From an uncultured Nitrososphaerales archaeon (GTDB lineage Archaea; Thermoproteota; Nitrososphaeria; Nitrososphaerales; Nitrososphaeraceae): DNA of 64,000 nt. Positions 1 to 64,000 of the stretch are shown piece after piece. The stretch lies in NCBI GenBank assembly GCA_963841565.1, contig CAWJCY010000001.1:122826-186825 (forward strand), read 5' to 3'. The notes under the pieces are model-generated. The model made no database searches and was not told where the DNA came from. It was given only the letters and a program-made list of their open reading frames with translations. Made by a program: the position numbers and the translations under genes. Every line of letters begins with the position of its first letter. Positions within the stretch are counted from its first letter, which is position 1.

Positions 1-6
1 AATAAG

Positions 7-2947
<2,941 letters not shown>

Positions 2948-3128
2948 GCTAGCCACTAGATAACCACCTCTTTTCTTATTGGGATTCAGGGTACTGGACC
3001 TATTTACAACTATTTCTGATCAACAATCAGTGGGTTCTGGCGACTACTAACGTCAGAAGCAGTTTAAGAATACAACTAACTCTTACTGAAATGAAAAGAA
3101 AAAAAGAAAAGGATTGCCGTAATTTGGC

Positions 3129-3779
3129 TTAGTCCCACTTACTCCAAGCGGCCATCCATCTGTAAGTCCACGTATTGAGTTTTGCACCCAAAGCTGCTAT
3201 TGGCACAGATAGCACGGCTCCCGCGCCAGCTCCTAAGGCTACTGGACTATTATAGAATTTACCGACTTGTGGTTCGATTGGTGTCATGTATGGAGGCAGT
3301 GTTGGTCTTGGATACTTGAATGCCATTTCTAGCGGATCGCGTATGGTCAATAGGTTGATCATGTTAAACAATGGCAGTGAAAGTCCAACCAATGTTCCTC
3401 CTATTAGTATCGCCGCATGTTTGTTCCTTCTTGTTGCCCAGTAAGACAGGTCCAGCAACATTGCAGATGGAATCCACACCGGTACCGTAATGAAGTCGTA
3501 TGGATATCCAAGAGCAAACCAAGCCCCTTTCGCAACCCATGTATAAATCGTCATTATAGTGGCATAGTAGGTCGCTGTCCCTGGCACTCCCGTAAACAAC
3601 ATGTAATATATGGCACCCACAACGAGCATCGTCGACTGCGATATAGAGAACACGACGAATGAAGTCCAAGCCCAATCAGTGTAGAATATGTAGTCTCCTG
3701 CATTAATAGTCAGCAGCGTGCTGTTAACAGCTACGACAACTATGAACAGATAATGCGTTGTGCGTCTTAGCCAGACCAT
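3129..3779 (-). CDS. amoA: Archaeal ammonia monooxygenase subunit A
   Basis: MVWLRRTTHYLFIVVVAVNSTLLTINAGDYIFYTDW...WTYRWMAAWSKWD is canonical AOA AmoA; start placed at the ATG at 3779. Confidence 0.99.
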   Translation of the reverse strand: MVWLRRTTHYLFIVVVAVNSTLLTINAGDYIFYTDWAWTSFVVFSISQSTMLVVGAIYYMLFTGVPGTATYYATIMTIYTWVAKGAWFALGYPYDFITVPVWIPSAMLLDLSYWATRRNKHAAILIGGTLVGLSLPLFNMINLLTIRDPLEMAFKYPRPTLPPYMTPIEPQVGKFYNSPVALGAGAGAVLSVPIAALGAKLNTWTYRWMAAWSKWD

Positions 3780-3799
3780 TAACAACTCTCTGCTAGAGG

Positions 3800-3812
3800 T
3801 TATATATAAAAT
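3800..3812 (-). promoter_or_regulatory. TATA box of amoA
   Basis: Minus-strand TTTTATATATAA about 20-30 nt upstream of the amoA ATG, which fits a leaderless archaeal promoter. Confidence 0.6.
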
Positions 3813-3891
3813 TTATCTACGCTCGCAAAAAACTTGCTGATAAAAAACAGTACTATAATGCGTAACTTGCCGCTAAAAAATAAGGAATAAT

Positions 3892-4191
3892 TCAGTACGG
3901 ACGTAGAGGTTTTTCTGTTGCGATCTTCCACATCCAGAAGAAGCCTAGAGCTTCGATAACAGTAAGCACAGATAGGGCGTATATACCACTTGGCAGAGGA
4001 TATGCCCAAGGATAAACAGTTACGCCTACATAAACACCGCCAGCTGTTGCAGCCCAGCACAATGCAAAGCCTAGAATTAAGATACCCCTGTAATTTTCGA
4101 CTCTGCGTCCGATCATCTTCTCTACATCGTCTCTACTACCGCCTCCTTCAACTCGTCTGCCACCAGGCCCGAATCCCTTTGGTAAAGTCAT
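3892..4191 (-). CDS. amoX: Ammonia monooxygenase subunit X (99 aa)
   Basis: MTLPKGFG...EKMIGRRVEN, two TM helices, YPWAYPLPSG, ends EKPLRPY; directly upstream of amoA; true start at ATG 4191 rather than the ORF-track start at 4464. Confidence 0.93.
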   Translation of the reverse strand: MTLPKGFGPGGRRVEGGGSRDDVEKMIGRRVENYRGILILGFALCWAATAGGVYVGVTVYPWAYPLPSGIYALSVLTVIEALGFFWMWKIATEKPLRPY

Positions 4192-4464
4192 CTTATACAA
4201 TACCTGATCAGTACTTACCTTTTTAAATTTTGCTGTGCAAACTGAAATCAGATTGAAACCATGTATGCCAAAACAGATCCCATATCCAGGATCATCTCTA
4301 TTCAAAGTTACAAATGAAGGAAATTCTTTACGGATTATGAATTCATTTCGAAAGTTTTGATCTGCCAAAACCAAGTTGTGCTTCATGAAGGAATAGAATT
4401 TCGATCTGTCGGTAACAGCAAAATATATATCTTTGTTTCTTCTGGTATCGCTTAGAAACGACAT

Positions 4465-5019
4465 ATGATTAACAAGGCTATAGTCTTGACAGGATTGGCT
4501 GCGGTATTAGTAATGTCTAGTGCATTCGCATTTATGCCTTCTGTAGAGGGACATGGTGTTCAGGCCCAGCTCCAGAGTAGGTTTGTGAGAATTCAAGACG
4601 AATCTTTTTCTGGTCAGACACTTCAGACTGGTGATGAGCTAACAGTAACTGGAACACTACAGAGTTTGGTGAACAGACCACTTAGAGCGTGGTTGTCGCT
4701 TTTCAGCGAATCAACAAATGCAGGCAACAGGTGGGAGTTCATAGCTCGTGATCCACCCGGCAACGTCTTTGACATTGAACCAGAGGCTACAATTCCATAC
4801 TCACTAACCGTCAGAGCGCTAGAACCGGGTATTTATCATGTCCATACACAGCTCAATATTCAGACCATTGGTCCAGGACTAGGTCCAGGACAAACCGTTC
4901 AAGTGACGGGCGACCCAATTTTCAAGCCAGTTCCATGGACGAATGTGTTCTATCAAGTAATATTGATCGGAGCAGGCTTGGGCGTAACATTTGCGACTAG
5001 ACCGTGGCAAGTGATCTAG
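4465..5019 (+). CDS. amoB: Archaeal ammonia monooxygenase subunit B
   Basis: Signal peptide followed by HGVQAQLQSRF, NAGNRWE, YHVHTQ copper-site motif, C-terminal TM ending TRPWQVI. Confidence 0.98.
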   Translation: MINKAIVLTGLAAVLVMSSAFAFMPSVEGHGVQAQLQSRFVRIQDESFSGQTLQTGDELTVTGTLQSLVNRPLRAWLSLFSESTNAGNRWEFIARDPPGNVFDIEPEATIPYSLTVRALEPGIYHVHTQLNIQTIGPGLGPGQTVQVTGDPIFKPVPWTNVFYQVILIGAGLGVTFATRPWQVI

Positions 5020-5110
5020 TAATCACACACACTAACCAACCTCCCTCCTTTTTGTATTCGTTCAATAATTAGAATTCTATTTAGAGAAAATCATTACGTT
5101 CTTGAAGCAT

Positions 5111-6385
5111 TTATCGGGCTGAAATCACATCAGTTCCTACGAATCTCTTCAACGGATCAGGTACTTCTATCGTTCCGTCAGCGCGTTGAAAGTTTTCAAT
5201 AATTGCAACCAACGTTCTTCCAGTCGCGACCAGAGTGCTGTTTAGGGTATGAACTAAGCGAGTTTCTTCATCAGGCCGATCTCTAAATCTTATTCTTAAT
5301 CTCCGAGACTGATAGTCTAAGCAATTCGAGCTCGAGACTATTTCTCTATAACAGTCTTGTCCTGGCATCCAAGCTTCTATATCGTAAGTTTTAGAGGAAG
5401 TCTTACCCATGTCACCTGTACACAGAAGGACTGTCCGAATGGGGATTCCCAATTTTTCATAAAATTTCTCGGCCAATTCTACCATTTTCTGATGCTCTTT
5501 TTCCGAATCCTCTGGACGTGTGAATATGAATTGCTCAACCTTGTCAAAGTGATGCACTCGAAAGATGCCTTTCGTATCCTTTCCGTGTGCACCCGCTTCT
5601 TTTCTAAAACATGGACTGATACCAGCATATCTCAATGGAAGAGCAGATCCCTCAAGAATTTCATCCATATGCATTGCCGCCATCGCGTGCTCTGAGGTAC
5701 CAATCATGTGTAGATCTTCTCCATGGATTTTGTAAATCACATGTTCAAAATCTTCCAATACGACAGCACCTTCCATTGGCTCTCTTCTAATCATGTAAGG
5801 AGGTTGCACAGGTACATATCCTTGATCTTGTAAATAATCCAGTGCGAATTGGAGAAGTCCAATATTAAGCTTTACCATCACATTCTTCAAGAAGTAAAAG
5901 CGAGAGCCAGAAATTTTTGCAGCCCGCTCTAAATCAAACAGATCCAACTTTGTACCAAGATCGACATGATCAAGAGGGGCAAAATCGAACTTGCAAGGTG
6001 TTCCTATCGATCTAATTACCACATTATCTTGCTGATTCGCACCTACAGGTACAGAACTACTGACCAGATTTGGTAGACTCATAATCAAATGCTTGAAATT
6101 TGAATCTGTTTCTTCAAGATCTTTACCAAGTTTGAGAATTCTATCACCAATTGATTTCATCTCCCTGAGCTCTTCTGAGCAGTTCTCTCTAGTCTTCATC
6201 TTTCTCGCAATAATTTGGGAGATCACATTCTTTCGGTGTCTTGCCAAATCGCTCTCGGAGATTAAAGTGCGTCTTCTCTTATCTAGCAACAATAACTCAT
6301 CTAACGGAAAAGATAGATTTCTATGGGAGAGCATTAACCGTATCCGTTCTGGATCGTCTTTTAGTAGTCGTGGATCAATCATCAT
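5111..6385 (-). CDS. serS: Seryl-tRNA synthetase
   Basis: N-terminal coiled-coil arm, GTSEH, CFRKEAG, FRVHHFDKVEQF, HTLNST class II motifs. Confidence 0.97.
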   Translation of the reverse strand: MMIDPRLLKDDPERIRLMLSHRNLSFPLDELLLLDKRRRTLISESDLARHRKNVISQIIARKMKTRENCSEELREMKSIGDRILKLGKDLEETDSNFKHLIMSLPNLVSSSVPVGANQQDNVVIRSIGTPCKFDFAPLDHVDLGTKLDLFDLERAAKISGSRFYFLKNVMVKLNIGLLQFALDYLQDQGYVPVQPPYMIRREPMEGAVVLEDFEHVIYKIHGEDLHMIGTSEHAMAAMHMDEILEGSALPLRYAGISPCFRKEAGAHGKDTKGIFRVHHFDKVEQFIFTRPEDSEKEHQKMVELAEKFYEKLGIPIRTVLLCTGDMGKTSSKTYDIEAWMPGQDCYREIVSSSNCLDYQSRRLRIRFRDRPDEETRLVHTLNSTLVATGRTLVAIIENFQRADGTIEVPDPLKRFVGTDVISAR

Positions 6386-6644
6386 TAAGCACCATTTTCC
6401 CAATCGAAATATGACTTAAGACTTCGTCTACTGTATTGGTAATTGTCTCTATAGAACCATCACTATTGAACTCGATTGAAAGTATGTTCTCTGAAAGAGA
6501 ATGCATTTGCATTTCTAGGCCTTGGGGAAAATTGATATTGTCAGCAATGAGTGATCTCATTATTGCATCTCTTTTGCCTTCATCTTCTAGATCTAGTTCT
6601 ATATATATGGTGATTTTATTAATGAGAGGCTCTTGCATTTTCAC
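6375..6644 (-). CDS. pcc1: KEOPS complex subunit Pcc1
   Basis: 89 aa, SLIADN...FP, 'TITNTVDEVLSHI'; position in the archaeal rps15-DHH-pcc1 cluster. Confidence 0.75.
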   Translation of the reverse strand: MKMQEPLINKITIYIELDLEDEGKRDAIMRSLIADNINFPQGLEMQMHSLSENILSIEFNSDGSIETITNTVDEVLSHISIGKMVLNDD

Positions 6645-8071
6645 CGGTCCTAGGTGCAGCTTTCAAACACGAGACAAAACTTTCTAGACCGCTAGGTGGG
6701 ACTTCGCAACATAGCACATAATGCTCAAAGGGATGGGGGAGTGCATGAGAAACACTAGAGCACTTCCGTATCGCTGAAGCCATCTTTGTGTATTTTGCCA
6801 AGTCACTTGTCCGACAACAATACTTGTACGTGCCTGTTTGTGTGACTGTCCTGCCAACAAGGATCTTGCGTAAGAATTGTGGAGAGGACTCTAGAAGAGT
6901 CACGATATCTTCGAGGGCATTCTCTGCCACGGCCCCTTCCCCGTTAATGAAGACCATGTCTTTGTCAACCCAAATCCTCCATTTCTCCCCAAATAAAGTG
7001 CTTAACGATCGCCTCAGAATGTCAAGATAACGAACCACAGTTTCTTCAGCTATTGCTAACATCTTGAAGCGGTCCCCAAGGCAAACCGATATCGCTACTC
7101 CTGATTTTTGTACTCTTCCACAGACTCCAAGGAGATCTGAGTACTCCCTTGCGTCACGAAGTGGGGTTCCCCTGTCTTCCTTAAGTAGGGTGTAACTGAT
7201 CCCACGTATGCCTTCCAAAGGTAGCACCTCTGTGCCAGAATTGGTGGCAACGAATTTTGCAATCCCTTCATAGATTGACCATTTCTCCTGATCCAGAAGA
7301 TCGGTGAAAACTCGCCATTTTCCATTTTCCTTCAACTTGATCCCGGAATTTTCCACTATTGACTTAGCCCTCTGTAAGTTCCAAGTTAGTCCGTCGATGT
7401 AAGGAAAACGAGTCAGAGCGATTGCTTCGTGTATTGGCCTCCATTCTCGTCCTACCATCATAAGGTCGTCTGGTTGGCTTCGCAACAGACCTTGAGATTC
7501 ACCAACCTTGGCTATTTCAGCGTTTATCCCCTCAAGTGATCTCCCTTCTCCGCGATCCTGTCTCTCACCAAGTGAAGATAGGACAGCCAATACAGAGAGA
7601 TCCTTATTTTTTGTGTCTAATGTTATCGACAGTAGATAACAGATGCCTGCAGAGGTTATTTCTGACCAGCCATTGAGCTCGGTACCTATTGATGTTCAGG
7701 ACTTGCTGGCTATATGCTTCGTTAGATTCGGGGGCTATCTCATCTGATAGATGTCGGATCAGCAACCATTTGTTTTGAAGGCACTTGTCAAGCTTTTCGA
7801 CTGATTCATGTTCGAAATCTAATAGCAAACACAAATCATACTCATCGGAAATCGAGTTTCCAACGTGTAGAGAATCTGTTAAACTAGAGGTGCTTCTCAA
7901 TACACATTTGGTGTTTAATCTTTCAAGAGTTTGGAAGACTATACTACTTGCCGCTATTCCATCGGGGGATGGACTCGATAGAACAAGGAACTTTCCCTCT
8001 TTTCTTACGAGGTCACGAATATTATCTGAAATAGACTTGAGATCATCATCTAGTCTATTTCGTGGGTTCAT
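6619..8071 (-). CDS. RecJ/Cdc45-like DHH-family protein, degenerate motifs, split by a +1 frameshift near 7680
   Basis: Two ORFs (7604-8071, 6619-7590) join into one frame if one base is removed (…NINRY-ELNGWSEITSAGICY…LAVLSSLGERQD…GRE.RP…LRDAREY); conserved position after rps15. Confidence 0.8.
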
Positions 8072-8086
8072 CGAGAGGTCGTGAGT

Positions 8087-8539
8087 TTATTGCGCCTGTG
8101 CTATAACCGCAGCATATTTCCAATTCTTGCCAATTTTGTCCTTTATCTTGTAATACCTTGATAGACGATGTATCTTCGATTCGATCAGTTCTAGGGAACG
8201 AACGTTTCTTCTATCGCTGTTGTGTGTTCTGAGATGTCTTTGCAAGCCAAGGGCCTTTTTCACCAGCCTGTCTAGATCCTCTGGCATATCCTGCTTAACA
8301 CCGTTCTCTCTCAAAACATCGGTTATGGTTTTTCCCAAAATTGGTTTCACCAGTGGTATCCCATACTCATCTCTAAGAATGATACCAATTTGGGAAGCGG
8401 TTAAGCCATCTTCATTATACATTTTGATGATAATAGATTTAAGGTCGGAATGACTGATGTCAACCCAAGTCGGCACACTCTTGGAGGTAGGACGTGTTGA
8501 ATGAGACTTGCCGCGAGTATGTGCATGCATTCGTGCCAT
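8087..8539 (-). CDS. rps15: 30S ribosomal protein S15 (uS15)
   Basis: MARMHAHTRGKSHSTRP, IGIILRDEYGIP, LELIESKIHRLSRYYK. Confidence 0.97.
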   Translation of the reverse strand: MARMHAHTRGKSHSTRPTSKSVPTWVDISHSDLKSIIIKMYNEDGLTASQIGIILRDEYGIPLVKPILGKTITDVLRENGVKQDMPEDLDRLVKKALGLQRHLRTHNSDRRNVRSLELIESKIHRLSRYYKIKDKIGKNWKYAAVIAQAQ

Positions 8540-8642
8540 TGATAGACAACGTTCTGAGGGTCGACATCTAAATGTTACGGACACTGAAGACGGAACAGGC
8601 TTTACAAAAAAGTTAAATAATCGAGATTCGAAAAATGAACAT

Positions 8643-9062
8643 ATGAATAAAGCCTACCTACTGGCTCTATCCACTATGGCATTACTCATGGCAACCGCAT
8701 TTGTTTTGCCTGGTATTCAGACAGCGAATGCTCAGTACACAGGCGGCGGGGGCGAGGGAACGACATCAAGCAGTATTGAGGAACAGCTGAAACTTGCTAG
8801 AGAGAAAACATCACTTGCTGAGCAACAGGGTGCATACGGTTCCGGAACTTCCATGGTTAGTGGTAACCTTGACAACACTGTATTATTTATCATCATACTT
8901 GTAGTAATATTCGGAGGGGTGGCAGCCGCATTCTTCATAAAGTCCAGAGGAGCAAGAAGGGCAGTCACTTCACAATCCACGCGTCAGAGTGAACCGGATT
9001 GGAAGTTGGAAGCTCAGAGATACAAAGAAGAACTTGACGCTATGAAAAGAAATCAAAAATAG
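8643..9062 (+). CDS. amoZ: Probable ammonia monooxygenase accessory subunit Z (signal peptide, helical ectodomain, C-terminal TM)
   Basis: Signal peptide ending ANA|Q, 'IEEQLKLAREK...GSGT', TM 'IFGGVAAAFFIKSR'; resembles, from memory, the AOA-specific protein encoded next to rps15 and amoY; Y/Z naming is recalled, not searched. Confidence 0.7.
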   Translation: MNKAYLLALSTMALLMATAFVLPGIQTANAQYTGGGGEGTTSSSIEEQLKLAREKTSLAEQQGAYGSGTSMVSGNLDNTVLFIIILVVIFGGVAAAFFIKSRGARRAVTSQSTRQSEPDWKLEAQRYKEELDAMKRNQK

Positions 9063-9257
9063 ATAGGGATACTGAAACAAAACCATTCCTTCTTTTTGAA
9101 TTTTATTTATGTTTTAGTGAACATTAGGGCTCTTTTTGCCAGAAATGCGTAATTACCAGTAGTGAGCAAATCTAGTAATTTCGTTATATCAAGTGGTGAT
9201 CCGAGGGTGTAAACCAAAATGTATATATCATAGATTTTATTTGGATTATATCGTAAT

Positions 9258-9497
9258 ATGAGCGCCATTCTAAGCCTTGTGGGAATGTTCAGCACCGGAT
9301 TGGAGAGTCTTCTGAAGCAGGTAGGACCAGCATACGACCCATTGTTCTTCGATGTAATGGTATACATATTTGGGACTATGCTTTTCGCAGTTTTCCTCCT
9401 GAGTGTAATTGCATTTTGGCTCAGACGAAAGGGACTTGGAGGAGGTTCAGCTGAAAGAAAAATGGACTCAAGAATTAGAGACTTACTTCGAGCGTGA
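9258..9497 (+). CDS. amoY: Probable ammonia monooxygenase accessory subunit Y (single TM)
   Basis: 'VGPAYDPLFFDVMVYIFGT' plus TM and basic tail; tandem with the amoZ-like gene as in other AOA; naming is recalled, not searched. Confidence 0.7.
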   Translation: MSAILSLVGMFSTGLESLLKQVGPAYDPLFFDVMVYIFGTMLFAVFLLSVIAFWLRRKGLGGGSAERKMDSRIRDLLRA

Positions 9498-9688
9498 GCA
9501 GATAGGTCTTATTCCTGACGAAAAGCACCACTGGTAGTGTAACTACTCAAAAATTTCTTTTATTTGTTTTTCTTAAATTCTGAAAGGACAGTGTTTTTTG
9601 GCGTTATGATTTAATCATCTACGTTTTCTTCGGCTACGACGTTAGAAGTTAAAGTTAGCAGAACAAAAAACAGAAAACCCGCAAATGG

Positions 9689-10597
9689 TCAGAATCTTCG
9701 AACAATCTTTGGTCGTAACATTTCAGGGTGACTTTTCAATTCATGAATTAGTCTCTGAAGCTTTGATTTTTCAAATGGTAGAGTCCCGCCAATACTGTAT
9801 ACATTTGAAGCATGATTTGCTCTAAAGACTACTTCTCTAACAGGATTGAAAAGCACTATTAGCCTTTCTAGTTCATTCAAGATCTCCAAATCAGTTAACC
9901 AGGAAAATGGCTCCTTAAACTTGGACATGAACTCACCACGAACGGCTTCGTCCAGTTGGAGGTTGAGAGCGGCAAGATAGTGCGGACTAATCTGGCTCAC
10001 AACCTTGGCGGTATCAGATATGTGCACATCAGTATACGTTCTGCCGCCCAATCCGAGAATAACCATGCAAGAGAGTGTGAATTGATGATCAATTGCTTTC
10101 TCACAACTCTCAATAATCATTGAGGAAGATGCACCCTTTGTGACCTTTTGCAGCACGACGTCATTACCGCTTTCTATCCCAACATATAGCATGCTTAGTC
10201 CTCGATCTCGCAACCGCTCAAGTTCTAGGTCCTTTTTCTGGATCAGATTCCTTGGCATGGCATAGCATGAAATTCGCTTAAGACTCTTGAATTTTAGATT
10301 CAAATAGTCTAATATTTCAACCAGCCTTTCAGTCCTAACATTTATTGCATCCCCATCGGCAAGAAAGATTTTTTCGGTCAGGGGTTGGTATTTGGAAACT
10401 AAATCTATTTCGAACTTGATCTCCTCAAATGATCTCTCTTGATAAGATTTTGTTCGGTACATATTGCAGAATGAGCAGTGATTAAATGAGCATCCCAACG
10501 TGACCTGAAAGATCGTTGAGTTTGCCTCTGAAGGAGGTCTATAAAGAGGATAATCGTATACTAATTCTTCCAAGATATTAAAGAAGTAGTATCGCAT
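9689..10597 (-). CDS. Radical SAM domain protein
   Basis: YRPPSEA, CSFNHCSFC Fe-S motif, FLADGDA, GIESG, FRANHASN; the start may be the TTG at 10573. Confidence 0.88.
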   Translation of the reverse strand: MRYYFFNILEELVYDYPLYRPPSEANSTIFQVTLGCSFNHCSFCNMYRTKSYQERSFEEIKFEIDLVSKYQPLTEKIFLADGDAINVRTERLVEILDYLNLKFKSLKRISCYAMPRNLIQKKDLELERLRDRGLSMLYVGIESGNDVVLQKVTKGASSSMIIESCEKAIDHQFTLSCMVILGLGGRTYTDVHISDTAKVVSQISPHYLAALNLQLDEAVRGEFMSKFKEPFSWLTDLEILNELERLIVLFNPVREVVFRANHASNVYSIGGTLPFEKSKLQRLIHELKSHPEMLRPKIVRRF

Positions 10598-10739
10598 GAA
10601 TAATGTATATGTTGTGGATTGAAAAGGTCATTATTTTTAGACTGTCAGGTAATCTATCGATGAGATTTTGAAACGACCGCAAATATTTCATTTCGTCGTA
10701 ACATGGTGACTATTTGTGAAAGTCACCCTTGAAATGGAT

Positions 10740-10802
10740 AGCCAGGATCTAGACCTAGTTGTTTGGGGTCTGTTCGTCGCGAGGTCATCATAGCTTCTGG
10801 CT
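10740..10802 (-). ncRNA. Candidate box C/D-like small RNA
   Basis: Minus strand: 8-bp terminal stem, perfect C box ATGATGA (10791-10785), 12-nt spacer, CAGA D'-like box, internal hairpin, imperfect D box CTAGA. Confidence 0.3.
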
Positions 10803-10914
10803 CTGCCTGGAGCAGCGATTATTCACTTCATCCCCTGCAACTATTGGTATGCTCCAGTTATAAATTTGTAAGAGAATAATTCCACATAGAGTCACTCGAA
10901 ATTGTTCAGAGGAT

Positions 10915-11832
10915 TCATTGACGGTATGGGAGATGTATTATTTTCAGGTCATGTGCATCTTCTACGTTCTCATGGATGAGGCGCGCTTCTGCGAGCAACT
11001 GGCTGCTCTGCCGGTATCTGGTACTAAAATGAGTTAGTACAAGCTTCCTGGCACCAGACTGATTTGCTACCTTGGCAGCTTCGGCAGCAGTAGCATGAAA
11101 GTTTTCGATCGCCTTATGTCGGAGCTCCTCAGCATATGTTGACTCAAATATGAGTAGATCGCAATTCTCGAAAAATTTAACAAGCTTTTCGGTTGGTCTT
11201 GTATCACCGGAGATTCCAATCTTCCTCCCAGGTCGTCTTCGACCTACCACATCAGATGATCTTACTATAGTTCCGTTGATTACAATATCCTTCCCCGATT
11301 GAAGCTGTTTGTATAATTTCCCCTCTGGTATTCCTAATTGTACTGCTCTTTTGATATTAAAAATCCCAGGTCTATCCAATTCTGTCAGACAGAATGAGTA
11401 AGCTGGTACATTATGATCTGCTTCGCAACATCTCACTTCATAATCCCCCTCGCGCAACAACAATCCCTCAGATTCTATATTGTGAAGATTTACATCGAAT
11501 GAAAGCCCGAAACCTATCAGTCTTGTACTAAACTTTATAAATTCTCCGAGTCTTGGTTCACCATAAATATCAATGGGTAGGGTCCTGCCATTAAGCGATA
11601 GTGTTTGGAGTAGACCCAAGATTCCAAGTGAGTGATCAGCGTGCATGTGCGTGATAAAGACTTTCATTTTGCAATTCATCCTGAGACTTGATCTTACAAA
11701 ATTTCTTTGCATACCTTCCCCTGCATCGAAGAGAAGTATCTCATTTCCTCGAGCAATTGCGATAGAAGATAGTCCTCGTTCATCAGTTGGGGTGGCTGCT
11801 GACGTGCCCAAGAAAACGATTCTAAGATCCAT
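10915..11832 (-). CDS. rnz: Ribonuclease Z
   Basis: FLGTSAATP, DAGEG, THMHADH, GP-exosite 'LGIPEGKLYKQLQ', GDTRP, LTHFSTRY. Confidence 0.96.
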   Translation of the reverse strand: MDLRIVFLGTSAATPTDERGLSSIAIARGNEILLFDAGEGMQRNFVRSSLRMNCKMKVFITHMHADHSLGILGLLQTLSLNGRTLPIDIYGEPRLGEFIKFSTRLIGFGLSFDVNLHNIESEGLLLREGDYEVRCCEADHNVPAYSFCLTELDRPGIFNIKRAVQLGIPEGKLYKQLQSGKDIVINGTIVRSSDVVGRRRPGRKIGISGDTRPTEKLVKFFENCDLLIFESTYAEELRHKAIENFHATAAEAAKVANQSGARKLVLTHFSTRYRQSSQLLAEARLIHENVEDAHDLKIIHLPYRQ

Positions 11833-11955
11833 ACATTACTAGTTAAGTTCTGGTCTAAGGTAAATCTACCTAATATTCGTAGAGTGTATTCTATTCATAT
11901 GGCCTTCTGCAATATGCCGGTCTTCGGAGATCAGAGGTATCACATGTTACTATCT

Positions 11956-12759
11956 TCAAAGGGCTAGAAAGATCTCCTTTACTGGTTCTCTAATGCCTAA
12001 TTTTCTAATTATCCCTTCAAATCTAGTCTTGTTCGACGTGATTAGAATCTCCGTGCGGCCAATCCCTTTCTTTTTGGCCATATGATTCGTAGAGAGGTAT
12101 TTCCTCACATCATTTGCGAGAAGTTTTACAGGGTCAATCAACCTGATGGTAGGAATTAAGGAGACGAGATAGTTTGAGACAAAGGGTAGGTGGGTGCTTG
12201 CCAAAACCATAACATCAATGTGTGATTCAAGATTTTCGCGATATTCTATTGCCTTAGAGATTGCATCAAACGTCTTTCGTTCATTGGTGATATATTCACC
12301 ATTTTCAACCAAGCCTATAATTTCAGATGCGTCAAATCTGGTTACAAGTATATTCTGTGGGACTTGGGACTTGATCAAATCGCCCAATTCTTTGCTCCTG
12401 ATGGTACCTGCGGTCGCCAATATTCCTATATGCTTTTTCTTCGTCAGCTTACACGCGGTCTTGAGTGGAGGAATGATTCCCACGACACCCATTTTAGATG
12501 AGCGCTTGACATCATCAAGAATTTGAATTGAAGGAGTAATTGACGCAAGAACTACCAATTTTGGTTTATATCGCTCAAGATATCGTAGGATATCACAGAT
12601 TATGGATAGAAGTTCTTGCCTTGTCTTATTACCATATGGAAAGTGTTGTTCATCTGCAAGGTACAATAGATTTTCGGTCGGTAAGTGCTTGCGTAATTGT
12701 TTTATTACTGATAAGGAACCTAGGCCCGAGTCAAAAACGGCAATCGGATTATCCAGCAA
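11956..12759 (-). CDS. murI: Glutamate racemase (MurI)-family protein with both catalytic Cys replaced by Ser
   Basis: FDSGLGSLSV, D..HFPYG.K, GILATAGT; ASITPS and ASTHLP in place of ACNTA and GCTHYP. Confidence 0.8.
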   Translation of the reverse strand: MLDNPIAVFDSGLGSLSVIKQLRKHLPTENLLYLADEQHFPYGNKTRQELLSIICDILRYLERYKPKLVVLASITPSIQILDDVKRSSKMGVVGIIPPLKTACKLTKKKHIGILATAGTIRSKELGDLIKSQVPQNILVTRFDASEIIGLVENGEYITNERKTFDAISKAIEYRENLESHIDVMVLASTHLPFVSNYLVSLIPTIRLIDPVKLLANDVRKYLSTNHMAKKKGIGRTEILITSNKTRFEGIIRKLGIREPVKEIFLAL

Positions 12760-13004
12760 CTACAAAAACACCAACAGACATGATACTCACGTCATATTCC
12801 TTAAAAGAATTCATAATTAGAAAGTCGTCGTGACCAGGTGACCAGGATTCCAATGCCTATCTGCCTGGAGGTAAGTTCCAGTCCCAGACATTAAACTAGT
12901 AACTGTTAAAAAAAAGATATGGCTCATCGGTGTTTCGAGAAATTTCGATCCATTTTTGCAAGCGGTTATAGTTTGGTCAACGACTTTTGCTGAATAAATT
13001 ATTA

Positions 13005-15197
13005 CTATGACCTCCCAATTACCTCTTCGCGAGTTCTTCGCTTGGCTTCTACCCGATTGTGGTCCAAGCTATGATCAATGGCCCTTGTCTGCCATACAAA
13101 TTTGGAATAGAGCATCTTGGGGACGAGGCGTTTGAAGTCAATTCCTTGGCCTATATACCATTTAGGAAACCATTCGTAAAGGTGTAACCTAATTGTTTGA
13201 ATGTATACTATCAGCCCCTCAATCAGCATTATACCAATATTTCCGCCGATAAGGACTGCATATCCTCCACCTGTGCCACCCAACGATTCGAATGAATCGA
13301 TAACCGTTACAAGGAGTGCGGCGTGAACCAGTAGCATTATTCCGAGTCTAGAGTAGCTTATTGTGTTTGAAAGCATCTCAATGATTCTTACCATAATTAC
13401 CTCCACCACTATACCTACCACTCCGCCACCCTCATCCTTCCCAAGTTTCTTGAGGTGCTTCTCTTCCTTCATGCCTCCGATAATCATGGTTATTACGGTA
13501 CCAATGATTACAAGAGGTGCTACTTTTGCAACCAACTCTACGGTAACCCAGTCTCCGAAAACGACCGTCAGCCAAGGCACTGGTTCATCATGGACGACTC
13601 CTGTAATGCCAAACATGCCGATGATATCATATCCAGAGCCTATAGCTGCCAGGATAAGGCTTACCACCGCAAAGTATTGTACTATAGTTGGGATATCATG
13701 ATAAAGGATCATAAGTTTATCATGTTTTTTGATATCTGCCCAGAGCCTCAAGAAGAAAGCCAGCAAGATATGCACTACCCCTATAGCGATTGATATCTCC
13801 AAAATCTTGACTACCTCCTCAAAAGTTAGCTCTGACACACTTAACATTCCCACAAATCCTAATTGTTCAGCAATAGGTGCTAGAATCGGTAGCTCAATAG
13901 CATGAAAACCAAATAATTCTCCCGTTCCTAGGCCGGCAATGGCTGCGGCGGCTCCACTCGCCGCTATTAAAGTTCCCCATGTGGTCAGAGATCCGTTGCC
14001 ACGATATCTGAAAAGCATCCCAAGACCAAAGAGCAATATGCCGTGTCCTAAGTCTGCAAACATCAATCCATAGAACAGAGGCCACACGAATGCAATAATG
14101 GGCGTAGGGTCTCTCTCGTCGTAGTTGGGCAATCCCTGTGTTTCAGTAATGATTTCGAATGTACGAATATACTTTTTATTTTTCAGGAGCGTAGGAATTT
14201 TCTCATTGTGATCTTCAACGTGACTTTCATCAGTAGCCAAGCGTTCAGGAACATCCATCACCGAGACGTAGTCGCTTGTCAAGCTCTTGAATTTATTTTC
14301 CATCTGCTCAGGGATAAGGCCCTCAATCATAGCGAAATTCTTGGTGCCACCTGGCTTCCTGGTTGCTTCTAAAACATCTTTTGCCACCTGAGAAGCTTCG
14401 TGTAATGATAGTAGTCTCGTAGTAAGCGATAATTTCAATTTCTCAACCTTCTTGCTTAGATCTGTACTTTGCTTCTCTAGTTCCTTTATTTTGGCCTTAG
14501 ACTCAGCATATGCCAAATGAGGATTCTGAGGCATGTTAGGGGGTACCTGCAAAGGGTGCACTCCGAAGCTTCTCAGAACTTTGATTATTCTATCAGCGTC
14601 GCTTTCAGCTGAACCTAAAATGATTAAGGCAGATTTGTGATCATTTAGTTTAACAATCTGTATCGGCAGATCTCCCAAGCTTTTCTTGATCTCATCTTGG
14701 TCGTTATTTTCAATGATAAAAGTTGCAGCATAGAATATTTTCAATTTAGAGAAAATTCGTAGATCTAAATTCAATTCTGATGCCATTTCCAAGGTCAAAG
14801 CTATCGTACGGTATTCTTCCAACTGTTTTGAAACCTGACTCTGTTCCAAAAGGATCCTTTTGGGCTCATCCAAGAGCGCCGCACTTCTTCCCTCCAAATC
14901 AACTATGAAGCCTTGAATATCTTCAATCTGGTACGATGTCTGCTCCTTCGGAGCACCTTTAAACATCGTATCCATTACACCCGTTTCTAGAGGTACTCCC
15001 AAAGCCTTGACTACATCGTCAATTTCTTGGAAGAGCCTCTGCGCCTTCAATAATAGGTCGTCATAATAGGGATTTATGTACTCAGATGCATGTTGTAATG
15101 GATGAAACCATTCAAGTTGAGCAAGTCTGCTTACAACTTGCTGCGTCTCAGTCCTAGGTAGGACGAGCGTTGTTTTCAGTAACTTAGCGGTTCCCAT
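13005..15197 (-). CDS. atpI: A-type ATP synthase subunit I (a)
   Basis: Soluble coiled-coil N-half, DPTP, FYGLMFADLGHG, SNTISYSRL, IRLHLYEWF. Confidence 0.96.
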   Translation of the reverse strand: MGTAKLLKTTLVLPRTETQQVVSRLAQLEWFHPLQHASEYINPYYDDLLLKAQRLFQEIDDVVKALGVPLETGVMDTMFKGAPKEQTSYQIEDIQGFIVDLEGRSAALLDEPKRILLEQSQVSKQLEEYRTIALTLEMASELNLDLRIFSKLKIFYAATFIIENNDQDEIKKSLGDLPIQIVKLNDHKSALIILGSAESDADRIIKVLRSFGVHPLQVPPNMPQNPHLAYAESKAKIKELEKQSTDLSKKVEKLKLSLTTRLLSLHEASQVAKDVLEATRKPGGTKNFAMIEGLIPEQMENKFKSLTSDYVSVMDVPERLATDESHVEDHNEKIPTLLKNKKYIRTFEIITETQGLPNYDERDPTPIIAFVWPLFYGLMFADLGHGILLFGLGMLFRYRGNGSLTTWGTLIAASGAAAAIAGLGTGELFGFHAIELPILAPIAEQLGFVGMLSVSELTFEEVVKILEISIAIGVVHILLAFFLRLWADIKKHDKLMILYHDIPTIVQYFAVVSLILAAIGSGYDIIGMFGITGVVHDEPVPWLTVVFGDWVTVELVAKVAPLVIIGTVITMIIGGMKEEKHLKKLGKDEGGGVVGIVVEVIMVRIIEMLSNTISYSRLGIMLLVHAALLVTVIDSFESLGGTGGGYAVLIGGNIGIMLIEGLIVYIQTIRLHLYEWFPKWYIGQGIDFKRLVPKMLYSKFVWQTRAIDHSLDHNRVEAKRRTREEVIGRS

Positions 15198-15262
15198 TTA
15201 GTCCCAGTCCATCCGTAATCCTCTTAGTTGGAGGTGCCTGATTAGGAATCTCCTGATTTAGG

Positions 15263-15601
15263 TCACGCTTGACCTAGTATGATGAACATCATGACGATAC
15301 CGTAAATAGCAATTGATTCTACCATGCCTACAATGATGAAAACCCTGGACTGCATTTTAGGATTATCGCTAATTGCTGCTAAGCCGGCAGCTCCAACGTA
15401 ACCAAGTCCGATACCCGCGCCAAGAGCGGCCAAGCCAAACGCCATTCCTGCACCTATCAATTTGAACGAGCCTGCATCACCCGCAGATGCCTCTTCCTGA
15501 GCATACGCTGTAGACCCAATGGAACTTACGGTTATGAAAGTTATTGTGGTCAGTGCCACGATAACCGGGATAAAAATATGTCCTCCCTTTCCTTTCTTCA
15601 T
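15263..15601 (-). CDS. atpK: A-type ATP synthase subunit K (c, proteolipid)
   Basis: GLAALGAGIGLG hairpin and conserved carboxylate in VESIAIYG; N-terminal signal-like extension. Confidence 0.95.
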   Translation of the reverse strand: MKKGKGGHIFIPVIVALTTITFITVSSIGSTAYAQEEASAGDAGSFKLIGAGMAFGLAALGAGIGLGYVGAAGLAAISDNPKMQSRVFIIVGMVESIAIYGIVMMFIILGQA

Positions 15602-15713
15602 AGGGGTTCGAGATGGGACGCCCTATTTAATTATATCTCGGCAATTGGACAATTCTATATATTAAAAGGATTTCCAGAGGATTGTTACTAAGCAAGAAAT
15701 CAGGATAAATGAA

Positions 15714-15845
15714 CTAGATTTTGGAGAGCGCTTTGCGTTTACATTCACCAAGCATCTCTTTAGTATGCTCCACCATAGTTTCATATTCTTTCTTGAGAAC
15801 ACCCTTTGATTCCTCAAAAAAGGTTGTGATAATATTCTCGCTCAT
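15714..15845 (-). CDS. 43-aa helical protein in the ATP synthase operon (possible minimal stalk subunit H/G)
   Basis: MSENIITTFFEESKGVLKKEYETMVEHTKEMLGECKRKALSKI, charged amphipathic helix lying between atpD and atpK. Confidence 0.55.
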   Translation of the reverse strand: MSENIITTFFEESKGVLKKEYETMVEHTKEMLGECKRKALSKI

Positions 15846-15879
15846 GTCCCGATCAGTTCCCAGAACAATCCCGACGGTA

Positions 15880-16518
15880 TTAAAGCTTTTTCCTTTCAAG
15901 TACTGCTTTAACTTTTTTGAGTCTTACGAAGTCTTCTCTTTCTCGTTCTTCGAGGGTGGCCCGAATAAATGCTATCGCACTCTCATACTGTGGAATTATC
16001 ACGTACTCCAACGCGTTAATCAATTTCTGAGTTCTCTCCAGTTCCTTTGCCAAACTAAATATTGCATTCTCGTATTCGGCCGCTTTGCAAATTTGTGGGA
16101 GTATATTCTTTATTAGTTTCGCGCCTTTATCTACTGAGGCGTTGGTTTCCACGAAACCGTATGATAATTCTTGCCCCCCCTGTTTATTTCTGACGTGGAG
16201 TGTCGGGATCCTTACGTCCACAACTCTACGTACATTAACGTCAACCTCCATGATACTGGGAGTAGAATCAGATATTGATTCTAGTGTTGTCGTTCCAAGC
16301 GACATGTAGGAATCATATACGGAAGAATAGATCTCCGCTAATGGTGACCAGATATCACCTCTGGCCTTGTTAGCCTCCTCGATCATTTCGTCTATCTTTT
16401 TTAACAGGACCTCTCGTTTGTCATCAAGAATCTTGTGAACCATCTTTCCTACCTGCATGGAACGACGGATCTTGATCAGTTCAATCTTTGTAGCAGTAAC
16501 CCTTCCCCCAAATGACAT
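15880..16518 (-). CDS. atpD: A-type ATP synthase subunit D
   Basis: ATKIELIK, LDDKREVL, INALEYVIIP, LEEREREDFVRLKKVK. Confidence 0.96.
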   Translation of the reverse strand: MSFGGRVTATKIELIKIRRSMQVGKMVHKILDDKREVLLKKIDEMIEEANKARGDIWSPLAEIYSSVYDSYMSLGTTTLESISDSTPSIMEVDVNVRRVVDVRIPTLHVRNKQGGQELSYGFVETNASVDKGAKLIKNILPQICKAAEYENAIFSLAKELERTQKLINALEYVIIPQYESAIAFIRATLEEREREDFVRLKKVKAVLERKKL

Positions 16519-16528
16519 AACTAAAAGA

Positions 16529-17917
16529 TCATTTGGTCTCCTTGTAGTATTGTCTCACATGCTTTTCTTTTATCTTCGTGAGCTCTCCCTCCGGTAAAGT
16601 TGAGAGTACGTCCCATGTTCTTGAAAGCGTCTCCTCTAATCCCCTATTCTCGTCTTTTTCTTGTTTCAGAAAATGGCTTTCGAACAGATCGCCTGCATCC
16701 AAATACTTGAGGTCTACTCCAGTCAGTCCTGATCTTCCTACGATTTCGGCAAGAGCCCTTACTTCTTGAGCTCGAGAATAAGCGTCGTATAGCTGGTTCC
16801 CAACTTCCATGTGATCCGATCTCGTTTTTCCCTCCCCAACACCGTCTTTCATAAGTCTTGATAGGGACATGAGGACGTTCACAGGTGGATACACACCTTT
16901 TCGGAAGAGATCTCTTCCTAACACAATCTGACCTTCAGTAATGTAACCGGTAAGATCCGGAATAGGATGAGTTATATCGTCAGCAGGCATGGATAGTATA
17001 GGCACCTGAGTTACACTGCCATCTTTACCTCTAATACGTCCAGCACGCTCGTAGTTGTTTGCAAGATCGGTGTACAGATAGCCTGGATATCCTTTTCTTC
17101 CAGGGACTTCTTCTCTTGCAGCGCTAATCTCACGCAATGCCTCAGCATAATTGGTCATGTCTGTTAATATCGCTAGCACATGCATCCCCAAATCAAAGGC
17201 CAGATATTCGGCTACAGTGAGTGCTACCCTAGGAGTTATGATTCGCTCGATGGCAGGATCATCTGCTAGGTTAAGAAATAATACGCTTCGTCTCAGGGCA
17301 CCGGACTCTTCAAGGCTTCGTTTAAAGTATTGCGCCTCTGAATATTGAACTCCAATGGCTGCGAAGACTACGGCAAAATCTTCCTTTGTTCCTACAACAG
17401 TTGCCTGCCTAGCTATTTGGGCTGCCAGAATGTTATGTGGCATTCCGGAACCAGAGAATATGGGAAGTTTCTGGCCACGGACGAGCGTGAGCATGCCATC
17501 AATTACAGAGACCCCCGTTTGTATGAATGAAGTAGGATATTCCCTTCGTTCAGGGTTCATTGGCTCCCCGTTTACATCAAGGAATTTCTCCGCTATAGGG
17601 TCGGGGAGACCATCATTAGGTCGGCCGAGTCCATCGAATACTCTTCCTAAGAGTTCCGGAGAAACTGGCATAGTCATGGTTTTACCCAAGAATTTAGCTT
17701 TTGTTCCACTGATCGCCAGGCCCGTAGTACCTTCAAATACCTGCACTACCGCCTTTCCGTGGCCGACTTCGAGCACCCTGCCTAATCTTATAGCGGAATC
17801 TGAAGTCTCGATTTCAACTAGCTCATCGAAGGACGCTTTTGTGATGCCATCAATGATTATGAGAGGACCTTTAATTTCGGCTACTTTAGTATATTCTATG
17901 GCAGCTGATTCAGACAA
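16529..17917 (-). CDS. atpB: A-type ATP synthase subunit B
   Basis: [45 protein letters not shown]. Confidence 0.98.
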
Positions 17918-19700
17918 CCACTTTCACCTCTTCTTTACTTTCAAGTCTTCTAAACTGTTCAATCATACCGTTTTCGAGGGCGTCTAGTCGCTGTACCTCC
18001 TCGTCAGGAATCTCAAATTTTGCTTTTAGTAGAGAGCTAATAACTGGCATCGCCCTTATATCGGCCAGGGAAGTTCCCTCTCTTAAGGCTTTAAGTGCCT
18101 CCTTGTAGAATCTGACCATGACCTTGACTAATTTCACCTGCTTTTGTGGACTGCAATAGGTATCAACCTTGTCGAAGGAATTTTGCTGCAGAATTCCTAT
18201 TTTTATCATTCGTGCAACTTCCAAGATAAGTTTTTCTTCGTCAGGAAGTGCTTCCGGTCCAAGAAGCCTCACGATTTCTTTTAGCGTATCCTCTCTCTGC
18301 AAAATATGATATGACTCTCCTCTCAACTCAAACCATTCACTACTTACTTCTTCCTTCCACCATTTGGCAACATCCTCCAAGTACCCCGAATAGGACTGCA
18401 TCCAGTTAATCGAAGGATAATGCCTTGAGTATGCAAGTCTAGTATCCAGAGCCCAGAATGTCTTGATGAATCTAATGGTATGCGTCGTCACGGGCTCTGT
18501 GAAATCGGCTCCTGAAGGAGATACAGCTCCTATCAGAGTCACGGATCCGCTTCTTTCTGGCAGACCCAAAGACCTAACTCGCCCAGCACGTTCATAAAAT
18601 TCTGCCAATCTGGATGCAAGATAGGAAGGATAGCCTTCTTCAGCTGGCATCTCTTCAAGTCTTCCTGACATTTCTCTTAAAGCCTCAGCCCACCTACTTG
18701 TGGAATCAGCGACAAGGACAGTGTCAAAACCCATGTCACGGTAATACTCTGCAATAGTCACACCTGTGTAAATAGAAGCTTCGCGGGCGGCCACGGGCAT
18801 ATTACTGGTGTTTGCCACAAGAACAGTTCTTTCCATTAACGGCCTACCTGAACGCGGGTCAAGAAGGTGAGGAAATTCCACTAATACCTCAGTCATTTCA
18901 TTTCCACGTTCGCCACATCCAATATACACAACAACTTTTGAATCAGCCCATTTTGCTATCTGATGCAGAGTTACAGTCTTACCAGTTCCAAAACCACCTG
19001 GTATGGCTCCCGTCCCTCCCTTTGCGATCGGGAAATATGTGTCAATAATACGCTGGCCTGTGACAAGAGGCACTGTAGGGTCATATCTTTCGGTGTAAGG
19101 TCTTGGATGTCGAACTGGCCATTTGTGGTACATCTTAAGTTCTGTATGATCGCCACCATCTTTTTGTGTCTCAGCCAAAACTTGTTCCAAGTCATATTCA
19201 CCTTCACCAACCATGTTTGTTATTACACCTCCACGATGGTTTGGAGGTACAAGAATGCTATGAGTAAGCAACGGTGTTTCATCCACCGTGCCTAGAATGG
19301 AACCACCGGTAATATTATCTCCTTTCTTTACCGTTGGAATAAACTTGTACTTCTTCTTTAGATCTATTGGTGTGGTCTCGATTCCCCTTCCGATGAAATC
19401 GCCTGATTTCTTCGCCATCTCGCTCAATGGCCTTTGTATCCCATCATAGATCTGGCCAATGATCCCTGGACCAAGAGTAACGGATAGCGGTTGACCTGTT
19501 CCAACTACAGGTTCTCCAGGTTTCAGACCTGAAGTTGTCTCATAAACCTGAATAAATGCTACGTCTCCGGTAAGCCTAATAACTTCACCAATAAGTTTAG
19601 ATTCACCTACCTCAACGGTTTCGTACATCTTTGTAGATGACATACCATCGGCCCTGACCGCTGGACCGCTAACCCAGACTATTTTACCTTTTGAGACCAA
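17910..19700 (-). CDS. atpA: A-type ATP synthase subunit A
   Basis: Walker [30 protein letters not shown]; no intein. Confidence 0.98.
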
Positions 19701-20320
19701 CTTTCTCTTTCACTCCCTCTCAAGATTTGGACAATGTTTTTCCTTATTAAAGGTTTGAGCCGTTCTATTCTAGAATCAATAGAATCATCATAGGTCAGTG
19801 TTCCATCTGATGACGTAGCGCGTATCCCTCCTAAGATGTCAATATTCTTATCTGCCACAACCATCGTTGTTCCCTTTTCTTTGTTAATACTATCCACAAG
19901 CTTTCGTACCAACCCAGAATCGGTTTTGTTACATTCGATAATAAGGTCGTTCTTGCCGATTTCATTGAGACTACCCAATAAGGCTTGCTTCATCAACTTT
20001 TCATAATCCGGTTCCTTGTGTAAGGATAACAATCTCTTCCTTGCCATCTCGAAAACGGTTTTGACTGAATCCTCTACTAGGATGAGCTGATTGTTCCTTG
20101 CAGAGAGCCTACTTGAACCAACGATCTGCCTCTTGAGATTTTCAGCCTGCTTCTTTGCATTTTCAAGTATTGCCATGTATTCAGAATTGAGTTTACTTTT
20201 AGAGGAATCTAGATTCCTCAGTGATTCCTGATAGGCTGATTCTAACTTTGAAATTAATTCACTCTCCTTTTGTGATAAAACGTTGTCAATAGTCCTCTCT
20301 AGCGGCGAGGATGAACTCAT
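19679..20320 (-). CDS. atpE: A-type ATP synthase subunit E
   Basis: Long N-terminal coiled coil, '[20 protein letters not shown]'; first gene of the operon. Confidence 0.9.
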
Positions 20321-20437
20321 TATGGTCTGAAGTTCTTCGGCATACGTGATTTTAACCTTTTGCTAATTTTGGGCAGTCAGTGGTCTATATGTTGCTAAGG
20401 CGAATCTAGCAAACTGAGATTTGACCAATTAAGGGAA

Positions 20438-20968
20438 TCAAGACATACTGTACAAATCCTGAGTAACAGATTCGGCTAGAGAAACCAGTGCTGATTTATG
20501 ACTCCCTTCCCAGTAAATTTTCTTGCATCTGCAACATTGATAAAAATGAGAATACACGAGATACGATTTTGGAGGGATCAAATTCTTTATGTCGTCTATC
20601 TCTCCTTTCATTTTCTTCTCGAGTTTAAGATTGCATGTGGGACATCTTGCATATGCCGTATCAAATAGTATCTCCGTGATGCTGCATTCTCCAAAGATTT
20701 TTACCATATTCTCCTTATCTGAATGACCTTGCAAAAGTACGCAACCAATTCTTTTATTTAGAGATCTCTTGAACAATTCTTTATCGGATGTTAAAAGAAT
20801 TCGTCGTTGGTCATTACATTCATTGAGTAAATGATCATCGGAAATTGAACTACTGTAGGCTGTATCTATTCCGAATATCCTAAGCTTCCGAGCCAGACTT
20901 CCATGCATCGAGTCTGCGAAAAAGGCTAGATCTCTATACGGTTGCCGCTTCGCCTCTACATTCTTCAC
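20438..20968 (-). CDS. Mut7-C RNase (PIN-like) domain protein with zinc ribbon
   Basis: FFADSMHGSLARKLRIFGIDT, RILLTSDKEL, RCPTCN...CCRCKKIYWEGSH; start uncertain. Confidence 0.88.
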   Translation of the reverse strand: MKNVEAKRQPYRDLAFFADSMHGSLARKLRIFGIDTAYSSSISDDHLLNECNDQRRILLTSDKELFKRSLNKRIGCVLLQGHSDKENMVKIFGECSITEILFDTAYARCPTCNLKLEKKMKGEIDDIKNLIPPKSYLVYSHFYQCCRCKKIYWEGSHKSALVSLAESVTQDLYSMS

Positions 20969-21483
20969 AAGTAAATGTTCCTTGAACGTATTGCAGCAAA
21001 TCAGACCATTCGCCACATTCATCGCAATATCCCGATACATTGCCTATGGGCCGACCAATTTCTCCTCTGATCAGCGACGCCTTCTCGGACACAACGTCTA
21101 CCAACTCTGGAGTTACGGCGATAACGTCTGACGCAGAGATAATGCCGACAAGCCTTCCTTTATAGACCACACCCAATCTCTTGATGTTTTTTTGCCTTAG
21201 CTGCCGTGCTGCTTCGGTAACACTATCTTCTCCTTCAATAGTATAAAGTCTGCTTCATTATATCAGATCCTTTCATCATGCTAGGCCTGACGTCCTGTAC
21301 GACCGTATTCGTAACTATATCCCAATCTGTAACTATCCCTACTGGATTTTCATTTCTCATGATAACTATGCTGCCTATTCTCTCATCTTTCATCTTCTTG
21401 GCGATTTCATTCACCGAGTCGTCGGGGTGACAAGAAACAACGGTACTATTCATAATATCCCTTACAAGAACCCTAGTAGTCAT
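20934..21483 (-). CDS. Tandem CBS-domain protein with C-terminal zinc ribbon, +1 frameshift near 21249
   Basis: VRDIMN...GIVTDWDI and LGVVYKGRLVGIIS CBS repeats; CDEC...CEEC tail; the two ORFs join on removing one base. Confidence 0.85.
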
Positions 21484-21633
21484 ATTTGCATCCCGGTGCT
21501 TGCTTATGGAATCCCTTTCGGCCACAATAGATGAAGACTATGATTTACTTAATTACTTTGCTAGAAACTGAGAGGTGTCAGTTTGCATATTTGCAGGTTT
21601 GACATACTTCTGGCGACTGTTTAACCCATTCAC

Positions 21634-23643
21634 CTAAGATTGCAATTCTCCCATCGATCGGGCCAGAAGATCGCCCTTCTTTGTAATCAATATCTTTGAT
21701 TGCCCATGAGGAATGGTCTTTACAATTTCGTCAATTGAAATCGACTTAAGGTACTCTAAAAGCTCTTTGAACTCTTCAGAAATGTCACTACATACTCTTA
21801 CCAGCTCCTGCTTAAATTTTTTAGCCACATTAGTTGGATCGTTTCCCCCTGGCAGTAGCACGCAATATGCGATTGACTTCTTTTTCACCGCTTCCTGAGG
21901 ACCGCACATTAAGGCGTATTTTTTTTCCAAGATTATTACACCCAAAGCCAGCCTAATTTCAACTCCTTTGACAAAGTTCCTCTTTCCTTGTATGACAAAG
22001 GAACCTTTAGGCAGAAACTGTCCGGTGGGAGCGCCTTTCTTTACCTGATCTGGGATGACCCAATAAGCGTCAGCAACTGACAATCCGTCTTTCCAAGCCC
22101 TACTAAACGATACTGTTGCCTGAGCAGCTTCCAACAGACTTGTTTTGAGTTGCTCGGCGTCATTGCTTGGTACATTCTTGATAACAAAGAATGGCGATCC
22201 ATGGACTTCCGCATGAAATACCAAGTCTTGATCCGTTAAATGCTTCCTTATAATTGCGGAATTCGATGACGCATCTCTTCCTCCGATGCACAAAAGCCCC
22301 TCGCTCCCTATAAACCACCTATATCTTTCAAACCATTCTTTTTCAACTTGGGGTTTTACCGCGACTTTCTTTTGGAGCAAATCAGCCCTTCGCCTTAGAT
22401 CCTCCATTTGTTCAACTAGCTTAGATTTCGCGATTCTAATCGATTGACAACCCCTTTCCAATTCTTTTGCTCTATCAAACAACAACGAGGAGATTCTTGG
22501 CAAGCGTGATTCGAATGGTATGGATTCATCGACAATCTCAAGGAATTTTTTACCGGCGATCGTAACGATCTTCGAGGAGTTTTTCTCTAGAACTGATGAT
22601 AGTGACTTGTCTTGGATGTCAGTCACAGCATTTGGAAGGGTTATGAGTTCCTGTGCCAATTTCCTAATTGCATTAGACTTCGCTATAACTTCTGACTCGG
22701 CTTGATTCTGTTGGTTGTAGTCATGTTCTAGAACAGCAATTTTGTTATCTAAAACAACCGTACGAGTGCTTGAACCCTCTTCTATCAACACCTCACTGAA
22801 AACAGAGTCCACAGCCTCCATCAGAGTTTCATGTGGAACGAATGCCGCTCCCTCTGTTATTGATTCTAATCGGAAGGGTATTACATTTATGGGCCGACCT
22901 GCATTGTCTAAAACCACTAATGGTTTATGCGTTGATGTATCGCATACATCAAATACAAGTTTTCTGGTCAATTCAAAGACCACTTCTATGTCTCCTCTGG
23001 TCGTGTCACTCAGTTTCCTGTGCTTCATTCTGGCCCTGGTAATTACTTCTTCGATGTATTTTTTCGATAGCGAGATATTCCTGCCAAACCATTTCTCAAC
23101 CTCAATGTCGGGATCTATCTCCTTATCGCGCAATTCCAATAAATCACCGATTGAGAGATCAAATATGTTGATTCCTCTGGGTGGAGGTGACTGATAGGTC
23201 ATACCGGTTCTAAGTATCCTATGTCTAACCTCAACCGGATTCAGAATTGTAAGTATCACATTATTTTCGTCGCATACGATTACATTTCCCTTACGAAAGA
23301 ATTCGGCGACTAGGATTCTCAAACGACCATCAAGATGTCTAAACTTGAGATAGGCTACACGCTCATCCCCTATCTGTTCAATACTCTCGAATTTTGCTCT
23401 CTCTATCTCTGATTTCATACTACTAGTAATTGGACTATCTTCGAAAGTACGGAAGTTCATCTTTGTGATCCATATCCCTGTCGTAGAAAGGATCAAAATA
23501 ACATCAGAGAGACTGGGATGGCGCATTTTCAGGGAAAATGAATTTCTTGAAATACTGGATATAGCACCTACGTAATATCCTTGATTTAGCTTTTGATTGA
23601 TATCTTCGATTAGACAGTGCAATTCAAGACCTGATAGTTCCAT
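21634..23643 (-). CDS. rqcH: Ribosome quality-control factor Rqc2/NFACT (FbpA-like)
   Basis: MELSGLEL, QIGDERV, EFFRKGN, WFERYRWF..SEG.L..GGRDASSN, HAEVHGSP, GQFLPKGSF. Confidence 0.92.
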   Translation of the reverse strand: MELSGLELHCLIEDINQKLNQGYYVGAISSISRNSFSLKMRHPSLSDVILILSTTGIWITKMNFRTFEDSPITSSMKSEIERAKFESIEQIGDERVAYLKFRHLDGRLRILVAEFFRKGNVIVCDENNVILTILNPVEVRHRILRTGMTYQSPPPRGINIFDLSIGDLLELRDKEIDPDIEVEKWFGRNISLSKKYIEEVITRARMKHRKLSDTTRGDIEVVFELTRKLVFDVCDTSTHKPLVVLDNAGRPINVIPFRLESITEGAAFVPHETLMEAVDSVFSEVLIEEGSSTRTVVLDNKIAVLEHDYNQQNQAESEVIAKSNAIRKLAQELITLPNAVTDIQDKSLSSVLEKNSSKIVTIAGKKFLEIVDESIPFESRLPRISSLLFDRAKELERGCQSIRIAKSKLVEQMEDLRRRADLLQKKVAVKPQVEKEWFERYRWFIGSEGLLCIGGRDASSNSAIIRKHLTDQDLVFHAEVHGSPFFVIKNVPSNDAEQLKTSLLEAAQATVSFSRAWKDGLSVADAYWVIPDQVKKGAPTGQFLPKGSFVIQGKRNFVKGVEIRLALGVIILEKKYALMCGPQEAVKKKSIAYCVLLPGGNDPTNVAKKFKQELVRVCSDISEEFKELLEYLKSISIDEIVKTIPHGQSKILITKKGDLLARSMGELQS

Positions 23644-23764
23644 GATCTTCATCGTGACTCTACCATTATCCAATTATAACACTTTTCCACGCTAACCGTA
23701 AGGAATTAAACCAGGATGCTTCAAGACTGTAATGGTCGTATTGTACCTCGTCGATAGATTGGAC

Positions 23765-24055
23765 ATGTTCGATAGAATTTATTTCATGCGTGCAGTGCTT
23801 GGTGTCATTGGAGGAATTGTTGCCGGCCTTGTCATAATACCGGGTACCGACCAAGGGACGATAATAGGCATCGTCATACTTATCGGTCTGTTCTTTTATT
23901 TGATATCGTACGTCATATCTAAGAAGATTGGCCGAACGGTTCAGAAACCCCAAAGGAGGAAACTTGCAACTAACGGGATTTTCCCCTTCATTTTCCTCCT
24001 TTTAATGTTCATGATTTTTATATACACAGGATTACATCAAAGTCTCGCACATTAA
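23765..24055 (+). CDS. Small three-TM membrane protein (EMC6/Rab5ip-like topology)
   Basis: Hydrophobic helices 'RAVLGVIGGIVAGL', 'GIVILIGLFFYLISY', 'NGIFPFIFLLLMFMIFIYT'. Confidence 0.6.
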   Translation: MFDRIYFMRAVLGVIGGIVAGLVIIPGTDQGTIIGIVILIGLFFYLISYVISKKIGRTVQKPQRRKLATNGIFPFIFLLLMFMIFIYTGLHQSLAH

Positions 24056-24085
24056 AATAAGGGAAATTGCCAAAATTTTGGCAAA

Positions 24086-24679
24086 TTGCTTTGGAAATAC
24101 GATACCCCAGGGATCCCTGACGAGCTATTCGAACGAACCGAGAAGGTGCCCATAACGAAGGAAGAGGTTAGGGCTATAACAATAAGCAAGTTGAGGCTGA
24201 AGGAAGGCTTTACTGCAATTGACGTTGGCTGTGGCAGTGGTAGCCTGACAGTTGAAATCTGCAATCAGATCAGAGGAGGAAAGGCTTATGCAATTGATTT
24301 TGATGAAAAGGCAGTGGAATTAACAAGGCAGAATTTGAGTCGATTTGGATTCAAAGCCGAGGTCATCTTATCTGATGCACAAGATGCGCTTCCCAGGCTT
24401 CCACAGGTAAATTCCATAGTTATTGGCGGGACGTGGAGTAATACAAGAAAGATTATCGAAATGGGAATATCGAAACTACAAACGAATGGTCGATTGGTTG
24501 TTAATACCATACTAATAGAATCAGCTTATGATGCACTGTCTACAATTTATAGCGCTAACCTTGAAGAGGTAGATGTGACACAAGTCATGATTTCAAAATC
24601 GAGGAAAGTAACGACCGGGACTATGATGTTGGCGAGAAATCCGGTTCTTATAATCTCGGCAACTAGGCCCACTTCCTGA
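24086..24679 (+). CDS. cbiT: Cobalt-precorrin-6B C15-methyltransferase (decarboxylating)
   Basis: PGIPDELF, PITKEEVR, DVGCGSG SAM motif, ARNPV. Confidence 0.93.
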   Translation: MLWKYDTPGIPDELFERTEKVPITKEEVRAITISKLRLKEGFTAIDVGCGSGSLTVEICNQIRGGKAYAIDFDEKAVELTRQNLSRFGFKAEVILSDAQDALPRLPQVNSIVIGGTWSNTRKIIEMGISKLQTNGRLVVNTILIESAYDALSTIYSANLEEVDVTQVMISKSRKVTTGTMMLARNPVLIISATRPTS

Positions 24680-24859
24680 ATTAATGACATTTAGCAGGAA
24701 ATGATTGTCTATAGAACAACCCTTAACCTGTTATCGTATGCATCTGTTCTTCTTTGAGCTTGAATGAAAGGTAAAAGTTGTATGTGTGTTTAAAGTATTC
24801 CATTGATTTGCTTCATTCCAAAGCGTAACTTAAATTACTGCTAGGTCCATTTTCGAAAA

Positions 24860-25579
24860 ATGAGGCTTTCTTGTATTGGATGCGGGCCAGGAGATCCAGA
24901 GTTACTTACTGTTAAGGCGATAAACAGATTGAAAGCGGCAGACATTATTTTCGGTCCGACTTCAAGGGAAGGAAAACAGAGCATAGCTATCGGGGTGGTT
25001 GAGAGGTATATCGATAAGGAACACCAAACTGTCAGAGCCTTGGTTTTTCCAATGAAAAAGGACAAGGAATCATTGGTAGAATATTGGAAAAAGAACGCCT
25101 CCGAGATTGCCGAATCCGTCTATGCGGGGAAGAATGTCGTTTATCTGACTGTTGGGGATCCATCTCTGTACAGTACATGGGCTTATGTGTTTAAGGAGTT
25201 GAGAGAAAATTTCCCTGATATTGAGATCGAAATTATTCCCGGTATTACATCTATGTTCTCTTTTGCAGCCGAAGCGAAACTGAGTCTAGCTGAAGGAGAG
25301 CAGACAGTGGGCATTATTCCAGCATGCTATGACATCGAGAGGGTAAGAAACACGGCAAGTACATGCGATACTGTGATTTTTCTTAAAGACGGGAGATATT
25401 TCGGCAAGGTAATACAAATGTTGCCGTACGCCGGATTTAGTAATGATTCGTTGGTGACTATAGCTCAGGACGTCTCAGTCGATGAACAGACAATCAGAAC
25501 TTCTCAACTTCGAGAATTACAGCAAGTGACCGAGACAGGAGAAAAGTATTTTTCAATAATGGTTGTGAAAAAGAAATGA
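24860..25579 (+). CDS. cbiL: (Cobalt-)precorrin-2 C20-methyltransferase
   Basis: GCGPGDPELLTVKA, LVFPM, GDPSLYST, IIPGITS. Confidence 0.9.
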   Translation: MRLSCIGCGPGDPELLTVKAINRLKAADIIFGPTSREGKQSIAIGVVERYIDKEHQTVRALVFPMKKDKESLVEYWKKNASEIAESVYAGKNVVYLTVGDPSLYSTWAYVFKELRENFPDIEIEIIPGITSMFSFAAEAKLSLAEGEQTVGIIPACYDIERVRNTASTCDTVIFLKDGRYFGKVIQMLPYAGFSNDSLVTIAQDVSVDEQTIRTSQLRELQQVTETGEKYFSIMVVKKK

Positions 25580-26383
25580 CCTACCGGAAAACTAGCCACC
25601 CTGTTGTTTACTTCGCCGGCTCAGGTCCTGGGGATCCTGACCTTATTACGGTGAAGGCAAAAAAATTGCTGGCAGAGGCCGATACAATTGTCTATTCGGG
25701 TTCTTTATTAAATCCAAAATTACTAGAATGTACGAAAAAGAATGCAAGTTTGTATGATGCCTCATTGATAGATAGGGAAAAAATTTATGTAATATTAAGA
25801 GACGCATCGTGGGCAGGTCAACTTGTCATGAGGTTGCATGATGGAGATCCGAATATTTATGGGGCTACTAAAGAACAGGTCGATAAGCTACAAGCAGATG
25901 GAATAACTTGTAAAATGATTCCAGGAGTTACTTCCCTTCTAGGAGCTGCTGCGTCATTGAATATGGAATTAACGTTACCTGGGAATACTCAGACGATAAT
26001 TATTACGAGAGCAGAGCTCAGAACTCCTGTTCCTGAAAAAGAGAAGATTTCCCAACTTGCATCACATGGCTCAACTATGGCCTTTTATCTAAGTGTTCAC
26101 TTGATTAAGGAAATAGTTCGACAGTTGTTGCAAGGTGGAGCATACACTGATGATACCCCGGTCTGCCGTCGTTTACAAAGCTACTTGGGAGGATGAGGTC
26201 ATTATTACAGGGAATTTGGCAGATATTGCTGACAAAACTCAAAATGCACACATAACCAAGACTGCGTTGTTAATTGTTGGTAACGTGGTTAAACCAAGAG
26301 GTTACCAATTTTCGAAGGTGTATGACCCAGACTTCAGTCATGGCTACAGACGAGCATCAATTCAACACAGGCTTGACCGCTAA
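25576..26383 (+). CDS. cbiF: (Cobalt-)precorrin-4 C11-methyltransferase, +1 frameshift near 26162
   Basis: GSGPGDPDLITVK, YSGSL, RLHDGDP, QTIIITR; C-terminus AVVYKATW...YDPDFSHGYR lies in the next frame. Confidence 0.9.
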
Positions 26384-26429
26384 TTGATTCAAGACAATGG
26401 GGTGGCTGCGACTACCGCTCAACCCTCCT

Positions 26430-26747
26430 TCAAATCCCTATTCTAAAGATCTCTTTCTGTCCAACCGTAGCCCAGGCACCCATAGCCATTGTAGTCGCTG
26501 GTTGTTTTTGATCAGAGGGTTCTGCTAAATTAGTGATCTCACTTAAGATAATTTCTTTGGGATCCCAAGGAGGCCACAACATGGCTACATATTCCCCTGT
26601 TTTGCCTGCTTCCTCTAGGCTTGCCAGCCTCATCCTCTGGGGATCAAAACCTTTCTTTCCCAGTAGATCTTTAACCTTGTCAAATAAGACCATCCTTCCA
26701 TGTACAATGATATGAACAGTGGCATTCTCTGGACTTGTTGCAGACAT
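26430..26747 (-). CDS. Hypothetical protein (105 aa)
   Basis: ATG start with TATA box about 27 nt upstream; 'GEYVAMLWPP...EII.SEI...MGAW'. Confidence 0.65.
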   Translation of the reverse strand: MSATSPENATVHIIVHGRMVLFDKVKDLLGKKGFDPQRMRLASLEEAGKTGEYVAMLWPPWDPKEIILSEITNLAEPSDQKQPATTMAMGAWATVGQKEIFRIGI

Positions 26748-26786
26748 AATTCTAGTTGTATCATATAGGGTAATGTATAAACGTGT

Positions 26787-27383
26787 TTGCCAAGAAATTC
26801 AATAGACACGTTGACGGCATTTGCCAATTCTTACATGGGTCTGCTTTTTCCAGAAGATCTTCCCGAAAGGATAAAAGCATTTTTGGCTGGTAAAAGAGAC
26901 TTTCCCTATATCTCCGCAGACGAGATCATCGGGTTGTTCTATATTTTTGGAAAGCAGAAAGAGCTATCTTCTGGAATAGAAACAGCACAAATATTGCAAT
27001 TGTGCGGCAAAACCGCCCGCGATTTCGACAGGGCAATTGCCCAATATAGAACGAATGTAGTCCCTGTAGATTCCAGTTTTACTAGAGGCAAATACTTGAA
27101 ACGGCAGCTACAAATCACCGTAGAGATGAAGGGAAGATCTACATCAGAAAAACTCTACAAAGACCCAATTATTGTCACTGATTCGATCATACAGCATATT
27201 TCATTTCATAATGAGAAATACTTCTTTCAGGTTTACGGGCCATTAAAAGAGCAAGAAGTTGTAAGAGATCTACACAAGTCATTGCTAGGCCGAGTTGTAA
27301 TGGTGGGATTTAATCGGGAAGGTGAAAAAAGTATCCCCTTTACTCATCCACTCATCCCATTATTTGCACATTTACGCCAGTGA
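26787..27383 (+). CDS. Hypothetical protein (start probably 26811 or 26835)
   Basis: Long uninterrupted ORF with normal composition, divergent from the 26747 gene. Confidence 0.7.
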   Translation: MPRNSIDTLTAFANSYMGLLFPEDLPERIKAFLAGKRDFPYISADEIIGLFYIFGKQKELSSGIETAQILQLCGKTARDFDRAIAQYRTNVVPVDSSFTRGKYLKRQLQITVEMKGRSTSEKLYKDPIIVTDSIIQHISFHNEKYFFQVYGPLKEQEVVRDLHKSLLGRVVMVGFNREGEKSIPFTHPLIPLFAHLRQ

Positions 27384-27468
27384 GTGGATGGTTAAATGGT
27401 GCAAGTAGGCGAGTTAATTGTGGTAATGTGAGAAGCTTTAGGCTCGAAAACCCCAAGACCACGAGGGC

Positions 27469-28525
27469 TCAGTCAGGAGTCACAAGTCTAGAGACTATTA
27501 CATCATGAGACACTTTCTGCTCGACACCTGAAATAATTGCTGATAGATTCCTTATTTCTATCATTATGAGCTTTAATGCAGCGAGCATGATGGCAACACT
27601 GAAAACCGATCTAAAAGCACTAAAAACACGTTTCAAACTTATCCCTTCAAAGCCTGCCTCTAATTGCATAATAATATCAATATCGTCGGATACATTCTGA
27701 GGGATGATTTCTCTATATACTGTATCCCCTAGTTCTGAAGCTGCCTCTGATATTTTTTCGGCGTTCATGAGCTTTTGCAGGGTCTCTCTTGTGACCTTTG
27801 GGGTCGTAGATACAATTCAGCTCATTTATGTCTGTAGGGCTTAAGTTCCAATACTTGCCTCTAAGTACCGCTAAAACGTTATACGAATCTATATCAACTG
27901 AGACCACCCTCTTTATGTCTGGATCTTGTGCCTCAGACTTCATGGCTTTATCAAGCGTCTTAAAGAAGACATTGTCTAGATATATATCAAATAATCTCAG
28001 GTCTTTTTTCTCCTTATAAGCAGCAGCTGCTTTGGATGCCTGTTCAAAAAATTCACTCCCTGACAGGACTGAGACAGCTTCGTCAAGGTCTTGAGCTACT
28101 AGTGCTTTCACTACCAAATCTCTCCTGCCTACTAACTCTTCCGCTCGGAGGTTAATTTTTGGTAATAGCTCCTCGTAAGACTTGCCCAAAGCCTTTCCTT
28201 TTAAAATCAATTTAAGATTCCAAGTAATATACTTTGTAAAGTAGGCGTACAGTACTCCTGAGCCTCCCGAGATATTTACTAATTTAGCATGGACGTTGAC
28301 CAGGTACTCGCGAAGCGCGCTCTCAGCCTTCTCCGCGGTATAGGGCTTTGGGAGTTTTGCTAGTGCGTCAAGATATACCGTGTTCTTCATTCGTGTAACG
28401 AGTTCATCTATATCTCGCGATTCAGCAAGTGTATGGAGCTCATTCTTAGATAACATGCGTCCTCTCAATCCGTGAGATAACACTGTACCAAAAATCTTAC
28501 TTGGCATACTTACAGTAGTACTCAT
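27469..28525 (-). CDS. atpC: A-type ATP synthase subunit C (d/AC39), detached from the operon, +1 frameshift near 27816
   Basis: RGRMLS, NLKLILKGK, DSYNVLAVLRGK, EIRNLSAI..GVE; the two ORFs join on removing one base. Confidence 0.9.
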
Positions 28526-28667
28526 TTTAACCTAAAATCTCCATAAATATTGGTATCGTGACAAGCATTTTAACATTTAGCTGACCCTTCATTGTACGGA
28601 AAATGAGATTGACGATTAAAGTCTTCTCAACCTCAACAGCAATGACGTAGCACGACCCTTCAGATAC

Positions 28668-28928
28668 TCATTCCATGAATAGTCTTTCCAATTGTGAGCA
28701 AATTCTAACGGAGAATGCTAGAATCACAAAGTGGACTCCAAATCCTATAAGTGAGGCAATCAGAATATCCTCAGTACCGTGGTTTATCCCGACAAAAATT
28801 GCCAGCGGTGGTAGAACTAGAACTAGGGCCATTGCTGTGCTTAGCCAAAACGATTTTATTAAATCGTCGGGGGAGAAATCCTTGCTACCGTTATAGGAAA
28901 AAACAATCCTCGTGGGCGGGGAATGCAT
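28668..28928 (-). CDS. Small two-TM membrane protein
   Basis: FWLSTAMALVLVLPPLAIF...IGFGVHFVILAFSVRI hairpin. Confidence 0.65.
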   Translation of the reverse strand: MHSPPTRIVFSYNGSKDFSPDDLIKSFWLSTAMALVLVLPPLAIFVGINHGTEDILIASLIGFGVHFVILAFSVRICSQLERLFME

Positions 28929-29452
28929 ATAATTCTTGTCATAATTTCTTACTTAGCTACGAAATATAAACATTGGTCATAGAACTTTTTCAGCTTTCTG
29001 CTTCAATCTGTCCAAGAAAATAAAACTGAAGGTTGATGGGTGAGGATAATTTAACAGCAAAGCTCTTTTTCAATCAGAAAGAAGAACGACGACGATAACA
29101 GGCCCTCTATATCTGCAATGAAAAAATAAAAATAAAAATAACGTAATCAGTCCATTCAGCATAGATGGCTGACTAGTCGACCACAATATCGGCTGTCGTT
29201 TTTTTTGATACGTTTCACTATCCTCTAGCCAATAATGATATCCAAGGAACTGATATTGTGAATTTAAGAAGAATTGTCCCCCGCAAGCTTCTTTTAGAAA
29301 ACAATTGAAATCACAAAATTTCGGCTGTGCCACCTGAAAAAGAAGTAGATTAACTGTTGCCAAATCATAATCTTATTGCAGGTCCAGGAAATTCAAGGAT
29401 ATGAACAAATACATGTTCCTCTTCATGTAAGAGCGGGAAGGATTTGTAGGTC

Positions 29453-29680
29453 ATGAAAGGGGGGAATGATGAATCCAGTCCATTAAGCAAGACAAGACTG
29501 TTCGGAGTGAGCAGCCTAATCGCATTAATTATCGCTATCCCAGCACTAATCGTGACTTTTTTGATGCACTATTACGTTAAAGCAGACCTACTGGTTACAA
29601 TGTCGCTTGGTCTATTGACTCTTTTTATTGGAATGGGAGTGGGATACAGAGTCTCAAAGAAATTCGTTACGATGGATTAG
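29453..29680 (+). CDS. Small two-TM membrane protein
   Basis: LFGVSSLIALIIAIPALIV...LGLLTLFIGMGVGYRVSKKF hairpin. Confidence 0.65.
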   Translation: MKGGNDESSPLSKTRLFGVSSLIALIIAIPALIVTFLMHYYVKADLLVTMSLGLLTLFIGMGVGYRVSKKFVTMD

Positions 29681-29880
29681 ATTAATTGAAATAATTTCCT
29701 TTCCGAGTTTCAAAAGTAGGACGAACGGTTTAGTGTATAAAGACAATTGCAGATTACTTGATGTGGAGATGTGCTCAAATTTTGAGGCCAAAAATGGTGA
29801 ATTTAAGCCCTACTTTGTTATTATCCCAATCTGTTCAGACATAAACGCTTAAAAAGCCAGGATTTATTATTATTCACAAG

Positions 29881-30144
29881 ATGACATTACCAAAAGGATT
29901 TGGTGAGCAGCCCAAGAGTGGAACAAAGAGGACCTATGAGGAATGGTGGGCCACTGTTCCGAGCGATTTGAAGACAAAGACCAGAAAAGGAGATGAAAAT
30001 AACAAACCATTGCTAAATCAGGTTAATTATGTACTACTGCACCTCCATCTGGCAGGAAAACACGACGCAAAGCCAAGTCACGAAGAGCTAAAGGACTGGC
30101 TACACAGTGGACAGGTAGATGTTCTAAGAATGACCAAGAAATAA
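29881..30144 (+). CDS. Small soluble protein (87 aa) sharing the AmoX N-terminus MTLPKGFG
   Basis: ATG start, TATA-like TTAAAAA about 28 nt upstream, T-rich terminator downstream; EWW...KPLLNQVNY...WLHSGQVDVLR. Confidence 0.8.
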   Translation: MTLPKGFGEQPKSGTKRTYEEWWATVPSDLKTKTRKGDENNKPLLNQVNYVLLHLHLAGKHDAKPSHEELKDWLHSGQVDVLRMTKK

Positions 30145-30376
30145 CTTTCAGAACTGAGCAGAACTTCCATTTTTCATTTCCGATTATCTTTTTTTTCATT
30201 TTATTCATCTATCTTTAATCGAGTATCGTTCTTGATCCTTTCGAATGCAAATAATTTCCAATTGTGCTTGAAACTACAACCTAGATGATGTATATTGATT
30301 CCTTTTTTTCTCAAGCTTTTTGATGTTGGGGTAAGGTAATTGGGATTATGTTCCTAAGAACCCACCAGATCGCATC

Positions 30377-30838
30377 TCAAGACAAAAGTTCATCAATACC
30401 AACTACTCGGGCGCAATATCTGCATCTTAGGACAATATTCTGTTTATCGATAATGTCGATCGACGGTTTAATATAATCATCGCTATTGGTAACACATTTC
30501 AGATTCGGACACCGAAATATTCCAATGATTGCATCAGGAAGCTGTATTCTTCTCTTTTCCACAACTTTGTAATCGCTTATAATGTTAATTGTGGCCGTTG
30601 GAGCGATAAGAGCGAGTTTGTCAGTTTCATCCTTTTTTAGAAATCTGTCTTCAACTTTAATAATGTCTTTTTTAGCATGTTTACTGCTTGGCACATTTAA
30701 TGCGACTGTAATTACATTACCTTCTGTACCCGTGATATTTAATATACGCAGGACAGTTAGGGCTTTACCGGATTCGATATGATCGATGACCGTCCCCTCT
30801 TTGATTCTTCTAACAAGAAGTTGGCTGGAATCAGACAT
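30377..30838 (-). CDS. pyrI: Aspartate carbamoyltransferase regulatory subunit
   Basis: IKEGTVIDHI, KKDIIKVE, APTATINII, CPNLKC...CRYC zinc site. Confidence 0.96.
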   Translation of the reverse strand: MSDSSQLLVRRIKEGTVIDHIESGKALTVLRILNITGTEGNVITVALNVPSSKHAKKDIIKVEDRFLKKDETDKLALIAPTATINIISDYKVVEKRRIQLPDAIIGIFRCPNLKCVTNSDDYIKPSIDIIDKQNIVLRCRYCARVVGIDELLS

Positions 30839-31307
30839 TATGATTTCAGATGCCTAATGTGAATAAAAAGTATATGTGGTTAGATATTGCAATGAATATG
30901 TCACGAGCTGCACTCGGATCCCCCATGTCACAATGATGCTATGTTATTTGAAGATATTTTTCAAAAATAGGCCTCCACTTCTTGCATTAACTAATAGCCG
31001 ACTCATGCAAAAAATGCAGTTATGCATCGACTCAAATATTAAGAAAGAAGTGTTGCTCTTGACTTATCAAACGTTATCGTTGTTGGCGCAATGTGAACGT
31101 CCAGCGTAATCAGAATTAAGAATTCCTTAGTAAAATATCAAACAAACTAACTATTCAATGAGCTCGCGAAAAAAAGTCGTGTAGAGATCGACAAAATCTA
31201 GATGCTTGACTTGAACTTTGTGCAATGGGGCTATCAACCAAATAGCTTATTGTAATTGACATTCAACATGGGCAAATCCCTGTTCAATGCTTACTTTCGA
31301 TAACTAG

Positions 31308-31829
31308 TTAATTTACTTCTGTAGATTTTGCAATATTGTGGCTCAGTTCGCCGGCATCAAATGGTTGATCTCGTCGGAACAAAGTGTTACTTGGTAGCCT
31401 ATTGCCCAGCCTATACACCCATTCTTTCCCTTTCTTTATCCTTGTAAGTTTTCCTTTCTCTGAATATCTCGAGAGATAAGTGGAGATAATGCTCAATTGT
31501 ATTGGCTCAACATAATCTGCTTCGAACATTTCTTGAATATCTGATGAAGTGAAAGCGTTAGAACTAAACTTGTTCGCAACGACACTCCAGATCTTGTCTC
31601 CTACCGAAATAGGCCGATTTTCATCCACTCTGCTATTTGAACTGGAATAATTATCAACTTCTCCACGACTGTTTCCGTCATAATTCCTTGTCTTCCCATC
31701 CATCATACTCATGAACTCGTATAGCTTTAGGATCTTTGTTTTAGATATACTACCTTCTAAAGAAAGGTTATATTTGGCCCCTTCCTCGTCTTCCATTTCT
31801 ATCTTTATCTTCTTCTTTCCTAGGTTCAA
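31308..31829 (-). CDS. Hypothetical winged-helix DNA-binding protein
   Basis: FTSSDIQEMFE...LSIISTYLSRY...GKL.RIKKGKEWVY wHTH pattern. Confidence 0.7.
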   Translation of the reverse strand: MNLGKKKIKIEMEDEEGAKYNLSLEGSISKTKILKLYEFMSMMDGKTRNYDGNSRGEVDNYSSSNSRVDENRPISVGDKIWSVVANKFSSNAFTSSDIQEMFEADYVEPIQLSIISTYLSRYSEKGKLTRIKKGKEWVYRLGNRLPSNTLFRRDQPFDAGELSHNIAKSTEVN

Positions 31830-32031
31830 TTTCGGGAATAGACTACAAATTCTTGATTAGAATCAAATACTTAAGGCAACAAGTCACGGTTTTAGTGACT
31901 AAAAGATTAGCTTTAGTTAGCTAACACATTCACGGCGAAATGCATTTAATAATATTGACAAATCTCATAACATACAGCAATAAAAAGTAGCGTATATAAG
32001 ATAACATTACGTTATTTTCAGAAGGATTGTT

Positions 32032-32409
32032 ATGATTCGCAATAAAAACTTGTCCACAGGAGCTATTATTATTATTTCGACATTTGCAAATGAAAAGTCG
32101 TTACGCGATACTGCACATGAAATGATAGTGAATGCAAAATTATGTGCCTGCGTAAATTACACAAAAGTGCGCTCTTTGTATTGGTGGGAAAATAAACTAA
32201 ATGACGAGGAAGAGTTTATTGCGTTGTTCAAGACAACCAAAAAAAAAGCCAGAGAACTAAGGAGTAGGATTGCAAAACAGCACCCGTATGATATTCCTGA
32301 AATTCTCCAAATATCTATAGACAAAGCTTCCAAACCCTATCTTGACTGGCTGATTGGGTCTACATCGATTGCTGTAGGCGATAAGCGGAGACAACGGTTG
32401 AGGCACTGA
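32032..32409 (+). CDS. cutA: Divalent-cation tolerance protein CutA
   Basis: LCACVN, SLYWWE, KT, HPYDIPEI, YLDWL. Confidence 0.93.
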   Translation: MIRNKNLSTGAIIIISTFANEKSLRDTAHEMIVNAKLCACVNYTKVRSLYWWENKLNDEEEFIALFKTTKKKARELRSRIAKQHPYDIPEILQISIDKASKPYLDWLIGSTSIAVGDKRRQRLRH

Positions 32410-32505
32410 GTATTGACTTAAGATTGGGAGATTTCTAATGAAATAGATACCACTTAAGCCTAATTATAAGGAGTCAATCACAATGCCCCGTGCCTGGTAC
32501 TGCAC

Positions 32506-33600
32506 TCATGTACTAATTTGATATCTCAGAACTGAAACAATTCCTCCAAGTGACGAGACTCTCATTCCGATGTCCGTGGAAGAGTCTATAGCAAACGCTG
32601 AAGCACCTTGGCTTTCTATCGTATTTAGCAATTTAACCAACTCGTCTTCTTCCACGGTTCCAAATATCGAGCTAGAGAAAATCACTGATTCTACAGCACG
32701 CATGGCAGCAGCTTTTGCTACGTCAGCGAAGCCCATGGCGAATCGATTCTCCCCTCTACTTACGAATATCATGATCTCGTCTAACAATGAGAGGACCGTA
32801 GAGATCTTGCTGTTTTCCATGACCTCCTTCATTCTCGGTGAACGGACAAATAGCAATATCCCGTCTTCACCTGCCACATCTATTCCTTCGATAACTGAGG
32901 CCAAATTTGATAGATTCTTGTCCTTTCGCACAAGAAAGTTATACAATCGTTTTTTCGTTTCGCCTGGCCCAAAAATAATCACTTTATCAGTCGTGAATTC
33001 AATATCTTCCGCGCTTAACTGTGATTTTATGACTTTAATTATTTCATCGAAGAACTGTTCAGGTTCGCCAGTCTTAGAAGTCTGAACGTGGTATCTTTTT
33101 CCGCTTTGGCCCGAATAAATGTTTGGGACTATTCCAAGATGTGTTCCGCTTAATTTGGCCACTGCGCATTCTTGAATATCCACAGCAACAAGAAGATATA
33201 GAGAGGCATCAGAGAACCTGTGGATAATATTTTTCTCGTAGGGTAACCAGTCCCTCTTCTTTTCAATGGTAATGTTGTCCCCTATCCCAATTGTTAGCGA
33301 ATGATGAGAACCTCGCGGTACGAGTTCACTGCTTGCATTAGAAATTATTCCCTTAATTCGTAGTCTGTCAACCATCTTGTCGAATCCCAAACTCTCAACC
33401 CGGAGCCACACCTTGACACTGATTCGCTCACCTCTTTCTGGGCGAGAATATTCTTTCTCTTGTTTAATCACACGAGTAGTACTTGCAACAACTAGGTCGT
33501 CACGTGAAAGTATTCTTCTTACACTGAATAGGTCATCTGCGTCTTGAGGAATTAGGAAGTACGCCTTTCCCTCTGATCCCTTTACTTCTTTGACTATCAT
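32506..33600 (-). CDS. pelA: Pelota/Dom34 mRNA surveillance protein
   Basis: DDLFS...DLV...TTR, RLRIKG, GSHHSL, GPGETK, LGGIVSVLRY. Confidence 0.92.
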   Translation of the reverse strand: MIVKEVKGSEGKAYFLIPQDADDLFSVRRILSRDDLVVASTTRVIKQEKEYSRPERGERISVKVWLRVESLGFDKMVDRLRIKGIISNASSELVPRGSHHSLTIGIGDNITIEKKRDWLPYEKNIIHRFSDASLYLLVAVDIQECAVAKLSGTHLGIVPNIYSGQSGKRYHVQTSKTGEPEQFFDEIIKVIKSQLSAEDIEFTTDKVIIFGPGETKKRLYNFLVRKDKNLSNLASVIEGIDVAGEDGILLFVRSPRMKEVMENSKISTVLSLLDEIMIFVSRGENRFAMGFADVAKAAAMRAVESVIFSSSIFGTVEEDELVKLLNTIESQGASAFAIDSSTDIGMRVSSLGGIVSVLRYQIST

Positions 33601-33651
33601 ACGACAATCTTACCAACCAAAGAGGTTTGAAAATCTACTAATGTGGGGTAA

Positions 33652-34188
33652 TTACTGACTATTGGAAGTCGGAGAATGGGTTGAAGATGAAGGTGGAGGA
33701 GGTTGGGGGTGAGAAGTTGATGATGTTGAATGAGGAGCAGCAGCGGCCGGTTCTGCAGCAGCTGATTGTAAAGGCTGGTCAATATTCTGCGAGGTTTTTC
33801 GTGAATGGGAAGCCCTTATGTAGTTGTCTACCCATTCCTGAGTTAACACTCCTGCCTCAACCATATTCACAAGAGCATTCGACGAAGCATCTCCTTGCAC
33901 CTTACCTATTTTCTTTCTTGTCTGTCTCCATTTCAGTCGAGTATTCCCACTCTTTGATGAGTAGATAATACCTAGAATTTCCTTAGCATTCACGAATGTC
34001 ATTTCCCTAATTCGTTTCAATGTTACCTTATCTGCCGCTTCGATATAGATTGCTCCAGGGCCCTCTTCCCTTTCTGGAAATACTTCAAAGTCCTTAAGAT
34101 AGCTTTCCGGAATAAACGATCTACAAGTACTAACAATTATAAATTTTCGAAAACTTTCAAGAGAAGAAGTAGTTTCTATAACAACCAA
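33652..34188 (-). CDS. Conserved hypothetical protein with Ala/Pro/Ser-rich tail
   Basis: FPEREE..G.IYIEAADKVTLK, IYSSKSGNT.LKWRQ; low-complexity C-terminus. Confidence 0.75.
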   Translation of the reverse strand: MVVIETTSSLESFRKFIIVSTCRSFIPESYLKDFEVFPEREEGPGAIYIEAADKVTLKRIREMTFVNAKEILGIIYSSKSGNTRLKWRQTRKKIGKVQGDASSNALVNMVEAGVLTQEWVDNYIRASHSRKTSQNIDQPLQSAAAEPAAAAPHSTSSTSHPQPPPPSSSTHSPTSNSQ

Positions 34189-34551
34189 TATATATTATAA
34201 GATGGGTTCAGCTCCTTATCAAGTTTATGAACAAGATTTTATGAATTGACTAAATCCAATTTGTATAGTGATGACAAACTCCAAACTCAAGATCCTCGTC
34301 ACATTTGATTTCGGAAGGTTTTTCTTGTCATCGTTTGTCAATGAAGAATTCAACTCAACATAATTTAAATGTCATCCAGAATTGAAGAATCACGGCTTAT
34401 AGATGGCTGCCTTTTTCTGCATTCAAAGTTTTGAATTAAAAGCCGAAGTTATTATTAGAAATGATCGAGGTCTCCGAAGCTAACTACTTCATAACACAAC
34501 AATATGATAGTTCGAAAACCATATGTGAAAACAAAAAAGGTATGCGAAGCT

Positions 34552-36262
34552 CTAGGCTCCAGCCATTCCGTTTCTTAGTTCTACTCCCTTGTGATCGTCG
34601 TCGGCGGAAGCCTCTGCGGCGGCCTTATGCATCTCTGACATTGCGCAACCCATCTGTGCTTCTGATTTTCCTCTTCTCATTGTTCCTCGGTAGAGACCGG
34701 CTTCAAGGGTCTGTCCGTGTGCCTTTTCCCAATCTTCGACCGGAATGCTGTATTTCTTCTGTATCCTATCCCTGTACCATTCAGGTATTACGTTAAATGC
34801 ACAGAATGGTATTATCCTAAGATCTGGTGTCAGATAATGTATGTCGCATCTCTGAAGACGCTCTAAGTCTTCATTGTATTTATCCTGAAAATGCATCATA
34901 CCAAGGAAAAGAGACCTGCCATGCCACGAACCTACTGAGTCGAAGTTCCGCTTCAGTAAAATACTGGAGAACATCTTGGCCAAATCTAATCCTCTCGGTT
35001 GTTTGCTCTTGTCAACAAATTGACCTATCTTTCTCAAAACTTCGAGCATTTTCCAATACCTATTAGAGCCAGACTTGATTTCGTCAACCTTCTCTTCAAA
35101 GTATTCTAACAGACCTTTAATGTCAACGAAAGAAGTGAGAGGCACTAAGCTTCTTGGTGTCGCTGTCTTCAAAGACATATGTTCCTGCTCCACATGCAAA
35201 GTGTATGGACAACTCGTATTTTGGCTTCTTTGAGAATGCCTCGATGACATTTGTCATGGGCATACATGATGGAACTGGGAACCAACCATCTGAAGGAATT
35301 TCGCCATTGGTCTGCTCTTCTATCCTCTCGATGCAATCTGGAATAGTTATTCTATATTTCTCCCGTTCCTTCTTTGACATTCTACCAGTCAATGAAACTG
35401 GCTGGAAATTAACGGCATGAACCACATCCATGTTCTTTTGAGCATACCTAATAATGCCTCCGAGTTCATGGTCATTTATTGACTTTATCACAGTTGGAAC
35501 GAAGACAACAGTCGTTCCACACTTTCTTGCAGATTCCAGAGTATACGGCACCTCCCAGTGATTCTTTGGATTAGTCCTAGGTGTCACTCCGTCAAAGGAA
35601 AGATACAGATTACTCACACCAGCCCCCCTAACCTGGCGCATTGTCTCAGGGGACAATGCTAGTTTTATGCCGTTAGTATTAAGTTGGACATGATCTACTC
35701 CTTCCTCCTTGATGATCTTGATTATATCAGTAAGGTCGTCCCTGAGCATTGGCTCTCCTCCTGTCAGCTGTATTGAATTGCCAGCTATAGGTCGTTCAGC
35801 CTTTAAGGTCTTCATCATTGCTCTAACTTGTTCATGAGATGGTTCGTAGAGATACGCTCCCTCCAACCCCTTCTTGACGTAAAAGAAGCAATACCAGCAA
35901 GTAAGGTCACATCTATTGGTGACAATCATGTTAGCAAGTCCGGAATGGGATAAGTGGTTGGTACAAAGTCCACAATTATTGGGACAGGCACACTTATCGA
36001 CCATCACATTTGGTGCATGTGCCCCTTTTCCATCCATCCAATAGGTGCTAAACTTTTGGTACATCTTGTAGGACCCAAAATAAAGTTCTTCGCACTCACC
36101 ATGAGTCGGGCAGGTTTTGGTCATGTATACCTTGCCTTCTCTTTCGAAAACCTCTGCATCCAATATCATATTGCAATCCGGACAAATGCTCTGCGTATAC
36201 CTTATCGTCTTCTTATCAGCAATATTCTTACTAGTAAGATTTGCTATTTGAATTAAATCCAT
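34552..36262 (-). CDS. tes: Tetraether lipid synthase (GDGT macrocyclase, radical SAM), +1 frameshift near 35146
   Basis: CPDC...CPTHG rubredoxin-like domain, CPNNCGLC..H, CDLTCWYC, NFQPVS, HFACG, MHFQD.YN.D.ER..RCDIHY, IPFCAFN. Confidence 0.92.
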
Positions 36263-36311
36263 TTCTATCTAACCCTTATCCTAATGTCAACGGGCAGTGA
36301 GCTCTGGATTG

Positions 36312-36342
36312 TATATAAACATAACCTTACGATTCATAAGGT
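36312..36342. promoter_or_regulatory. tes TATA box with adjacent palindrome ACCTTA-N7-TAAGGT
   Basis: Minus-strand TTTATATA (36319-36312); palindrome at 36324-36342 in the tes/trmB divergent region. Confidence 0.45.
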
Positions 36343-36487
36343 GATTAGGATATTTTGACTAATTCTACACAAATACCAAACTTTTTCGATCGATAGATAA
36401 GATCCTGGTCATTCTACACTTGTGCACCATGAATAAAAGTTTGAGGAATGAATATATTAGAATTATTGTATCCCTTTCAAGGTTTTA

Positions 36488-37258
36488 ATGATTATTAGCG
36501 ACAAGTCAAGGAAAGCAATGGAAAACCTTGGCTTGACAGGCTATGAAATCAAAGTTTACCTTTCTATTTTAGAGGGTGGGCCTGCAATTGCATCAGAAAT
36601 AAGCAAAGTATCAGGTGTTCCATATTCTAAAATATACGAGGTTATCAATACGCTGGAAGATAAAGGCTGGCTCGAATCAAGCAGCTCCAGACCACAGAAA
36701 TTTTTTCCCAAATCTCCACAAAGTGCTCTAGCAGCAATGAGAATTCGGATGGAAAATGAGATCAAGGATAACGAAAATTTGATCATGAGTGAGCTGTTGC
36801 CCATATACCAAAAGAGAGGGATCAAGGAACGACCAGAAATATGGGTCGTTAGGGGAATACATAACATCGTCGGGAAGGTAAGCGAGATAATCCTTGATTG
36901 TCAGGCTGAATTGCTAATTGCACTTCCGGAGGTCGCCGAAAATATTGCGAAACCGGCTCAACCGATGTTACGGACACTGTATGAGAAGGGGGTTAACATT
37001 TCTGTGCTAGCTTCAGGAAGGACTAGCTCGGATACACTACGAGCAATATCAAGGATAGCTCAAGTCAGAGTCAAAGATCACATGTTTGGCGGTGGAGTGA
37101 TCGGCGACAGCAGACAAGTAATGCTTCTGCTTGGAGAAGGTGGTATCACGGATAGTAATGGTTTCGAACCCATTGCAATTTGGGCTGAGCATTCTGGATT
37201 AGCGGGGCTGGCGAAGGATTATTTTGAATATTTATGGGCTGATGCTGAAAATAGATAA
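36488..37258 (+). CDS. TrmB-family transcriptional regulator
   Basis: LGLTGYEIKVY, SGVPYSKIYEV..LEDKGW HTH; C-terminal effector domain ending YFEYLW. Confidence 0.92.
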   Translation: MIISDKSRKAMENLGLTGYEIKVYLSILEGGPAIASEISKVSGVPYSKIYEVINTLEDKGWLESSSSRPQKFFPKSPQSALAAMRIRMENEIKDNENLIMSELLPIYQKRGIKERPEIWVVRGIHNIVGKVSEIILDCQAELLIALPEVAENIAKPAQPMLRTLYEKGVNISVLASGRTSSDTLRAISRIAQVRVKDHMFGGGVIGDSRQVMLLLGEGGITDSNGFEPIAIWAEHSGLAGLAKDYFEYLWADAENR

Positions 37259-37378
37259 CTACCTAATTGAGCATATGTAGCGTTAATTGTGAAAATTAAG
37301 TCAATTCCTGCGAATCTCACTTAATAAGATTTAAAATTTACACAAGATTTAAGTTGACCAACCTGTCGCTTTACGATA

Positions 37379-38242
37379 ATGTCTACTATGAAATATATTC
37401 AGATCGAACCTCTAGGAGAAGTATGTTTATTACGTATTAATAGACCTGAGGCGTTAAACGCTATGAACACGGATGTCATAGCAGAATTATCACGATCCAT
37501 TGACATAGTTGGATTTGATGATTCAATCAAGGTCGTCATTATTACTGGCTCCGGCGAAAAATCGTTCTGTGCTGGCGCCGATATAGCTTACATGGTCAAC
37601 ATTGATCCAATGAAGGCTGAGAAATATGCCTCTTCTGCGCAAGGCGTCCTCAACAAGATTGAAAAGCTCGATAAGCCCGTCATAGCAGCCGTCAACGGAT
37701 TTGCATTGGGAGGAGGATGTGAACTTTCGATGGTCTGTGATATCAGAATCGCTTCGAGCAATGCAAAAATTGGCCAACCAGAGGTTACCATCGGTATACC
37801 ACCAGGTTGGGGAGGTACTCAGCGTCTAGTAAAATTGGTGGGACCAGCAAAGGCTAAAGAACTAATCTTTACTGGAAAGATGATTTCTGCACAAGAGGCA
37901 TATGAAATTGGCTTGGTTAACAAAGTAGTAAGCTTGGGTAATGAAGACCAGTTACCTCCAGAAGTAGATGACAAGTCAGATCCCAAGAAAGAAAAGGAAC
38001 GTGCAGCTGAAATTGCAAAGATTCTCAATAAAAAACTGATAAATGAGTGTATTTCCCTTGCCCAGGAAATTACAAAGAATGGCTTCACAGCTATTAAGGT
38101 AAGTAAGACGCTGATTAACAAGGCATTGGACACAGATTTAGACACAGGGTTACGGTTAGAGATATATGGATGGGCTTTATGTTTTGCCCATGAAGACAGA
38201 CAGAAGATGATGTCTGCGTTCTTGAACAAGAGCAAGAAATAA
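37379..38242 (+). CDS. Enoyl-CoA hydratase (3-hydroxypropionyl-CoA dehydratase/crotonyl-CoA hydratase, 3HP/4HB cycle)
   Basis: NRPEALNAMN, FCAGADI, GFALGGGCEL, GQPEVTIGIPPGWGGTQRL, ends MSAFLNKSKK as in the AOA enzyme. Confidence 0.9.
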   Translation: MSTMKYIQIEPLGEVCLLRINRPEALNAMNTDVIAELSRSIDIVGFDDSIKVVIITGSGEKSFCAGADIAYMVNIDPMKAEKYASSAQGVLNKIEKLDKPVIAAVNGFALGGGCELSMVCDIRIASSNAKIGQPEVTIGIPPGWGGTQRLVKLVGPAKAKELIFTGKMISAQEAYEIGLVNKVVSLGNEDQLPPEVDDKSDPKKEKERAAEIAKILNKKLINECISLAQEITKNGFTAIKVSKTLINKALDTDLDTGLRLEIYGWALCFAHEDRQKMMSAFLNKSKK

Positions 38243-38467
38243 CGAGCGCTACTAGGCAGCTGAGGCTGAAGATCCAGCCAAGAATCATGAAACAAGATCT
38301 TGACCCCTGATTGAAAAAAAGATAGCAATGAATAGAGCCAAGACCAGCGCTTCGAATCATATTCACAGATGAACTCATCTATACAGCACGATAATACAAC
38401 TTGCTGGACTGGGTGGAACGCTTTTTTATATCGCGTTCAAAGTTAATTATTTGTAGAACCATAAACT

Positions 38468-39505
38468 CTAATCTTTACTTACTATCCTTGCTCCTTGACT
38501 TGGCGAGCACTTTACGGTAGTGCAGGTCAGATCACATTGTTTGAAACCATTTCTCATCGAATTTGCTATGGCCTCCAACTGATCTCCATCGTCGGAAGCG
38601 ATAGCGACCATTGATGGACCAGCCCCACTAATGGTAACGGCCAACCCCCCTGCATCTAATGCATGAGCTCTAACATTGTCGAAACAAGGGATCAAGTGCT
38701 TACGAGCTGGTTCCACAATGATATCTTCTACACCTCTTGCTATCATGTTTACATCTTTCAGAAGGAACCCAGCAACTACGGTGGAAGCATTCGAAAGGGT
38801 ATGAACGACGTGTCCTAGCAGAACTTTTTCAGGTAGCACTTTCCTCGCAAGTTCGGTTTTTTTTGCAGGGACATTTAGATTTGGGATTGCAAAAACTAGA
38901 TGCAAATTCGTTGGGGGCGTGATATGGATGAACTCGGGAATTGTCGAGAATGGTCGGATTAACACAAAACCTCCTAATATCGATGCAGCAACATTATCAT
39001 AATGTAATGACCCTGCACTTGCTTTTTCACCTTCTGCTGCAAATCGAACCAGATCTGATTTTGGAATGTGGAGATCTAGGAGAGTATCGATTGCCATAAC
39101 AGCGGCGGCCGCAGACGCAGCACTACTCCCCATCCCATAACCGGGTGGGATGTTCTTTTGTACGGTAAGTGAAAATGAATCTTTAATTTCAAATTCTTTG
39201 ATAATCTTCTGTATGGCAAGTCCTGCTGAATTTCTACTCGCTTCCACGGGAATCGTGTTGTGATATTGTCCAATCATCTCGATTTGAATTTGAAATGAAG
39301 ATTCATCGATGCTAATGCGATCTTGTGAGCCAAAGTTACTAAGATCAGGATTATCAGTAATGGACCTCTTGACTGTAACGTAGTCATCGAACGCGTCGAC
39401 CGCAAGGCCGAATATGTCAAACCCAGGACCAAAATTAGCAGTGGACGAAGGTGCTGATGCGGTAACAGAATGTGGTGTTAAGTGGCGTTCACTCATTTTT
39501 ACCAT
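38468..39505 (-). CDS. thrB: Homoserine kinase
   Basis: APSSTANFGPGFD, PPGYGMGSSAAS, HYDNVAA, ISGAGPS. Confidence 0.95.
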   Translation of the reverse strand: MVKMSERHLTPHSVTASAPSSTANFGPGFDIFGLAVDAFDDYVTVKRSITDNPDLSNFGSQDRISIDESSFQIQIEMIGQYHNTIPVEASRNSAGLAIQKIIKEFEIKDSFSLTVQKNIPPGYGMGSSAASAAAAVMAIDTLLDLHIPKSDLVRFAAEGEKASAGSLHYDNVAASILGGFVLIRPFSTIPEFIHITPPTNLHLVFAIPNLNVPAKKTELARKVLPEKVLLGHVVHTLSNASTVVAGFLLKDVNMIARGVEDIIVEPARKHLIPCFDNVRAHALDAGGLAVTISGAGPSMVAIASDDGDQLEAIANSMRNGFKQCDLTCTTVKCSPSQGARIVSKD

Positions 39506-39606
39506 ACTTGGTTAGATTAGTTTTTTCCTCTATCTATTATTATTATTCTCATTATTTTTCATTGCTTCGCTTGAAGTACACGATAACACCTGACCAAAAA
39601 TCCTAG

Positions 39607-40365
39607 CTAGTCCTTCCTATCCTCTCCTTGGCTAACGATCCTTGCTATAGTGGCCACTAGATTGATCATGCCGCTCATCGTAAGGCCTGAAACCACTATT
39701 AGATCTTGTAGAAAACCACCCATAGTCAGCGCTCTTAACACTTCCTTGCTCAATAGCGAATATTCTGCTTCTTTTTCTTGATTCAGACTATCCTCAAGCT
39801 TCTTGCTAGAGGAGGCCCATCCAAGTATCTGTGGAAGCTTATCTGTGATAAGGTCGCTCTTACTCAATACGTTTACTTGAGATGTCTTCAACCGGAGCAT
39901 TACAGAGGAGGCAAGAAGTGAGATAGAGACATAATTTATTGCAGAAGAGACTAACGTGCCATCAAATACGAAAATATTCACCTTATAGTCTGCAAGAAAA
40001 TTTCCTACAAAGTATGGACCGCTGGCTCGAAATGCAAACAATTCTATTTGTCCAGGTGTATCTATAACAACAACGTCAGGGTTTAGCTCATTTACTTCAT
40101 TTTGTATTTCTTCCAGATGAGTAGATATAAGATCACTTGCAAATATGAGAGATCCGTTTGGCCCTAAATTATAATCCTCCATAATAGCTTTTATATCGAC
40201 ATAATCTCTGACATCTACGTCAGGTTCGTATGGAAGAGTTTCTGCGCCTGGATCTAGGTTTAGGGAAACTGGATAGGAACCATTGTCGGAATACCATTGG
40301 AGTAGTCGCGAGGCAAGAACAGACTTCCCAGCTCCAGCCGTTCCAGTGACGAAGATAGAATCCAT
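39607..40365 (-). CDS. GPN-loop GTPase
   Basis: GTAGAGKS, NLDPG, LGPNG, DTPGQIELF. Confidence 0.94.
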   Translation of the reverse strand: MDSIFVTGTAGAGKSVLASRLLQWYSDNGSYPVSLNLDPGAETLPYEPDVDVRDYVDIKAIMEDYNLGPNGSLIFASDLISTHLEEIQNEVNELNPDVVVIDTPGQIELFAFRASGPYFVGNFLADYKVNIFVFDGTLVSSAINYVSISLLASSVMLRLKTSQVNVLSKSDLITDKLPQILGWASSSKKLEDSLNQEKEAEYSLLSKEVLRALTMGGFLQDLIVVSGLTMSGMINLVATIARIVSQGEDRKD

Positions 40366-40581
40366 TGTAAAATTTACAACCGATATTTTGTTCTGCCGTA
40401 GTATATTTGTGTATTCGGGGGATGATCTACAGCCGAATGGATACTTGTAACAAAATAAGATGCTCCATTCGTTTCCCATTCAATGGGGGATCGCTGCGAG
40501 ACTGCATTTGATAAGGAGCGAAAGTGGCAAAATCACTCGGGGTTTTTATATGGCCTCATCTTATCAGACGGATGAAATATT

Positions 40582-41745
40582 TTGAACTGGCGTTTGCTCG
40601 CAATCCCGGCAAGCATAGTGCCACTAATCCTTATGGTGTTCTTCACACACATCACTGTAAATGACCTCTTATCAGTGGGGGTTATTCCGTTCATTATGTC
40701 CTCAGCGGCTGTGATGGGAAAGGTCATGTTGCAAGCATATAGGTTCAAATATTTTATTCATAAGTTCATAGGACATGATGTTAGCACCTTTTCAACGACG
40801 ATTTCTGCTAGACTTGGTTCAGAATTTGTCTCACAAACGACCCCTTCCTACATTGGCGGCGAAATAGTAAGGATTGCATGGTTGACACGAAGAGGAGTTC
40901 CAGCTGGTAGGGCTGCTTGGATTACAACCATTGAAATAATCTCAGATGTCTTTGTAGGAACCATCTTAGGGATCGTTTCTGGAGTATTTGCAATTCTCAA
41001 TGGAGGCTATCTTATTGGAACAATTGTAATTTTGCTGTCTATTCCAACCTTTACGTTTTGGTTCTTGCTAATGTTCTTTTCTGCGAAAAGAAACCTCAAA
41101 CTTCCCAACCTTATAGAAAAAGTTATAGAGAAAATTTTAAGGGGAGAGCGAGGACGCAACCTAGTTATGTCGACGAATAAAGCAATAGCAGATTTATGCC
41201 AAATGAGCAGAGAAAACTTTAGATTCTCATCTTCAGCTATTATCAAAACATTCGCCATAGGAATAGCAATAACAGTTGTTGCATTCGTTCTACAAGGTAT
41301 CTCATTTATGGTCCTGGTGAACGCCGTAGGTAACGGGATACCCCCTATAAGTATATTCGATTCGGTTATGGCCACATCTGCTTCTACGGTATTAGCCACT
41401 GTGCCCATAACATTGGGAGGTTCTGGCCTAGCTGAATTAGGGATCTGGGCTTACGTTGCAAATCTAAATTCTATACCCTCCTTCCAAGATCTCGTTACCG
41501 ATTCGCATTTATCTGTAATTGTGGTTTGGAGAATTGCATCATATCATGTTCCCTTAGTCGTAATGTGGATTGCATTGATGAAGCTCACAATAAATAAAGA
41601 TGTGGTACCTATGCAGAAGAAAAATTCTAAGACTGACCTCTCTGGACCAAACGAGGGTAGTCGTCACTCTGAAGGCGACAATCTTGGGTATAACCTGGGT
41701 AAACCCAACAATAGTAAAGGACAATCATCAGTGAGGGATGATTAG
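40582..41745 (+). CDS. Flippase-like integral membrane protein (UPF0104/lysylphosphatidylglycerol synthase TM family)
   Basis: Multiple TM helices, TTPSYIGGE..R, P.TLGGSGLAE, WRIASY. Confidence 0.85.
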   Translation: MNWRLLAIPASIVPLILMVFFTHITVNDLLSVGVIPFIMSSAAVMGKVMLQAYRFKYFIHKFIGHDVSTFSTTISARLGSEFVSQTTPSYIGGEIVRIAWLTRRGVPAGRAAWITTIEIISDVFVGTILGIVSGVFAILNGGYLIGTIVILLSIPTFTFWFLLMFFSAKRNLKLPNLIEKVIEKILRGERGRNLVMSTNKAIADLCQMSRENFRFSSSAIIKTFAIGIAITVVAFVLQGISFMVLVNAVGNGIPPISIFDSVMATSASTVLATVPITLGGSGLAELGIWAYVANLNSIPSFQDLVTDSHLSVIVVWRIASYHVPLVVMWIALMKLTINKDVVPMQKKNSKTDLSGPNEGSRHSEGDNLGYNLGKPNNSKGQSSVRDD

Positions 41746-41862
41746 ATGAACGATCTGGGGAATTAACACCGATTCTAGATCTCCTGGCAGAGTGGGTCCG
41801 CCCAGTCACCTTTTTTCTAGTTTAGATTGGATCGAGACTAGAATAATTGTATGGCTCTAAAA

Positions 41863-42321
41863 TTAATCTGAGCTATCATTATCGGCTTCTGAGGAGCTTT
41901 CGTTACTCCCAGCTGCTACATCAGATTCTACGTCCAATATCTGCAAATTCTCCATTTCAAAGCGATATATGCTATCCATATCTATGGCATATTTACTCTT
42001 GAGTAGATCAGCCAACTTTGAGCTTAATTTACCTTTGTACATGTTGATTTTAAATTCATAGACGAAACCCTTCATAAATTCAGATATTTTCATGGCAGTT
42101 GGAACGTCCAAACCTTCTACTATGGTACGCCCGTCGGGTAGAGGTTCATACACTTGTATATCAACCTTGTAGTCCTTTTCATAAATATCAAGAATATAAC
42201 CTGTCCTGGATACGGTTTGAGGATCTTCAAATTTCACAGATTTTATTTCATCTTCTGCCCACTTGGGGAGTGCCTCTGGTTCATCTTGAGACGTGCGCGC
42301 TGCTCTTGTACTTTTTGCCAA
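41863..42321 (-). CDS. Conserved hypothetical protein (possible OB-fold)
   Basis: LPKWAEDEI, RTGYILD, DIQVYEPLPDGRTIVEG; acidic tail. Confidence 0.75.
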   Translation of the reverse strand: MAKSTRAARTSQDEPEALPKWAEDEIKSVKFEDPQTVSRTGYILDIYEKDYKVDIQVYEPLPDGRTIVEGLDVPTAMKISEFMKGFVYEFKINMYKGKLSSKLADLLKSKYAIDMDSIYRFEMENLQILDVESDVAAGSNESSSEADNDSSD

Positions 42322-42516
42322 CTTGATTACTGTATCGCAATAAACCTAGATAAAAAGCATTGTCCTTGGCCCCGTATTTTAGTTCGAATAGAGAAATTCA
42401 AGGCAGGGGGGAGAAGAAGACGAATTACTGAGTTAGTTTTGTCATTCTGCCGATAAGGTTTTAAATCCAAGACTACGGTCTTTCCCAAATGACCTTATCA
42501 AATCATCCTAAATCTC

Positions 42517-43131
42517 TCAATCTCTAGGAAATACGATAGATATCACATTATCAGTTATTTTTATCTCAGCCCTTCTTTGAAGTATATCATTTGAGAGTTC
42601 GGAAACCAGAGTTTGGACGTATAAGGACCATTTGTAACCAAGATCATGTTGGATATTAAAATGGTAGGAGCCATTTCTGAGGACGATATTATGTTGCATC
42701 CAAGATACGGTTAGCCACGTTCTCAAGATTTCCACGAAATCATCTACATCATGGCTTTCATTCATAAAGGTCAATATATTTTTGAAATTTTCCTTTTCAA
42801 TCTTTTGTGCCAAATTCATGATTTGGTCATTTGTTAACTGGTTAATGACTTCCTTGAGAAAGGGTTTAGTCATTGGAAGCAAACCCATCTTCCGCTCATA
42901 CCTTTCCCATTGCACGTGATTAGCAAAAATTCGAGTTACAAATGCATTAAGATTTATCTTTTCCAGTTCTGCATCCTTTCGCAGCTCTTCCAATAGTGCA
43001 GTAGATAATCTAAAAGTAATAGTTTCAGTGGGTTGAGTTCTTTTTGCTATCTTGCCAGCGGCTGAGGACGTGAAACCTAATTCTCCATTCCTTCCAGTAG
43101 GTCTCTTTCTGTCCCTGCTGTAGCCACTCAA
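42517..43131 (-). CDS. Ribbon-helix-helix regulator with C-terminal ligand-binding-like domain
   Basis: 'TETITFRLSTALLEELRKDAELEKINLNAFVTRIF' RHH pattern; 'IQHDLGYKWSLY' motif typical of the expanded AOA family. Confidence 0.8.
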   Translation of the reverse strand: MSGYSRDRKRPTGRNGELGFTSSAAGKIAKRTQPTETITFRLSTALLEELRKDAELEKINLNAFVTRIFANHVQWERYERKMGLLPMTKPFLKEVINQLTNDQIMNLAQKIEKENFKNILTFMNESHDVDDFVEILRTWLTVSWMQHNIVLRNGSYHFNIQHDLGYKWSLYVQTLVSELSNDILQRRAEIKITDNVISIVFPRD

Positions 43132-43432
43132 GCGATACCAATTTCAATCAGGACTGTGAACATTAAAAAGATTGTTGTTTTTGGATTGACCTAAATAAGC
43201 ATCCATCCATCTCATACTGGCTACAAGTTACCTATGATAATAATGGGACACTTACTTTGTATAGGCAGGTTCACGTTAGAAAGTCAAGAACGTACTTCAT
43301 AATGTTATATTGTGTTATTATAGAATATAATGTATGCAGTTAATTCTAGAAATTGTATAAACTAAAAACGAATATAACTTGATGGTTGATTAGTTAAATA
43401 CGATACATTCACTAATAGTATTCGCATCAAAT

Positions 43433-43606
43433 TTGAAACCAGATGATTTAAAGAAGGTATGGCTCTGCTCTGAGTGTGGAATATGTTTTATTTTTAGTTC
43501 TGATGTCGATGATCACAAAACACTGGTTGGTCATTCGAAGTATATAAAATACGATATCCCATGGACTGAGACTGGAACATTCGCTACACTTTCACCTTCG
43601 TCGTAA
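43433..43606 (+). CDS. 57-aa C2H2-type zinc-finger microprotein (not in the ORF track)
   Basis: TTG start; MKPDDLKKVWLCSECGICFIFSSDVDDHKTLVGHSKY...; C-x2-C-x3-F-x8-H-x5-H; TTAAATA about 35 nt upstream. Confidence 0.7.
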   Translation: MKPDDLKKVWLCSECGICFIFSSDVDDHKTLVGHSKYIKYDIPWTETGTFATLSPSS

Positions 43607-43733
43607 AATCTTTAGCATTATTATGTCTGCGATGAGGAACTCAGGCACATAATTCGAAGCCATTTCTAATCCTGGGCTAATGTTATTATAGATAATTATG
43701 TCTTTCCTAGTGAATGTCAGTAATGGCAGGTTA

Positions 43734-43806
43734 GGGCTGGTAGTTCAGTGGTAGTAATGTTCGATTCGCAATCGAAAGGTCGCGGGTTCAACTCCCGCCC
43801 AGTCCA
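43734..43806 (+). tRNA. tRNA-Ala (anticodon CGC), intronless, CCA not encoded
   Basis: Acceptor stem GGGCTGG/CCAGTCC with G3:U70, anticodon arm TTCGA-TTCGCAA-TCGAA, T arm GCGGG-TTCAACT-CCCGC, discriminator A; D stem slightly irregular (GTTC/GTAAT). Confidence 0.95.
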
Positions 43807-44083
43807 TCACGTCTTGGTGAGGGTTAATGATAGCATTTTAAGCACGATTTCCGCTATTTGCTAACAAAGAAGAGCCTTTCTGTCATTCAAGAATTCGGGA
43901 TATGGTAGCAAATTTGTCAACAACCAAAATGAAACCAACGAATTTCGAACAATCACTTGAAAGTATAGTCTATAATAGTCTTACCTAAGATAGTTATAAA
44001 TATCTGATGCGATATAGGTATTGTATGTTAGGTTTTTACTCCATGAGTAACTGGAGTTGCTCCGGAGTAACTCCAAGATTTAA

Positions 44084-44467
44084 ATGGCGACCCGCACAGC
44101 AATGAGAAATAAACACACCTGTCAAATCTGTGGTCAGCCGTTCTCAAGGTACTGGAATATGGAGCGACACATGGTAAGGAAGCATTATCCTCGACAACGG
44201 GTCTTCTCAAATTGCGTCATGAACCATCAGATCAGGCACAAGGCTCAGAAATCCGGTTACTACAATTCTTATTTGGATCTACATAATTCCTCTACCGGTT
44301 TCAACTGGCCTATACAAGGTGCCCTTACATTTGAACAAGAAAATCCTTCGTGGTTAGAGTGGCTTCGCAAATTGGCAGAGATCAGTAGCTTACTGAAAGA
44401 GATTATGCCGACACTAGCCTCGAATTTTGCTCCAGTAACTAATTTGTCCAGCACGTTGGTTCTTTAG
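44084..44467 (+). CDS. C2H2 zinc-finger protein
   Basis: CQICGQPFSRYWNMERHMVRKH near the N-terminus; start may be 44102. Confidence 0.7.
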   Translation: MATRTAMRNKHTCQICGQPFSRYWNMERHMVRKHYPRQRVFSNCVMNHQIRHKAQKSGYYNSYLDLHNSSTGFNWPIQGALTFEQENPSWLEWLRKLAEISSLLKEIMPTLASNFAPVTNLSSTLVL

Positions 44468-44665
44468 CGTGTGTAGACATTTGAATACAAGAAGTTAGAT
44501 AGGGATTGCTCTCCACAAGCTTGAAGATGCTCTGAGCCAGGAGGATGCGTTTCTCGTATGAAATGAATTCAAGATCTTTCTATTGAATGCTCAAGATTCA
44601 AACGGTATCTTTTTGCAATCTTTATTACACAGCTAGATTACACAACCCAATAGACTGATGGAAAA

Positions 44666-45820
44666 GTGAATCTTATGGTATTAGTTGGCCATTTTTTGGG
44701 AATGGCCGTTATCTTTTTGTGTATAGTGGCTATGCATGACTTACAGTATATCTCTGCTGGTTCAGTGTCCATGATTTCAGATACGACTAATGTTGGTGAT
44801 TCGGACAATATTTTATCATCAATATTCGATAACGTAAGCAATTCGATAGTACAAGTCGTAAGCGTAATCCCTCCTTTGTTCAATTTAAATCCTCAAGCCC
44901 AGAACACCACAGAAGTGGGCGCAGGATTCATTTATGACGATGCAGGACATATTGTTACTGGCAACCATGTTTTGGCTGGGGCGAACAATGCTAGCGTCGT
45001 TTTTAAAGATGGAGATAGATATAACGCAACCGTCGTAGGAAGAGATGCATTTACAGACACTGCCGTGATAAAGATAATAGCCAACAATAATACTGCTCCC
45101 CCGGAAACCAACATATTCTTTGATCCAGTGACGCTAGGAAATTCCTCTTCGCTAAGGATAGGTGATCACGTTGTAACTATAGGCTATCCATTTGCATCCA
45201 AAATAGCCATGACTGCAGGAATTATAAGCCAAACAGATTATCTGCTATATTTCCCATTTCTGGGGTATTCAGTACCCGATACAATCTTGACTGATGTGGC
45301 CGTCAATCCAGGAAATTCAGGCGGTCCATTGATAAACATGCGAGGAGAGGTAATTGGAATGATATATGGGAGGCTAAACCCTACCACTCCTTCGCCTGAA
45401 CAATTTCCTGGTTTGAGTGTGGCTATTCCATCTGATACAATTAACAGAGTTGCAGATGGATTAATTCAGGACGGATTTTACATACATCCAGCTGTGGGCA
45501 TAACTGGTTCTACTCTTACTGTTGATTTGGCAAAGCAATTTAAGGATATTCCAGATGATTTGGAAGGAGTATTAGTAGATACCGTAGTACCAGGGGGTAC
45601 TGCGGATATCGCTGGCATAGACGCTGCAACTACAAACAAATACGGAGAACGGCAGAGCGGTGATGTGATAACAGCCTTGGATGGTAATAGTATTGTCGAT
45701 ATCGAAGGTTTACTCTCTTACGTTCAGGAAAACAAAACTATAGGGGAAAACATTGTATTTACCGTATACAGGAACGGAGTATATTTGAACCTTAGCGCAC
45801 CTCTCCAACCCATCAAATAA
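44666..45820 (+). CDS. Secreted HtrA/DegP-like trypsin serine protease with PDZ domain
   Basis: Hydrophobic N-terminus; triad GNHV / TDTAV / NPGNSGGPL; C-terminal PDZ GDVITALDG. Confidence 0.93.
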   Translation: MNLMVLVGHFLGMAVIFLCIVAMHDLQYISAGSVSMISDTTNVGDSDNILSSIFDNVSNSIVQVVSVIPPLFNLNPQAQNTTEVGAGFIYDDAGHIVTGNHVLAGANNASVVFKDGDRYNATVVGRDAFTDTAVIKIIANNNTAPPETNIFFDPVTLGNSSSLRIGDHVVTIGYPFASKIAMTAGIISQTDYLLYFPFLGYSVPDTILTDVAVNPGNSGGPLINMRGEVIGMIYGRLNPTTPSPEQFPGLSVAIPSDTINRVADGLIQDGFYIHPAVGITGSTLTVDLAKQFKDIPDDLEGVLVDTVVPGGTADIAGIDAATTNKYGERQSGDVITALDGNSIVDIEGLLSYVQENKTIGENIVFTVYRNGVYLNLSAPLQPIK

Positions 45821-45921
45821 TGATGATCGGCAAACTTCATCCATCTAATATTTCCATCGGCCATTGATCTGTTTGTTCAGATATCTTGGCAAAAAGTCAA
45901 TTTGATAGGTGTAGCTGACAT

Positions 45922-47088
45922 TTATTCTTGGTACACAGTTTTCCCTTCCGCGATTACTAACACAGGATAGCTTGATAAAGAGAACGGATCACCGTTCCAA
46001 ATTACAAATGATGCCTTATACCCCGCCTTTACTTGACCAATGTCATTTACTCCGATAATGTCGGCCGCTTCTTTAGTAATTTTCGAGATAGCATCGGCTT
46101 TTGACATATCGAATCTTAAAAGATGCCTTAAAGTATAGAAAAGATTTCTCTGCAGAATTACGGGATGGTCACTCATAAATGAGAATTTTGCATTTGATGC
46201 TATCAGCTTTTCTACGTTCCTCCAACTTTCATGTTTTAGCTCTACTTTGTACGGAAAGGAGTCCATCGGTCCATAAACAACAGGTATTGAAGCGGCTTTT
46301 AATGCCGCAAAAACCTCCTCCCTATGTACGTCAGCGCAGTGATTTGCAACAGCCTTTATTCCAAATTCATTTACTAGTTGAATCAGCACCATTGCATCAT
46401 CTTCTTTGTGAAGGTGAACCATCATTTTGTATTTATTCGAAAGGATATCCATGAACACATCTGTTAGTGGTTCCACTTCATCAGTAACCTTTTTTTCCAT
46501 CTGTAATAGATGTTGCATTTTTCTTGCCTTTAACAAATTTTCGCGTAGCATAGCGATTGCTCCCATTCGTGTTGAAGGTCTGTCGCCCTTCCATTTTGTT
46601 GTACTACGGGGATTGTAACCCAACGCCATCTTTATTCCAACGTCTGAGATGTAAGCTTCGCCGATATCCTTTGCAAAATTGCGTATAAGAACCGCCTTTC
46701 CTCCAATTATGTTTCCACTTCCTGGTAAAACTGTCGAATAGAGTACACCTCCTTCAACCGATTCAACAAAAGAGGGGTCATCCATATAGATACTGTGTAA
46801 GGCATTCACTAGCGGATAAATAGGATTGAAACGCTCATTTGCCTCTTCTTCTCTATCAGGTTCGCCGGACCTTACTAATCCTATGTGACTGTGCGCATCA
46901 ATGAATCCGGGAGTTATTGCATACGTCTTTCCTTCTGCGATAATTTCGTTGTTCTTTTCTGTGGTCCCCTCTAACTTTGGTGTTTTATCCTGTCCGACAT
47001 ATTTTATCTCATCGCCTTCAAATCCTACGTAACAATCACTTTTCTCTTCGGTCCCATCAAATAAGGTGTTGCACCTAACTAACTTCAT
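45922..47088 (-). CDS. Metal-dependent amidohydrolase (imidazolonepropionase-like superfamily)
   Basis: TPGFIDAHSHIG, KMALGYNP, VHLH, NH, SDHP, G...GYKASFVIWNGDPF. Confidence 0.9.
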   Translation of the reverse strand: MKLVRCNTLFDGTEEKSDCYVGFEGDEIKYVGQDKTPKLEGTTEKNNEIIAEGKTYAITPGFIDAHSHIGLVRSGEPDREEEANERFNPIYPLVNALHSIYMDDPSFVESVEGGVLYSTVLPGSGNIIGGKAVLIRNFAKDIGEAYISDVGIKMALGYNPRSTTKWKGDRPSTRMGAIAMLRENLLKARKMQHLLQMEKKVTDEVEPLTDVFMDILSNKYKMMVHLHKEDDAMVLIQLVNEFGIKAVANHCADVHREEVFAALKAASIPVVYGPMDSFPYKVELKHESWRNVEKLIASNAKFSFMSDHPVILQRNLFYTLRHLLRFDMSKADAISKITKEAADIIGVNDIGQVKAGYKASFVIWNGDPFSLSSYPVLVIAEGKTVYQE

Positions 47089-47303
47089 AAAACTTGATCC
47101 TCGGATAGGATCTGTTTGTTGGCTTGTTCATAAACGTATGGTTCTCGCTATCACAAAGAAGACTGAGTCAATCGTGGGGGAAGAAATTCGTAATTCATTT
47201 GGATGTTACGAAGTTAGCATTAATTCATTTCTAAAACCCAGCAAGGATAGTCTGCTCTTCGAAAAAGCATATCAATCCAGAGAATTTCAACCTATCGGTC
47301 CTT

Positions 47304-47868
47304 TTCTAATATGATTGAATATGAAAAGTAGGGATTTGTGTAGTCCTATTTCCGGTGCTTAGGGTTACTTCCCCTTCGTTATTGCCTTCGTCTTTACTGT
47401 CGATTTCGCTCTTCTTATCGTCGCTGCCTTTCTTATTGTCGTCGTCGTTGTCGTTTATTGCGACAGCGGCCGCTGAAGAGCCACTATCGCCATTCTTCTT
47501 GTTTTTATCGGCACCAGATGCAGCTACTCAGGCTGCAGCCGAGCTATTATTGCCATGCCTCTTCTTACCAGGGTTGTCGCTGGCTGATGTAGCTGCCGCC
47601 GCACTTGAACCATCCGCTGCTGTTGAACCCCCATCACCACGCATTCCCATTTCCCATAGCCGCCATCTGACGCGGCTGCAATTAGGGTTGCTACTGAATC
47701 ATCGTGACCAACCTTCTATTTGTGCCCCGCTCCGCCTTATGCGACTGCGCCCGCACTATCCGTTGCGGCTGCCGAGGCAGAACCGGCTGCAGATCCACAG
47801 GCTTGGGCGGCTGCTGCTTCGGCTGTCAAACCGGAAAAGATTGCGAATACTTGAATCGTTGGCACCAT
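47304..47868 (-). pseudogene. Decayed Ala/Ser/Gly/Asp-rich repetitive secreted protein
   Basis: Minus strand reads MVPTIQVFA...EAAAAQACGSAAGSASAAATDSAGAVA*, later GSSAAAATSASDNPGKKRHGNNSSAAA*VAASGADKNKKNGDSGSSAAAVA...; in-frame TAA/TAG/TGA plus a frame change; 3' boundary approximate. Confidence 0.55.
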
Positions 47869-48052
47869 ATGGGTTATTGCTCCAAATGGTATATCTATTT
47901 AGAACATACAATTGCGCTGAATTTCCTATGGAAGTTACGCTACGAAGAAGGCCAATGCTAGCTAACCACCTGTGTGCAGATACTTACTATTCTAACAGAC
48001 CGCAGTCAATCCGCTCTTAAAGGTTAATAGGTACTAACGATCAAATACAAGT

Positions 48053-48271
48053 ATGGCAAATTACGAAGCCGTAAAGGCCAGCGTGGAAAAAAATGGCGAG
48101 GTAATGATTAGATTGGATACCGGTGAAAAGATCGAATTACACAAGCATAATGTAAAGTTTGAAAATGCTACTAAAGAGATAGTAGTTGACGCGAGTACCG
48201 AAACATATTGGATTGGTGCCGACCGGATTTCATACTATTGGATTCATAAAGAGGGCTTTGAAAAGGAGTAA
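48053..48271 (+). CDS. Small hypothetical protein (72 aa, beta-rich)
   Basis: GEVMIRLDTGEKIELHKHNV...YWI...YYWIH; ATG with AT-rich promoter upstream. Confidence 0.7.
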   Translation: MANYEAVKASVEKNGEVMIRLDTGEKIELHKHNVKFENATKEIVVDASTETYWIGADRISYYWIHKEGFEKE

Positions 48272-48802
48272 TTGATTCACGGCAGATTCTATTCCTGTAC
48301 ACCAAAAAAAGGGGTTTTCTATTACCAGATTGTAGAGGTGTCCTCTTGGGATAGCATTTTGCAATATCGTGTCCGCTGACGCTGAGATTACTTATAGGAT
48401 CTCTGGATATTTTATGACGCAAGCCTTTCAAGACATCTTGAACAATGCATTTCTCGCATTGCCGACAATATCGACTAGAAGCTGGCGAGAAATTGCGTAT
48501 ACTACCGCACGGATTTCTCTATTCTCAAATATTAATTACTACCATCCACTACCGTTGTGTGTAAAGCTTTGATCTTGAATCAAAGATGACAGGTTGGGGT
48601 CTGATCAAGTAAGGGACTTGATTTGGCTTTGGCGCTATCCATAGCCCCTTCCTTCTGGGATGCATTGTAAACAACCATTACGCGACACTAATCATATTGT
48701 ATTTTAATACATTATCTTTGCGTTTATTCGATAAAGAATCTACACAAGAAATTTGTTCCTTTGTACTAATAGTATTGTTTCAAAATAGTCGGCATCGGTC
48801 AG

Positions 48803-50060
48803 TCAAACTAGTTCATATCTTCTACCATAAGCATGTAAGGCATTCTTGAAGGGCTCCAAGGGTGCCCTCACTAGGCCTGCCCCGATATAGCCTCCGCCTT
48901 CTCGCTTATGTGCAATAGCTGTATCTATAACAGGAGTGATCCCTGTTCTCATCACTTTTCTGATATCAATACCTGTTGCAGTACCTTGAAAGTTAATGAT
49001 TGGTAAAGTAAATGTATCATTAAGTGAATTTGTGATTTTCCGCATCTCATATGTGTACCTTATAGCGTCCTCGGCGGATCCACCAATGAGTGCCAATATT
49101 GCAGGTGATCCTGCCAAAGCGAATGCTCCGATACCCGCAGTCTCGGTAATTGCACTATCACCGATATCAGGATTAGCGTCTTCTGGGCCATAACCTGGAA
49201 AATACAATCCTTGAATCATGTTTGCCTCTCCAACGAACCAGTCATTTCCCAAACCACTCACCTTTATTCCAAAGTTAGTTCCATTTCTTGCCATCACTGT
49301 TACTATCGTACTGTATCGAATATCATGAGCCGCTTTTGCTATTGCTTTGCAAGCGAGCCATACTTACGCACAGGAAAAAAATATCATTCTCTGAGAGGTA
49401 TTTTGTTACCTCTCCTACCTCCTTTGGATTGCAAACTCCCAGTAGGTGAGGTAATATGGTAATTTCGAAAAGTAACGTACCAGCAGCTGGCCTATTATGC
49501 AGTTCGTCTCCCATGTGCAATGCCTTAGCCATTATCGGTTTAAGATCGATCCCCTTACTCTTACGGATGGCCTTGCCCAATAACTGAGATAGTTTTTCAG
49601 ACCAAAATCTAAGAACATCAACTGACTCTTTATCGAAGAGTCCAAATTGCACTCTGTTTTCTACGAATCGGGCAAAACATGTCTTGCCATTACTTTGATC
49701 CTTGACAACAAGGATAGGCAACGATGGAGAGATTACTCCTGCCATAGGTCCTACTGCATCATGATCGTGGTTAGAAGAAAATTCGATTTCGCCCTCCTTT
49801 ATCAATTTTACAGCATCACTCCAAGTCGTGGCTAATCCTTCGTAGATCATCGTACCCACGATTGCCCCTCGCAATGGGCCACACATCATTTTCCAATCAA
49901 TGGGAGGACCTGCATGAAAAATTGAGTTCTTCTTCATTTGAGGGAGAATATCCATTGCACATTTAATATCGATGAGCATGGGTCTGGAAAGACGCATCCG
50001 TTCGAGTGCCTTAATGTTAGCTTCTTCTATACGCTCTTTGATTCTAATTTCATTATTCAT
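48803..50060 (-). CDS. ylbE: DUF1116 protein (YlbE/AllG/YahG; oxamate carbamoyltransferase subunit family), +1 frameshift near 49355
   Basis: HAGPPI.W..MCGP.RGA, HDAVGPMAGVISPS, ALHMGDELHNR, MARNG..FGI, DANPDIGDSAITE..G.G, TGI.PVI.TAIAH. Confidence 0.9.
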
Positions 50061-50084
50061 TATGAGTATTTCCTGTAGTAATGG

Positions 50085-51059
50085 TCATCTAAAGAAATGT
50101 GTCCCAGATATACCAGCTAATGCATCAGAAAGGTGTTGAAGAGAGCAGACTATTGCCTCCTTTCCTCCGTTTCTTATAAATGAGATTGACGCTTGCACTT
50201 TGGGACCAATGCTGCCGCTTTCCAGGTCTTGCGAGCCCAATTTCTCTTCGAGATTCGTTCCCATACTGACAGTACCTATGAGCTCTTGGTTCTTCTTTCC
50301 ATAGTTTCGATATATTCCATCTACGTTGGTTAGTAATACCAACGTTGAAGCACCAATTGACGTTGCTAGTCTTTCACTGGCGAGATCTTTGTCTATCACA
50401 GCGTCGACTCCTTTGGTATTCCAATTCTCCTTCATCACGGGTATTCCCCCCCCTCCACATGCGACAACAATAAATCCAGCATCTACCAGAGAACGAATTG
50501 CTTCATAATTTACGATGGTAATAGGCCTTGGGGATGGAACCAAGAGCTTGAACTTTGTGCCATCAGAGCCTACTTTCCGTTTCTTAAGCTGTACTATTTC
50601 ATTTCTCAAGAGAACTTCGGTAATTTCGTCGTTAAATGTTTCTCCAATAGGCTTAGTGGGGTTGAGAAATGCATTGTCATTTGAATCAACAATTACTCTA
50701 GTAAGGAGAGTGGTCACGTTCTTATTCATGTTCGAACGGTCTAGCTCATCTTGTAATGCTTGTTCAATAATATATCCAATAAACCCTTGCGTTTCTGCGG
50801 TACATACGTATAACGGTAGGGCAGGATAATATTCGTCTGCTAGCCTATGTCTAACAAGGGTTGCTCCTACCTGTGGTCCGTTACCATGAGTTAGAACTAT
50901 TCTGTTTCTACAGTTGTCCCTTTTCATAAATTCAACGATCTGCTTCACAGCAACCTGTACGTTATGGTACTGTTCTTCAAATGTTCCTTTCTCACCAGAT
51001 CTCACAAGAGCATTTCCACCGATAGCAAAAACGATTAGATCTGATCTTGAATTACTCAA
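50085..51059 (-). CDS. arcC: Carbamate kinase
   Basis: AIGGNAL, THGNGPQVG, NPTKPIG, VPSP.P, GGGGIPV, DAVIDKDLAS, GSIGPKV. Confidence 0.95.
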   Translation of the reverse strand: MSNSRSDLIVFAIGGNALVRSGEKGTFEEQYHNVQVAVKQIVEFMKRDNCRNRIVLTHGNGPQVGATLVRHRLADEYYPALPLYVCTAETQGFIGYIIEQALQDELDRSNMNKNVTTLLTRVIVDSNDNAFLNPTKPIGETFNDEITEVLLRNEIVQLKKRKVGSDGTKFKLLVPSPRPITIVNYEAIRSLVDAGFIVVACGGGGIPVMKENWNTKGVDAVIDKDLASERLATSIGASTLVLLTNVDGIYRNYGKKNQELIGTVSMGTNLEEKLGSQDLESGSIGPKVQASISFIRNGGKEAIVCSLQHLSDALAGISGTHFFR

Positions 51060-51348
51060 GGGTTACTAAACTAGGCATATCTTATTTAAATTTAATGCAC
51101 AGAACATCTAAGAATTTGCATTTATCATAAAATCAGAATACATAGATATATAAATTATTAAAGACTGGTTATGGAAGACTTGCGAGCACTTATTTGTATT
51201 CGATCCTACTATTTGTGATCGATTTCAATTGGTAGTAAGGAAAATGCCTACGCATTGAAGCCGAACTAACTGCATTCCAGGGTAGGGATAAAATTTAAAT
51301 TCTTTCGAACGCATTTTCTTGATATCGTTTCAGATATTGGTCTTTTTG

Positions 51349-52284
51349 TCAGTTTCTTGCCTCTGAAAAACTGTGAACCTTAGGTAAGAGATCTGTGCCA
51401 AGGAACCGATCGCCTAACGTGAATAAAGCTATTGAGAGACCGGTACCAATATCTATTCCAGAGGTGTGTCCTCTGCAACTTAGCGTAGATAACAATGACA
51501 TGTAGCGTTCAATATGCCCTTCCCCAATCGAATTGATCAAACCTTGAATTTGTTCATCGACGATCAATTTTTGGTAGTATCCAATGAATTTGAAGCTGAT
51601 CCAAGTGGTCAAATCGTAGACACTCTTCATTGGTAGCGATATAGGAGGACATTTTAGATTTTGTGATAGCCAATTAAACAAGGAACTAAAACCGCAGATG
51701 AAATCATCTCCAGACGGTGTGAATCCGGGGCCCCTTCCGCACATTTTCATCAATGAATGGGACAACATCCTAACAAATTTGGTGTCATCTTTGTTCCTAA
51801 TGTTATTCTCTGAAGTTTCAGCAATGAACTGATGAAAGAGGCCTTGATTTGTTATCTCCGGTTCCAACAGACAACCACTCTTCCTTAATTTCATGAGGGA
51901 ACTCAAAATTTTTTCTGCAGCCTCGCTAAATTCGACCAATTTAGTATTAGTAGGCCTCACAAAAAAGTTTTTAAAGATAATGCTCTTTGCTGTGTGCAAT
52001 TTTATTCTCTCTCCAATGGAGACCCAGTCCCGGAATCTAAAGACATCACATCCATAATCGACAAGTCCTGCAAAATTGGAGTTACTAGATTGGGGCGTCA
52101 GGTTTATTGTGATAGGAGATTGTACCTTGTTTAGACTTATGACTAACAGTTCATTTCTAGAAGTCATGACGTTGAGACTAGAGGGAAACGAGCTTATGAC
52201 CTTACCAACTAAATTCTTCTTGGCTGTAGACTTGCGCATGTATTTTTGCAACACTCCTATGCACTCGCAATTGAAAGAAACCAT
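51349..52284 (-). CDS. ylbF: DUF2877 protein (YlbF/AllH/YahE family)
   Basis: GRGPGFTPSGDDFICG, TT..S, GHTSGID signature motifs. Confidence 0.88.
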   Translation of the reverse strand: MVSFNCECIGVLQKYMRKSTAKKNLVGKVISSFPSSLNVMTSRNELLVISLNKVQSPITINLTPQSSNSNFAGLVDYGCDVFRFRDWVSIGERIKLHTAKSIIFKNFFVRPTNTKLVEFSEAAEKILSSLMKLRKSGCLLEPEITNQGLFHQFIAETSENNIRNKDDTKFVRMLSHSLMKMCGRGPGFTPSGDDFICGFSSLFNWLSQNLKCPPISLPMKSVYDLTTWISFKFIGYYQKLIVDEQIQGLINSIGEGHIERYMSLLSTLSCRGHTSGIDIGTGLSIALFTLGDRFLGTDLLPKVHSFSEARN

Positions 52285-52417
52285 GTCTTCGCGTACCTCT
52301 GCTGTGGACGTATCTCCACTAGATGCATCTGATTGACATGTCAGTCTCTTCGCCTACATCAAGTTGCATTAACTCTTTTAAGCCTTTCGTATTCATTAAT
52401 TATTGTTATCGATGAGA

Positions 52418-52591
52418 TTACATAATTTTTGATAGAATCTCTTCACTAAGCTTGTCAAGGACAGGACCTGGTTTCCAGTCTACTTGAACGACTTTAATAT
52501 TTTGAACCTTTAGTGCATCATAAAAGATGCTCATACCTATGTTAATTACTTTCAAATCTGTATCCAATAATTTCTTTTGTGTGTTGGTCAT
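52418..52591 (-). CDS. 57-aa FdrA-associated small protein (stand-alone YahG N-terminal-like domain; not in the ORF track)
   Basis: MTNTQKKLLDTDLKVINIGMSIFYDALKVQNIKVVQVDWKPGP...; ATG overlaps the fdrA stop (TAATG). Confidence 0.85.
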   Translation of the reverse strand: MTNTQKKLLDTDLKVINIGMSIFYDALKVQNIKVVQVDWKPGPVLDKLSEEILSKIM

Positions 52592-54288
52592 TATGTCAAT
52601 TCGCCTAGATGTTTTTCTCCAATAAACTGTGAATATGCCTCTCGGAAGTCAATATGCCTTTTGGCTACTATGCCTGCAGCAGCGATTGCAGCGAAGGCAT
52701 TGGTAGGGAGAACCAGGACACCTGAATCCTTCAATCTTGTCAAAGATTGATCGTAACCTTGAGGGTCTCTTCGCGTCCCACAGACATGAGCTACAATGCT
52801 AAGGTATCGCTTGGCTTTAGAAGCTATTAGCTTTGCATTTCTAATTTCGTCAATAACTGAGCCAACTGGATCAGGATTGGAGCCATAACCAAGTACAAAA
52901 TCGAGGAGTATCACCGCTACATCCTTATAAGAGGCCTCTTCAACAATTCTGAGTTTTCTTATTGTAGGGTCTATCATTGGATGTGCCCTGCCTTTAGTAA
53001 ACTCTTCCTCACCAAGATCGATAACTGAATTCTTGAAACTTCTCATTGTGTCCTGTAGAAGTTGTGCCTTGGTTAGTGGAGCGTTAGAATAGAGTGGCCT
53101 AACAGCAAGGCCATTAAGAATAACCTGTGTTTCATATGCAAAAGTGCCACCGGTGTATAATGCTCTTAGGTACTTTTGTTCATTCTTAAGGCGCTTCCTT
53201 TCTGTCATAACAATTCGTTTGAGATCCTCAATCTTGACGTAAATAGGATCCATTGTCGATTCAGACTTGCTTACGTTATCGATATGTTTTACGGTTGCAA
53301 AGACCGATGATGTAAGAGTACTGGCGATAATAATTTTGTTTGGTTGCCTGGTAAGCCTCCTGTTACTGCTAACTTTTTTCACTTTAGTATTCTCTGCATA
53401 TGCGTTACTGCCGATAAAAGTCATTACGTACTTTTTCTTTCCGTGCCTTGTTGCATGATCAATTATTTTCTGCTGGACACTTGGTGCGGGAGGCTTTGAC
53501 ACTATATTAATCACATCGATATCTTCACATTCATCTAGCATCTTTAACGCCTCTGACATCATTAAGCCGCCAATCTTCTCTTTAGGATCATTTCCTCCGA
53601 CCCCCAGTCCATGCCTAACCCCTATTCCACAATGATCTAGTAATGTAGAAACCTCTTGTAATCCCGTACCCGCTGCTGCTACAATCGCGACAGGACCCGT
53701 GGTAACCGCATTTGAGAACCCAATTCCTCTTCCATTGATAATGGACGTCCCAGCACCTGGTCCCAAAATCAATACATGATTCTTCACTGCATATCTTTTT
53801 ATCTCAAGCTCATCATCCATACTGACATGATCGCTGAAAATTTGTTGATGAATTCCCTCTTCGATCAATCTGAATGCTAAGCCTCTAACGTGTTCACCAG
53901 GAACCGAAATTAATGCAATGTTAATGTCCTTAAAAGAACTAAGCACTGACTCAAGATCATGTGTCTCGTTAGTCGAGGAATGGTCCATATCTAGGGTTTG
54001 CTCGCCGCCAGTCCCACGTAGAATAGCTTCGATTTTTGGGATTGTTGCACTCAAGGAGCCGGCATCCTTAGCTCTTAAGGCAATTATCATATCGGAGTTC
54101 TCTGCCTTCGTAATTTGGTGAGTGGGAAAACCTAACTTAATCAAGATTTCTTTGTTAGTTTTAGTGCCCATAACCAGAGAGGCTTCTATTAGTCCAGGAT
54201 ATCGCTTGATCTCATCTGACAATCTAAGAAGTTCAAGTGAATCTCTATAGTAATTACGCTTAACTAGAACGTTTTGATGAGTATTCAC
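52591..54288 (-). CDS. fdrA: FdrA/AllF/YahF acyl-CoA-synthetase-like protein
   Basis: YRDSLELL, MGTKTNK, ISVPG, FSDHV, GPGAGT, GTGLQE, SKPPA, YTGGTFAYE, DLGEEEFTKGRAHPMIDP, DFVLGYGS.PDP, GT..DPQ. Confidence 0.93.
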   Translation of the reverse strand: MNTHQNVLVKRNYYRDSLELLRLSDEIKRYPGLIEASLVMGTKTNKEILIKLGFPTHQITKAENSDMIIALRAKDAGSLSATIPKIEAILRGTGGEQTLDMDHSSTNETHDLESVLSSFKDINIALISVPGEHVRGLAFRLIEEGIHQQIFSDHVSMDDELEIKRYAVKNHVLILGPGAGTSIINGRGIGFSNAVTTGPVAIVAAAGTGLQEVSTLLDHCGIGVRHGLGVGGNDPKEKIGGLMMSEALKMLDECEDIDVINIVSKPPAPSVQQKIIDHATRHGKKKYVMTFIGSNAYAENTKVKKVSSNRRLTRQPNKIIIASTLTSSVFATVKHIDNVSKSESTMDPIYVKIEDLKRIVMTERKRLKNEQKYLRALYTGGTFAYETQVILNGLAVRPLYSNAPLTKAQLLQDTMRSFKNSVIDLGEEEFTKGRAHPMIDPTIRKLRIVEEASYKDVAVILLDFVLGYGSNPDPVGSVIDEIRNAKLIASKAKRYLSIVAHVCGTRRDPQGYDQSLTRLKDSGVLVLPTNAFAAIAAAGIVAKRHIDFREAYSQFIGEKHLGELT

Positions 54289-54667
54289 AGAAGGTATGGA
54301 ACTGCCCGTTTTCGTAGTTCAGCGTTCAAAGCTATGGTATTTAAGCATAGTTGCGCTTTCAGCTAAAAATGCGCATAAATACAGTCATCATTTGATTAAA
54401 TTATATTGCAGATGTAATGAATAATCATAAGTGGTAGAACTACTTTTCCGGTAATTAGGATTATACGGGGATGATTGAAAGGGGTACTAGGACTCGCCAC
54501 TGTTTGATAGTAGACTCCGGGAAGGTGAGGTTTAATTTTCGTTCCTCTAGCATCAGATGCGACAGGCATTTAAAAAAGATTTGATTTCACATATCATCCA
54601 GAGTGTGTACTAAAGCCTGAAAAACTTGGACATTTGATCTGGCACCTGTTCAATCTAAACTTTCTTT

Positions 54668-54685
54668 TTTATGATATATCATAAA
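54668..54685. promoter_or_regulatory. Perfect 18-bp palindrome, candidate operator
   Basis: TTTATGATATATCATAAA in the divergent fdrA/ABC-transporter intergenic region, about 20 nt upstream of a TATA-like CTATATTA. Confidence 0.5.
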
Positions 54686-54743
54686 TCTTTAGCATAAATC
54701 AGACAAACTATATTACGATCTCCAACTGCTATAAATCCTGAGT

Positions 54744-55802
54744 ATGCTAGCAAGATCTGGTTTGAAAAATTTGAGAGGAGAACTAATAGCATTTTCAATT
54801 GGATTAATTCTGATCGCGGGGTCTGGTTTGTCTTTCCCAGTATTGGTCCCAGTGTCGGCTCAAAGTGAAGGGCAGCCTTTAAAGGTGAAATTATTAACTG
54901 ATGCGTTATTCAGCGATAGCGGATGGGGTGCTCCAGCATACAATGCTTCACAGGCTCTGAAAGAAAAATATGGCTTAGATTTAACTGCCGGCGAAAAGGT
55001 ACCCATTCCTGACATAGAGCCAACTTTGAGAGATGCAGCTGACGAGGGCAATGATCTCATAATAGCCCATGGCTTTGAGTGGGGAGATCCTGCAAAAAGA
55101 GTTGCTACCGACTATCCTGATACAAAATTTGTTGTATTTACAGGACTAACCAACGGTAGTAATGTAGCATCTGTTTTTCCAATGCAGCAGGAGGGATCAT
55201 ATGTCCTTGGAGCATTGGCGGCTATGATGTCAAAGACTGGCACCATTGGCTTTGTAGGTGGTCAAGCATATCCTAACATAATAAATATATTCGAGGGGTA
55301 TAAACAGGGAGCCAGGTCCATCAATCCTGACATAAAGGTATTAGGACAGTACATCGATACTTTCACTGACCCTGCTAGAGGGAAGGAGGCTGGAGTTTCA
55401 TTAATAAATAATGGTGCTGATTTCCTATTTCACGTCGCTGACCTGTCAGGGCAGGGAGTAATTCAAGCAGCAAAGGAAAAAGGTGTATATGCTTTAGGAG
55501 CTGTAGCCGATCAACATAATGCCGCTCCCGATACTGTCTTGACTTCGTTTGTTCTTGATATAGATAAATCTTTTGAGCAAGCCATAAACATGGTCCAGAA
55601 TGGTAACTTTAGTGGCCAGCTTTATAAGCCTGGATTAGAGACTGCAAAAGGTGCCTCCGGAGATGGTATCGTATTCATTGCACCATTCCATAATCTCGAT
55701 AGCAAGGTTCCAGCTGATGTGAAACAGAGGCTTAACCAAATCGTCCAAGATATAATAAGTGGCAAGATCGTAGTTCCGGAACGGACAGAAGCGTCATCTT
55801 AA
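54744..55802 (+). CDS. BMP/PnrA-family ABC substrate-binding protein (nucleoside/purine type)
   Basis: DSGWG, DLIIAHGFEW, EGSYVLGALAAMMSKTGTIGFVGG, F.DPARGKEA, GADF.FH.A, DQH..AP; signal peptide without lipobox Cys. Confidence 0.92.
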   Translation: MLARSGLKNLRGELIAFSIGLILIAGSGLSFPVLVPVSAQSEGQPLKVKLLTDALFSDSGWGAPAYNASQALKEKYGLDLTAGEKVPIPDIEPTLRDAADEGNDLIIAHGFEWGDPAKRVATDYPDTKFVVFTGLTNGSNVASVFPMQQEGSYVLGALAAMMSKTGTIGFVGGQAYPNIINIFEGYKQGARSINPDIKVLGQYIDTFTDPARGKEAGVSLINNGADFLFHVADLSGQGVIQAAKEKGVYALGAVADQHNAAPDTVLTSFVLDIDKSFEQAINMVQNGNFSGQLYKPGLETAKGASGDGIVFIAPFHNLDSKVPADVKQRLNQIVQDIISGKIVVPERTEASS

Positions 55803-55977
55803 TTTTTGTTCCATAGAAAGGGTCGGAAGAGAATCATTGGACATAGCAACCTTGTAGATTACTTGCACTGTCAATTCTCCAACCGTGAGGTAAAAAGTGG
55901 GAAGATGTCAACACGGGGAGGATTAATTTATTCATGATCCCGTCCACTTCGAGTATGGTGAGGATACCTAACTGTAT

Positions 55978-57663
55978 ATGTCTGATGCGGGTTCTCCTCC
56001 GCTTTCAAACTCGAATGTTGACCATCCTGCTTACACTTCCTCCTCCCTTTCGAACCCGAGACCCTCACAATCGGTTTCGGCCGGAACGCAGGATGACCAA
56101 CCCGTGCTTTCTATGAACGGCATAACATGCAGATTTAATGAGGTTATAGCCAATAATGACGTGTACTTCGATCTTTTTAGAGGTGAAATTCATGGGCTTC
56201 TTGGAGAAAACGGTGCGGGAAAGACAACTTTGATGAGTGTACTCTATGGGCTATACAAACCAGAAGCGGGAGAAATTTTTGTAAAGGGAGAAAGGGTTGA
56301 CATAAAATCTCCTCTTGATGCCATATCACTTGGGATAGCAATGGTTCATCAGCATTTCTTATTGACACCCAGCCATACGGTTACAGAGAACATTATTGTT
56401 GGGCTAAAGTCACCTGGAAGATCTATTTTCCTGAATACGGCGGAAGCCGAAAAAAGGATCTTGGAATTATCCAGGAAATATGGTCTTAAGATTGACCCAA
56501 AAGCAATCGTAGGTGACCTATCTGTGGGCGAACAACAACGTGTAGAAATAATAAAAGCACTCTACAGGGACATTGATATTCTAATTCTAGATGAGCCTAC
56601 TTCAATGCTAACCCCCGTTGAAGAAAAGGCGTTGTTTTCGACACTATCTGCTATGGTAAAAGCCGGACTTTCGATAATATTCATCACACACAAGTTAAAA
56701 GAAGTCATTGAAGCAAGCACACGTGTAACGGTTCTTAGAGGTGGAAAAGTAATTGGCACGGTAATGACTGCTCAAACAACCGAAACAGAACTTGCAAAAT
56801 TGATGATAGGAAGGTCACTCACTCAAAGTGTAGGCCAAAGCCAAGAAGAGATCCGAGCAGGAATTCAGAAATCATCTAGTGAGAGATCCTCAGCTGGACT
56901 TGCCAATGTGCTTGAACTTAAAAACGTGTTTGCATTGAACAATTCTGGGGTACAAGCGCTTAAGGACTTGTCATTAACAGTATCAAAAGGTGAGATACTG
57001 GGAATTGCAGGTGTCGATGGAAATGGTCAGAGCGAATTGGCAGAGATTGTTTCTGGTTTGAGGAAGATTCAAAGTGGACAGGTATTCATCGATGGACGCG
57101 ATATAGTAGGAATGTCACCGAAGCAGATTAGGCAATGGGGCCTCGCGTACATACCCGAAGATCGACTCAACACTGGTCTTATTCTAGAATACAGTATTGC
57201 TGAAAACCTAATTTTGGACAGGTGGTATACTAGACCGTACTCTGGTAAAATATTCTTAAATAAACACGAAATGAAACGATTTGCTGAGGAGATCGTTACA
57301 AATTTTGATGTGAGAACTCCAAGCTTAGATATCCAAGTACGCTATTTATCGGGTGGGAATCTACAAAAAATCGTACTTGGAAGAGAATTGTCAAGGGAAC
57401 ATAAACTGCTTATTGCTCATAATCCAACACGAGGATTGGACGTGGGTGCTGCCGAATATGTCCACAAACAACTTTTTAAACAAAGAGATTCTGGAGTAGG
57501 AGTTTTATTGTTGTCCTTAGATTTGGATGAAATTCTCTTAGTCAGCGATAGGATAGCAGTGATTTATGCCGGTAGGATAATGGGAGTATTCGACAGGACA
57601 ACAGCAGACGTCGAAAAAATAGGCCCGTTAATGGGGGGTTATGTGGTGGAGGCTAATGCTTGA
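55978..57663 (+). CDS. CUT2-type ABC transporter ATP-binding protein (two NBDs)
   Basis: GENGAGKTT, MVHQHF, LSVGEQQRVEI, LDEPT, IPEDR, LSGGNLQK, NPTRGLDVGA. Confidence 0.95.
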   Translation: MSDAGSPPLSNSNVDHPAYTSSSLSNPRPSQSVSAGTQDDQPVLSMNGITCRFNEVIANNDVYFDLFRGEIHGLLGENGAGKTTLMSVLYGLYKPEAGEIFVKGERVDIKSPLDAISLGIAMVHQHFLLTPSHTVTENIIVGLKSPGRSIFLNTAEAEKRILELSRKYGLKIDPKAIVGDLSVGEQQRVEIIKALYRDIDILILDEPTSMLTPVEEKALFSTLSAMVKAGLSIIFITHKLKEVIEASTRVTVLRGGKVIGTVMTAQTTETELAKLMIGRSLTQSVGQSQEEIRAGIQKSSSERSSAGLANVLELKNVFALNNSGVQALKDLSLTVSKGEILGIAGVDGNGQSELAEIVSGLRKIQSGQVFIDGRDIVGMSPKQIRQWGLAYIPEDRLNTGLILEYSIAENLILDRWYTRPYSGKIFLNKHEMKRFAEEIVTNFDVRTPSLDIQVRYLSGGNLQKIVLGRELSREHKLLIAHNPTRGLDVGAAEYVHKQLFKQRDSGVGVLLLSLDLDEILLVSDRIAVIYAGRIMGVFDRTTADVEKIGPLMGGYVVEANA

Positions 57664-57711
57664 AATGATGCCTATGGATTTTCGAAATATGGGAGATTGT
57701 GATCTACAGGA

Positions 57712-58830
57712 TTGACCACAACTCTCATACTCGGGAAGAGACTCAGTTTTAAACACATCGTCCCGTTCCTGTCAGGTGGGCTGGCTTTTTTGGTCGGAGG
57801 AATCATACTTTATGCTGCAGGCGTGGATCCACTGGAAGCCTATGCTTTACTGATTAAGGGATCACTCGGAACTACGCGTGCAATTGCAGATACCCTTGTA
57901 AAGACTATATCGCTGCTCATTGCGGGTCTTGCAGTAGCTGTCGCATTTAAGTGTAAATTATGGAATATCGGCGCCGAAGGTCAACTCTATATGGGAGCTT
58001 TGGGAGGATTGCTGGTTGGGATTGCAGTGGTGGGTATGATTCCTGTAGTATCGGTTATTTTCGTTCTCATTGCAGGTATTGCATTTGGAGCAATGTTCAG
58101 TCTTGTGCCAGCGGTACTCAAGGTCAAATTGGGCGTAAGTGAAATAATTGTAACCGTTCTTCTCAATTTTGTAGCTCTACTCTTTATTTCATACCTTCTA
58201 CATGGACCAATCAAAGCGCCAGGGTTTTTGCCTTACAGTCCTGATATTTTTCCGGAGTCTGAGCTGCCTATTTTGGTAGAACATACCAGATTGCATGCGG
58301 GGCTAATCATAGCCGCATTAGCCGCTATTTTTGTCCATTTTCTATGGAAAAGTAAGATTGGATTTGAATTAAAGAGTGTAGGCATGAATATTTCAGCCGC
58401 ACGTTATGCAGGTATGAATATAACGAAAAGTATCCTGATAACTATGGCTATTAGCGGAGGGCTGGCAGGACTAACGGGAGCTGTGCTTCTAGCTGGAGTC
58501 CAACACCGACTCATTGAGGGTATTTCTCCTGGCTATGGATTCATCGCTGTGATCATTGCACTTTTGGGGAGAGAAAATGCCTTGGGAGTTTGTCTTGTCG
58601 CTTTCTTTTTTGCGGTCTTGTTAGCAGGATCCGAATCTATGTATAGAACGTTAGGCATACCAGTTGCTTTTGCTCAAACATTGCAGGCACTCGTTTTAGT
58701 TTTCGTGCTAATCGGAGAAGTATTTACCCGAATCCACCTTCCAAAAAGAATCAAGAGAGTCGATGAAGCCAAATTAGAGAACCTTGGGAAGCAGGTTGGA
58801 GCGCCTGCGGATAGGGGGAAAGTGGAGTGA
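57712..58830 (+). CDS. Nucleoside-type ABC transporter permease 1
   Basis: WNIGAEGQ, SEII.TVLLNF, GFELKSVG.N..AARYAG, GYGF.AV. Confidence 0.92.
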   Translation: MTTTLILGKRLSFKHIVPFLSGGLAFLVGGIILYAAGVDPLEAYALLIKGSLGTTRAIADTLVKTISLLIAGLAVAVAFKCKLWNIGAEGQLYMGALGGLLVGIAVVGMIPVVSVIFVLIAGIAFGAMFSLVPAVLKVKLGVSEIIVTVLLNFVALLFISYLLHGPIKAPGFLPYSPDIFPESELPILVEHTRLHAGLIIAALAAIFVHFLWKSKIGFELKSVGMNISAARYAGMNITKSILITMAISGGLAGLTGAVLLAGVQHRLIEGISPGYGFIAVIIALLGRENALGVCLVAFFFAVLLAGSESMYRTLGIPVAFAQTLQALVLVFVLIGEVFTRIHLPKRIKRVDEAKLENLGKQVGAPADRGKVE

Positions 58831-58839
58831 ATTGACAAA

Positions 58840-59775
58840 GTGGTAGAAATGATTGATTTTATTATCGGAATAGTAGCGTCAGGTATTCGTATGAGTACAC
58901 CGTCGCTCTTTGCTGCTCTAGGTGAAAATATTGCAGAACGTTCAGGTGTCCTCAATCTAGGGGTTGAAGGAATGATGCTAATCGGAGCATTTGCTGGTTT
59001 TATTGGAACGTTTGTCACCGGGAATGTAATCATAGGAATTTTGTTTGCTATATCCGGCCCGATGGTCATGGCAGCCCTAATGGCCTTTCTAAGTGTAAGT
59101 TTACGCACGAACCAGTTGGTTGCTGGTTTGGCCATCTGGCTCTTAGGGGTCGGCCTTGCAGCGCTGCTTTATCGACTGACTTTTGGCGTAGTCACGGTGG
59201 CGCCCACAGTACCAACTATCCCTCCTCTCGACATCCCATTTTTGAGTTCAATTCCAATTTTGGGACCTATTATTTTTCATCATGACGCAATGATCTATCT
59301 TGCGTTTTTGCTAATTCCTGTGACTCATATTTTTCTCTTCAAGACAAACATTGGTCTGAAGATAAGAACAGTGGGAGAGAACCCAAAGCAGGCTGATACG
59401 CTGGGTGTAAACGTAAACAGGATTCGCTACATGTCGGTAATCATAGGCGGCGCGTTTGCAGGTTTGGGAGGCTCCTATATCGCCTTAGTAACTACTGGTT
59501 CTTTTTCTGAAGACATTGCTGCGGGACAAGGATGGATTGCTCTCGCAGCTGTAATCTTCGGCAGATGGAGACCTTTTTGGATAGTAATAGGGGCTCTCGT
59601 TTACGGAATGGTCAATGCAACGGTATTAGGGTTACAGTCGATAGGAACGACTATTCCTTTTCAGTTATTGCTCATGCTACCGTACTTACTACCAATCGCC
59701 ATCCTGGCAGCTACGTTTAAGAAGAGTGTAGCACCCGCTGCATTGGCAACACCCTACAAGAGAGGAGAAAGATAG
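58840..59775 (+). CDS. Nucleoside-type ABC transporter permease 2
   Basis: AALGENIAERSGVLNLGVEGMML, GENP..ADTLGVNV, GQGWIALAAVIFGRWRP, MLPY, PAAL..PY. Confidence 0.93.
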   Translation: MVEMIDFIIGIVASGIRMSTPSLFAALGENIAERSGVLNLGVEGMMLIGAFAGFIGTFVTGNVIIGILFAISGPMVMAALMAFLSVSLRTNQLVAGLAIWLLGVGLAALLYRLTFGVVTVAPTVPTIPPLDIPFLSSIPILGPIIFHHDAMIYLAFLLIPVTHIFLFKTNIGLKIRTVGENPKQADTLGVNVNRIRYMSVIIGGAFAGLGGSYIALVTTGSFSEDIAAGQGWIALAAVIFGRWRPFWIVIGALVYGMVNATVLGLQSIGTTIPFQLLLMLPYLLPIAILAATFKKSVAPAALATPYKRGER

Positions 59776-59948
59776 GATCAGTTGCTGTTCCTACTAATAG
59801 TAATCCATTCTCTAACTCGGAGTGATGGCTAAGATTTATTTTTCATTTTGGGTTAGCCAACACAATCAAAGCTAGTTGGATTTGCAATAATGATTTAGGG
59901 AGGAACATGAAATTACTAGTAAATATTTTCCGAAACCTCATGAATTGA

Positions 59949-60911
59949 CTAGTTGACAAATTTTACTTTATTCCTTATTTTGCCTATTCCTTCAACCTCA
60001 ACTTCTACGATGTCTCCATGTTGTAAATATTTAAGATGTGAAGACATCGATAAAGCCGTTCCGCCGGGAGTTCCTGTTGATATAATATCTCCAGCTTCAA
60101 GTGTCATGACACTACTTAGACTATTTACTATTTTCTCAATGTTTAGAACAAGCTTAGAAGTAGAAGAACATTGTCTAACTTCTTCGTTTACTTTAGTGAT
60201 CAGCTGCAAATCGTTTGGATCTGGGATGTCATCGCGGGTGACAAGCCATGGTCCACATGGTCCAAATGAATCAAAGCTCTTTGCTCGACTATATTGCTTA
60301 TCAATAAACTGTACGTCTCGCGCTGAAATGTCATTTAGCACGAAATATCCTCCTACATATTCCAATGCCTTATTCATCTCTACGTCTCTGCACTTCTTAT
60401 CAATCACAAAAGCTAACTCTCCTTCATAATCAAGCTGCTTTACAAATGAGGGACAGATTATATCTTCGAAGGCCCCAGCCAAACTGGTTCTGGCCTTCAT
60501 ATATATCACAGGATCCTTGGGCGGAAACTTTCCAAAGCGTAACCAAGTGTCTTGGTCTTTGTAATTAAATGCCAAGCAAATTATCTTAAATGATCTAGTG
60601 ATTGGTGGAAGCAAACGAAAATTGAAGATATTATGAGTTAGGTTCAATCCGTCAAGAACCTTTTGAATTCGATTTGAATACCCTTCAAAGATGAATTCTT
60701 CTAAAGTAGGAGGAATTTGAATATCAGTTTGAGACTCGATTTCGTCTGCTGTAATTGCATCTCCATTATTGTTGACAATGGCGTAAGTATCAGAATAAGG
60801 GTCAGATAGCATGGGCGTCAGTCTAGGACTCCCTCTACTGTTGTCTATATCTTCGGCCGCTGCTGATTCCTCAGACTCTAAATTTTCTTTCGCTACCCTA
60901 GCGATTCTCAA
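59949..60911 (-). CDS. Fumarylacetoacetate hydrolase-family protein
   Basis: KIICLAFNY, LDYEGEL, NDISARD, AKSFDSFGPCGP, GDIISTGTPGG. Confidence 0.92.
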   Translation of the reverse strand: MRIARVAKENLESEESAAAEDIDNSRGSPRLTPMLSDPYSDTYAIVNNNGDAITADEIESQTDIQIPPTLEEFIFEGYSNRIQKVLDGLNLTHNIFNFRLLPPITRSFKIICLAFNYKDQDTWLRFGKFPPKDPVIYMKARTSLAGAFEDIICPSFVKQLDYEGELAFVIDKKCRDVEMNKALEYVGGYFVLNDISARDVQFIDKQYSRAKSFDSFGPCGPWLVTRDDIPDPNDLQLITKVNEEVRQCSSTSKLVLNIEKIVNSLSSVMTLEAGDIISTGTPGGTALSMSSHLKYLQHGDIVEVEVEGIGKIRNKVKFVN

Positions 60912-60937
60912 ATCTAATGACTTGCTATCTTAAATGG

Positions 60938-61496
60938 TTAACCAACTCTTAAGTAGCTTTCATCAGAATCTACCTTCGCTTCCATCTCTATCTTGTGCAA
61001 TTGAAGCCTTTCTCTTAAAAAATGATGTTTAAGACACAGAATCTGACAGGCAAGAAGAGCGAGCATTATACGCGGAATCAATGCCTACCGTGGCAACTGG
61101 GACCCCTTGAGGCATCTGAATCATAGAAAGCAAAGAATCTGTTCCGCTGCCCAAAAATGATGAAGCATGTGACAAAGGTATTCCGATTACAGGAAGGGTT
61201 GTAAGGGAGGCTATCAGTCCGGGGAGATGTGCTGATCCGGTTCCGCAAGCGAGGACAACTTCTATTCCCCTTACTTCAAGATTACTTGCATACTTGATTG
61301 CCCTGTTAGGAGATCTATGAGCGGCAACAATGGTAGTCTCGTAGGGGATACCAAAGTTTTCCAAGACTGAGCATGCCTCATGAATTTTGTTGAACAATTC
61401 AATTGATGGAGCAACTATCGAAACCAGGTGGTGGTCTGAAGAAGTACCTTGTACACTCTTTAAACGTCTTTTTCTGGGCTTTAATGTTGATTTCAT
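60938..61496 (-). CDS. Divergent PurE (N5-CAIR mutase/AIR carboxylase)-like protein, +1 frameshift near 61061
   Basis: AHRSP, AHLPGLIASLTTLPVIGIP, DSLLSMIQMP.GVPVATV; restored C-terminus NAALLACQIL...LRERL; N-terminal GSDSD loop absent. Confidence 0.8.
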
Positions 61497-61901
61497 ACGG
61501 CGACAGGGTTGATAAGATAAGATTTTGTTTTTAAATCTATATTGAACATTCGCAAAGTAATAAGCCGTAAACCTTAGATGGCGTCACGATTTGCTAGAAG
61601 ATGGCAAATTGATGCTGGTCTACAATGTCTGTCCCCTTCCTAGTTGCATACCTACATGCTGTAAAGATTATGAAATTGTTTAACAATATTCATGATTTGC
61701 ATATATCCACAATGGTGCCTATATTGATATATGTAGCGATTTATCAAAATTATATAATAAGGATATAAAGTCGGCACAATAGTAACTAACATTGCAACAA
61801 GTTACACTGAGGCAGGGAAGAGAGTCAAATGGGAAAAAAATAGGACACAACAAGATTGGCTCCAACATCTATGAAGGAAAGATCTGTTTCTGCTGTCACT
61901 T

Positions 61902-63374
61902 ATGACAATAAGGAGAATGAACAAATTAGTGCGGGAATCTTCAAGTACAAAAACTATAGGATCCAGCATTTATGAGCTCTCCAAGCTCATTTCTTCAAAC
62001 TCTTTGTCACCGGTCGATCTGGTTGAAGATACACTTGAGAGGATCAATTCCCTAAACGAAGAGCTCCACGCATACATAACTGTGACGGGAGATTCTGCCA
62101 GAAAGGAAGCGAAAAAGGCAGAAGTGGATATACGTGATGGTAAATACTTGGGCCCATTGCACGGAATTCCTGTGAGTTTAAAGGATCTAATTTACGTTCG
62201 TGGAGTAAGGAGTACCAGTGGCTCAAGGATACTATCAGATTTTGTGCCTGACTATAACGCCACTGTCGTCAAGAAACTCAAGGAAGCTGGAGCAATTATA
62301 GTGGGCACGAACAATACTCATGAATTCGCTTGTGGAATTACCAACATAAATCCCCATTATGGTTCATCAAGGAACCCATGGGATCCCAGTAGAATGTCAG
62401 GAGGTTCCAGTGGTGGTTCAGCAGTTGCTGTGAGTGCAGGGATGGCTGTAGGCTCTCTAGGAACTGATACTAGCGGTTCTATCCGCGTTCCTTCATCACT
62501 TTGTGGGCTTTTCGGTCTAAAACCCACATACGGGAGAGTCAGCAAATATGGAGTCATGCCATTGGCTCCCTCAATCGATCACGTTGGGCCAATTGCACGA
62601 ACTGCGTGGGATACGGCGGCGCTATTGCAAGCTATTGCTGGCTATGACACACAGGATGAATCAACAGTGGACTTACCCGTTCCCGATTACCTTCAAATCG
62701 TATCTGAGACCTTGGACAAGCCAAGAAAATTTACTTTGGGTGTGCCTAAAGAGTACTTTTTTGACTTGATCGATTCAAGAGTTATGGAAATCTTTGAAAA
62801 TTGTTTGGATGAGATGCACGGATGTGGGGTTTCAACAGTTCCAGTTACCTTAAATGAGACACACAAGATTTCTGACGCTTGGAAGGCGTTCCGATTAGGT
62901 GAATCAGCGGCGGTTCATTTCCCATGGCTAAATTCCAGGCGCGATGAGTACGGAAGTGATGTGTTGGCCATGCTTGAAAGGGGAACGGAAATTACTGCTG
63001 TTGAATATATAACTGCGCTTCGCTACAAGAAGGAACTAAAGGAAGCATTTTTGAGAGCCATGAGGGGACTGGATGGCCTGCTAGTACCAACGACTGCCAT
63101 TAGCGCCCCTAGGTTAGAAGACACCGTAATAGACATCAATGGAAAAAGTACGGAGGTCTATATAGCGCTCAGTAGACTTACCACTGTCTTTAATATAACA
63201 GGCCTACCCTCGCTTAATGTCCCTGCAGGGCTTGTAGACGGCAGCCTTCCCGTTGGTGTTCAGCTAGTCGGAAGGGATTTCGACGAAGGTCTTCTTCTTT
63301 GTCTGGCAAACGTGTACGAGAGGAATTCAAAGATTTCTGAAAGAATGATTGCACCACTATGCCTGAGGCGATAG
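61902..63374 (+). CDS. Amidase-signature family enzyme (AtzE/GatA-like)
   Basis: GPLHGIPVSLKD, GGSSGGSA, GTDTSGSIRVPS (Ser-cisSer-Lys triad), GLKPTYGRVS, DHVGP; no gatB/gatC beside it. Confidence 0.92.
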   Translation: MTIRRMNKLVRESSSTKTIGSSIYELSKLISSNSLSPVDLVEDTLERINSLNEELHAYITVTGDSARKEAKKAEVDIRDGKYLGPLHGIPVSLKDLIYVRGVRSTSGSRILSDFVPDYNATVVKKLKEAGAIIVGTNNTHEFACGITNINPHYGSSRNPWDPSRMSGGSSGGSAVAVSAGMAVGSLGTDTSGSIRVPSSLCGLFGLKPTYGRVSKYGVMPLAPSIDHVGPIARTAWDTAALLQAIAGYDTQDESTVDLPVPDYLQIVSETLDKPRKFTLGVPKEYFFDLIDSRVMEIFENCLDEMHGCGVSTVPVTLNETHKISDAWKAFRLGESAAVHFPWLNSRRDEYGSDVLAMLERGTEITAVEYITALRYKKELKEAFLRAMRGLDGLLVPTTAISAPRLEDTVIDINGKSTEVYIALSRLTTVFNITGLPSLNVPAGLVDGSLPVGVQLVGRDFDEGLLLCLANVYERNSKISERMIAPLCLRR

Positions 63375-63670
63375 GAACGTATGAGCTGATAACGGCTCAC
63401 TAATGCCTACCAGTTAAATCGTTGCATGAATGAGATTACTTTTTCTTTCACGTATTCTGCAAATTTGAAGGTTGATAGTTAATCCTTATATCAATCCATC
63501 TTATATCGAATATTACTTGCATCGAAATTTGAAATTGCTTCCCGGAGTGACTAGACGTGCTACTCATTTAGTGGAATTTTATACTGCGTATCAGCAGCGT
63601 TTTTCTCGGGATTGATTATGTATATGTTGAGAAATGATGGGCTGGTAGCAGAATTCGGTGGCGAATTTTA

Positions 63671-64000
63671 ATGAAGAAAACTAATCCTACAAGATCAACA
63701 AATTCCGGCAATGATACGTCAGGAAGAGTTAGAAATGAAATTGCGAACAGGGTTGAAATAGACTATGAGGAATTTAAGGAGAGCCACACATTCAAATTTC
63801 CTACCTGGCTTTACGGTCCGGTTAAAGGTAAACTTCTAACAGTAGAAGTTGAAGATTGTCCACGGTTTGGCGACAAAGCATTTGTTGAATTTGATTCGGC
63901 TAGAACTGCATTCATAAGTGTGGACATGCAGGTTGATTTCTGCGGTCCAAAGGGGTACGTAGATGTAATGGGATATGATCTTGGGTTAACATCTGCTCCC
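63671..64000 (+). CDS. Isochorismatase-like cysteine hydrolase, biuret hydrolase-like (partial; runs off the window; not in the ORF track)
   Basis: Open frame from ATG 63671 to the end: ...RTAFISVDMQVDFCGPKGYVDVMGYDLGLTSAP, close to the recalled BiuH motif DMQTDFCGKGGYVDHMGYDL. Confidence 0.8.
   Translation, partial: MKKTNPTRSTNSGNDTSGRVRNEIANRVEIDYEEFKESHTFKFPTWLYGPVKGKLLTVEVEDCPRFGDKAFVEFDSARTAFISVDMQVDFCGPKGYVDVMGYDLGLTSAP

Follow-up and report, generated by a model that had tools for sequence, protein, structure and literature searches.

Short N-terminal docking or targeting peptides are known as a kind. In eukaryotes, the acetylated N-terminal Met of Ubc12 docks into Dcn1, and N-terminal IAP-binding motifs dock into BIR domains. 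Portable cargo tags include the cargo-loading peptides of encapsulins, the encapsulation peptides of microcompartments, and the capsid-targeting sequence of phage T4. Another N-terminal motif, X-Pro-Lys, is the site of alpha-N-methylation by NTMT/NRMT. The peptide described here is carried by a subunit of archaeal AMO, an enzyme that drives much of global nitrification. The cytoplasmic side of this enzyme is poorly understood, and no soluble partner of archaeal AMO is described in the literature covered.

The passages covered of a 2026 cryo-EM preprint on AMO from N. maritimus (10.64898/2026.08.31.748207; PDB 9XJ2) name AmoA, AmoB, AmoC, AmoD (AmoX), AmoE, AmoF (AmoY), and AmoG (AmoZ), and further report 'an unknown subunit AmoH' that was built as poly-alanine and is 'enriched in flexible loops'. 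Three copies of AmoH assemble in the shape of a propeller, which seals the cytoplasmic base and is in contact with the C-terminus of AmoC as well as the C-termini of AmoF and AmoG. The same preprint reports that lipid headgroups are enriched at the cytoplasmic face of AMO. A study from 2012 (PMC3379541) reported that amoX genes have their TATA box and start codon in common. The passages covered of the amoX literature (PMC3379541, PMC13058606) present the common start codon and TATA box and no peptide; the N-terminal peptide, the acetylated mature form, and the presence of the peptide on other proteins are not described in them.

The window analyzed here is a stretch of 64,000 nucleotides from the genome of an uncultured Nitrososphaerales archaeon (2.05 Mb, 13 contigs, about 40% G+C). 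It contains amoX (99 amino acids plus stop; 3892..4191, minus strand), which is a member of the family called AmoX, orf38, or AmoD in the preprint, and which lies 106 bases from amoA on the same strand (3129..3785; Pfam Archaeal_AmoA, E = 1.8e-118) and divergent from amoB (4465..5019, plus strand; Pfam Monooxygenase_B, E = 1.3e-10). A gene for an 87-amino acid protein is located 25.7 kb from the amo genes (29881..30144, plus strand, stop included). It is flanked by two small membrane ORFs, the gene for A-type ATPase subunit C, pyrI, cutA, and a pelota-like gene, and lies outside any obvious operon. Linkage to amo at about 25 kb was found in its own genus, g1, only; in other genera the genes are unlinked.

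The original prediction held that the two genes encode the same N-terminal octapeptide, MTLPKGFG, and this is the case. The 87-amino acid protein starts with ATG ACA TTA CCA AAA GGA TTT GGT (29881..29904, plus strand) and AmoX with ATG ACT TTA CCA AAG GGA TTC GGG (4168..4191, minus strand). The two starts share all 8 residues and 20 of 24 bases, and the remaining four bases differ only synonymously. As was also predicted, the similarity ends there, with agreement at only 5 of the 24 bases that follow the octapeptide. In AmoX the tag is followed by a Gly-rich linker, an amphipathic helix, and two membrane helices. In the 87-amino acid protein it is followed by a polar linker, EQPKSGTK (residues 9-16; 29905..29928, plus strand), and a core domain (Arg17 to Lys87; 29929..30141, plus strand). 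The contrast drawn originally between a two-TM protein and a soluble helical one is borne out by two hydrophobic stretches in AmoX and none in the 87-amino acid protein, for which a low-confidence AlphaFold model (pLDDT 62) has four helices (residues 19-25, 28-35, 45-57, and 67-76) after a disordered N-terminus, with pLDDT below 50 across most of residues 4-14.

The start codons of both genes hold. Twelve codons upstream, a stop closes the reading frame of the 87-amino acid protein, and the conserved core is preceded by no other in-frame ATG, GTG, or TTG. The local open frame over amoX extends 91 codons upstream of MTLPKG (ORF 3892-4464); in amoX relatives a stop lies 0-25 codons before MTLPKG. 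The AmoX start is assigned correctly, because published spectra from N. viennensis, where Met1 is removed and Thr2 acetylated, contain acetyl-TLPK (PMC10030591, in the part covered). For annotation, this means that the local long ORF over amoX is not the real gene, and that tagged and untagged small genes are to be kept distinct. Upstream of the ATG codons we read TATA-like boxes, CTTAAAAAG for the 87-amino acid protein (29848..29856, plus strand; ending 25 bases before the ATG) and TTTAAAAAG for amoX (4219..4227, minus strand; ending 28 bases before the ATG). From the position of its box, the leader of the 87-amino acid gene would be short or absent. Oligo-T tracts 3' of its stop (30170..30196, plus strand) are a likely terminator.

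The tag is rare and strictly N-terminal. A degenerate pattern matched exactly two sites in the window, at the starts of AmoX and the 87-amino acid protein, and 100 shuffled versions contained no match. Across the genome as a whole (2.05 Mb, translated in six frames), the strings LPKGFG and PKGFG are present twice each, only at these two N-termini. We extended the search with the pattern ATGACNNTNCCNAARGGNYWY to 241 genomes of the order, and found matches in 52 of 53 genomes of family f2, with a single match in each, and in 46 of 53 of family f1, with one chance match elsewhere; the reversed pattern gave no match in any of the 241 genomes. The misses are variants, namely MTYPKGYS in one genus and a TTG start in one genome. 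When any residues were allowed between Met and Pro, 59 of 61 f2 genomes had exactly one match, and all of those whose coordinates could be checked were amoX. Residue 2 is Thr, replaced by Ser or Ala in 3 of these 59 f2 matches, and nearly all f1 matches again start with ATG-AC. The consensus of the tag is M-[T/S/A]-[L/M/Y]-P-K-G-[F/Y/H]. Among the genomes counted here and below are four unpublished ones, G448 in the f1 search and G132, G231, and G283 in the class-wide searches; none of our conclusions depends on them.

Conservation in orthologues, a check that had been proposed for both proteins, is extensive. The 18 best full-length loci of the 87-amino acid gene in other genomes all start with MT[LM]PKG[FY]G and have a stop 5-15 codons upstream. 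Among the best 120 cluster representatives of its relatives, drawn from 5.8 billion proteins, 85 contain MT[LMY]PKG, and in 7 others the start had been placed at the internal Met of MTMPKG; the remainder consists of 27 short forms without the tag and one decayed form, MAYPTGFG. Position 7 in these relatives is Phe, Tyr, or His, and position 8 is mostly Gly or Ser. AmoX starts with MTLPKG[FY] in 43 of 50 loci picked by homology. The seven exceptions are every locus from families f3 and f5, where the protein starts with MAKKEAPKDE or MSKDAPRDE and proceeds at once to the ERMIGRR helix. The AmoX tag is thus present in the two mesophilic families of ammonia oxidisers and missing from the two other families that have AmoX. 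Since f3 and f5 run AMO without the tag, the tag is not essential for catalysis.

The tag is kept by selection on the peptide and not on the DNA, as the codons of the two genes attest. The residue entropy in relatives of the 87-amino acid protein is 0 bits at positions 1, 2, 4, 5, 6, and 8, with synonymous codons varying, and 1.1-2.5 bits per position in the linker. Across 69 amoX and 18 paralog loci, Thr is encoded by ACT, ACA, ACC, or ACG, Leu by TTA, CTT, CTA, CTC, or CTG, Pro by all four of its codons, Lys by both, and Gly by three or four. Homology was the criterion for all paralog loci in this sample; the pattern itself served to choose 29 of the amoX loci, and the unbiased figure for amoX is therefore the 43 of 50 given above. 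We also compared amoX with the paralog in the same genome. This was attempted in 14 genomes, in 5 of which amoX was missed by the extraction; in the other 9, the two genes agree at 10-24 of 50 upstream bases, 15-22 of the 24 tag bases, and 5-11 of the next 24. Nothing in these nine pairs indicates that a promoter or 5' end was copied, and capture of the amoX promoter or 5' end was rejected on the dissimilarity of the flanking DNA. The original proposal that the peptide is under selection, as opposed to having been recently copied as DNA, therefore stands, and so does its description as a short N-terminal motif common to an AMO subunit and a cytoplasmic protein.

AmoX itself is confined to ammonia oxidisers. 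Of 301 genomes of the class, 223 have relatives (f1, 37/39; f2, 171/180; f3, 8/9; f5, 4/4), and elsewhere only two weak matches were seen (E about 0.003). An alignment of N-terminal regions from 50 loci has a conserved ERMIGRRVEN segment followed by two hydrophobic helices.

The 87-amino acid protein had been called unknown; it is no orphan, and turned out to be a tagged paralog of a 72-amino acid protein that has a ferredoxin as its genomic partner and is present in all families of ammonia oxidisers that were searched. Its residues 16-87 match (E = 1e-14 to 1e-58) a protein present in 229 of the 301 genomes of the class (f1, 39/39; f2, 176/180; f3, 9/9; f5, 4/4); a search of eleven other families, with 68 genomes, found it in none. 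The family is hence confined to the four families that have AMO, the same range as AmoX. N. maritimus has a homologue of 70 amino acids. It is also rare, with only 134 relatives in 1.84 billion representatives by profile search; a few of these are fusions, one of them behind a rhodanese domain. The core carries the signature WW..VP, NKPLLNQ[IV]N, and ELxDW..G, and has 11 invariant columns in our alignment. The untagged form has 70-75 residues and starts with M-[GAV]-[RK]-x-[FY]-x-x-W-W; it is the form found everywhere outside f1, and in f1 it is present as a second copy. Relative to it, the long form consists of the Met plus an insertion of 14 residues (tag and linker) before Arg17, with the core unchanged. 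The linker of 7-8 residues differs among genera and does not occur in the short paralogs.

The source genome has both forms, the untagged copy being located at G000:C6:246481-246696. The two cores are identical at 64 of 71 residues, with 24 synonymous and 7 non-synonymous differences in 72 codons; in a genome of a second genus (G120), the cores of the pair are identical at 66 of 71 residues. Between these two genera, identity is 58-60 of 71 regardless of which copies are compared, and the two paralogs carry common lineage-specific core substitutions. With 24 synonymous differences between them, the cores still keep these lineage-specific residues, which leaves the tag and linker as what consistently distinguishes the paralogs. 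The same surface would so be maintained in both copies, through either co-evolution with a partner that the two share or ancient gene conversion.

In all eight loci inspected, from f1, f2, f3, and f5, the untagged gene immediately precedes, on the same strand, a gene for a ferredoxin of 97-100 amino acids. The ferredoxin is of the dicluster type, with cysteines in the arrangement CxxCxxCxxxC plus CxxxxxCxxxCP (Pfam Fer4, E = 5e-12), and in seven other aligned loci it is 86-95% identical to the copy of the source genome. With a cutoff of E <= 1e-20, all genomes of four families have it (f1, 39/39; f2, 180/180; f3, 9/9; f5, 4/4), and no match came from the other families searched. The two genes are within about 450 bases of one another in at least 36 further genomes, as judged by comparing coordinates by eye. 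In the source genome, the untagged copy has the ferredoxin beside it, and the tagged copy in the window has small membrane ORFs and pyrI instead; the tagged copy has left the ferredoxin neighbourhood. A complex prediction of the ferredoxin with two 4Fe-4S clusters and the 87-amino acid protein scored 0.01 against a mark of 0.32, which says nothing either way. In complexome tables of N. viennensis, a 97-amino acid ferredoxin, NVIE_020610, is in low-mass bands and not with AMO; the entry may be either of two ferredoxin copies.

Database searches yielded little else on the 87-amino acid protein. Pfam and NCBIfam gave nothing significant for it (none above E = 0.04) or for AmoX, a PDB sequence search gave no match to it, and Foldseek with the pLDDT-62 model gave nothing at E below 4. 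A SAP or HeH helix-extension-helix domain was considered and rejected on the lack of a Pfam match, protein-atlas scores of 0.75-0.78 that fall in the chance range, and the lack of a fold match. In sequencing runs, at least half of the words were present in 14 DNA runs and 0.13-0.25 in 6 RNA runs, the latter giving no evidence of expression.

The same tag occurs on further proteins. Some genomes contain a third match to the pattern, and these led to two more unrelated soluble families that start with MTLPKG[FY]. The first, from genus g2, is a repeat protein present in seven genomes, one of them Candidatus Nitrosocosmicus; it starts with MTLPKG[YF][VK]xPNK, continues with about 4 to 21 charged eight-residue repeats, and ends in a conserved segment. 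Nitrosocosmicus has the tagged paralog as well. The second is a long protein (>300-400 amino acids) in genera g5 and g8 that starts with MTLPKG[FY]K, one example having a C-terminal DUF2795; homologues of its central domain in the source genome start with MSSTKKDQ and are untagged. The tag is thus portable, with one terminal peptide on four unrelated carriers, among which the 87-amino acid protein and the long protein have untagged relatives. At least one tagged gene besides amoX was found in 27 of 54 f1 genomes, not counting two mini-ORFs with MTVPKGH; in f2, AmoX was the only carrier found with the relaxed pattern in 61 genomes. Several matches were discarded. MLAPKGFG in three genomes is internal to what by sequence reading appears to be a class II tRNA synthetase, MTVPKGH heads two ORFs of 32 amino acids by chance, and a match in a viral contig is not at an ORF start. 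A protein in genome G305 that starts with MTLPKGYVGK, which we take to be aldehyde:ferredoxin-oxidoreductase-like, is also a chance match.

Published proteomics bear on the position of the AmoX tag in the assembled enzyme. The AmoX peptides of genome G235 are the N. viennensis AmoX peptides in Supplementary Dataset 1 of Hodgskiss et al. (2023; PMC10030591, cited here and below from the part covered), and high-confidence matches in that data set are to TLP[K]GYGSGGR with the annotation Nterm(Acetyl). In-vivo N-terminal acetylation of a tag carrier is thus found for AmoX of N. viennensis alone. Two AmoX Lys5-Lys13 links are represented by 89 and 41 spectra (PMC10030591). In Table S9, Lys5 of the tag is linked to AmoC at Lys180 (3 spectra), Lys10 (5), and Lys165 (1), and the same study links it to AmoY at Lys79 (7), Lys48, Lys58, and Lys56, to AmoZ at Lys67 (3), to AmoX Lys98 (10), and to a second Lys5 (1). 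Linker residue Lys13 is joined to AmoC Lys10 (14), Lys180 (7 and 2), and Lys165 (4), to AmoY Lys79 (8), to AmoA Lys214 (4), and to a second Lys13 (14; PMC10030591); the Lys13-Lys13 link must join two copies of AmoX. A second search engine, MeroX, returned the Lys13 partners and a 'homeotypic' 13-13 link, in a simplified table without any site-5 link (PMC10030591).

These data are noisy. The same AmoX lysines are also linked to many sites of the extracellular S-layer protein, to AmoB Lys67, and to an exported protein, and the authors' model fits only 27 of 67 unique links (PMC10030591). The S-layer protein is also linked to the cytoplasmic tail of Amt1 in this study. What the cross-links show, noise included, is therefore proximity within an in-gel, solubilised complex. 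Since a tagged paralog is lacking in N. viennensis, the cross-link data bear on AmoX and on no soluble carrier. The N-terminal peptide is not discussed by the authors in the passages covered of PMC10030591. Ten AmoC sequences, taken from four families of which some have the tag and some lack it, do not differ at their termini, and no site in these termini tracks the tag.

In our judgement the chances are evenly balanced that the tag is a portable N-terminal docking peptide, and that its soluble carriers are brought to, or compete for, the site of the AmoX arm at the base of AMO. We propose that a small cytoplasmic 72-amino acid protein was duplicated and that the duplicate gained TLPKGFG and a short polar linker after Met1. 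Removal of Met and N-acetylation would then generate acetyl-Thr-Leu-Pro-Lys-Gly-Phe/Tyr, as is seen for AmoX of N. viennensis. In AmoX, a flexible arm of Gly and Ser would position the tag at the cytoplasmic base of AMO, and the docking site could belong either to the enzyme or to a partner kept at this base. The spacers would differ by carrier, with a Gly/Ser arm of about 8-35 residues in AmoX, 7-8 polar residues in the paralog, and a long rod of charged repeats in the Nitrosocosmicus protein. We read the 87-amino acid protein as a module directed to the base of AMO because an acetylated N-terminal tag, with six of its seven positions invariant, has been added, with varied spacers, to families that otherwise have none. 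It would be a ferredoxin-linked 72-amino acid module sent where the AmoX arm goes, acting there as an added factor or as a competitor. Binding of the tag to a receptor, and recruitment of the 87-amino acid protein to AMO, are what this proposal would entail.

The description of AmoH suggests a more specific and, in our estimate, unlikely version, in which AmoH is wholly or partly the N-terminal arm of AmoX and not the product of another gene. Two neighbours of AmoH, the C-termini of AmoC and AmoY, are cross-link partners of the AmoX tag and linker, and the self-links of the AmoX tail parallel the formation of a trimer by AmoH (in the parts of the two sources covered). A Gly/Ser-rich arm with few large side chains (Leu, Lys, Phe) would resemble what was reported for AmoH. 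The arm, acetyl-TLPKGFG plus the Gly/Ser linker, would be separated in the map from the rest of AmoX by its flexible linker. Soluble proteins in soil organisms would bear the same plug, dock at or displace it, and couple cytoplasmic factors to AMO; those with the plug would include the duplicate of the ferredoxin-linked 72-amino acid protein.

Other explanations of the tag have to be weighed against docking. One is that it is a processing or stability signal that sets Met excision, N-acetylation, and half-life, as an acetylated N-degron or the opposite, such that the carriers are turned over jointly. The choice of Thr, Ser, or Ala at residue 2 in every case, the acetylated mature end of AmoX (PMC10030591, part covered), and the strictly N-terminal position are all compatible with such a signal. 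Met excision and acetylation need residue 2 only, however, and five more positions are invariant. AmoC is acetylated as well with a different N-terminus, so that acetylation is not specific to the tag (PMC10030591, part covered), and a flexible arm of variable length suits reach better than degradation. We consider this explanation improbable.

It is less probable still that the tag acts during translation, with its first codons or the nascent peptide tuning initiation or directing the ribosome to a zone of the membrane where AMO is assembled. TATA-like boxes that end 25 and 28 bases before the ATG codons imply leaders that are short or absent, and the tag would be the first peptide to emerge from the ribosome. 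Synonymous positions are nevertheless free to vary, so that the tag is no RNA signal, the TATA-like box of the paralog in genus g4 is about 10 bases further upstream, and the tag persists in mature AmoX, where it can be cross-linked in the assembled complex (PMC10030591, part covered).

We see a similarly slim prospect for a small membrane or lipid anchor made of Leu, Phe/Tyr, Lys, and an acetyl or lipid modification, with no protein receptor. The tag is amphipathic and N-terminal, its carriers other than AmoX are otherwise soluble, and lipid headgroups are enriched at the cytoplasmic face of AMO (10.64898/2026.08.31.748207, passages covered). Seven residues with two hydrophobic side chains would bind a membrane only weakly, however, and the invariant Pro4, Lys5, and Gly6 point to a shaped pocket; the matched spectra contain acetyl and cross-linker masses only (PMC10030591, part covered). 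Finally, a functionless relic in the soluble protein, from a captured amoX 5' end or chance convergence, is very improbable: the motif is short and its origin cannot be traced, but the DNA upstream and downstream is dissimilar, all 18 relatives across many genera keep the tag while the adjacent linker drifts, the shuffles and reversed-pattern controls gave no match, and three soluble families have acquired it.

The case for a shared functional peptide is stronger than in the original prediction, with two more unrelated families tagged and the mature N-terminus of AmoX identified as acetyl-Thr. Full-text searches for MTLPKGFG, LPKGFG, and MTLPKGY returned no paper, and a search for TLPKGF returned only papers on coronavirus nucleocapsid epitopes; figures or supplements may already show the conserved N-terminus. 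In the literature covered, the tag, the proteins that carry it, and the connection of AMO with the 72-amino acid protein/ferredoxin pair appear undescribed. They provide a peptide, acetyl-TLPKG[F/Y], that is short, conserved, and well defined in its chemistry at the cytoplasmic face of AMO, together with a list of soluble carriers. One of these duplicates a protein that is paired with a ferredoxin, and the phyletic range of this ferredoxin is that of AMO. The question of what happens at the cytoplasmic face is thereby open to bench experiments.

Compared with the known systems, the tag has relatives in kind. A Lys-Gly-Phe near the N-terminus is also found in the class III signal peptides of type IV pilins and archaellins; this assignment was rejected because none of the soluble carriers has a hydrophobic stretch of about 20 residues after the motif, where the 87-amino acid protein has EQPKSGTKRTYEE and AmoX its Gly/Ser linker, and because the AmoX peptide is retained and not cleaved (PMC10030591, part covered). 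After removal of Met, the tag presents an N-terminal Pro-Lys pair as do the substrates of NTMT/NRMT, but those have Pro second and Lys or Arg third in the mature chain, so that its register is off by one (Thr-Leu-Pro-Lys), and the modification seen is an acetyl group (PMC10030591, part covered), for which reasons this candidate was rejected as well. The cargo tags are closer, in that a short terminal peptide with a flexible linker is present on unrelated proteins that have tagless relatives. They differ in that the universal carrier here, AmoX, is an integral membrane subunit and not a cargo, that no shell gene is implicated, and that the sequences are unrelated. Like Ubc12/Dcn1 and the IAP/BIR pairs, the tag consists of a few residues at the extreme N-terminus that are common to unrelated proteins, and its modified alpha-amino end is likely to be recognised; unlike these eukaryotic examples, it is archaeal, its sequence is unrelated to theirs, and its receptor is putative.

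The tagged 87-aa protein (window 29881-30144, plus strand) has an untagged paralog of 72 aa, whose gene lies outside the window on contig C6 of the source genome (G000:C6:246481-246696) and is followed by a gene for a 97-aa dicluster ferredoxin (the pair spans G000:C6:246053-246696). This gene order is kept in all eight loci (L144-L151), which come from four ammonia-oxidiser families, and the phyletic range of each gene is that of AMO. Ferredoxins from the seven other aligned loci are 86-95% identical to the G000 copy.

The paralog cores were compared within two genomes (window 29929-30141 against G000:C6:246481-246696, and locus L004 against L149). Tagged and untagged proteins of the same genome were identical at 64/71 and 66/71 positions, versus 58-60/71 across genera, and both paralogs of one genome have lineage-specific residues in common despite 24 synonymous codon differences. 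This within-genome likeness suggests that the two copies co-evolved with a shared partner or underwent gene conversion long ago. Among the relatives, one long-form protein begins with a decayed tag, MAYPTGFG, and one distant member has a rhodanese domain fused ahead of its 72-aa-like domain (P0083; P0274). An aldehyde:ferredoxin oxidoreductase-like protein (L081) begins MTLPKGYVGKILRVDL; its genome, G305, belongs to a family without AMO hits, and the match was rejected as a true tag and taken as chance.

For AmoX itself, Tables S9 and S11 of the published N. viennensis Supplementary Dataset 1 (PMC10030591) contain same-site cross-links at the linker lysine (K13-K13, 14 spectra) and the tag lysine (K5-K5, one spectrum). 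These links place the N-terminal arms of two AmoX molecules within reach of the cross-linker in the native-gel AMO band. The open frame spanning amoX (3892-4464, minus strand) extends upstream by 91 codons, as far as an ATG at 4464 that abuts the divergent amoB start at 4465, and gene callers could annotate a false 190-aa AmoX from it. Directly adjoining amoA are genes for the alpha and the beta subunit of a 2-oxoacid:ferredoxin oxidoreductase (7-2947, plus strand; Pfam POR_N, E = 6e-56; TPP_enzyme_C, E = 1e-25).

The long tagged proteins of genera g5 and g8 have a central domain related to a ~210-aa gene of G000 whose product starts MSSTKKDQ. Its two near-identical copies, on different contigs (G000:C3:108820-109266 and G000:C2:74603-75049) of an assembly with 4.4% contamination, may represent strain heterogeneity or duplication. 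In genus g2 the tagged proteins (L111-L114, L121-L123) begin MTLPKGY/F and continue with approximately 4 to 21 tandem eight-residue charged units (EAEEKAKR-like), a count that varies from species to species, before a conserved C-terminal segment. In this variation of number the repeat tract resembles a spacer of adjustable length.

What the first reader, a model, noticed from the sequence alone, without database searches (positions are those of the whole stretch)
48803..64000. Candidate ureide/purine/biuret-to-ammonia catabolic island in an ammonia-oxidising archaeon
Seen: one contiguous block of fdrA, a small FdrA partner, DUF2877, carbamate kinase and DUF1116, divergent from a four-gene BMP-type nucleoside ABC importer, followed by an FAH-family enzyme, a divergent PurE, an amidase and a BiuH-like cysteine hydrolase. 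The block continues past the window end. Known: E. coli FdrA/YlbE/YlbF plus the YbcF carbamate kinase act in anaerobic allantoin catabolism (oxalurate to oxamate plus carbamoyl phosphate, then ATP, NH3 and CO2). BiuH and amidase-signature enzymes (AtzE/AtzF) release ammonia from biuret-type compounds. The established alternative AOA substrates are urea and cyanate. Inference: a complete import-and-degrade system letting a soil AOA mine N-heterocycles or ureides for ammonia (its energy source) and CO2. I am not aware of such a pathway being described in AOA. The actual substrate cannot be determined from the sequence.
Basis: partly seen in the sequence, partly recalled or inferred. Interest (0 to 1): 0.92.

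Follow-up and report, generated by a model that had tools for sequence, protein, structure and literature searches.

The report
Ureide-nitrogen gene cluster in soil archaeon
A soil ammonia-oxidising archaeon carries a conserved set of genes that probably imports small urea-like compounds such as biuret and breaks them down to ammonia; the genes are real, but the same cluster was described from genomes in 2025 and no function has been tested.

Summary
The contig carries amoA. The cluster is syntenic in relatives and is bridged by independent metagenome contigs.

The contig ends at the window end, which cuts the BiuH-type gene at residue 110. In relatives nothing catabolic follows that gene.

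Two frameshifts, in DUF1116 and in the PurE-like gene, look like systematic assembly errors at GCWGC sites.

The novelty claim fails. Rasmussen et al. 2025 (PMC12625717) already describe biuH, a gatA-like amidase, purE, FAH, bmpA-nupABC and allFGHK together in Nitrososphaeraceae. No wet-lab test turned up in the searches.

- The cluster is two modules. BiuH orthologs occur in 57 of 238 family genomes and DUF1116 in 33 of 238; 28 of those 33 also have BiuH.
- The PurE-like paralog lacks the GSDSD motif in 16 of 16 copies.
- The archaeal DUF1116 groups with E. coli YahG rather than with the characterised AllG, so oxalurate is not established as the substrate.
- No AllD, uricase or AtzD was found, so purine-ring breakdown is unsupported.
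- In Nitrososphaera, the carbamate kinase carries an inserted, circularly permuted copy of the transporter's binding protein.

The parts
48803..50060 (-). DUF1116/AllG-family subunit, read as two ORFs (49323-50060 and 48803-49297) because of one extra base near 49325.
   Evidence: PF06545 matches profile positions 1-150 (142.5 bits) and 169-215 (69.3 bits). Relatives have one intact 420-426 aa frame. The insertion is GCT-GC to GCTCGC against four relatives.
50085..51059 (-). Carbamate kinase (AllK-like), 324 aa.
   Evidence: NF009007 at 299.2 bits, above its cut-off of 266. TIGR00746 at 338.8 bits, below its cut-off of 358.25. Identity is 38% to E. coli YbcF and 39% to YahI.
51349..52284 (-). 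DUF2877/AllH-family subunit, 311 aa.
   Evidence: PF11392 at 65.1 bits, above its cut-off of 25. The similarity to YlbF and YahE is only weak.
52418..52591 (-). A 57-aa ORF: a free-standing copy of the roughly 50-aa segment that in E. coli forms the C-terminus of FdrA or the N-terminus of YahG.
   Evidence: It matches FdrA profile positions 503-551 of 555. blastp gives YahG residues 3-38 (E 1e-9) and FdrA residues 510-539. It is a separate ORF in 12 of 12 loci examined.
52591..54288 (-). FdrA/AllF-family subunit (succinyl-CoA-synthetase-alpha-like), 565 aa.
   Evidence: NF004760 at 361.7 bits, below its cut-off of 433, covering profile positions 5-504 of 555. Pfam finds Ligase_CoA and CoA_binding. 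Identity is 33.6% to YahF and 30.2% to E. coli FdrA.
54289..54743 (.). Divergent intergenic region between fdrA and the importer genes.
   Evidence: Read from the coordinates. No Rfam family matched. One independent contig carries about 146 other letters between 54737 and 54882, so this region varies between strains.
54744..55802 (+). BMP/PnrA-family substrate-binding protein with an N-terminal hydrophobic anchor.
   Evidence: PF02608 at 203.9 bits. The nearest solved chains are 7x0r Lbp (1e-40), AtzT 6pi5 (6e-36) and TmpC/PnrA 2fqw (2.7e-23).
55978..57663 (+). ABC ATPase with two nucleotide-binding domains.
   Evidence: PF00005 matches in two stretches, 173.7 bits.
57712..59775 (+). Two ABC permeases (57712-58830 and 58840-59775).
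   Evidence: PF02653 at 127.5 and 131.5 bits.
59949..60911 (-). FAH-family enzyme, 320 aa. It is a paralog of a second FAH gene at G000:C1:39581-40450.
   Evidence: PF01557 at 220.9 bits. No NCBIfam cut-off is reached. The best solved match is HpaG 1gtt at 3e-50. The paralog is 49.6% identical.
60938..61496 (-). Divergent PurE paralog. The ORF as assembled is 61029-61496. An extra base near 61057-61061 cuts off the last 30 or so residues seen in relatives.
   Evidence: PF00731 at 130.9 bits. TIGR01162 at 124.9 bits, below its cut-off of 149.6. The housekeeping purK-purE pair lies elsewhere. The GSDSD motif is replaced in 16 of 16 copies. One letter is left out at 61061 in 3 of 3 DNA runs.
61902..63374 (+). 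Amidase-signature enzyme ('gatA-like'), 490 aa.
   Evidence: PF01425 at 382.1 bits. All 25 NCBIfam matches listed are below their cut-offs, including GatA (335.7 vs 481), AtzE (331.8 vs 461) and allophanate hydrolase (251 vs 487). Solved-structure matches are GatA at 3.7e-82, AtzE at 1.9e-61 and AtzF at 3.8e-42.
63671..64000 (+). First 110 of about 290 aa of a BiuH-type cysteine hydrolase, cut off by the contig end.
   Evidence: It is 84% identical to the full 290-aa ortholog of G003. That ortholog matches PF00857 at 108.6 bits. It matches Rhizobium BiuH 6azo at 3.6e-71 and TrtA 6xix at 1.9e-44, with the D-K-C triad aligned. NF050097 scores 281 bits, below its cut-off of 370.

Best explanation
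This is an accessory nitrogen-scavenging cluster of Nitrososphaeraceae ammonia oxidisers, made of two modules that feed on small acyl-ureas (ureides) taken from the environment. It does not act on purine rings.

Module A: a BiuH-type cysteine hydrolase removes the terminal amide of biuret, or of a close analogue such as triuret or carboxybiuret, giving ammonia and an N-carboxy/N-carbamoyl acid such as allophanate. The neighbouring amidase-signature enzyme hydrolyses that acid further. Alternatively the acid is decarboxylated to urea for the cell's urease. I infer that the PurE-like and FAH-family proteins are these decarboxylases.

Module B: a BMP-type ABC importer brings the substrate in. An FdrA-DUF1116-DUF2877 complex cleaves an N-carbamoyl acid with phosphate to carbamoyl phosphate. 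Carbamate kinase then converts that to ATP, ammonia and CO2.

The ammonia can feed ammonia monooxygenase or assimilation.

Shown: gene content, conservation, linkage, paralogy and the motif states.
Inferred: every substrate and every reaction. For the FdrA-type complex the only biochemical precedent is oxalurate in E. coli, and orthology to that enzyme is not established here.
For: 1. Family assignments.
2. The host is an ammonia oxidiser. amoA lies on the same contig, 45 kb away. In G003 amoA lies about 50 kb from the cluster on a 1.13-Mb contig. amoA was found in 5 of 5 cluster-bearing or BiuH-bearing genomes tested.
3. Conservation:
   - The FdrA, 57-aa, DUF2877, carbamate kinase and DUF1116 genes lie beside ABC importer genes in 12 of 12 DUF1116-centred loci.
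   - Across 19 BiuH loci, the PurE-like gene is adjacent in 15, FAH in 13 and the amidase in 12.
4. Family-wide counts over 238 genomes: BiuH ortholog in 57, DUF1116 in 33, both in 28.
5. The BiuH ortholog keeps the Asp-Lys-Cys triad and scores closer to solved BiuH (243 bits) than to TrtA (156 bits) or RutB (80 bits).
6. A haloarchaeal plasmid pairs the same long-form hydrolase (61.5% identity) with atzF and a cytosine-type permease.
7. BMP importers sit in a Rhizobium biuH-atzD cluster.
8. Urease alpha is present in G000, G003, G188 and G118.
9. Independent metagenome contigs bridge 49372-55139 and 55110-61994.
10. Rasmussen et al. 2025 reached the same general reading.
Against: - No enzyme or growth test exists. 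None was found in paper searches.
- BiuH falls below the NCBIfam equivalog cut-off (281 vs 370), while a Rhizobium BiuH scores 428.
- The amidase reaches no named family's cut-off and is only 30% identical to the haloarchaeal AtzF.
- The roles given to the PurE-like and FAH proteins are guesses.
- The archaeal DUF1116 groups with YahG and a Peptoclostridium protein (support 89/93) rather than with characterised AllG. No AllD was found to make oxalurate.
- Expression is not shown. Only 18 short contigs of one RNA library lie on the stretch, and DNA carry-over cannot be excluded.
Confidence: 0.5

Rival explanations
1. One linear, ATP-yielding pathway. The FdrA-DUF1116-DUF2877 complex is not an oxalurate enzyme here. 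It phosphorolyses the product of module A: allophanate to carbamate plus carbamoyl phosphate, or carboxybiuret to allophanate plus carbamoyl phosphate. Biuret-type ureides would then give ammonia plus one ATP per carbamoyl group through carbamate kinase.
For: - DUF1116 is nested within BiuH carriers: 28 of 33, or 29 counting G008's cut copy.
- The nearest bacterial DUF1116 in the plasmid collection (52.8% identity, Peptoclostridium) sits with a BiuH-like hydrolase and two xanthine-type permeases. That hydrolase is 49% identical to the archaeal one and scores 319 bits on the BiuH model. No allD lies there.
- On a Klebsiella plasmid the same four genes follow a ring-opening amidohydrolase and a nucleobase symporter, with atzF nearby.
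- The archaeal DUF1116 groups with YahG and Peptoclostridium, not with YlbE or the allD-linked E. faecalis copy.
- No AllD was found in 0 of 5 genomes, and the control for that search rang.
- From chemistry alone, allophanate and carboxybiuret share the H2N-CO-NH-CO- skeleton of oxalurate.
Against: - No biochemical precedent exists. The only assayed enzyme uses oxamate/oxalurate (PMC11326118; abstract and passages read).
- The amidase next to biuH could already dispose of allophanate.
- The importer always travels with module B, while BiuH-only loci use an NCS1 permease. That fits a separate imported substrate for module B.
- The tree has 14 rows and the key branch is not strongly supported.
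Confidence: 0.2
2. A different substrate class altogether: a pyrimidine-, hydantoin- or oxidised-purine-derived ureide in which the PurE-like decarboxylase and the FAH C-C hydrolase/decarboxylase are central. The 'BiuH' would act on an amide other than biuret.
For: - The PurE-like and FAH genes track BiuH closely (15 and 13 of 19 loci). The simple biuret route does not need them.
- BiuH is below its equivalog cut-off.
- NCS1 (cytosine/allantoin-type) and CitMHS carriers sit in the Nitrososphaera versions.
- The nearest solved binding proteins include a heterocycle binder, AtzT.
Against: - Identity to solved BiuH is about 58% over the catalytic domain, with the catalytic triad aligned.
- No ring-opening enzyme was found (the control was silent).
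- Some genomes carry BiuH alone, for example the complete G014.
Confidence: 0.12
3. The cluster serves nitrogen assimilation or carbamoyl-phosphate supply only. The ammonia or carbamoyl phosphate goes to biosynthesis, and the cluster does not fuel ammonia oxidation.
For: In E. coli the pathway is described as nitrogen recycling via carbamoyl phosphate (PMC11326118, introduction passage). Nothing in the sequence links the cluster to AMO apart from sharing a genome with it.
Against: Released ammonia is freely available to AMO, as it is with urea and cyanate in AOA. Sequence alone cannot separate the two uses.
Confidence: 0.1
4. Nucleoside or purine salvage: a PnrA-type nucleoside importer with a PurE for purine synthesis.
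For: The annotation names alone (BMP 'nucleoside' transporter, PurE).
Against: - The housekeeping purK-purE pair is elsewhere.
- The cluster PurE lacks GSDSD in 16 of 16 copies and has Trp in place of the motif Arg in 5 of 16.
- The binding protein is closer to AtzT than to PnrA/TmpC.
Confidence: 0.04
5. Artefact: a chimeric contig or a decaying, pseudogenised cluster.
For: Two frameshifts lie within 12 kb, and the genome is a MAG at 88% completeness and 4.4% contamination.
Against: - Both frameshifts are the same GCTGC-to-GCTCGC insertion.
- Removing the extra base at such sites genome-wide lengthens the open frame by at least 300 nt at 21 of 389 sites, against 5 of 1059 sites at four control hexamers.
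- The base at 61061 is absent in 3 of 3 independent DNA runs.
- Synteny holds with amoA-linked contigs of relatives and with a complete genome.
- GC is 0.39-0.44 in the cluster, within the window's range of 0.37-0.45.
Confidence: 0.03

Closest known systems
biuH / gatA-like / purE / FAH / bmpA-nupABC / allFGHK clusters of Nitrososphaeraceae (Rasmussen et al. 2025, mSystems, PMC12625717)
   Same: It has the same gene set, the same family and the same proposed use: triuret/biuret and oxalurate as hidden ammonia sources. The paper lists TH5896 among its genera. Named same-genus relatives of this window are titled TH5896 and TH5895. The paper notes the long N-terminus of archaeal BiuH and the distinct gatA-like clade.
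   Different: Nothing essential differs.
- the nesting of allFGHK within biuH carriers;
- the lost nucleotide motif of the PurE paralog;
- the Yah-versus-All paralogy;
- the free 57-aa segment;
- the kinase::BMP insertion ('fusion' and 'fused' occur 0 times).
The paper's supplements could not be seen and may cover some of these.
E. coli allFGHK (fdrA-ylbE-ylbF-ybcF), oxamic transcarbamylase plus catabolic carbamate kinase (Kim & Kim 2024, PMC11326118; 2022, PMC9843812, listing only)
   Same: The three subunit families and an adjacent carbamate kinase are shared.
   Different: - The gene order differs: F-small-H-K-G here, F-G-H-K in E. coli.
- Here the roughly 50-aa C-terminal segment of FdrA is a separate ORF.
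- There is no allD, allC or allB context.
- Identity to YlbE (42%) is lower than to YahG (47%).
E. coli yahE-yahF-yahG-yahH-yahI-yahJ (function unknown)
   Same: These are the best E. coli matches for the FdrA-like protein (33.6%) and the DUF1116 protein (47%). DUF1116 groups with YahG in the tree.
   Different: In Yah the roughly 50-aa segment is fused to the N-terminus of YahG. The Yah cluster has an amidohydrolase (YahJ) and no cysteine hydrolase or importer. No paper on its function appeared in the listing.
Bacterial biuret/triuret/cyanurate clusters (Rhizobium biuH-atzD; Herbaspirillum trtA-trtB-biuH-atzF, PMC7948467, passages read)
   Same: A BiuH-type hydrolase lies next to a BMP-type ABC importer. 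The chemistry is triuret to carboxybiuret to biuret to allophanate to ammonia.
   Different: The archaeal cluster has no AtzD, no TrtA-type second hydrolase and no AtzF. It has instead a PurE-like gene, an FAH gene, a distinct amidase and the FdrA-type module.
Peptoclostridium acidaminophilum cluster (NZ_CP007453.1) and Klebsiella aerogenes plasmid cluster (NZ_CP103667.1)
   Same: DUF2877, FdrA, DUF1116 and carbamate kinase lie next to a BiuH-like cysteine hydrolase (Peptoclostridium) or a ring-opening amidohydrolase (Klebsiella), with nucleobase-type permeases.
   Different: They use secondary permeases rather than an ABC importer, and they lack the PurE-like, FAH and amidase genes. Both are uncharacterised, as far as the annotation shows.

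Membership tests
Oxamate carbamoyltransferase AllFGH (E. coli) | Three subunits of the FdrA, DUF1116 and DUF2877 families encoded together. | tested here: met
   PF00549 plus PF02629 and NF004760; PF06545; PF11392. The genes are together in 12 of 12 loci.
Oxamate carbamoyltransferase AllFGH (E. coli) | An adjacent catabolic carbamate kinase. | tested here: met
   NF009007 at 299.2 bits, above its cut-off of 266.
Oxamate carbamoyltransferase AllFGH (E. coli) | Orthology to the assayed YlbE/FdrA rather than to paralogs. | tested here: not met
   DUF1116 is 47% identical to YahG (397 bits) and 42% to YlbE (340 bits). FdrA is 33.6% identical to YahF and 30.2% to E. coli FdrA. In the 14-row tree the AOA sequences group with YahG and Peptoclostridium at 89/93, with YlbE outside. 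The sample is small, so this is weak.
Oxamate carbamoyltransferase AllFGH (E. coli) | A source of oxalurate (ureidoglycolate dehydrogenase AllD) in the genome or cluster. | tested here: not met
   PF02615 was found in 0 of 5 genomes, and the control rang in 5. Import of oxalurate is not excluded.
Oxamate carbamoyltransferase AllFGH (E. coli) | Catalysis of oxalurate + Pi <-> oxamate + carbamoyl phosphate. | not testable with these tools
   This needs an enzyme assay.
Biuret hydrolase BiuH (isochorismatase-like cysteine hydrolase) | The Asp-Lys-Cys catalytic triad in an isochorismatase domain. | tested here: met
   This was tested on the full-length G003 ortholog, which is 84% identical over the window's 110 aa. 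The three residues align with chain 6azo, including the Lys that is changed in the variant chains 6azs and 5bk6. The window copy itself reaches only the Asp.
Biuret hydrolase BiuH (isochorismatase-like cysteine hydrolase) | Reaches the curated equivalog score. | tested here: not met
   NF050097 scores 281.3 bits against a cut-off of 370. A Rhizobium BiuH scores 428.4, a second Rhizobium hydrolase 247.3, and the Peptoclostridium hydrolase 318.8.
Biuret hydrolase BiuH (isochorismatase-like cysteine hydrolase) | Closer to BiuH than to TrtA, RutB or other family members. | tested here: met
   243 bits to 6azo and 225 bits to 6xjm (both BiuH), against 156 bits to 6xix (TrtA) and 80 bits to RutB.
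Biuret hydrolase BiuH (isochorismatase-like cysteine hydrolase) | Biuret-specific activity. The position of Gln202 decides biuret versus triuret (PMC7948467, passage read). | not testable with these tools
   This is a structural and enzymatic property.
N5-CAIR mutase PurE | The AIR-carboxylase fold with the catalytic His and the AAHLPG loop. Residue roles are recalled from the E. coli PurE literature, not taken from a call. | tested here: met
   PF00731 at 130.9 bits. The His of AHR/AHW and the AHLPG loop are present in 16 of 16 cluster paralogs.
N5-CAIR mutase PurE | The G-S-x-S-D motif, recalled as the ribose-phosphate binding loop, and the equivalog score. | tested here: not met
   The motif is replaced by x-P-S/N/L-x-x-L/D in 16 of 16 copies. 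The Arg after the catalytic His is Trp in 5 of 16. TIGR01162 scores 124.9 bits, below its cut-off of 149.6.
N5-CAIR mutase PurE | A purK partner or purine-synthesis context. | tested here: not met
   The purK-purE pair is at G000:C3:130002-131688, and that PurE scores 214.9 bits.
Allophanate hydrolase AtzF / 1-carboxybiuret hydrolase AtzE / GatA | Reaches a curated family score. | tested here: not met
   GatA 335.7 vs 481; AtzE 331.8 vs 461; allophanate hydrolase 251 vs 487 and 230.6 vs 511. It is 30% identical to a haloarchaeal AtzF. The true GatA-like gene and another paralog lie elsewhere.
Allophanate hydrolase AtzF / 1-carboxybiuret hydrolase AtzE / GatA | A small partner subunit (AtzG/GatC type) beside the gene. 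| tested here: not met
   No plausible small ORF lies in 61497-61901 or 63375-63670.
PnrA/BMP nucleoside ABC importer | A Bmp-domain binding protein, two BPD_transp_2 permeases and a double ATPase. | tested here: met
PnrA/BMP nucleoside ABC importer | Nucleoside specificity. | tested here: inconclusive
   The nearest solved chains are 7x0r Lbp and AtzT 6pi5. TmpC/PnrA 2fqw is weaker. The same importer type sits in a Rhizobium biuH-atzD cluster. Ligand residues were not compared.

The most novel reading that the evidence does not exclude
In ammonia-oxidising archaea, and in some bacteria, the FdrA-DUF1116-DUF2877 complex is an 'acyl-urea phosphorylase' rather than an oxalurate enzyme. It takes the product of the BiuH-type hydrolase (allophanate or carboxybiuret) and yields carbamoyl phosphate. 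Biuret-family compounds would then give the cell both its energy substrate, ammonia, and substrate-level ATP through carbamate kinase. The PurE paralog, stripped of its nucleotide-binding loop, would be an N-carboxy decarboxylase of the same pathway. In Nitrososphaera the kinase would be gated by an inserted, circularly permuted copy of the importer's binding protein, which senses the imported ureide inside the cell.
Probability: 0.15. Interest if true: 0.8.

Novelty: already known. Interest (0 to 1): 0.42.

Why it matters
Which organic nitrogen compounds can drive nitrification in soils is an open practical question. Biuret and triuret are impurities of urea fertiliser (PMC7948467 abstract), and ureides are released by plants and by purine oxidation.

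If this cluster works as proposed, soil ammonia-oxidising archaea could nitrify nitrogen that standard ammonium and urea budgets miss. The carbamoyl-phosphate branch would be a rare case of substrate-level ATP gain in an ammonia oxidiser.

The idea is testable. G188 is a complete genome whose kinase-BMP protein is identical to a record named Nitrososphaera viennensis, and it carries both modules. The genomic observation itself is already published, so the remaining value lies in experiments and in the mechanistic details added here.

Tried and rejected
- **Rest of the hydrolase gene.** I looked for it on other contigs of the assembly. It was not found; only distant paralogs at 24-30% identity turned up.
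- **The search for related loci with the PurE-like protein on genome contigs.** It returned 7 loci, all close Nitrososphaerales relatives, so it gave no bacterial context.
- **Plasmid search with the PurE-like protein.** It gave only ordinary purE genes below 50% identity. An Agrobacterium Ti-plasmid purE has an unrelated context.
- **AtzG/GatC-like partner beside the amidase.** None was found.
- **Upstream amidohydrolase 45922-47088.** I considered it as part of the cluster and rejected it. It is syntenic only within the genus (G003, G009), is absent from the other genera's loci, and has no hit to YahJ.
- **Expression.** One RNA library (X20) held a 0.05 share of the words. 18 contigs of about 151 nt lie on the carbamate kinase, the ATPase and the amidase at 90-99% likeness, depth 2-3. 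The tool warns that DNA may be present, and no silent stretch was laid, so transcription is not shown.
- **DUF1116 frameshift in independent contigs.** No listed piece bridges 49135-49372, and 13 indel rows were not shown, so this route left the question open.
- **Mobile-element boundaries.** Only a tRNA-Ala at 43734-43806, no Rfam match and no meaningful repeats.
- **Paper searches that gave nothing usable.** '7X0R' gave 0 papers. The search for PurE residue roles gave nothing relevant, so those roles are recalled. The DUF1116/DUF2877/yahF/yahG search listed no functional study beyond those cited.
- **Earlier notes of this scan.** None were found.
- **Supplements of PMC12625717.** They are closed. 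Its Fig. S10, S12, S14, S15 and Supplemental Results may already contain some of the details I list as additions.

Full report
**What is there**

The window is G000:C1:122826-186825, and contig C1 ends exactly at the window end.

Between 48803 and 64000 the ORF list and the family scans give, on the minus strand:
- FdrA, 52591-54288.
- A 57-aa ORF, 52418-52591.
- DUF2877/AllH, 51349-52284.
- Carbamate kinase, 50085-51059.
- DUF1116/AllG, 48803-50060, read as two ORFs.

Divergently, on the plus strand, lie a BMP-family binding protein, a double ABC ATPase and two permeases (54744-59775). After these come an FAH-family gene (-), a PurE-like gene (-), an amidase-signature gene (+) and the first 110 codons of an isochorismatase-type hydrolase (+).

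The full hydrolase is 290-298 aa in relatives (PF00857). Its missing part is not elsewhere in the assembly.

**Is it sound?**

amoA (PF12942, 393 bits) lies on the same contig at window 3186-3734. GC in the cluster bins (0.39-0.44) lies within the window's range.

The same genes in the same order occur in same-genus genomes. In G003 they lie on a 1.13-Mb contig with amoA about 50 kb away.

A 10-kb stretch of the cluster is held at half or more of its sampled words by 10 public runs labelled soil or freshwater-sediment metagenome, from five coded studies. One of these may be the source. In one such run, single contigs cover 49372-55139 and 55110-61994.

The two frameshifts are the same event: one extra base turns GCTGC of relatives into GCTCGC. 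Genome-wide, deleting that base at GCTCGC/GCGAGC sites lengthens the spanning open frame by at least 300 nt at 21 of 389 sites. At four control hexamers the figure is 5 of 1059. At 61061 the letter is left out in 3 of 3 DNA runs laid.

I therefore read both frameshifts as systematic assembly errors, not decay. For the DUF1116 site the read data were not informative, so that case rests on the relatives and on the genome-wide pattern.

**Already in print**

A full-text search for oxamate carbamoyltransferase, allFGH and fdrA returned Rasmussen et al. 2025 (mSystems, PMC12625717). I read its abstract, its section 8 and further passages.

The paper reports, in Nitrososphaeraceae MAGs including genus TH5896 and in Nitrososphaera viennensis, biuH collocated with:
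- an uncharacterised gatA-like amidohydrolase,
- purE,
- an FAH-family gene,
- bmpA-nupABC,
- allFGHK.

It proposes triuret/biuret and oxalurate utilisation. It also states that no AOA MAG had known upstream purine-degradation genes.

Named same-genus relatives of this window are titled 'Nitrososphaerales archaeon TH5896' and 'TH5895'.

Searches found no paper testing such substrates on AOA.

**Distribution and modules**

I searched 238 genomes of the family, G000 included.
- DUF1116 occurs in 33 (7 of 18 genera).
- A BiuH ortholog at E<=1e-40, with 77-100% identity over full-length matches, occurs in 57 (11 of 18 genera).
- 28 genomes have both, 5 have DUF1116 only and 29 have BiuH only.
- One flagged-unpublished genome sits in each of the two 'only' groups (G204, G255).
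- G008 has a DUF1116 fragment cut by a contig end, on the same contig as its BiuH.
- Related genomes are not independent, so I give no statistical test.

DUF1116-centred loci (12 usable; a 13th, G133, is truncated):
- The FdrA, 57-aa, DUF2877, kinase and DUF1116 genes and the ABC importer genes are together in 12 of 12.
- BiuH lies within the fetched stretch in 8, the PurE-like gene in 9, FAH in 6 and the amidase in 6.

BiuH-centred loci away from DUF1116 (11):
- The PurE-like gene is adjacent in 7, FAH in 7, the amidase in 6 and an NCS1 permease in 5.
- Two, G014 (a complete genome) and G104, show BiuH alone.

The cluster is thus two modules: BiuH with PurE-like, FAH and usually the amidase; and the FdrA-type set with kinase and BMP importer. 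The second module is largely nested within carriers of the first.

**The individual proteins**

*BiuH-type hydrolase.*
- The G003 ortholog matches solved Rhizobium BiuH (6azo, 3.6e-71) and Herbaspirillum BiuH (6xjm, 1.3e-65).
- These matches are better than those to TrtA (6xix, 1.9e-44) or RutB, and the Asp-Lys-Cys triad is aligned.
- It stays below the NCBIfam BiuH cut-off, at 281 against 370.
- A haloarchaeal plasmid has the same long-form protein (61.5% identity over 99% of its length) directly followed by atzF, with a cytosine-type permease nearby.

*Amidase.* It reaches no curated family score. GatA and AtzE are the best matches. It is 30% identical to that haloarchaeal AtzF.

*PurE-like protein.*
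- It is an extra paralog. The purK-purE pair is on contig C3.
- In 16 of 16 cluster copies the G-S-D-S-D stretch of the housekeeping PurE is replaced.
- In 5 of 16 the Arg after the conserved His is Trp. The His and the AHLPG loop are kept in all 16.
- I recall from the E. coli PurE literature, without a call to support it, that the replaced stretch binds the ribose phosphate and that the retained residues act in carboxyl transfer.
- I infer a (de)carboxylase for a substrate that is not a nucleotide.

*FAH protein.* It is nearest to HpaG-type decarboxylase/isomerases and has a 50%-identical paralog elsewhere on the contig.

*Binding protein.* It is nearest to 7x0r 'Lbp' and to the atrazine-binding AtzT, ahead of TmpC/PnrA. 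A BMP importer also sits in a Rhizobium biuH-atzD cluster.

**Is the FdrA-type set an oxalurate enzyme?**

The only assayed enzyme is E. coli AllFGH. It was measured in the reverse direction with purified protein, with a KM for oxamate of 36.9 mM (PMC11326118; abstract and passages read).

E. coli also has the uncharacterised paralogs yahE-F-G-I. The archaeal proteins are a little closer to these:
- DUF1116: 47% to YahG, 42% to YlbE.
- FdrA: 33.6% to YahF, 30.2% to E. coli FdrA.

In a 14-row maximum-likelihood tree the seven archaeal DUF1116 sequences group with YahG and a Peptoclostridium protein (89/93). YlbE, the allD-linked E. faecalis copy and a Klebsiella plasmid copy fall outside. The tree is small and the branch is not strongly supported.

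Gene contexts differ by group:
- E. coli all and E. faecalis carry allD.
- Peptoclostridium has a BiuH-like hydrolase and two xanthine-type permeases under a PucR regulator. That hydrolase is 49% identical to the archaeal one and scores 319 bits on the BiuH model.
- A Klebsiella plasmid has a ring-opening amidohydrolase and a nucleobase symporter, with atzF nearby.

The 57-aa ORF corresponds to a segment that sits at the C-terminus of E. coli FdrA and at the N-terminus of YahG. In the archaea it is a separate gene in 12 of 12 loci.

AllD-type dehydrogenase and uricase were not found in 0 of 5 genomes, two of them complete, and the controls for both rang. AtzD-type hydrolase was not found either, but its control was silent. 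Urease alpha is present in G000, G003, G188 and G118.

**How it most likely works**

I commit to the two-module ureide reading given under Best explanation (0.5):
- Small acyl-ureas are imported.
- The BiuH-type enzyme deamidates them.
- The resulting N-carboxy acid is disposed of by the amidase, or by decarboxylation to urea.
- A phosphorolytic branch yields carbamoyl phosphate, and from it ATP, ammonia and CO2.

The boldest reading that the data allow is that the phosphorolytic branch takes the BiuH product itself (0.15-0.2). It rests on:
- the nesting of DUF1116 within BiuH carriers;
- the bacterial gene contexts;
- the Yah-side affinity of the archaeal proteins;
- the absence of AllD.

Against it stand the lack of any biochemical precedent and the fact that the importer travels with the FdrA-type module.

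Every substrate and every reaction is inferred. Only gene content, linkage, conservation and motif states are shown.

**A side observation in relatives**

In four species of another genus of the family (G188, G156, G120, G184; G133 is cut by a contig end) the carbamate kinase gene is a single 638-675 aa frame.

In that frame a complete BMP domain, circularly permuted, is inserted after about residue 135 of the kinase. The permutation runs from binding-protein residues ~168-351 to ~42-178.

The insert is 65-94% identical to the importer's binding proteins of these clusters. In G188 it is 94% identical over 137 residues and 78% over 184 residues to that genome's own binding protein.

A database search found about 80 clusters listed with both Pfam domains. 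Where a source names them, the names are carbamate kinase or BMP protein, from Nitrososphaera, Nitrososphaeraceae or Thermoproteota. One is 100% identical to G188's protein and named Nitrososphaera viennensis.

This ties the importer's ligand to the kinase inside the cell. The words 'fusion' and 'fused' do not occur in the main text of PMC12625717.

**Verdict**

The cluster is already published as a genomic prediction. It remains biochemically untested and is testable in a cultured strain.

Noticed in passing
L034:17411-19321 (G188); also G156, G120 and G184: The carbamate kinase of the orthologous cluster in another genus is one 636-675 aa protein. A circularly permuted BMP binding-protein domain is inserted into the kinase. 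The insert is 65-94% identical to the cluster's own importer binding protein. About 80 database clusters listed share both domains. One is identical to G188's protein and named Nitrososphaera viennensis.
   Followed up: partly
Window ~49325 and ~61057-61061; genome-wide in G000: There is a systematic one-base insertion turning GCWGC into GCTCGC/GCGAGC. Removing the base restores long frames at 21 of 389 such sites, against 5 of 1059 control sites. This is probably a basecalling or assembly error, perhaps at a methylated motif. It means other genes of this assembly are falsely split.
   Followed up: partly
Window 52418-52591 (-): A conserved free-standing 57-aa gene corresponds to a segment that is fused to the C-terminus of FdrA in the E. 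coli all operon and to the N-terminus of YahG in the yah operon. The small domain thus moves between subunits.
   Followed up: partly
L078 (Klebsiella aerogenes plasmid NZ_CP103667.1) and L075 (Peptoclostridium acidaminophilum NZ_CP007453.1): DUF2877, FdrA, DUF1116 and carbamate kinase sets lie next to a ring-opening amidohydrolase (Klebsiella) or a BiuH-like cysteine hydrolase (Peptoclostridium), with nucleobase permeases and without allD. This hints that the enzyme family has substrates other than oxalurate.
   Followed up: partly
L031:14998-19323 (Natronorubrum daqingense plasmid): A compact haloarchaeal module: a long-form BiuH-type hydrolase, atzF and a cytosine-type permease, surrounded by mobile and hypothetical genes.
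   Followed up: no
Window 3186-3734 (-): amoA lies on the same contig, 45 kb from the cluster. A similar spacing is seen in G003.
   Followed up: partly
G000:C13:101335-105082; L017:3-1043: A second amidase paralog (45.6% identical) lies next to a histidine kinase with a PLD-like domain. In G028 a similar kinase fragment (PLDc_2 plus HisKA) borders the cluster itself.
   Followed up: no
L034:2157-3599 and 4548-6098 (G188); G118, G164, G184, G175, G122, G084: In some other genera (e.g. G188, G118, G084) module A carries an NCS1 (cytosine/allantoin-type) permease and, in some, a CitMHS-family carrier between the hydrolase and FAH. The window's genus has neither.
   Followed up: no
Window 44084-47088: A small C2H2 zinc-finger ORF (weak Pfam hits), an HtrA-type protease and an amidohydrolase (weak HutI-like similarity) lie upstream. 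The protease and the amidohydrolase are syntenic only within the genus, and I judged these genes not to be part of the cluster.
   Followed up: partly
G188:C1:1252251 and 1274867; G118:C1:2394937 and 2414075: Two full-length urease alpha genes in each of two complete genomes of one genus.
   Followed up: no
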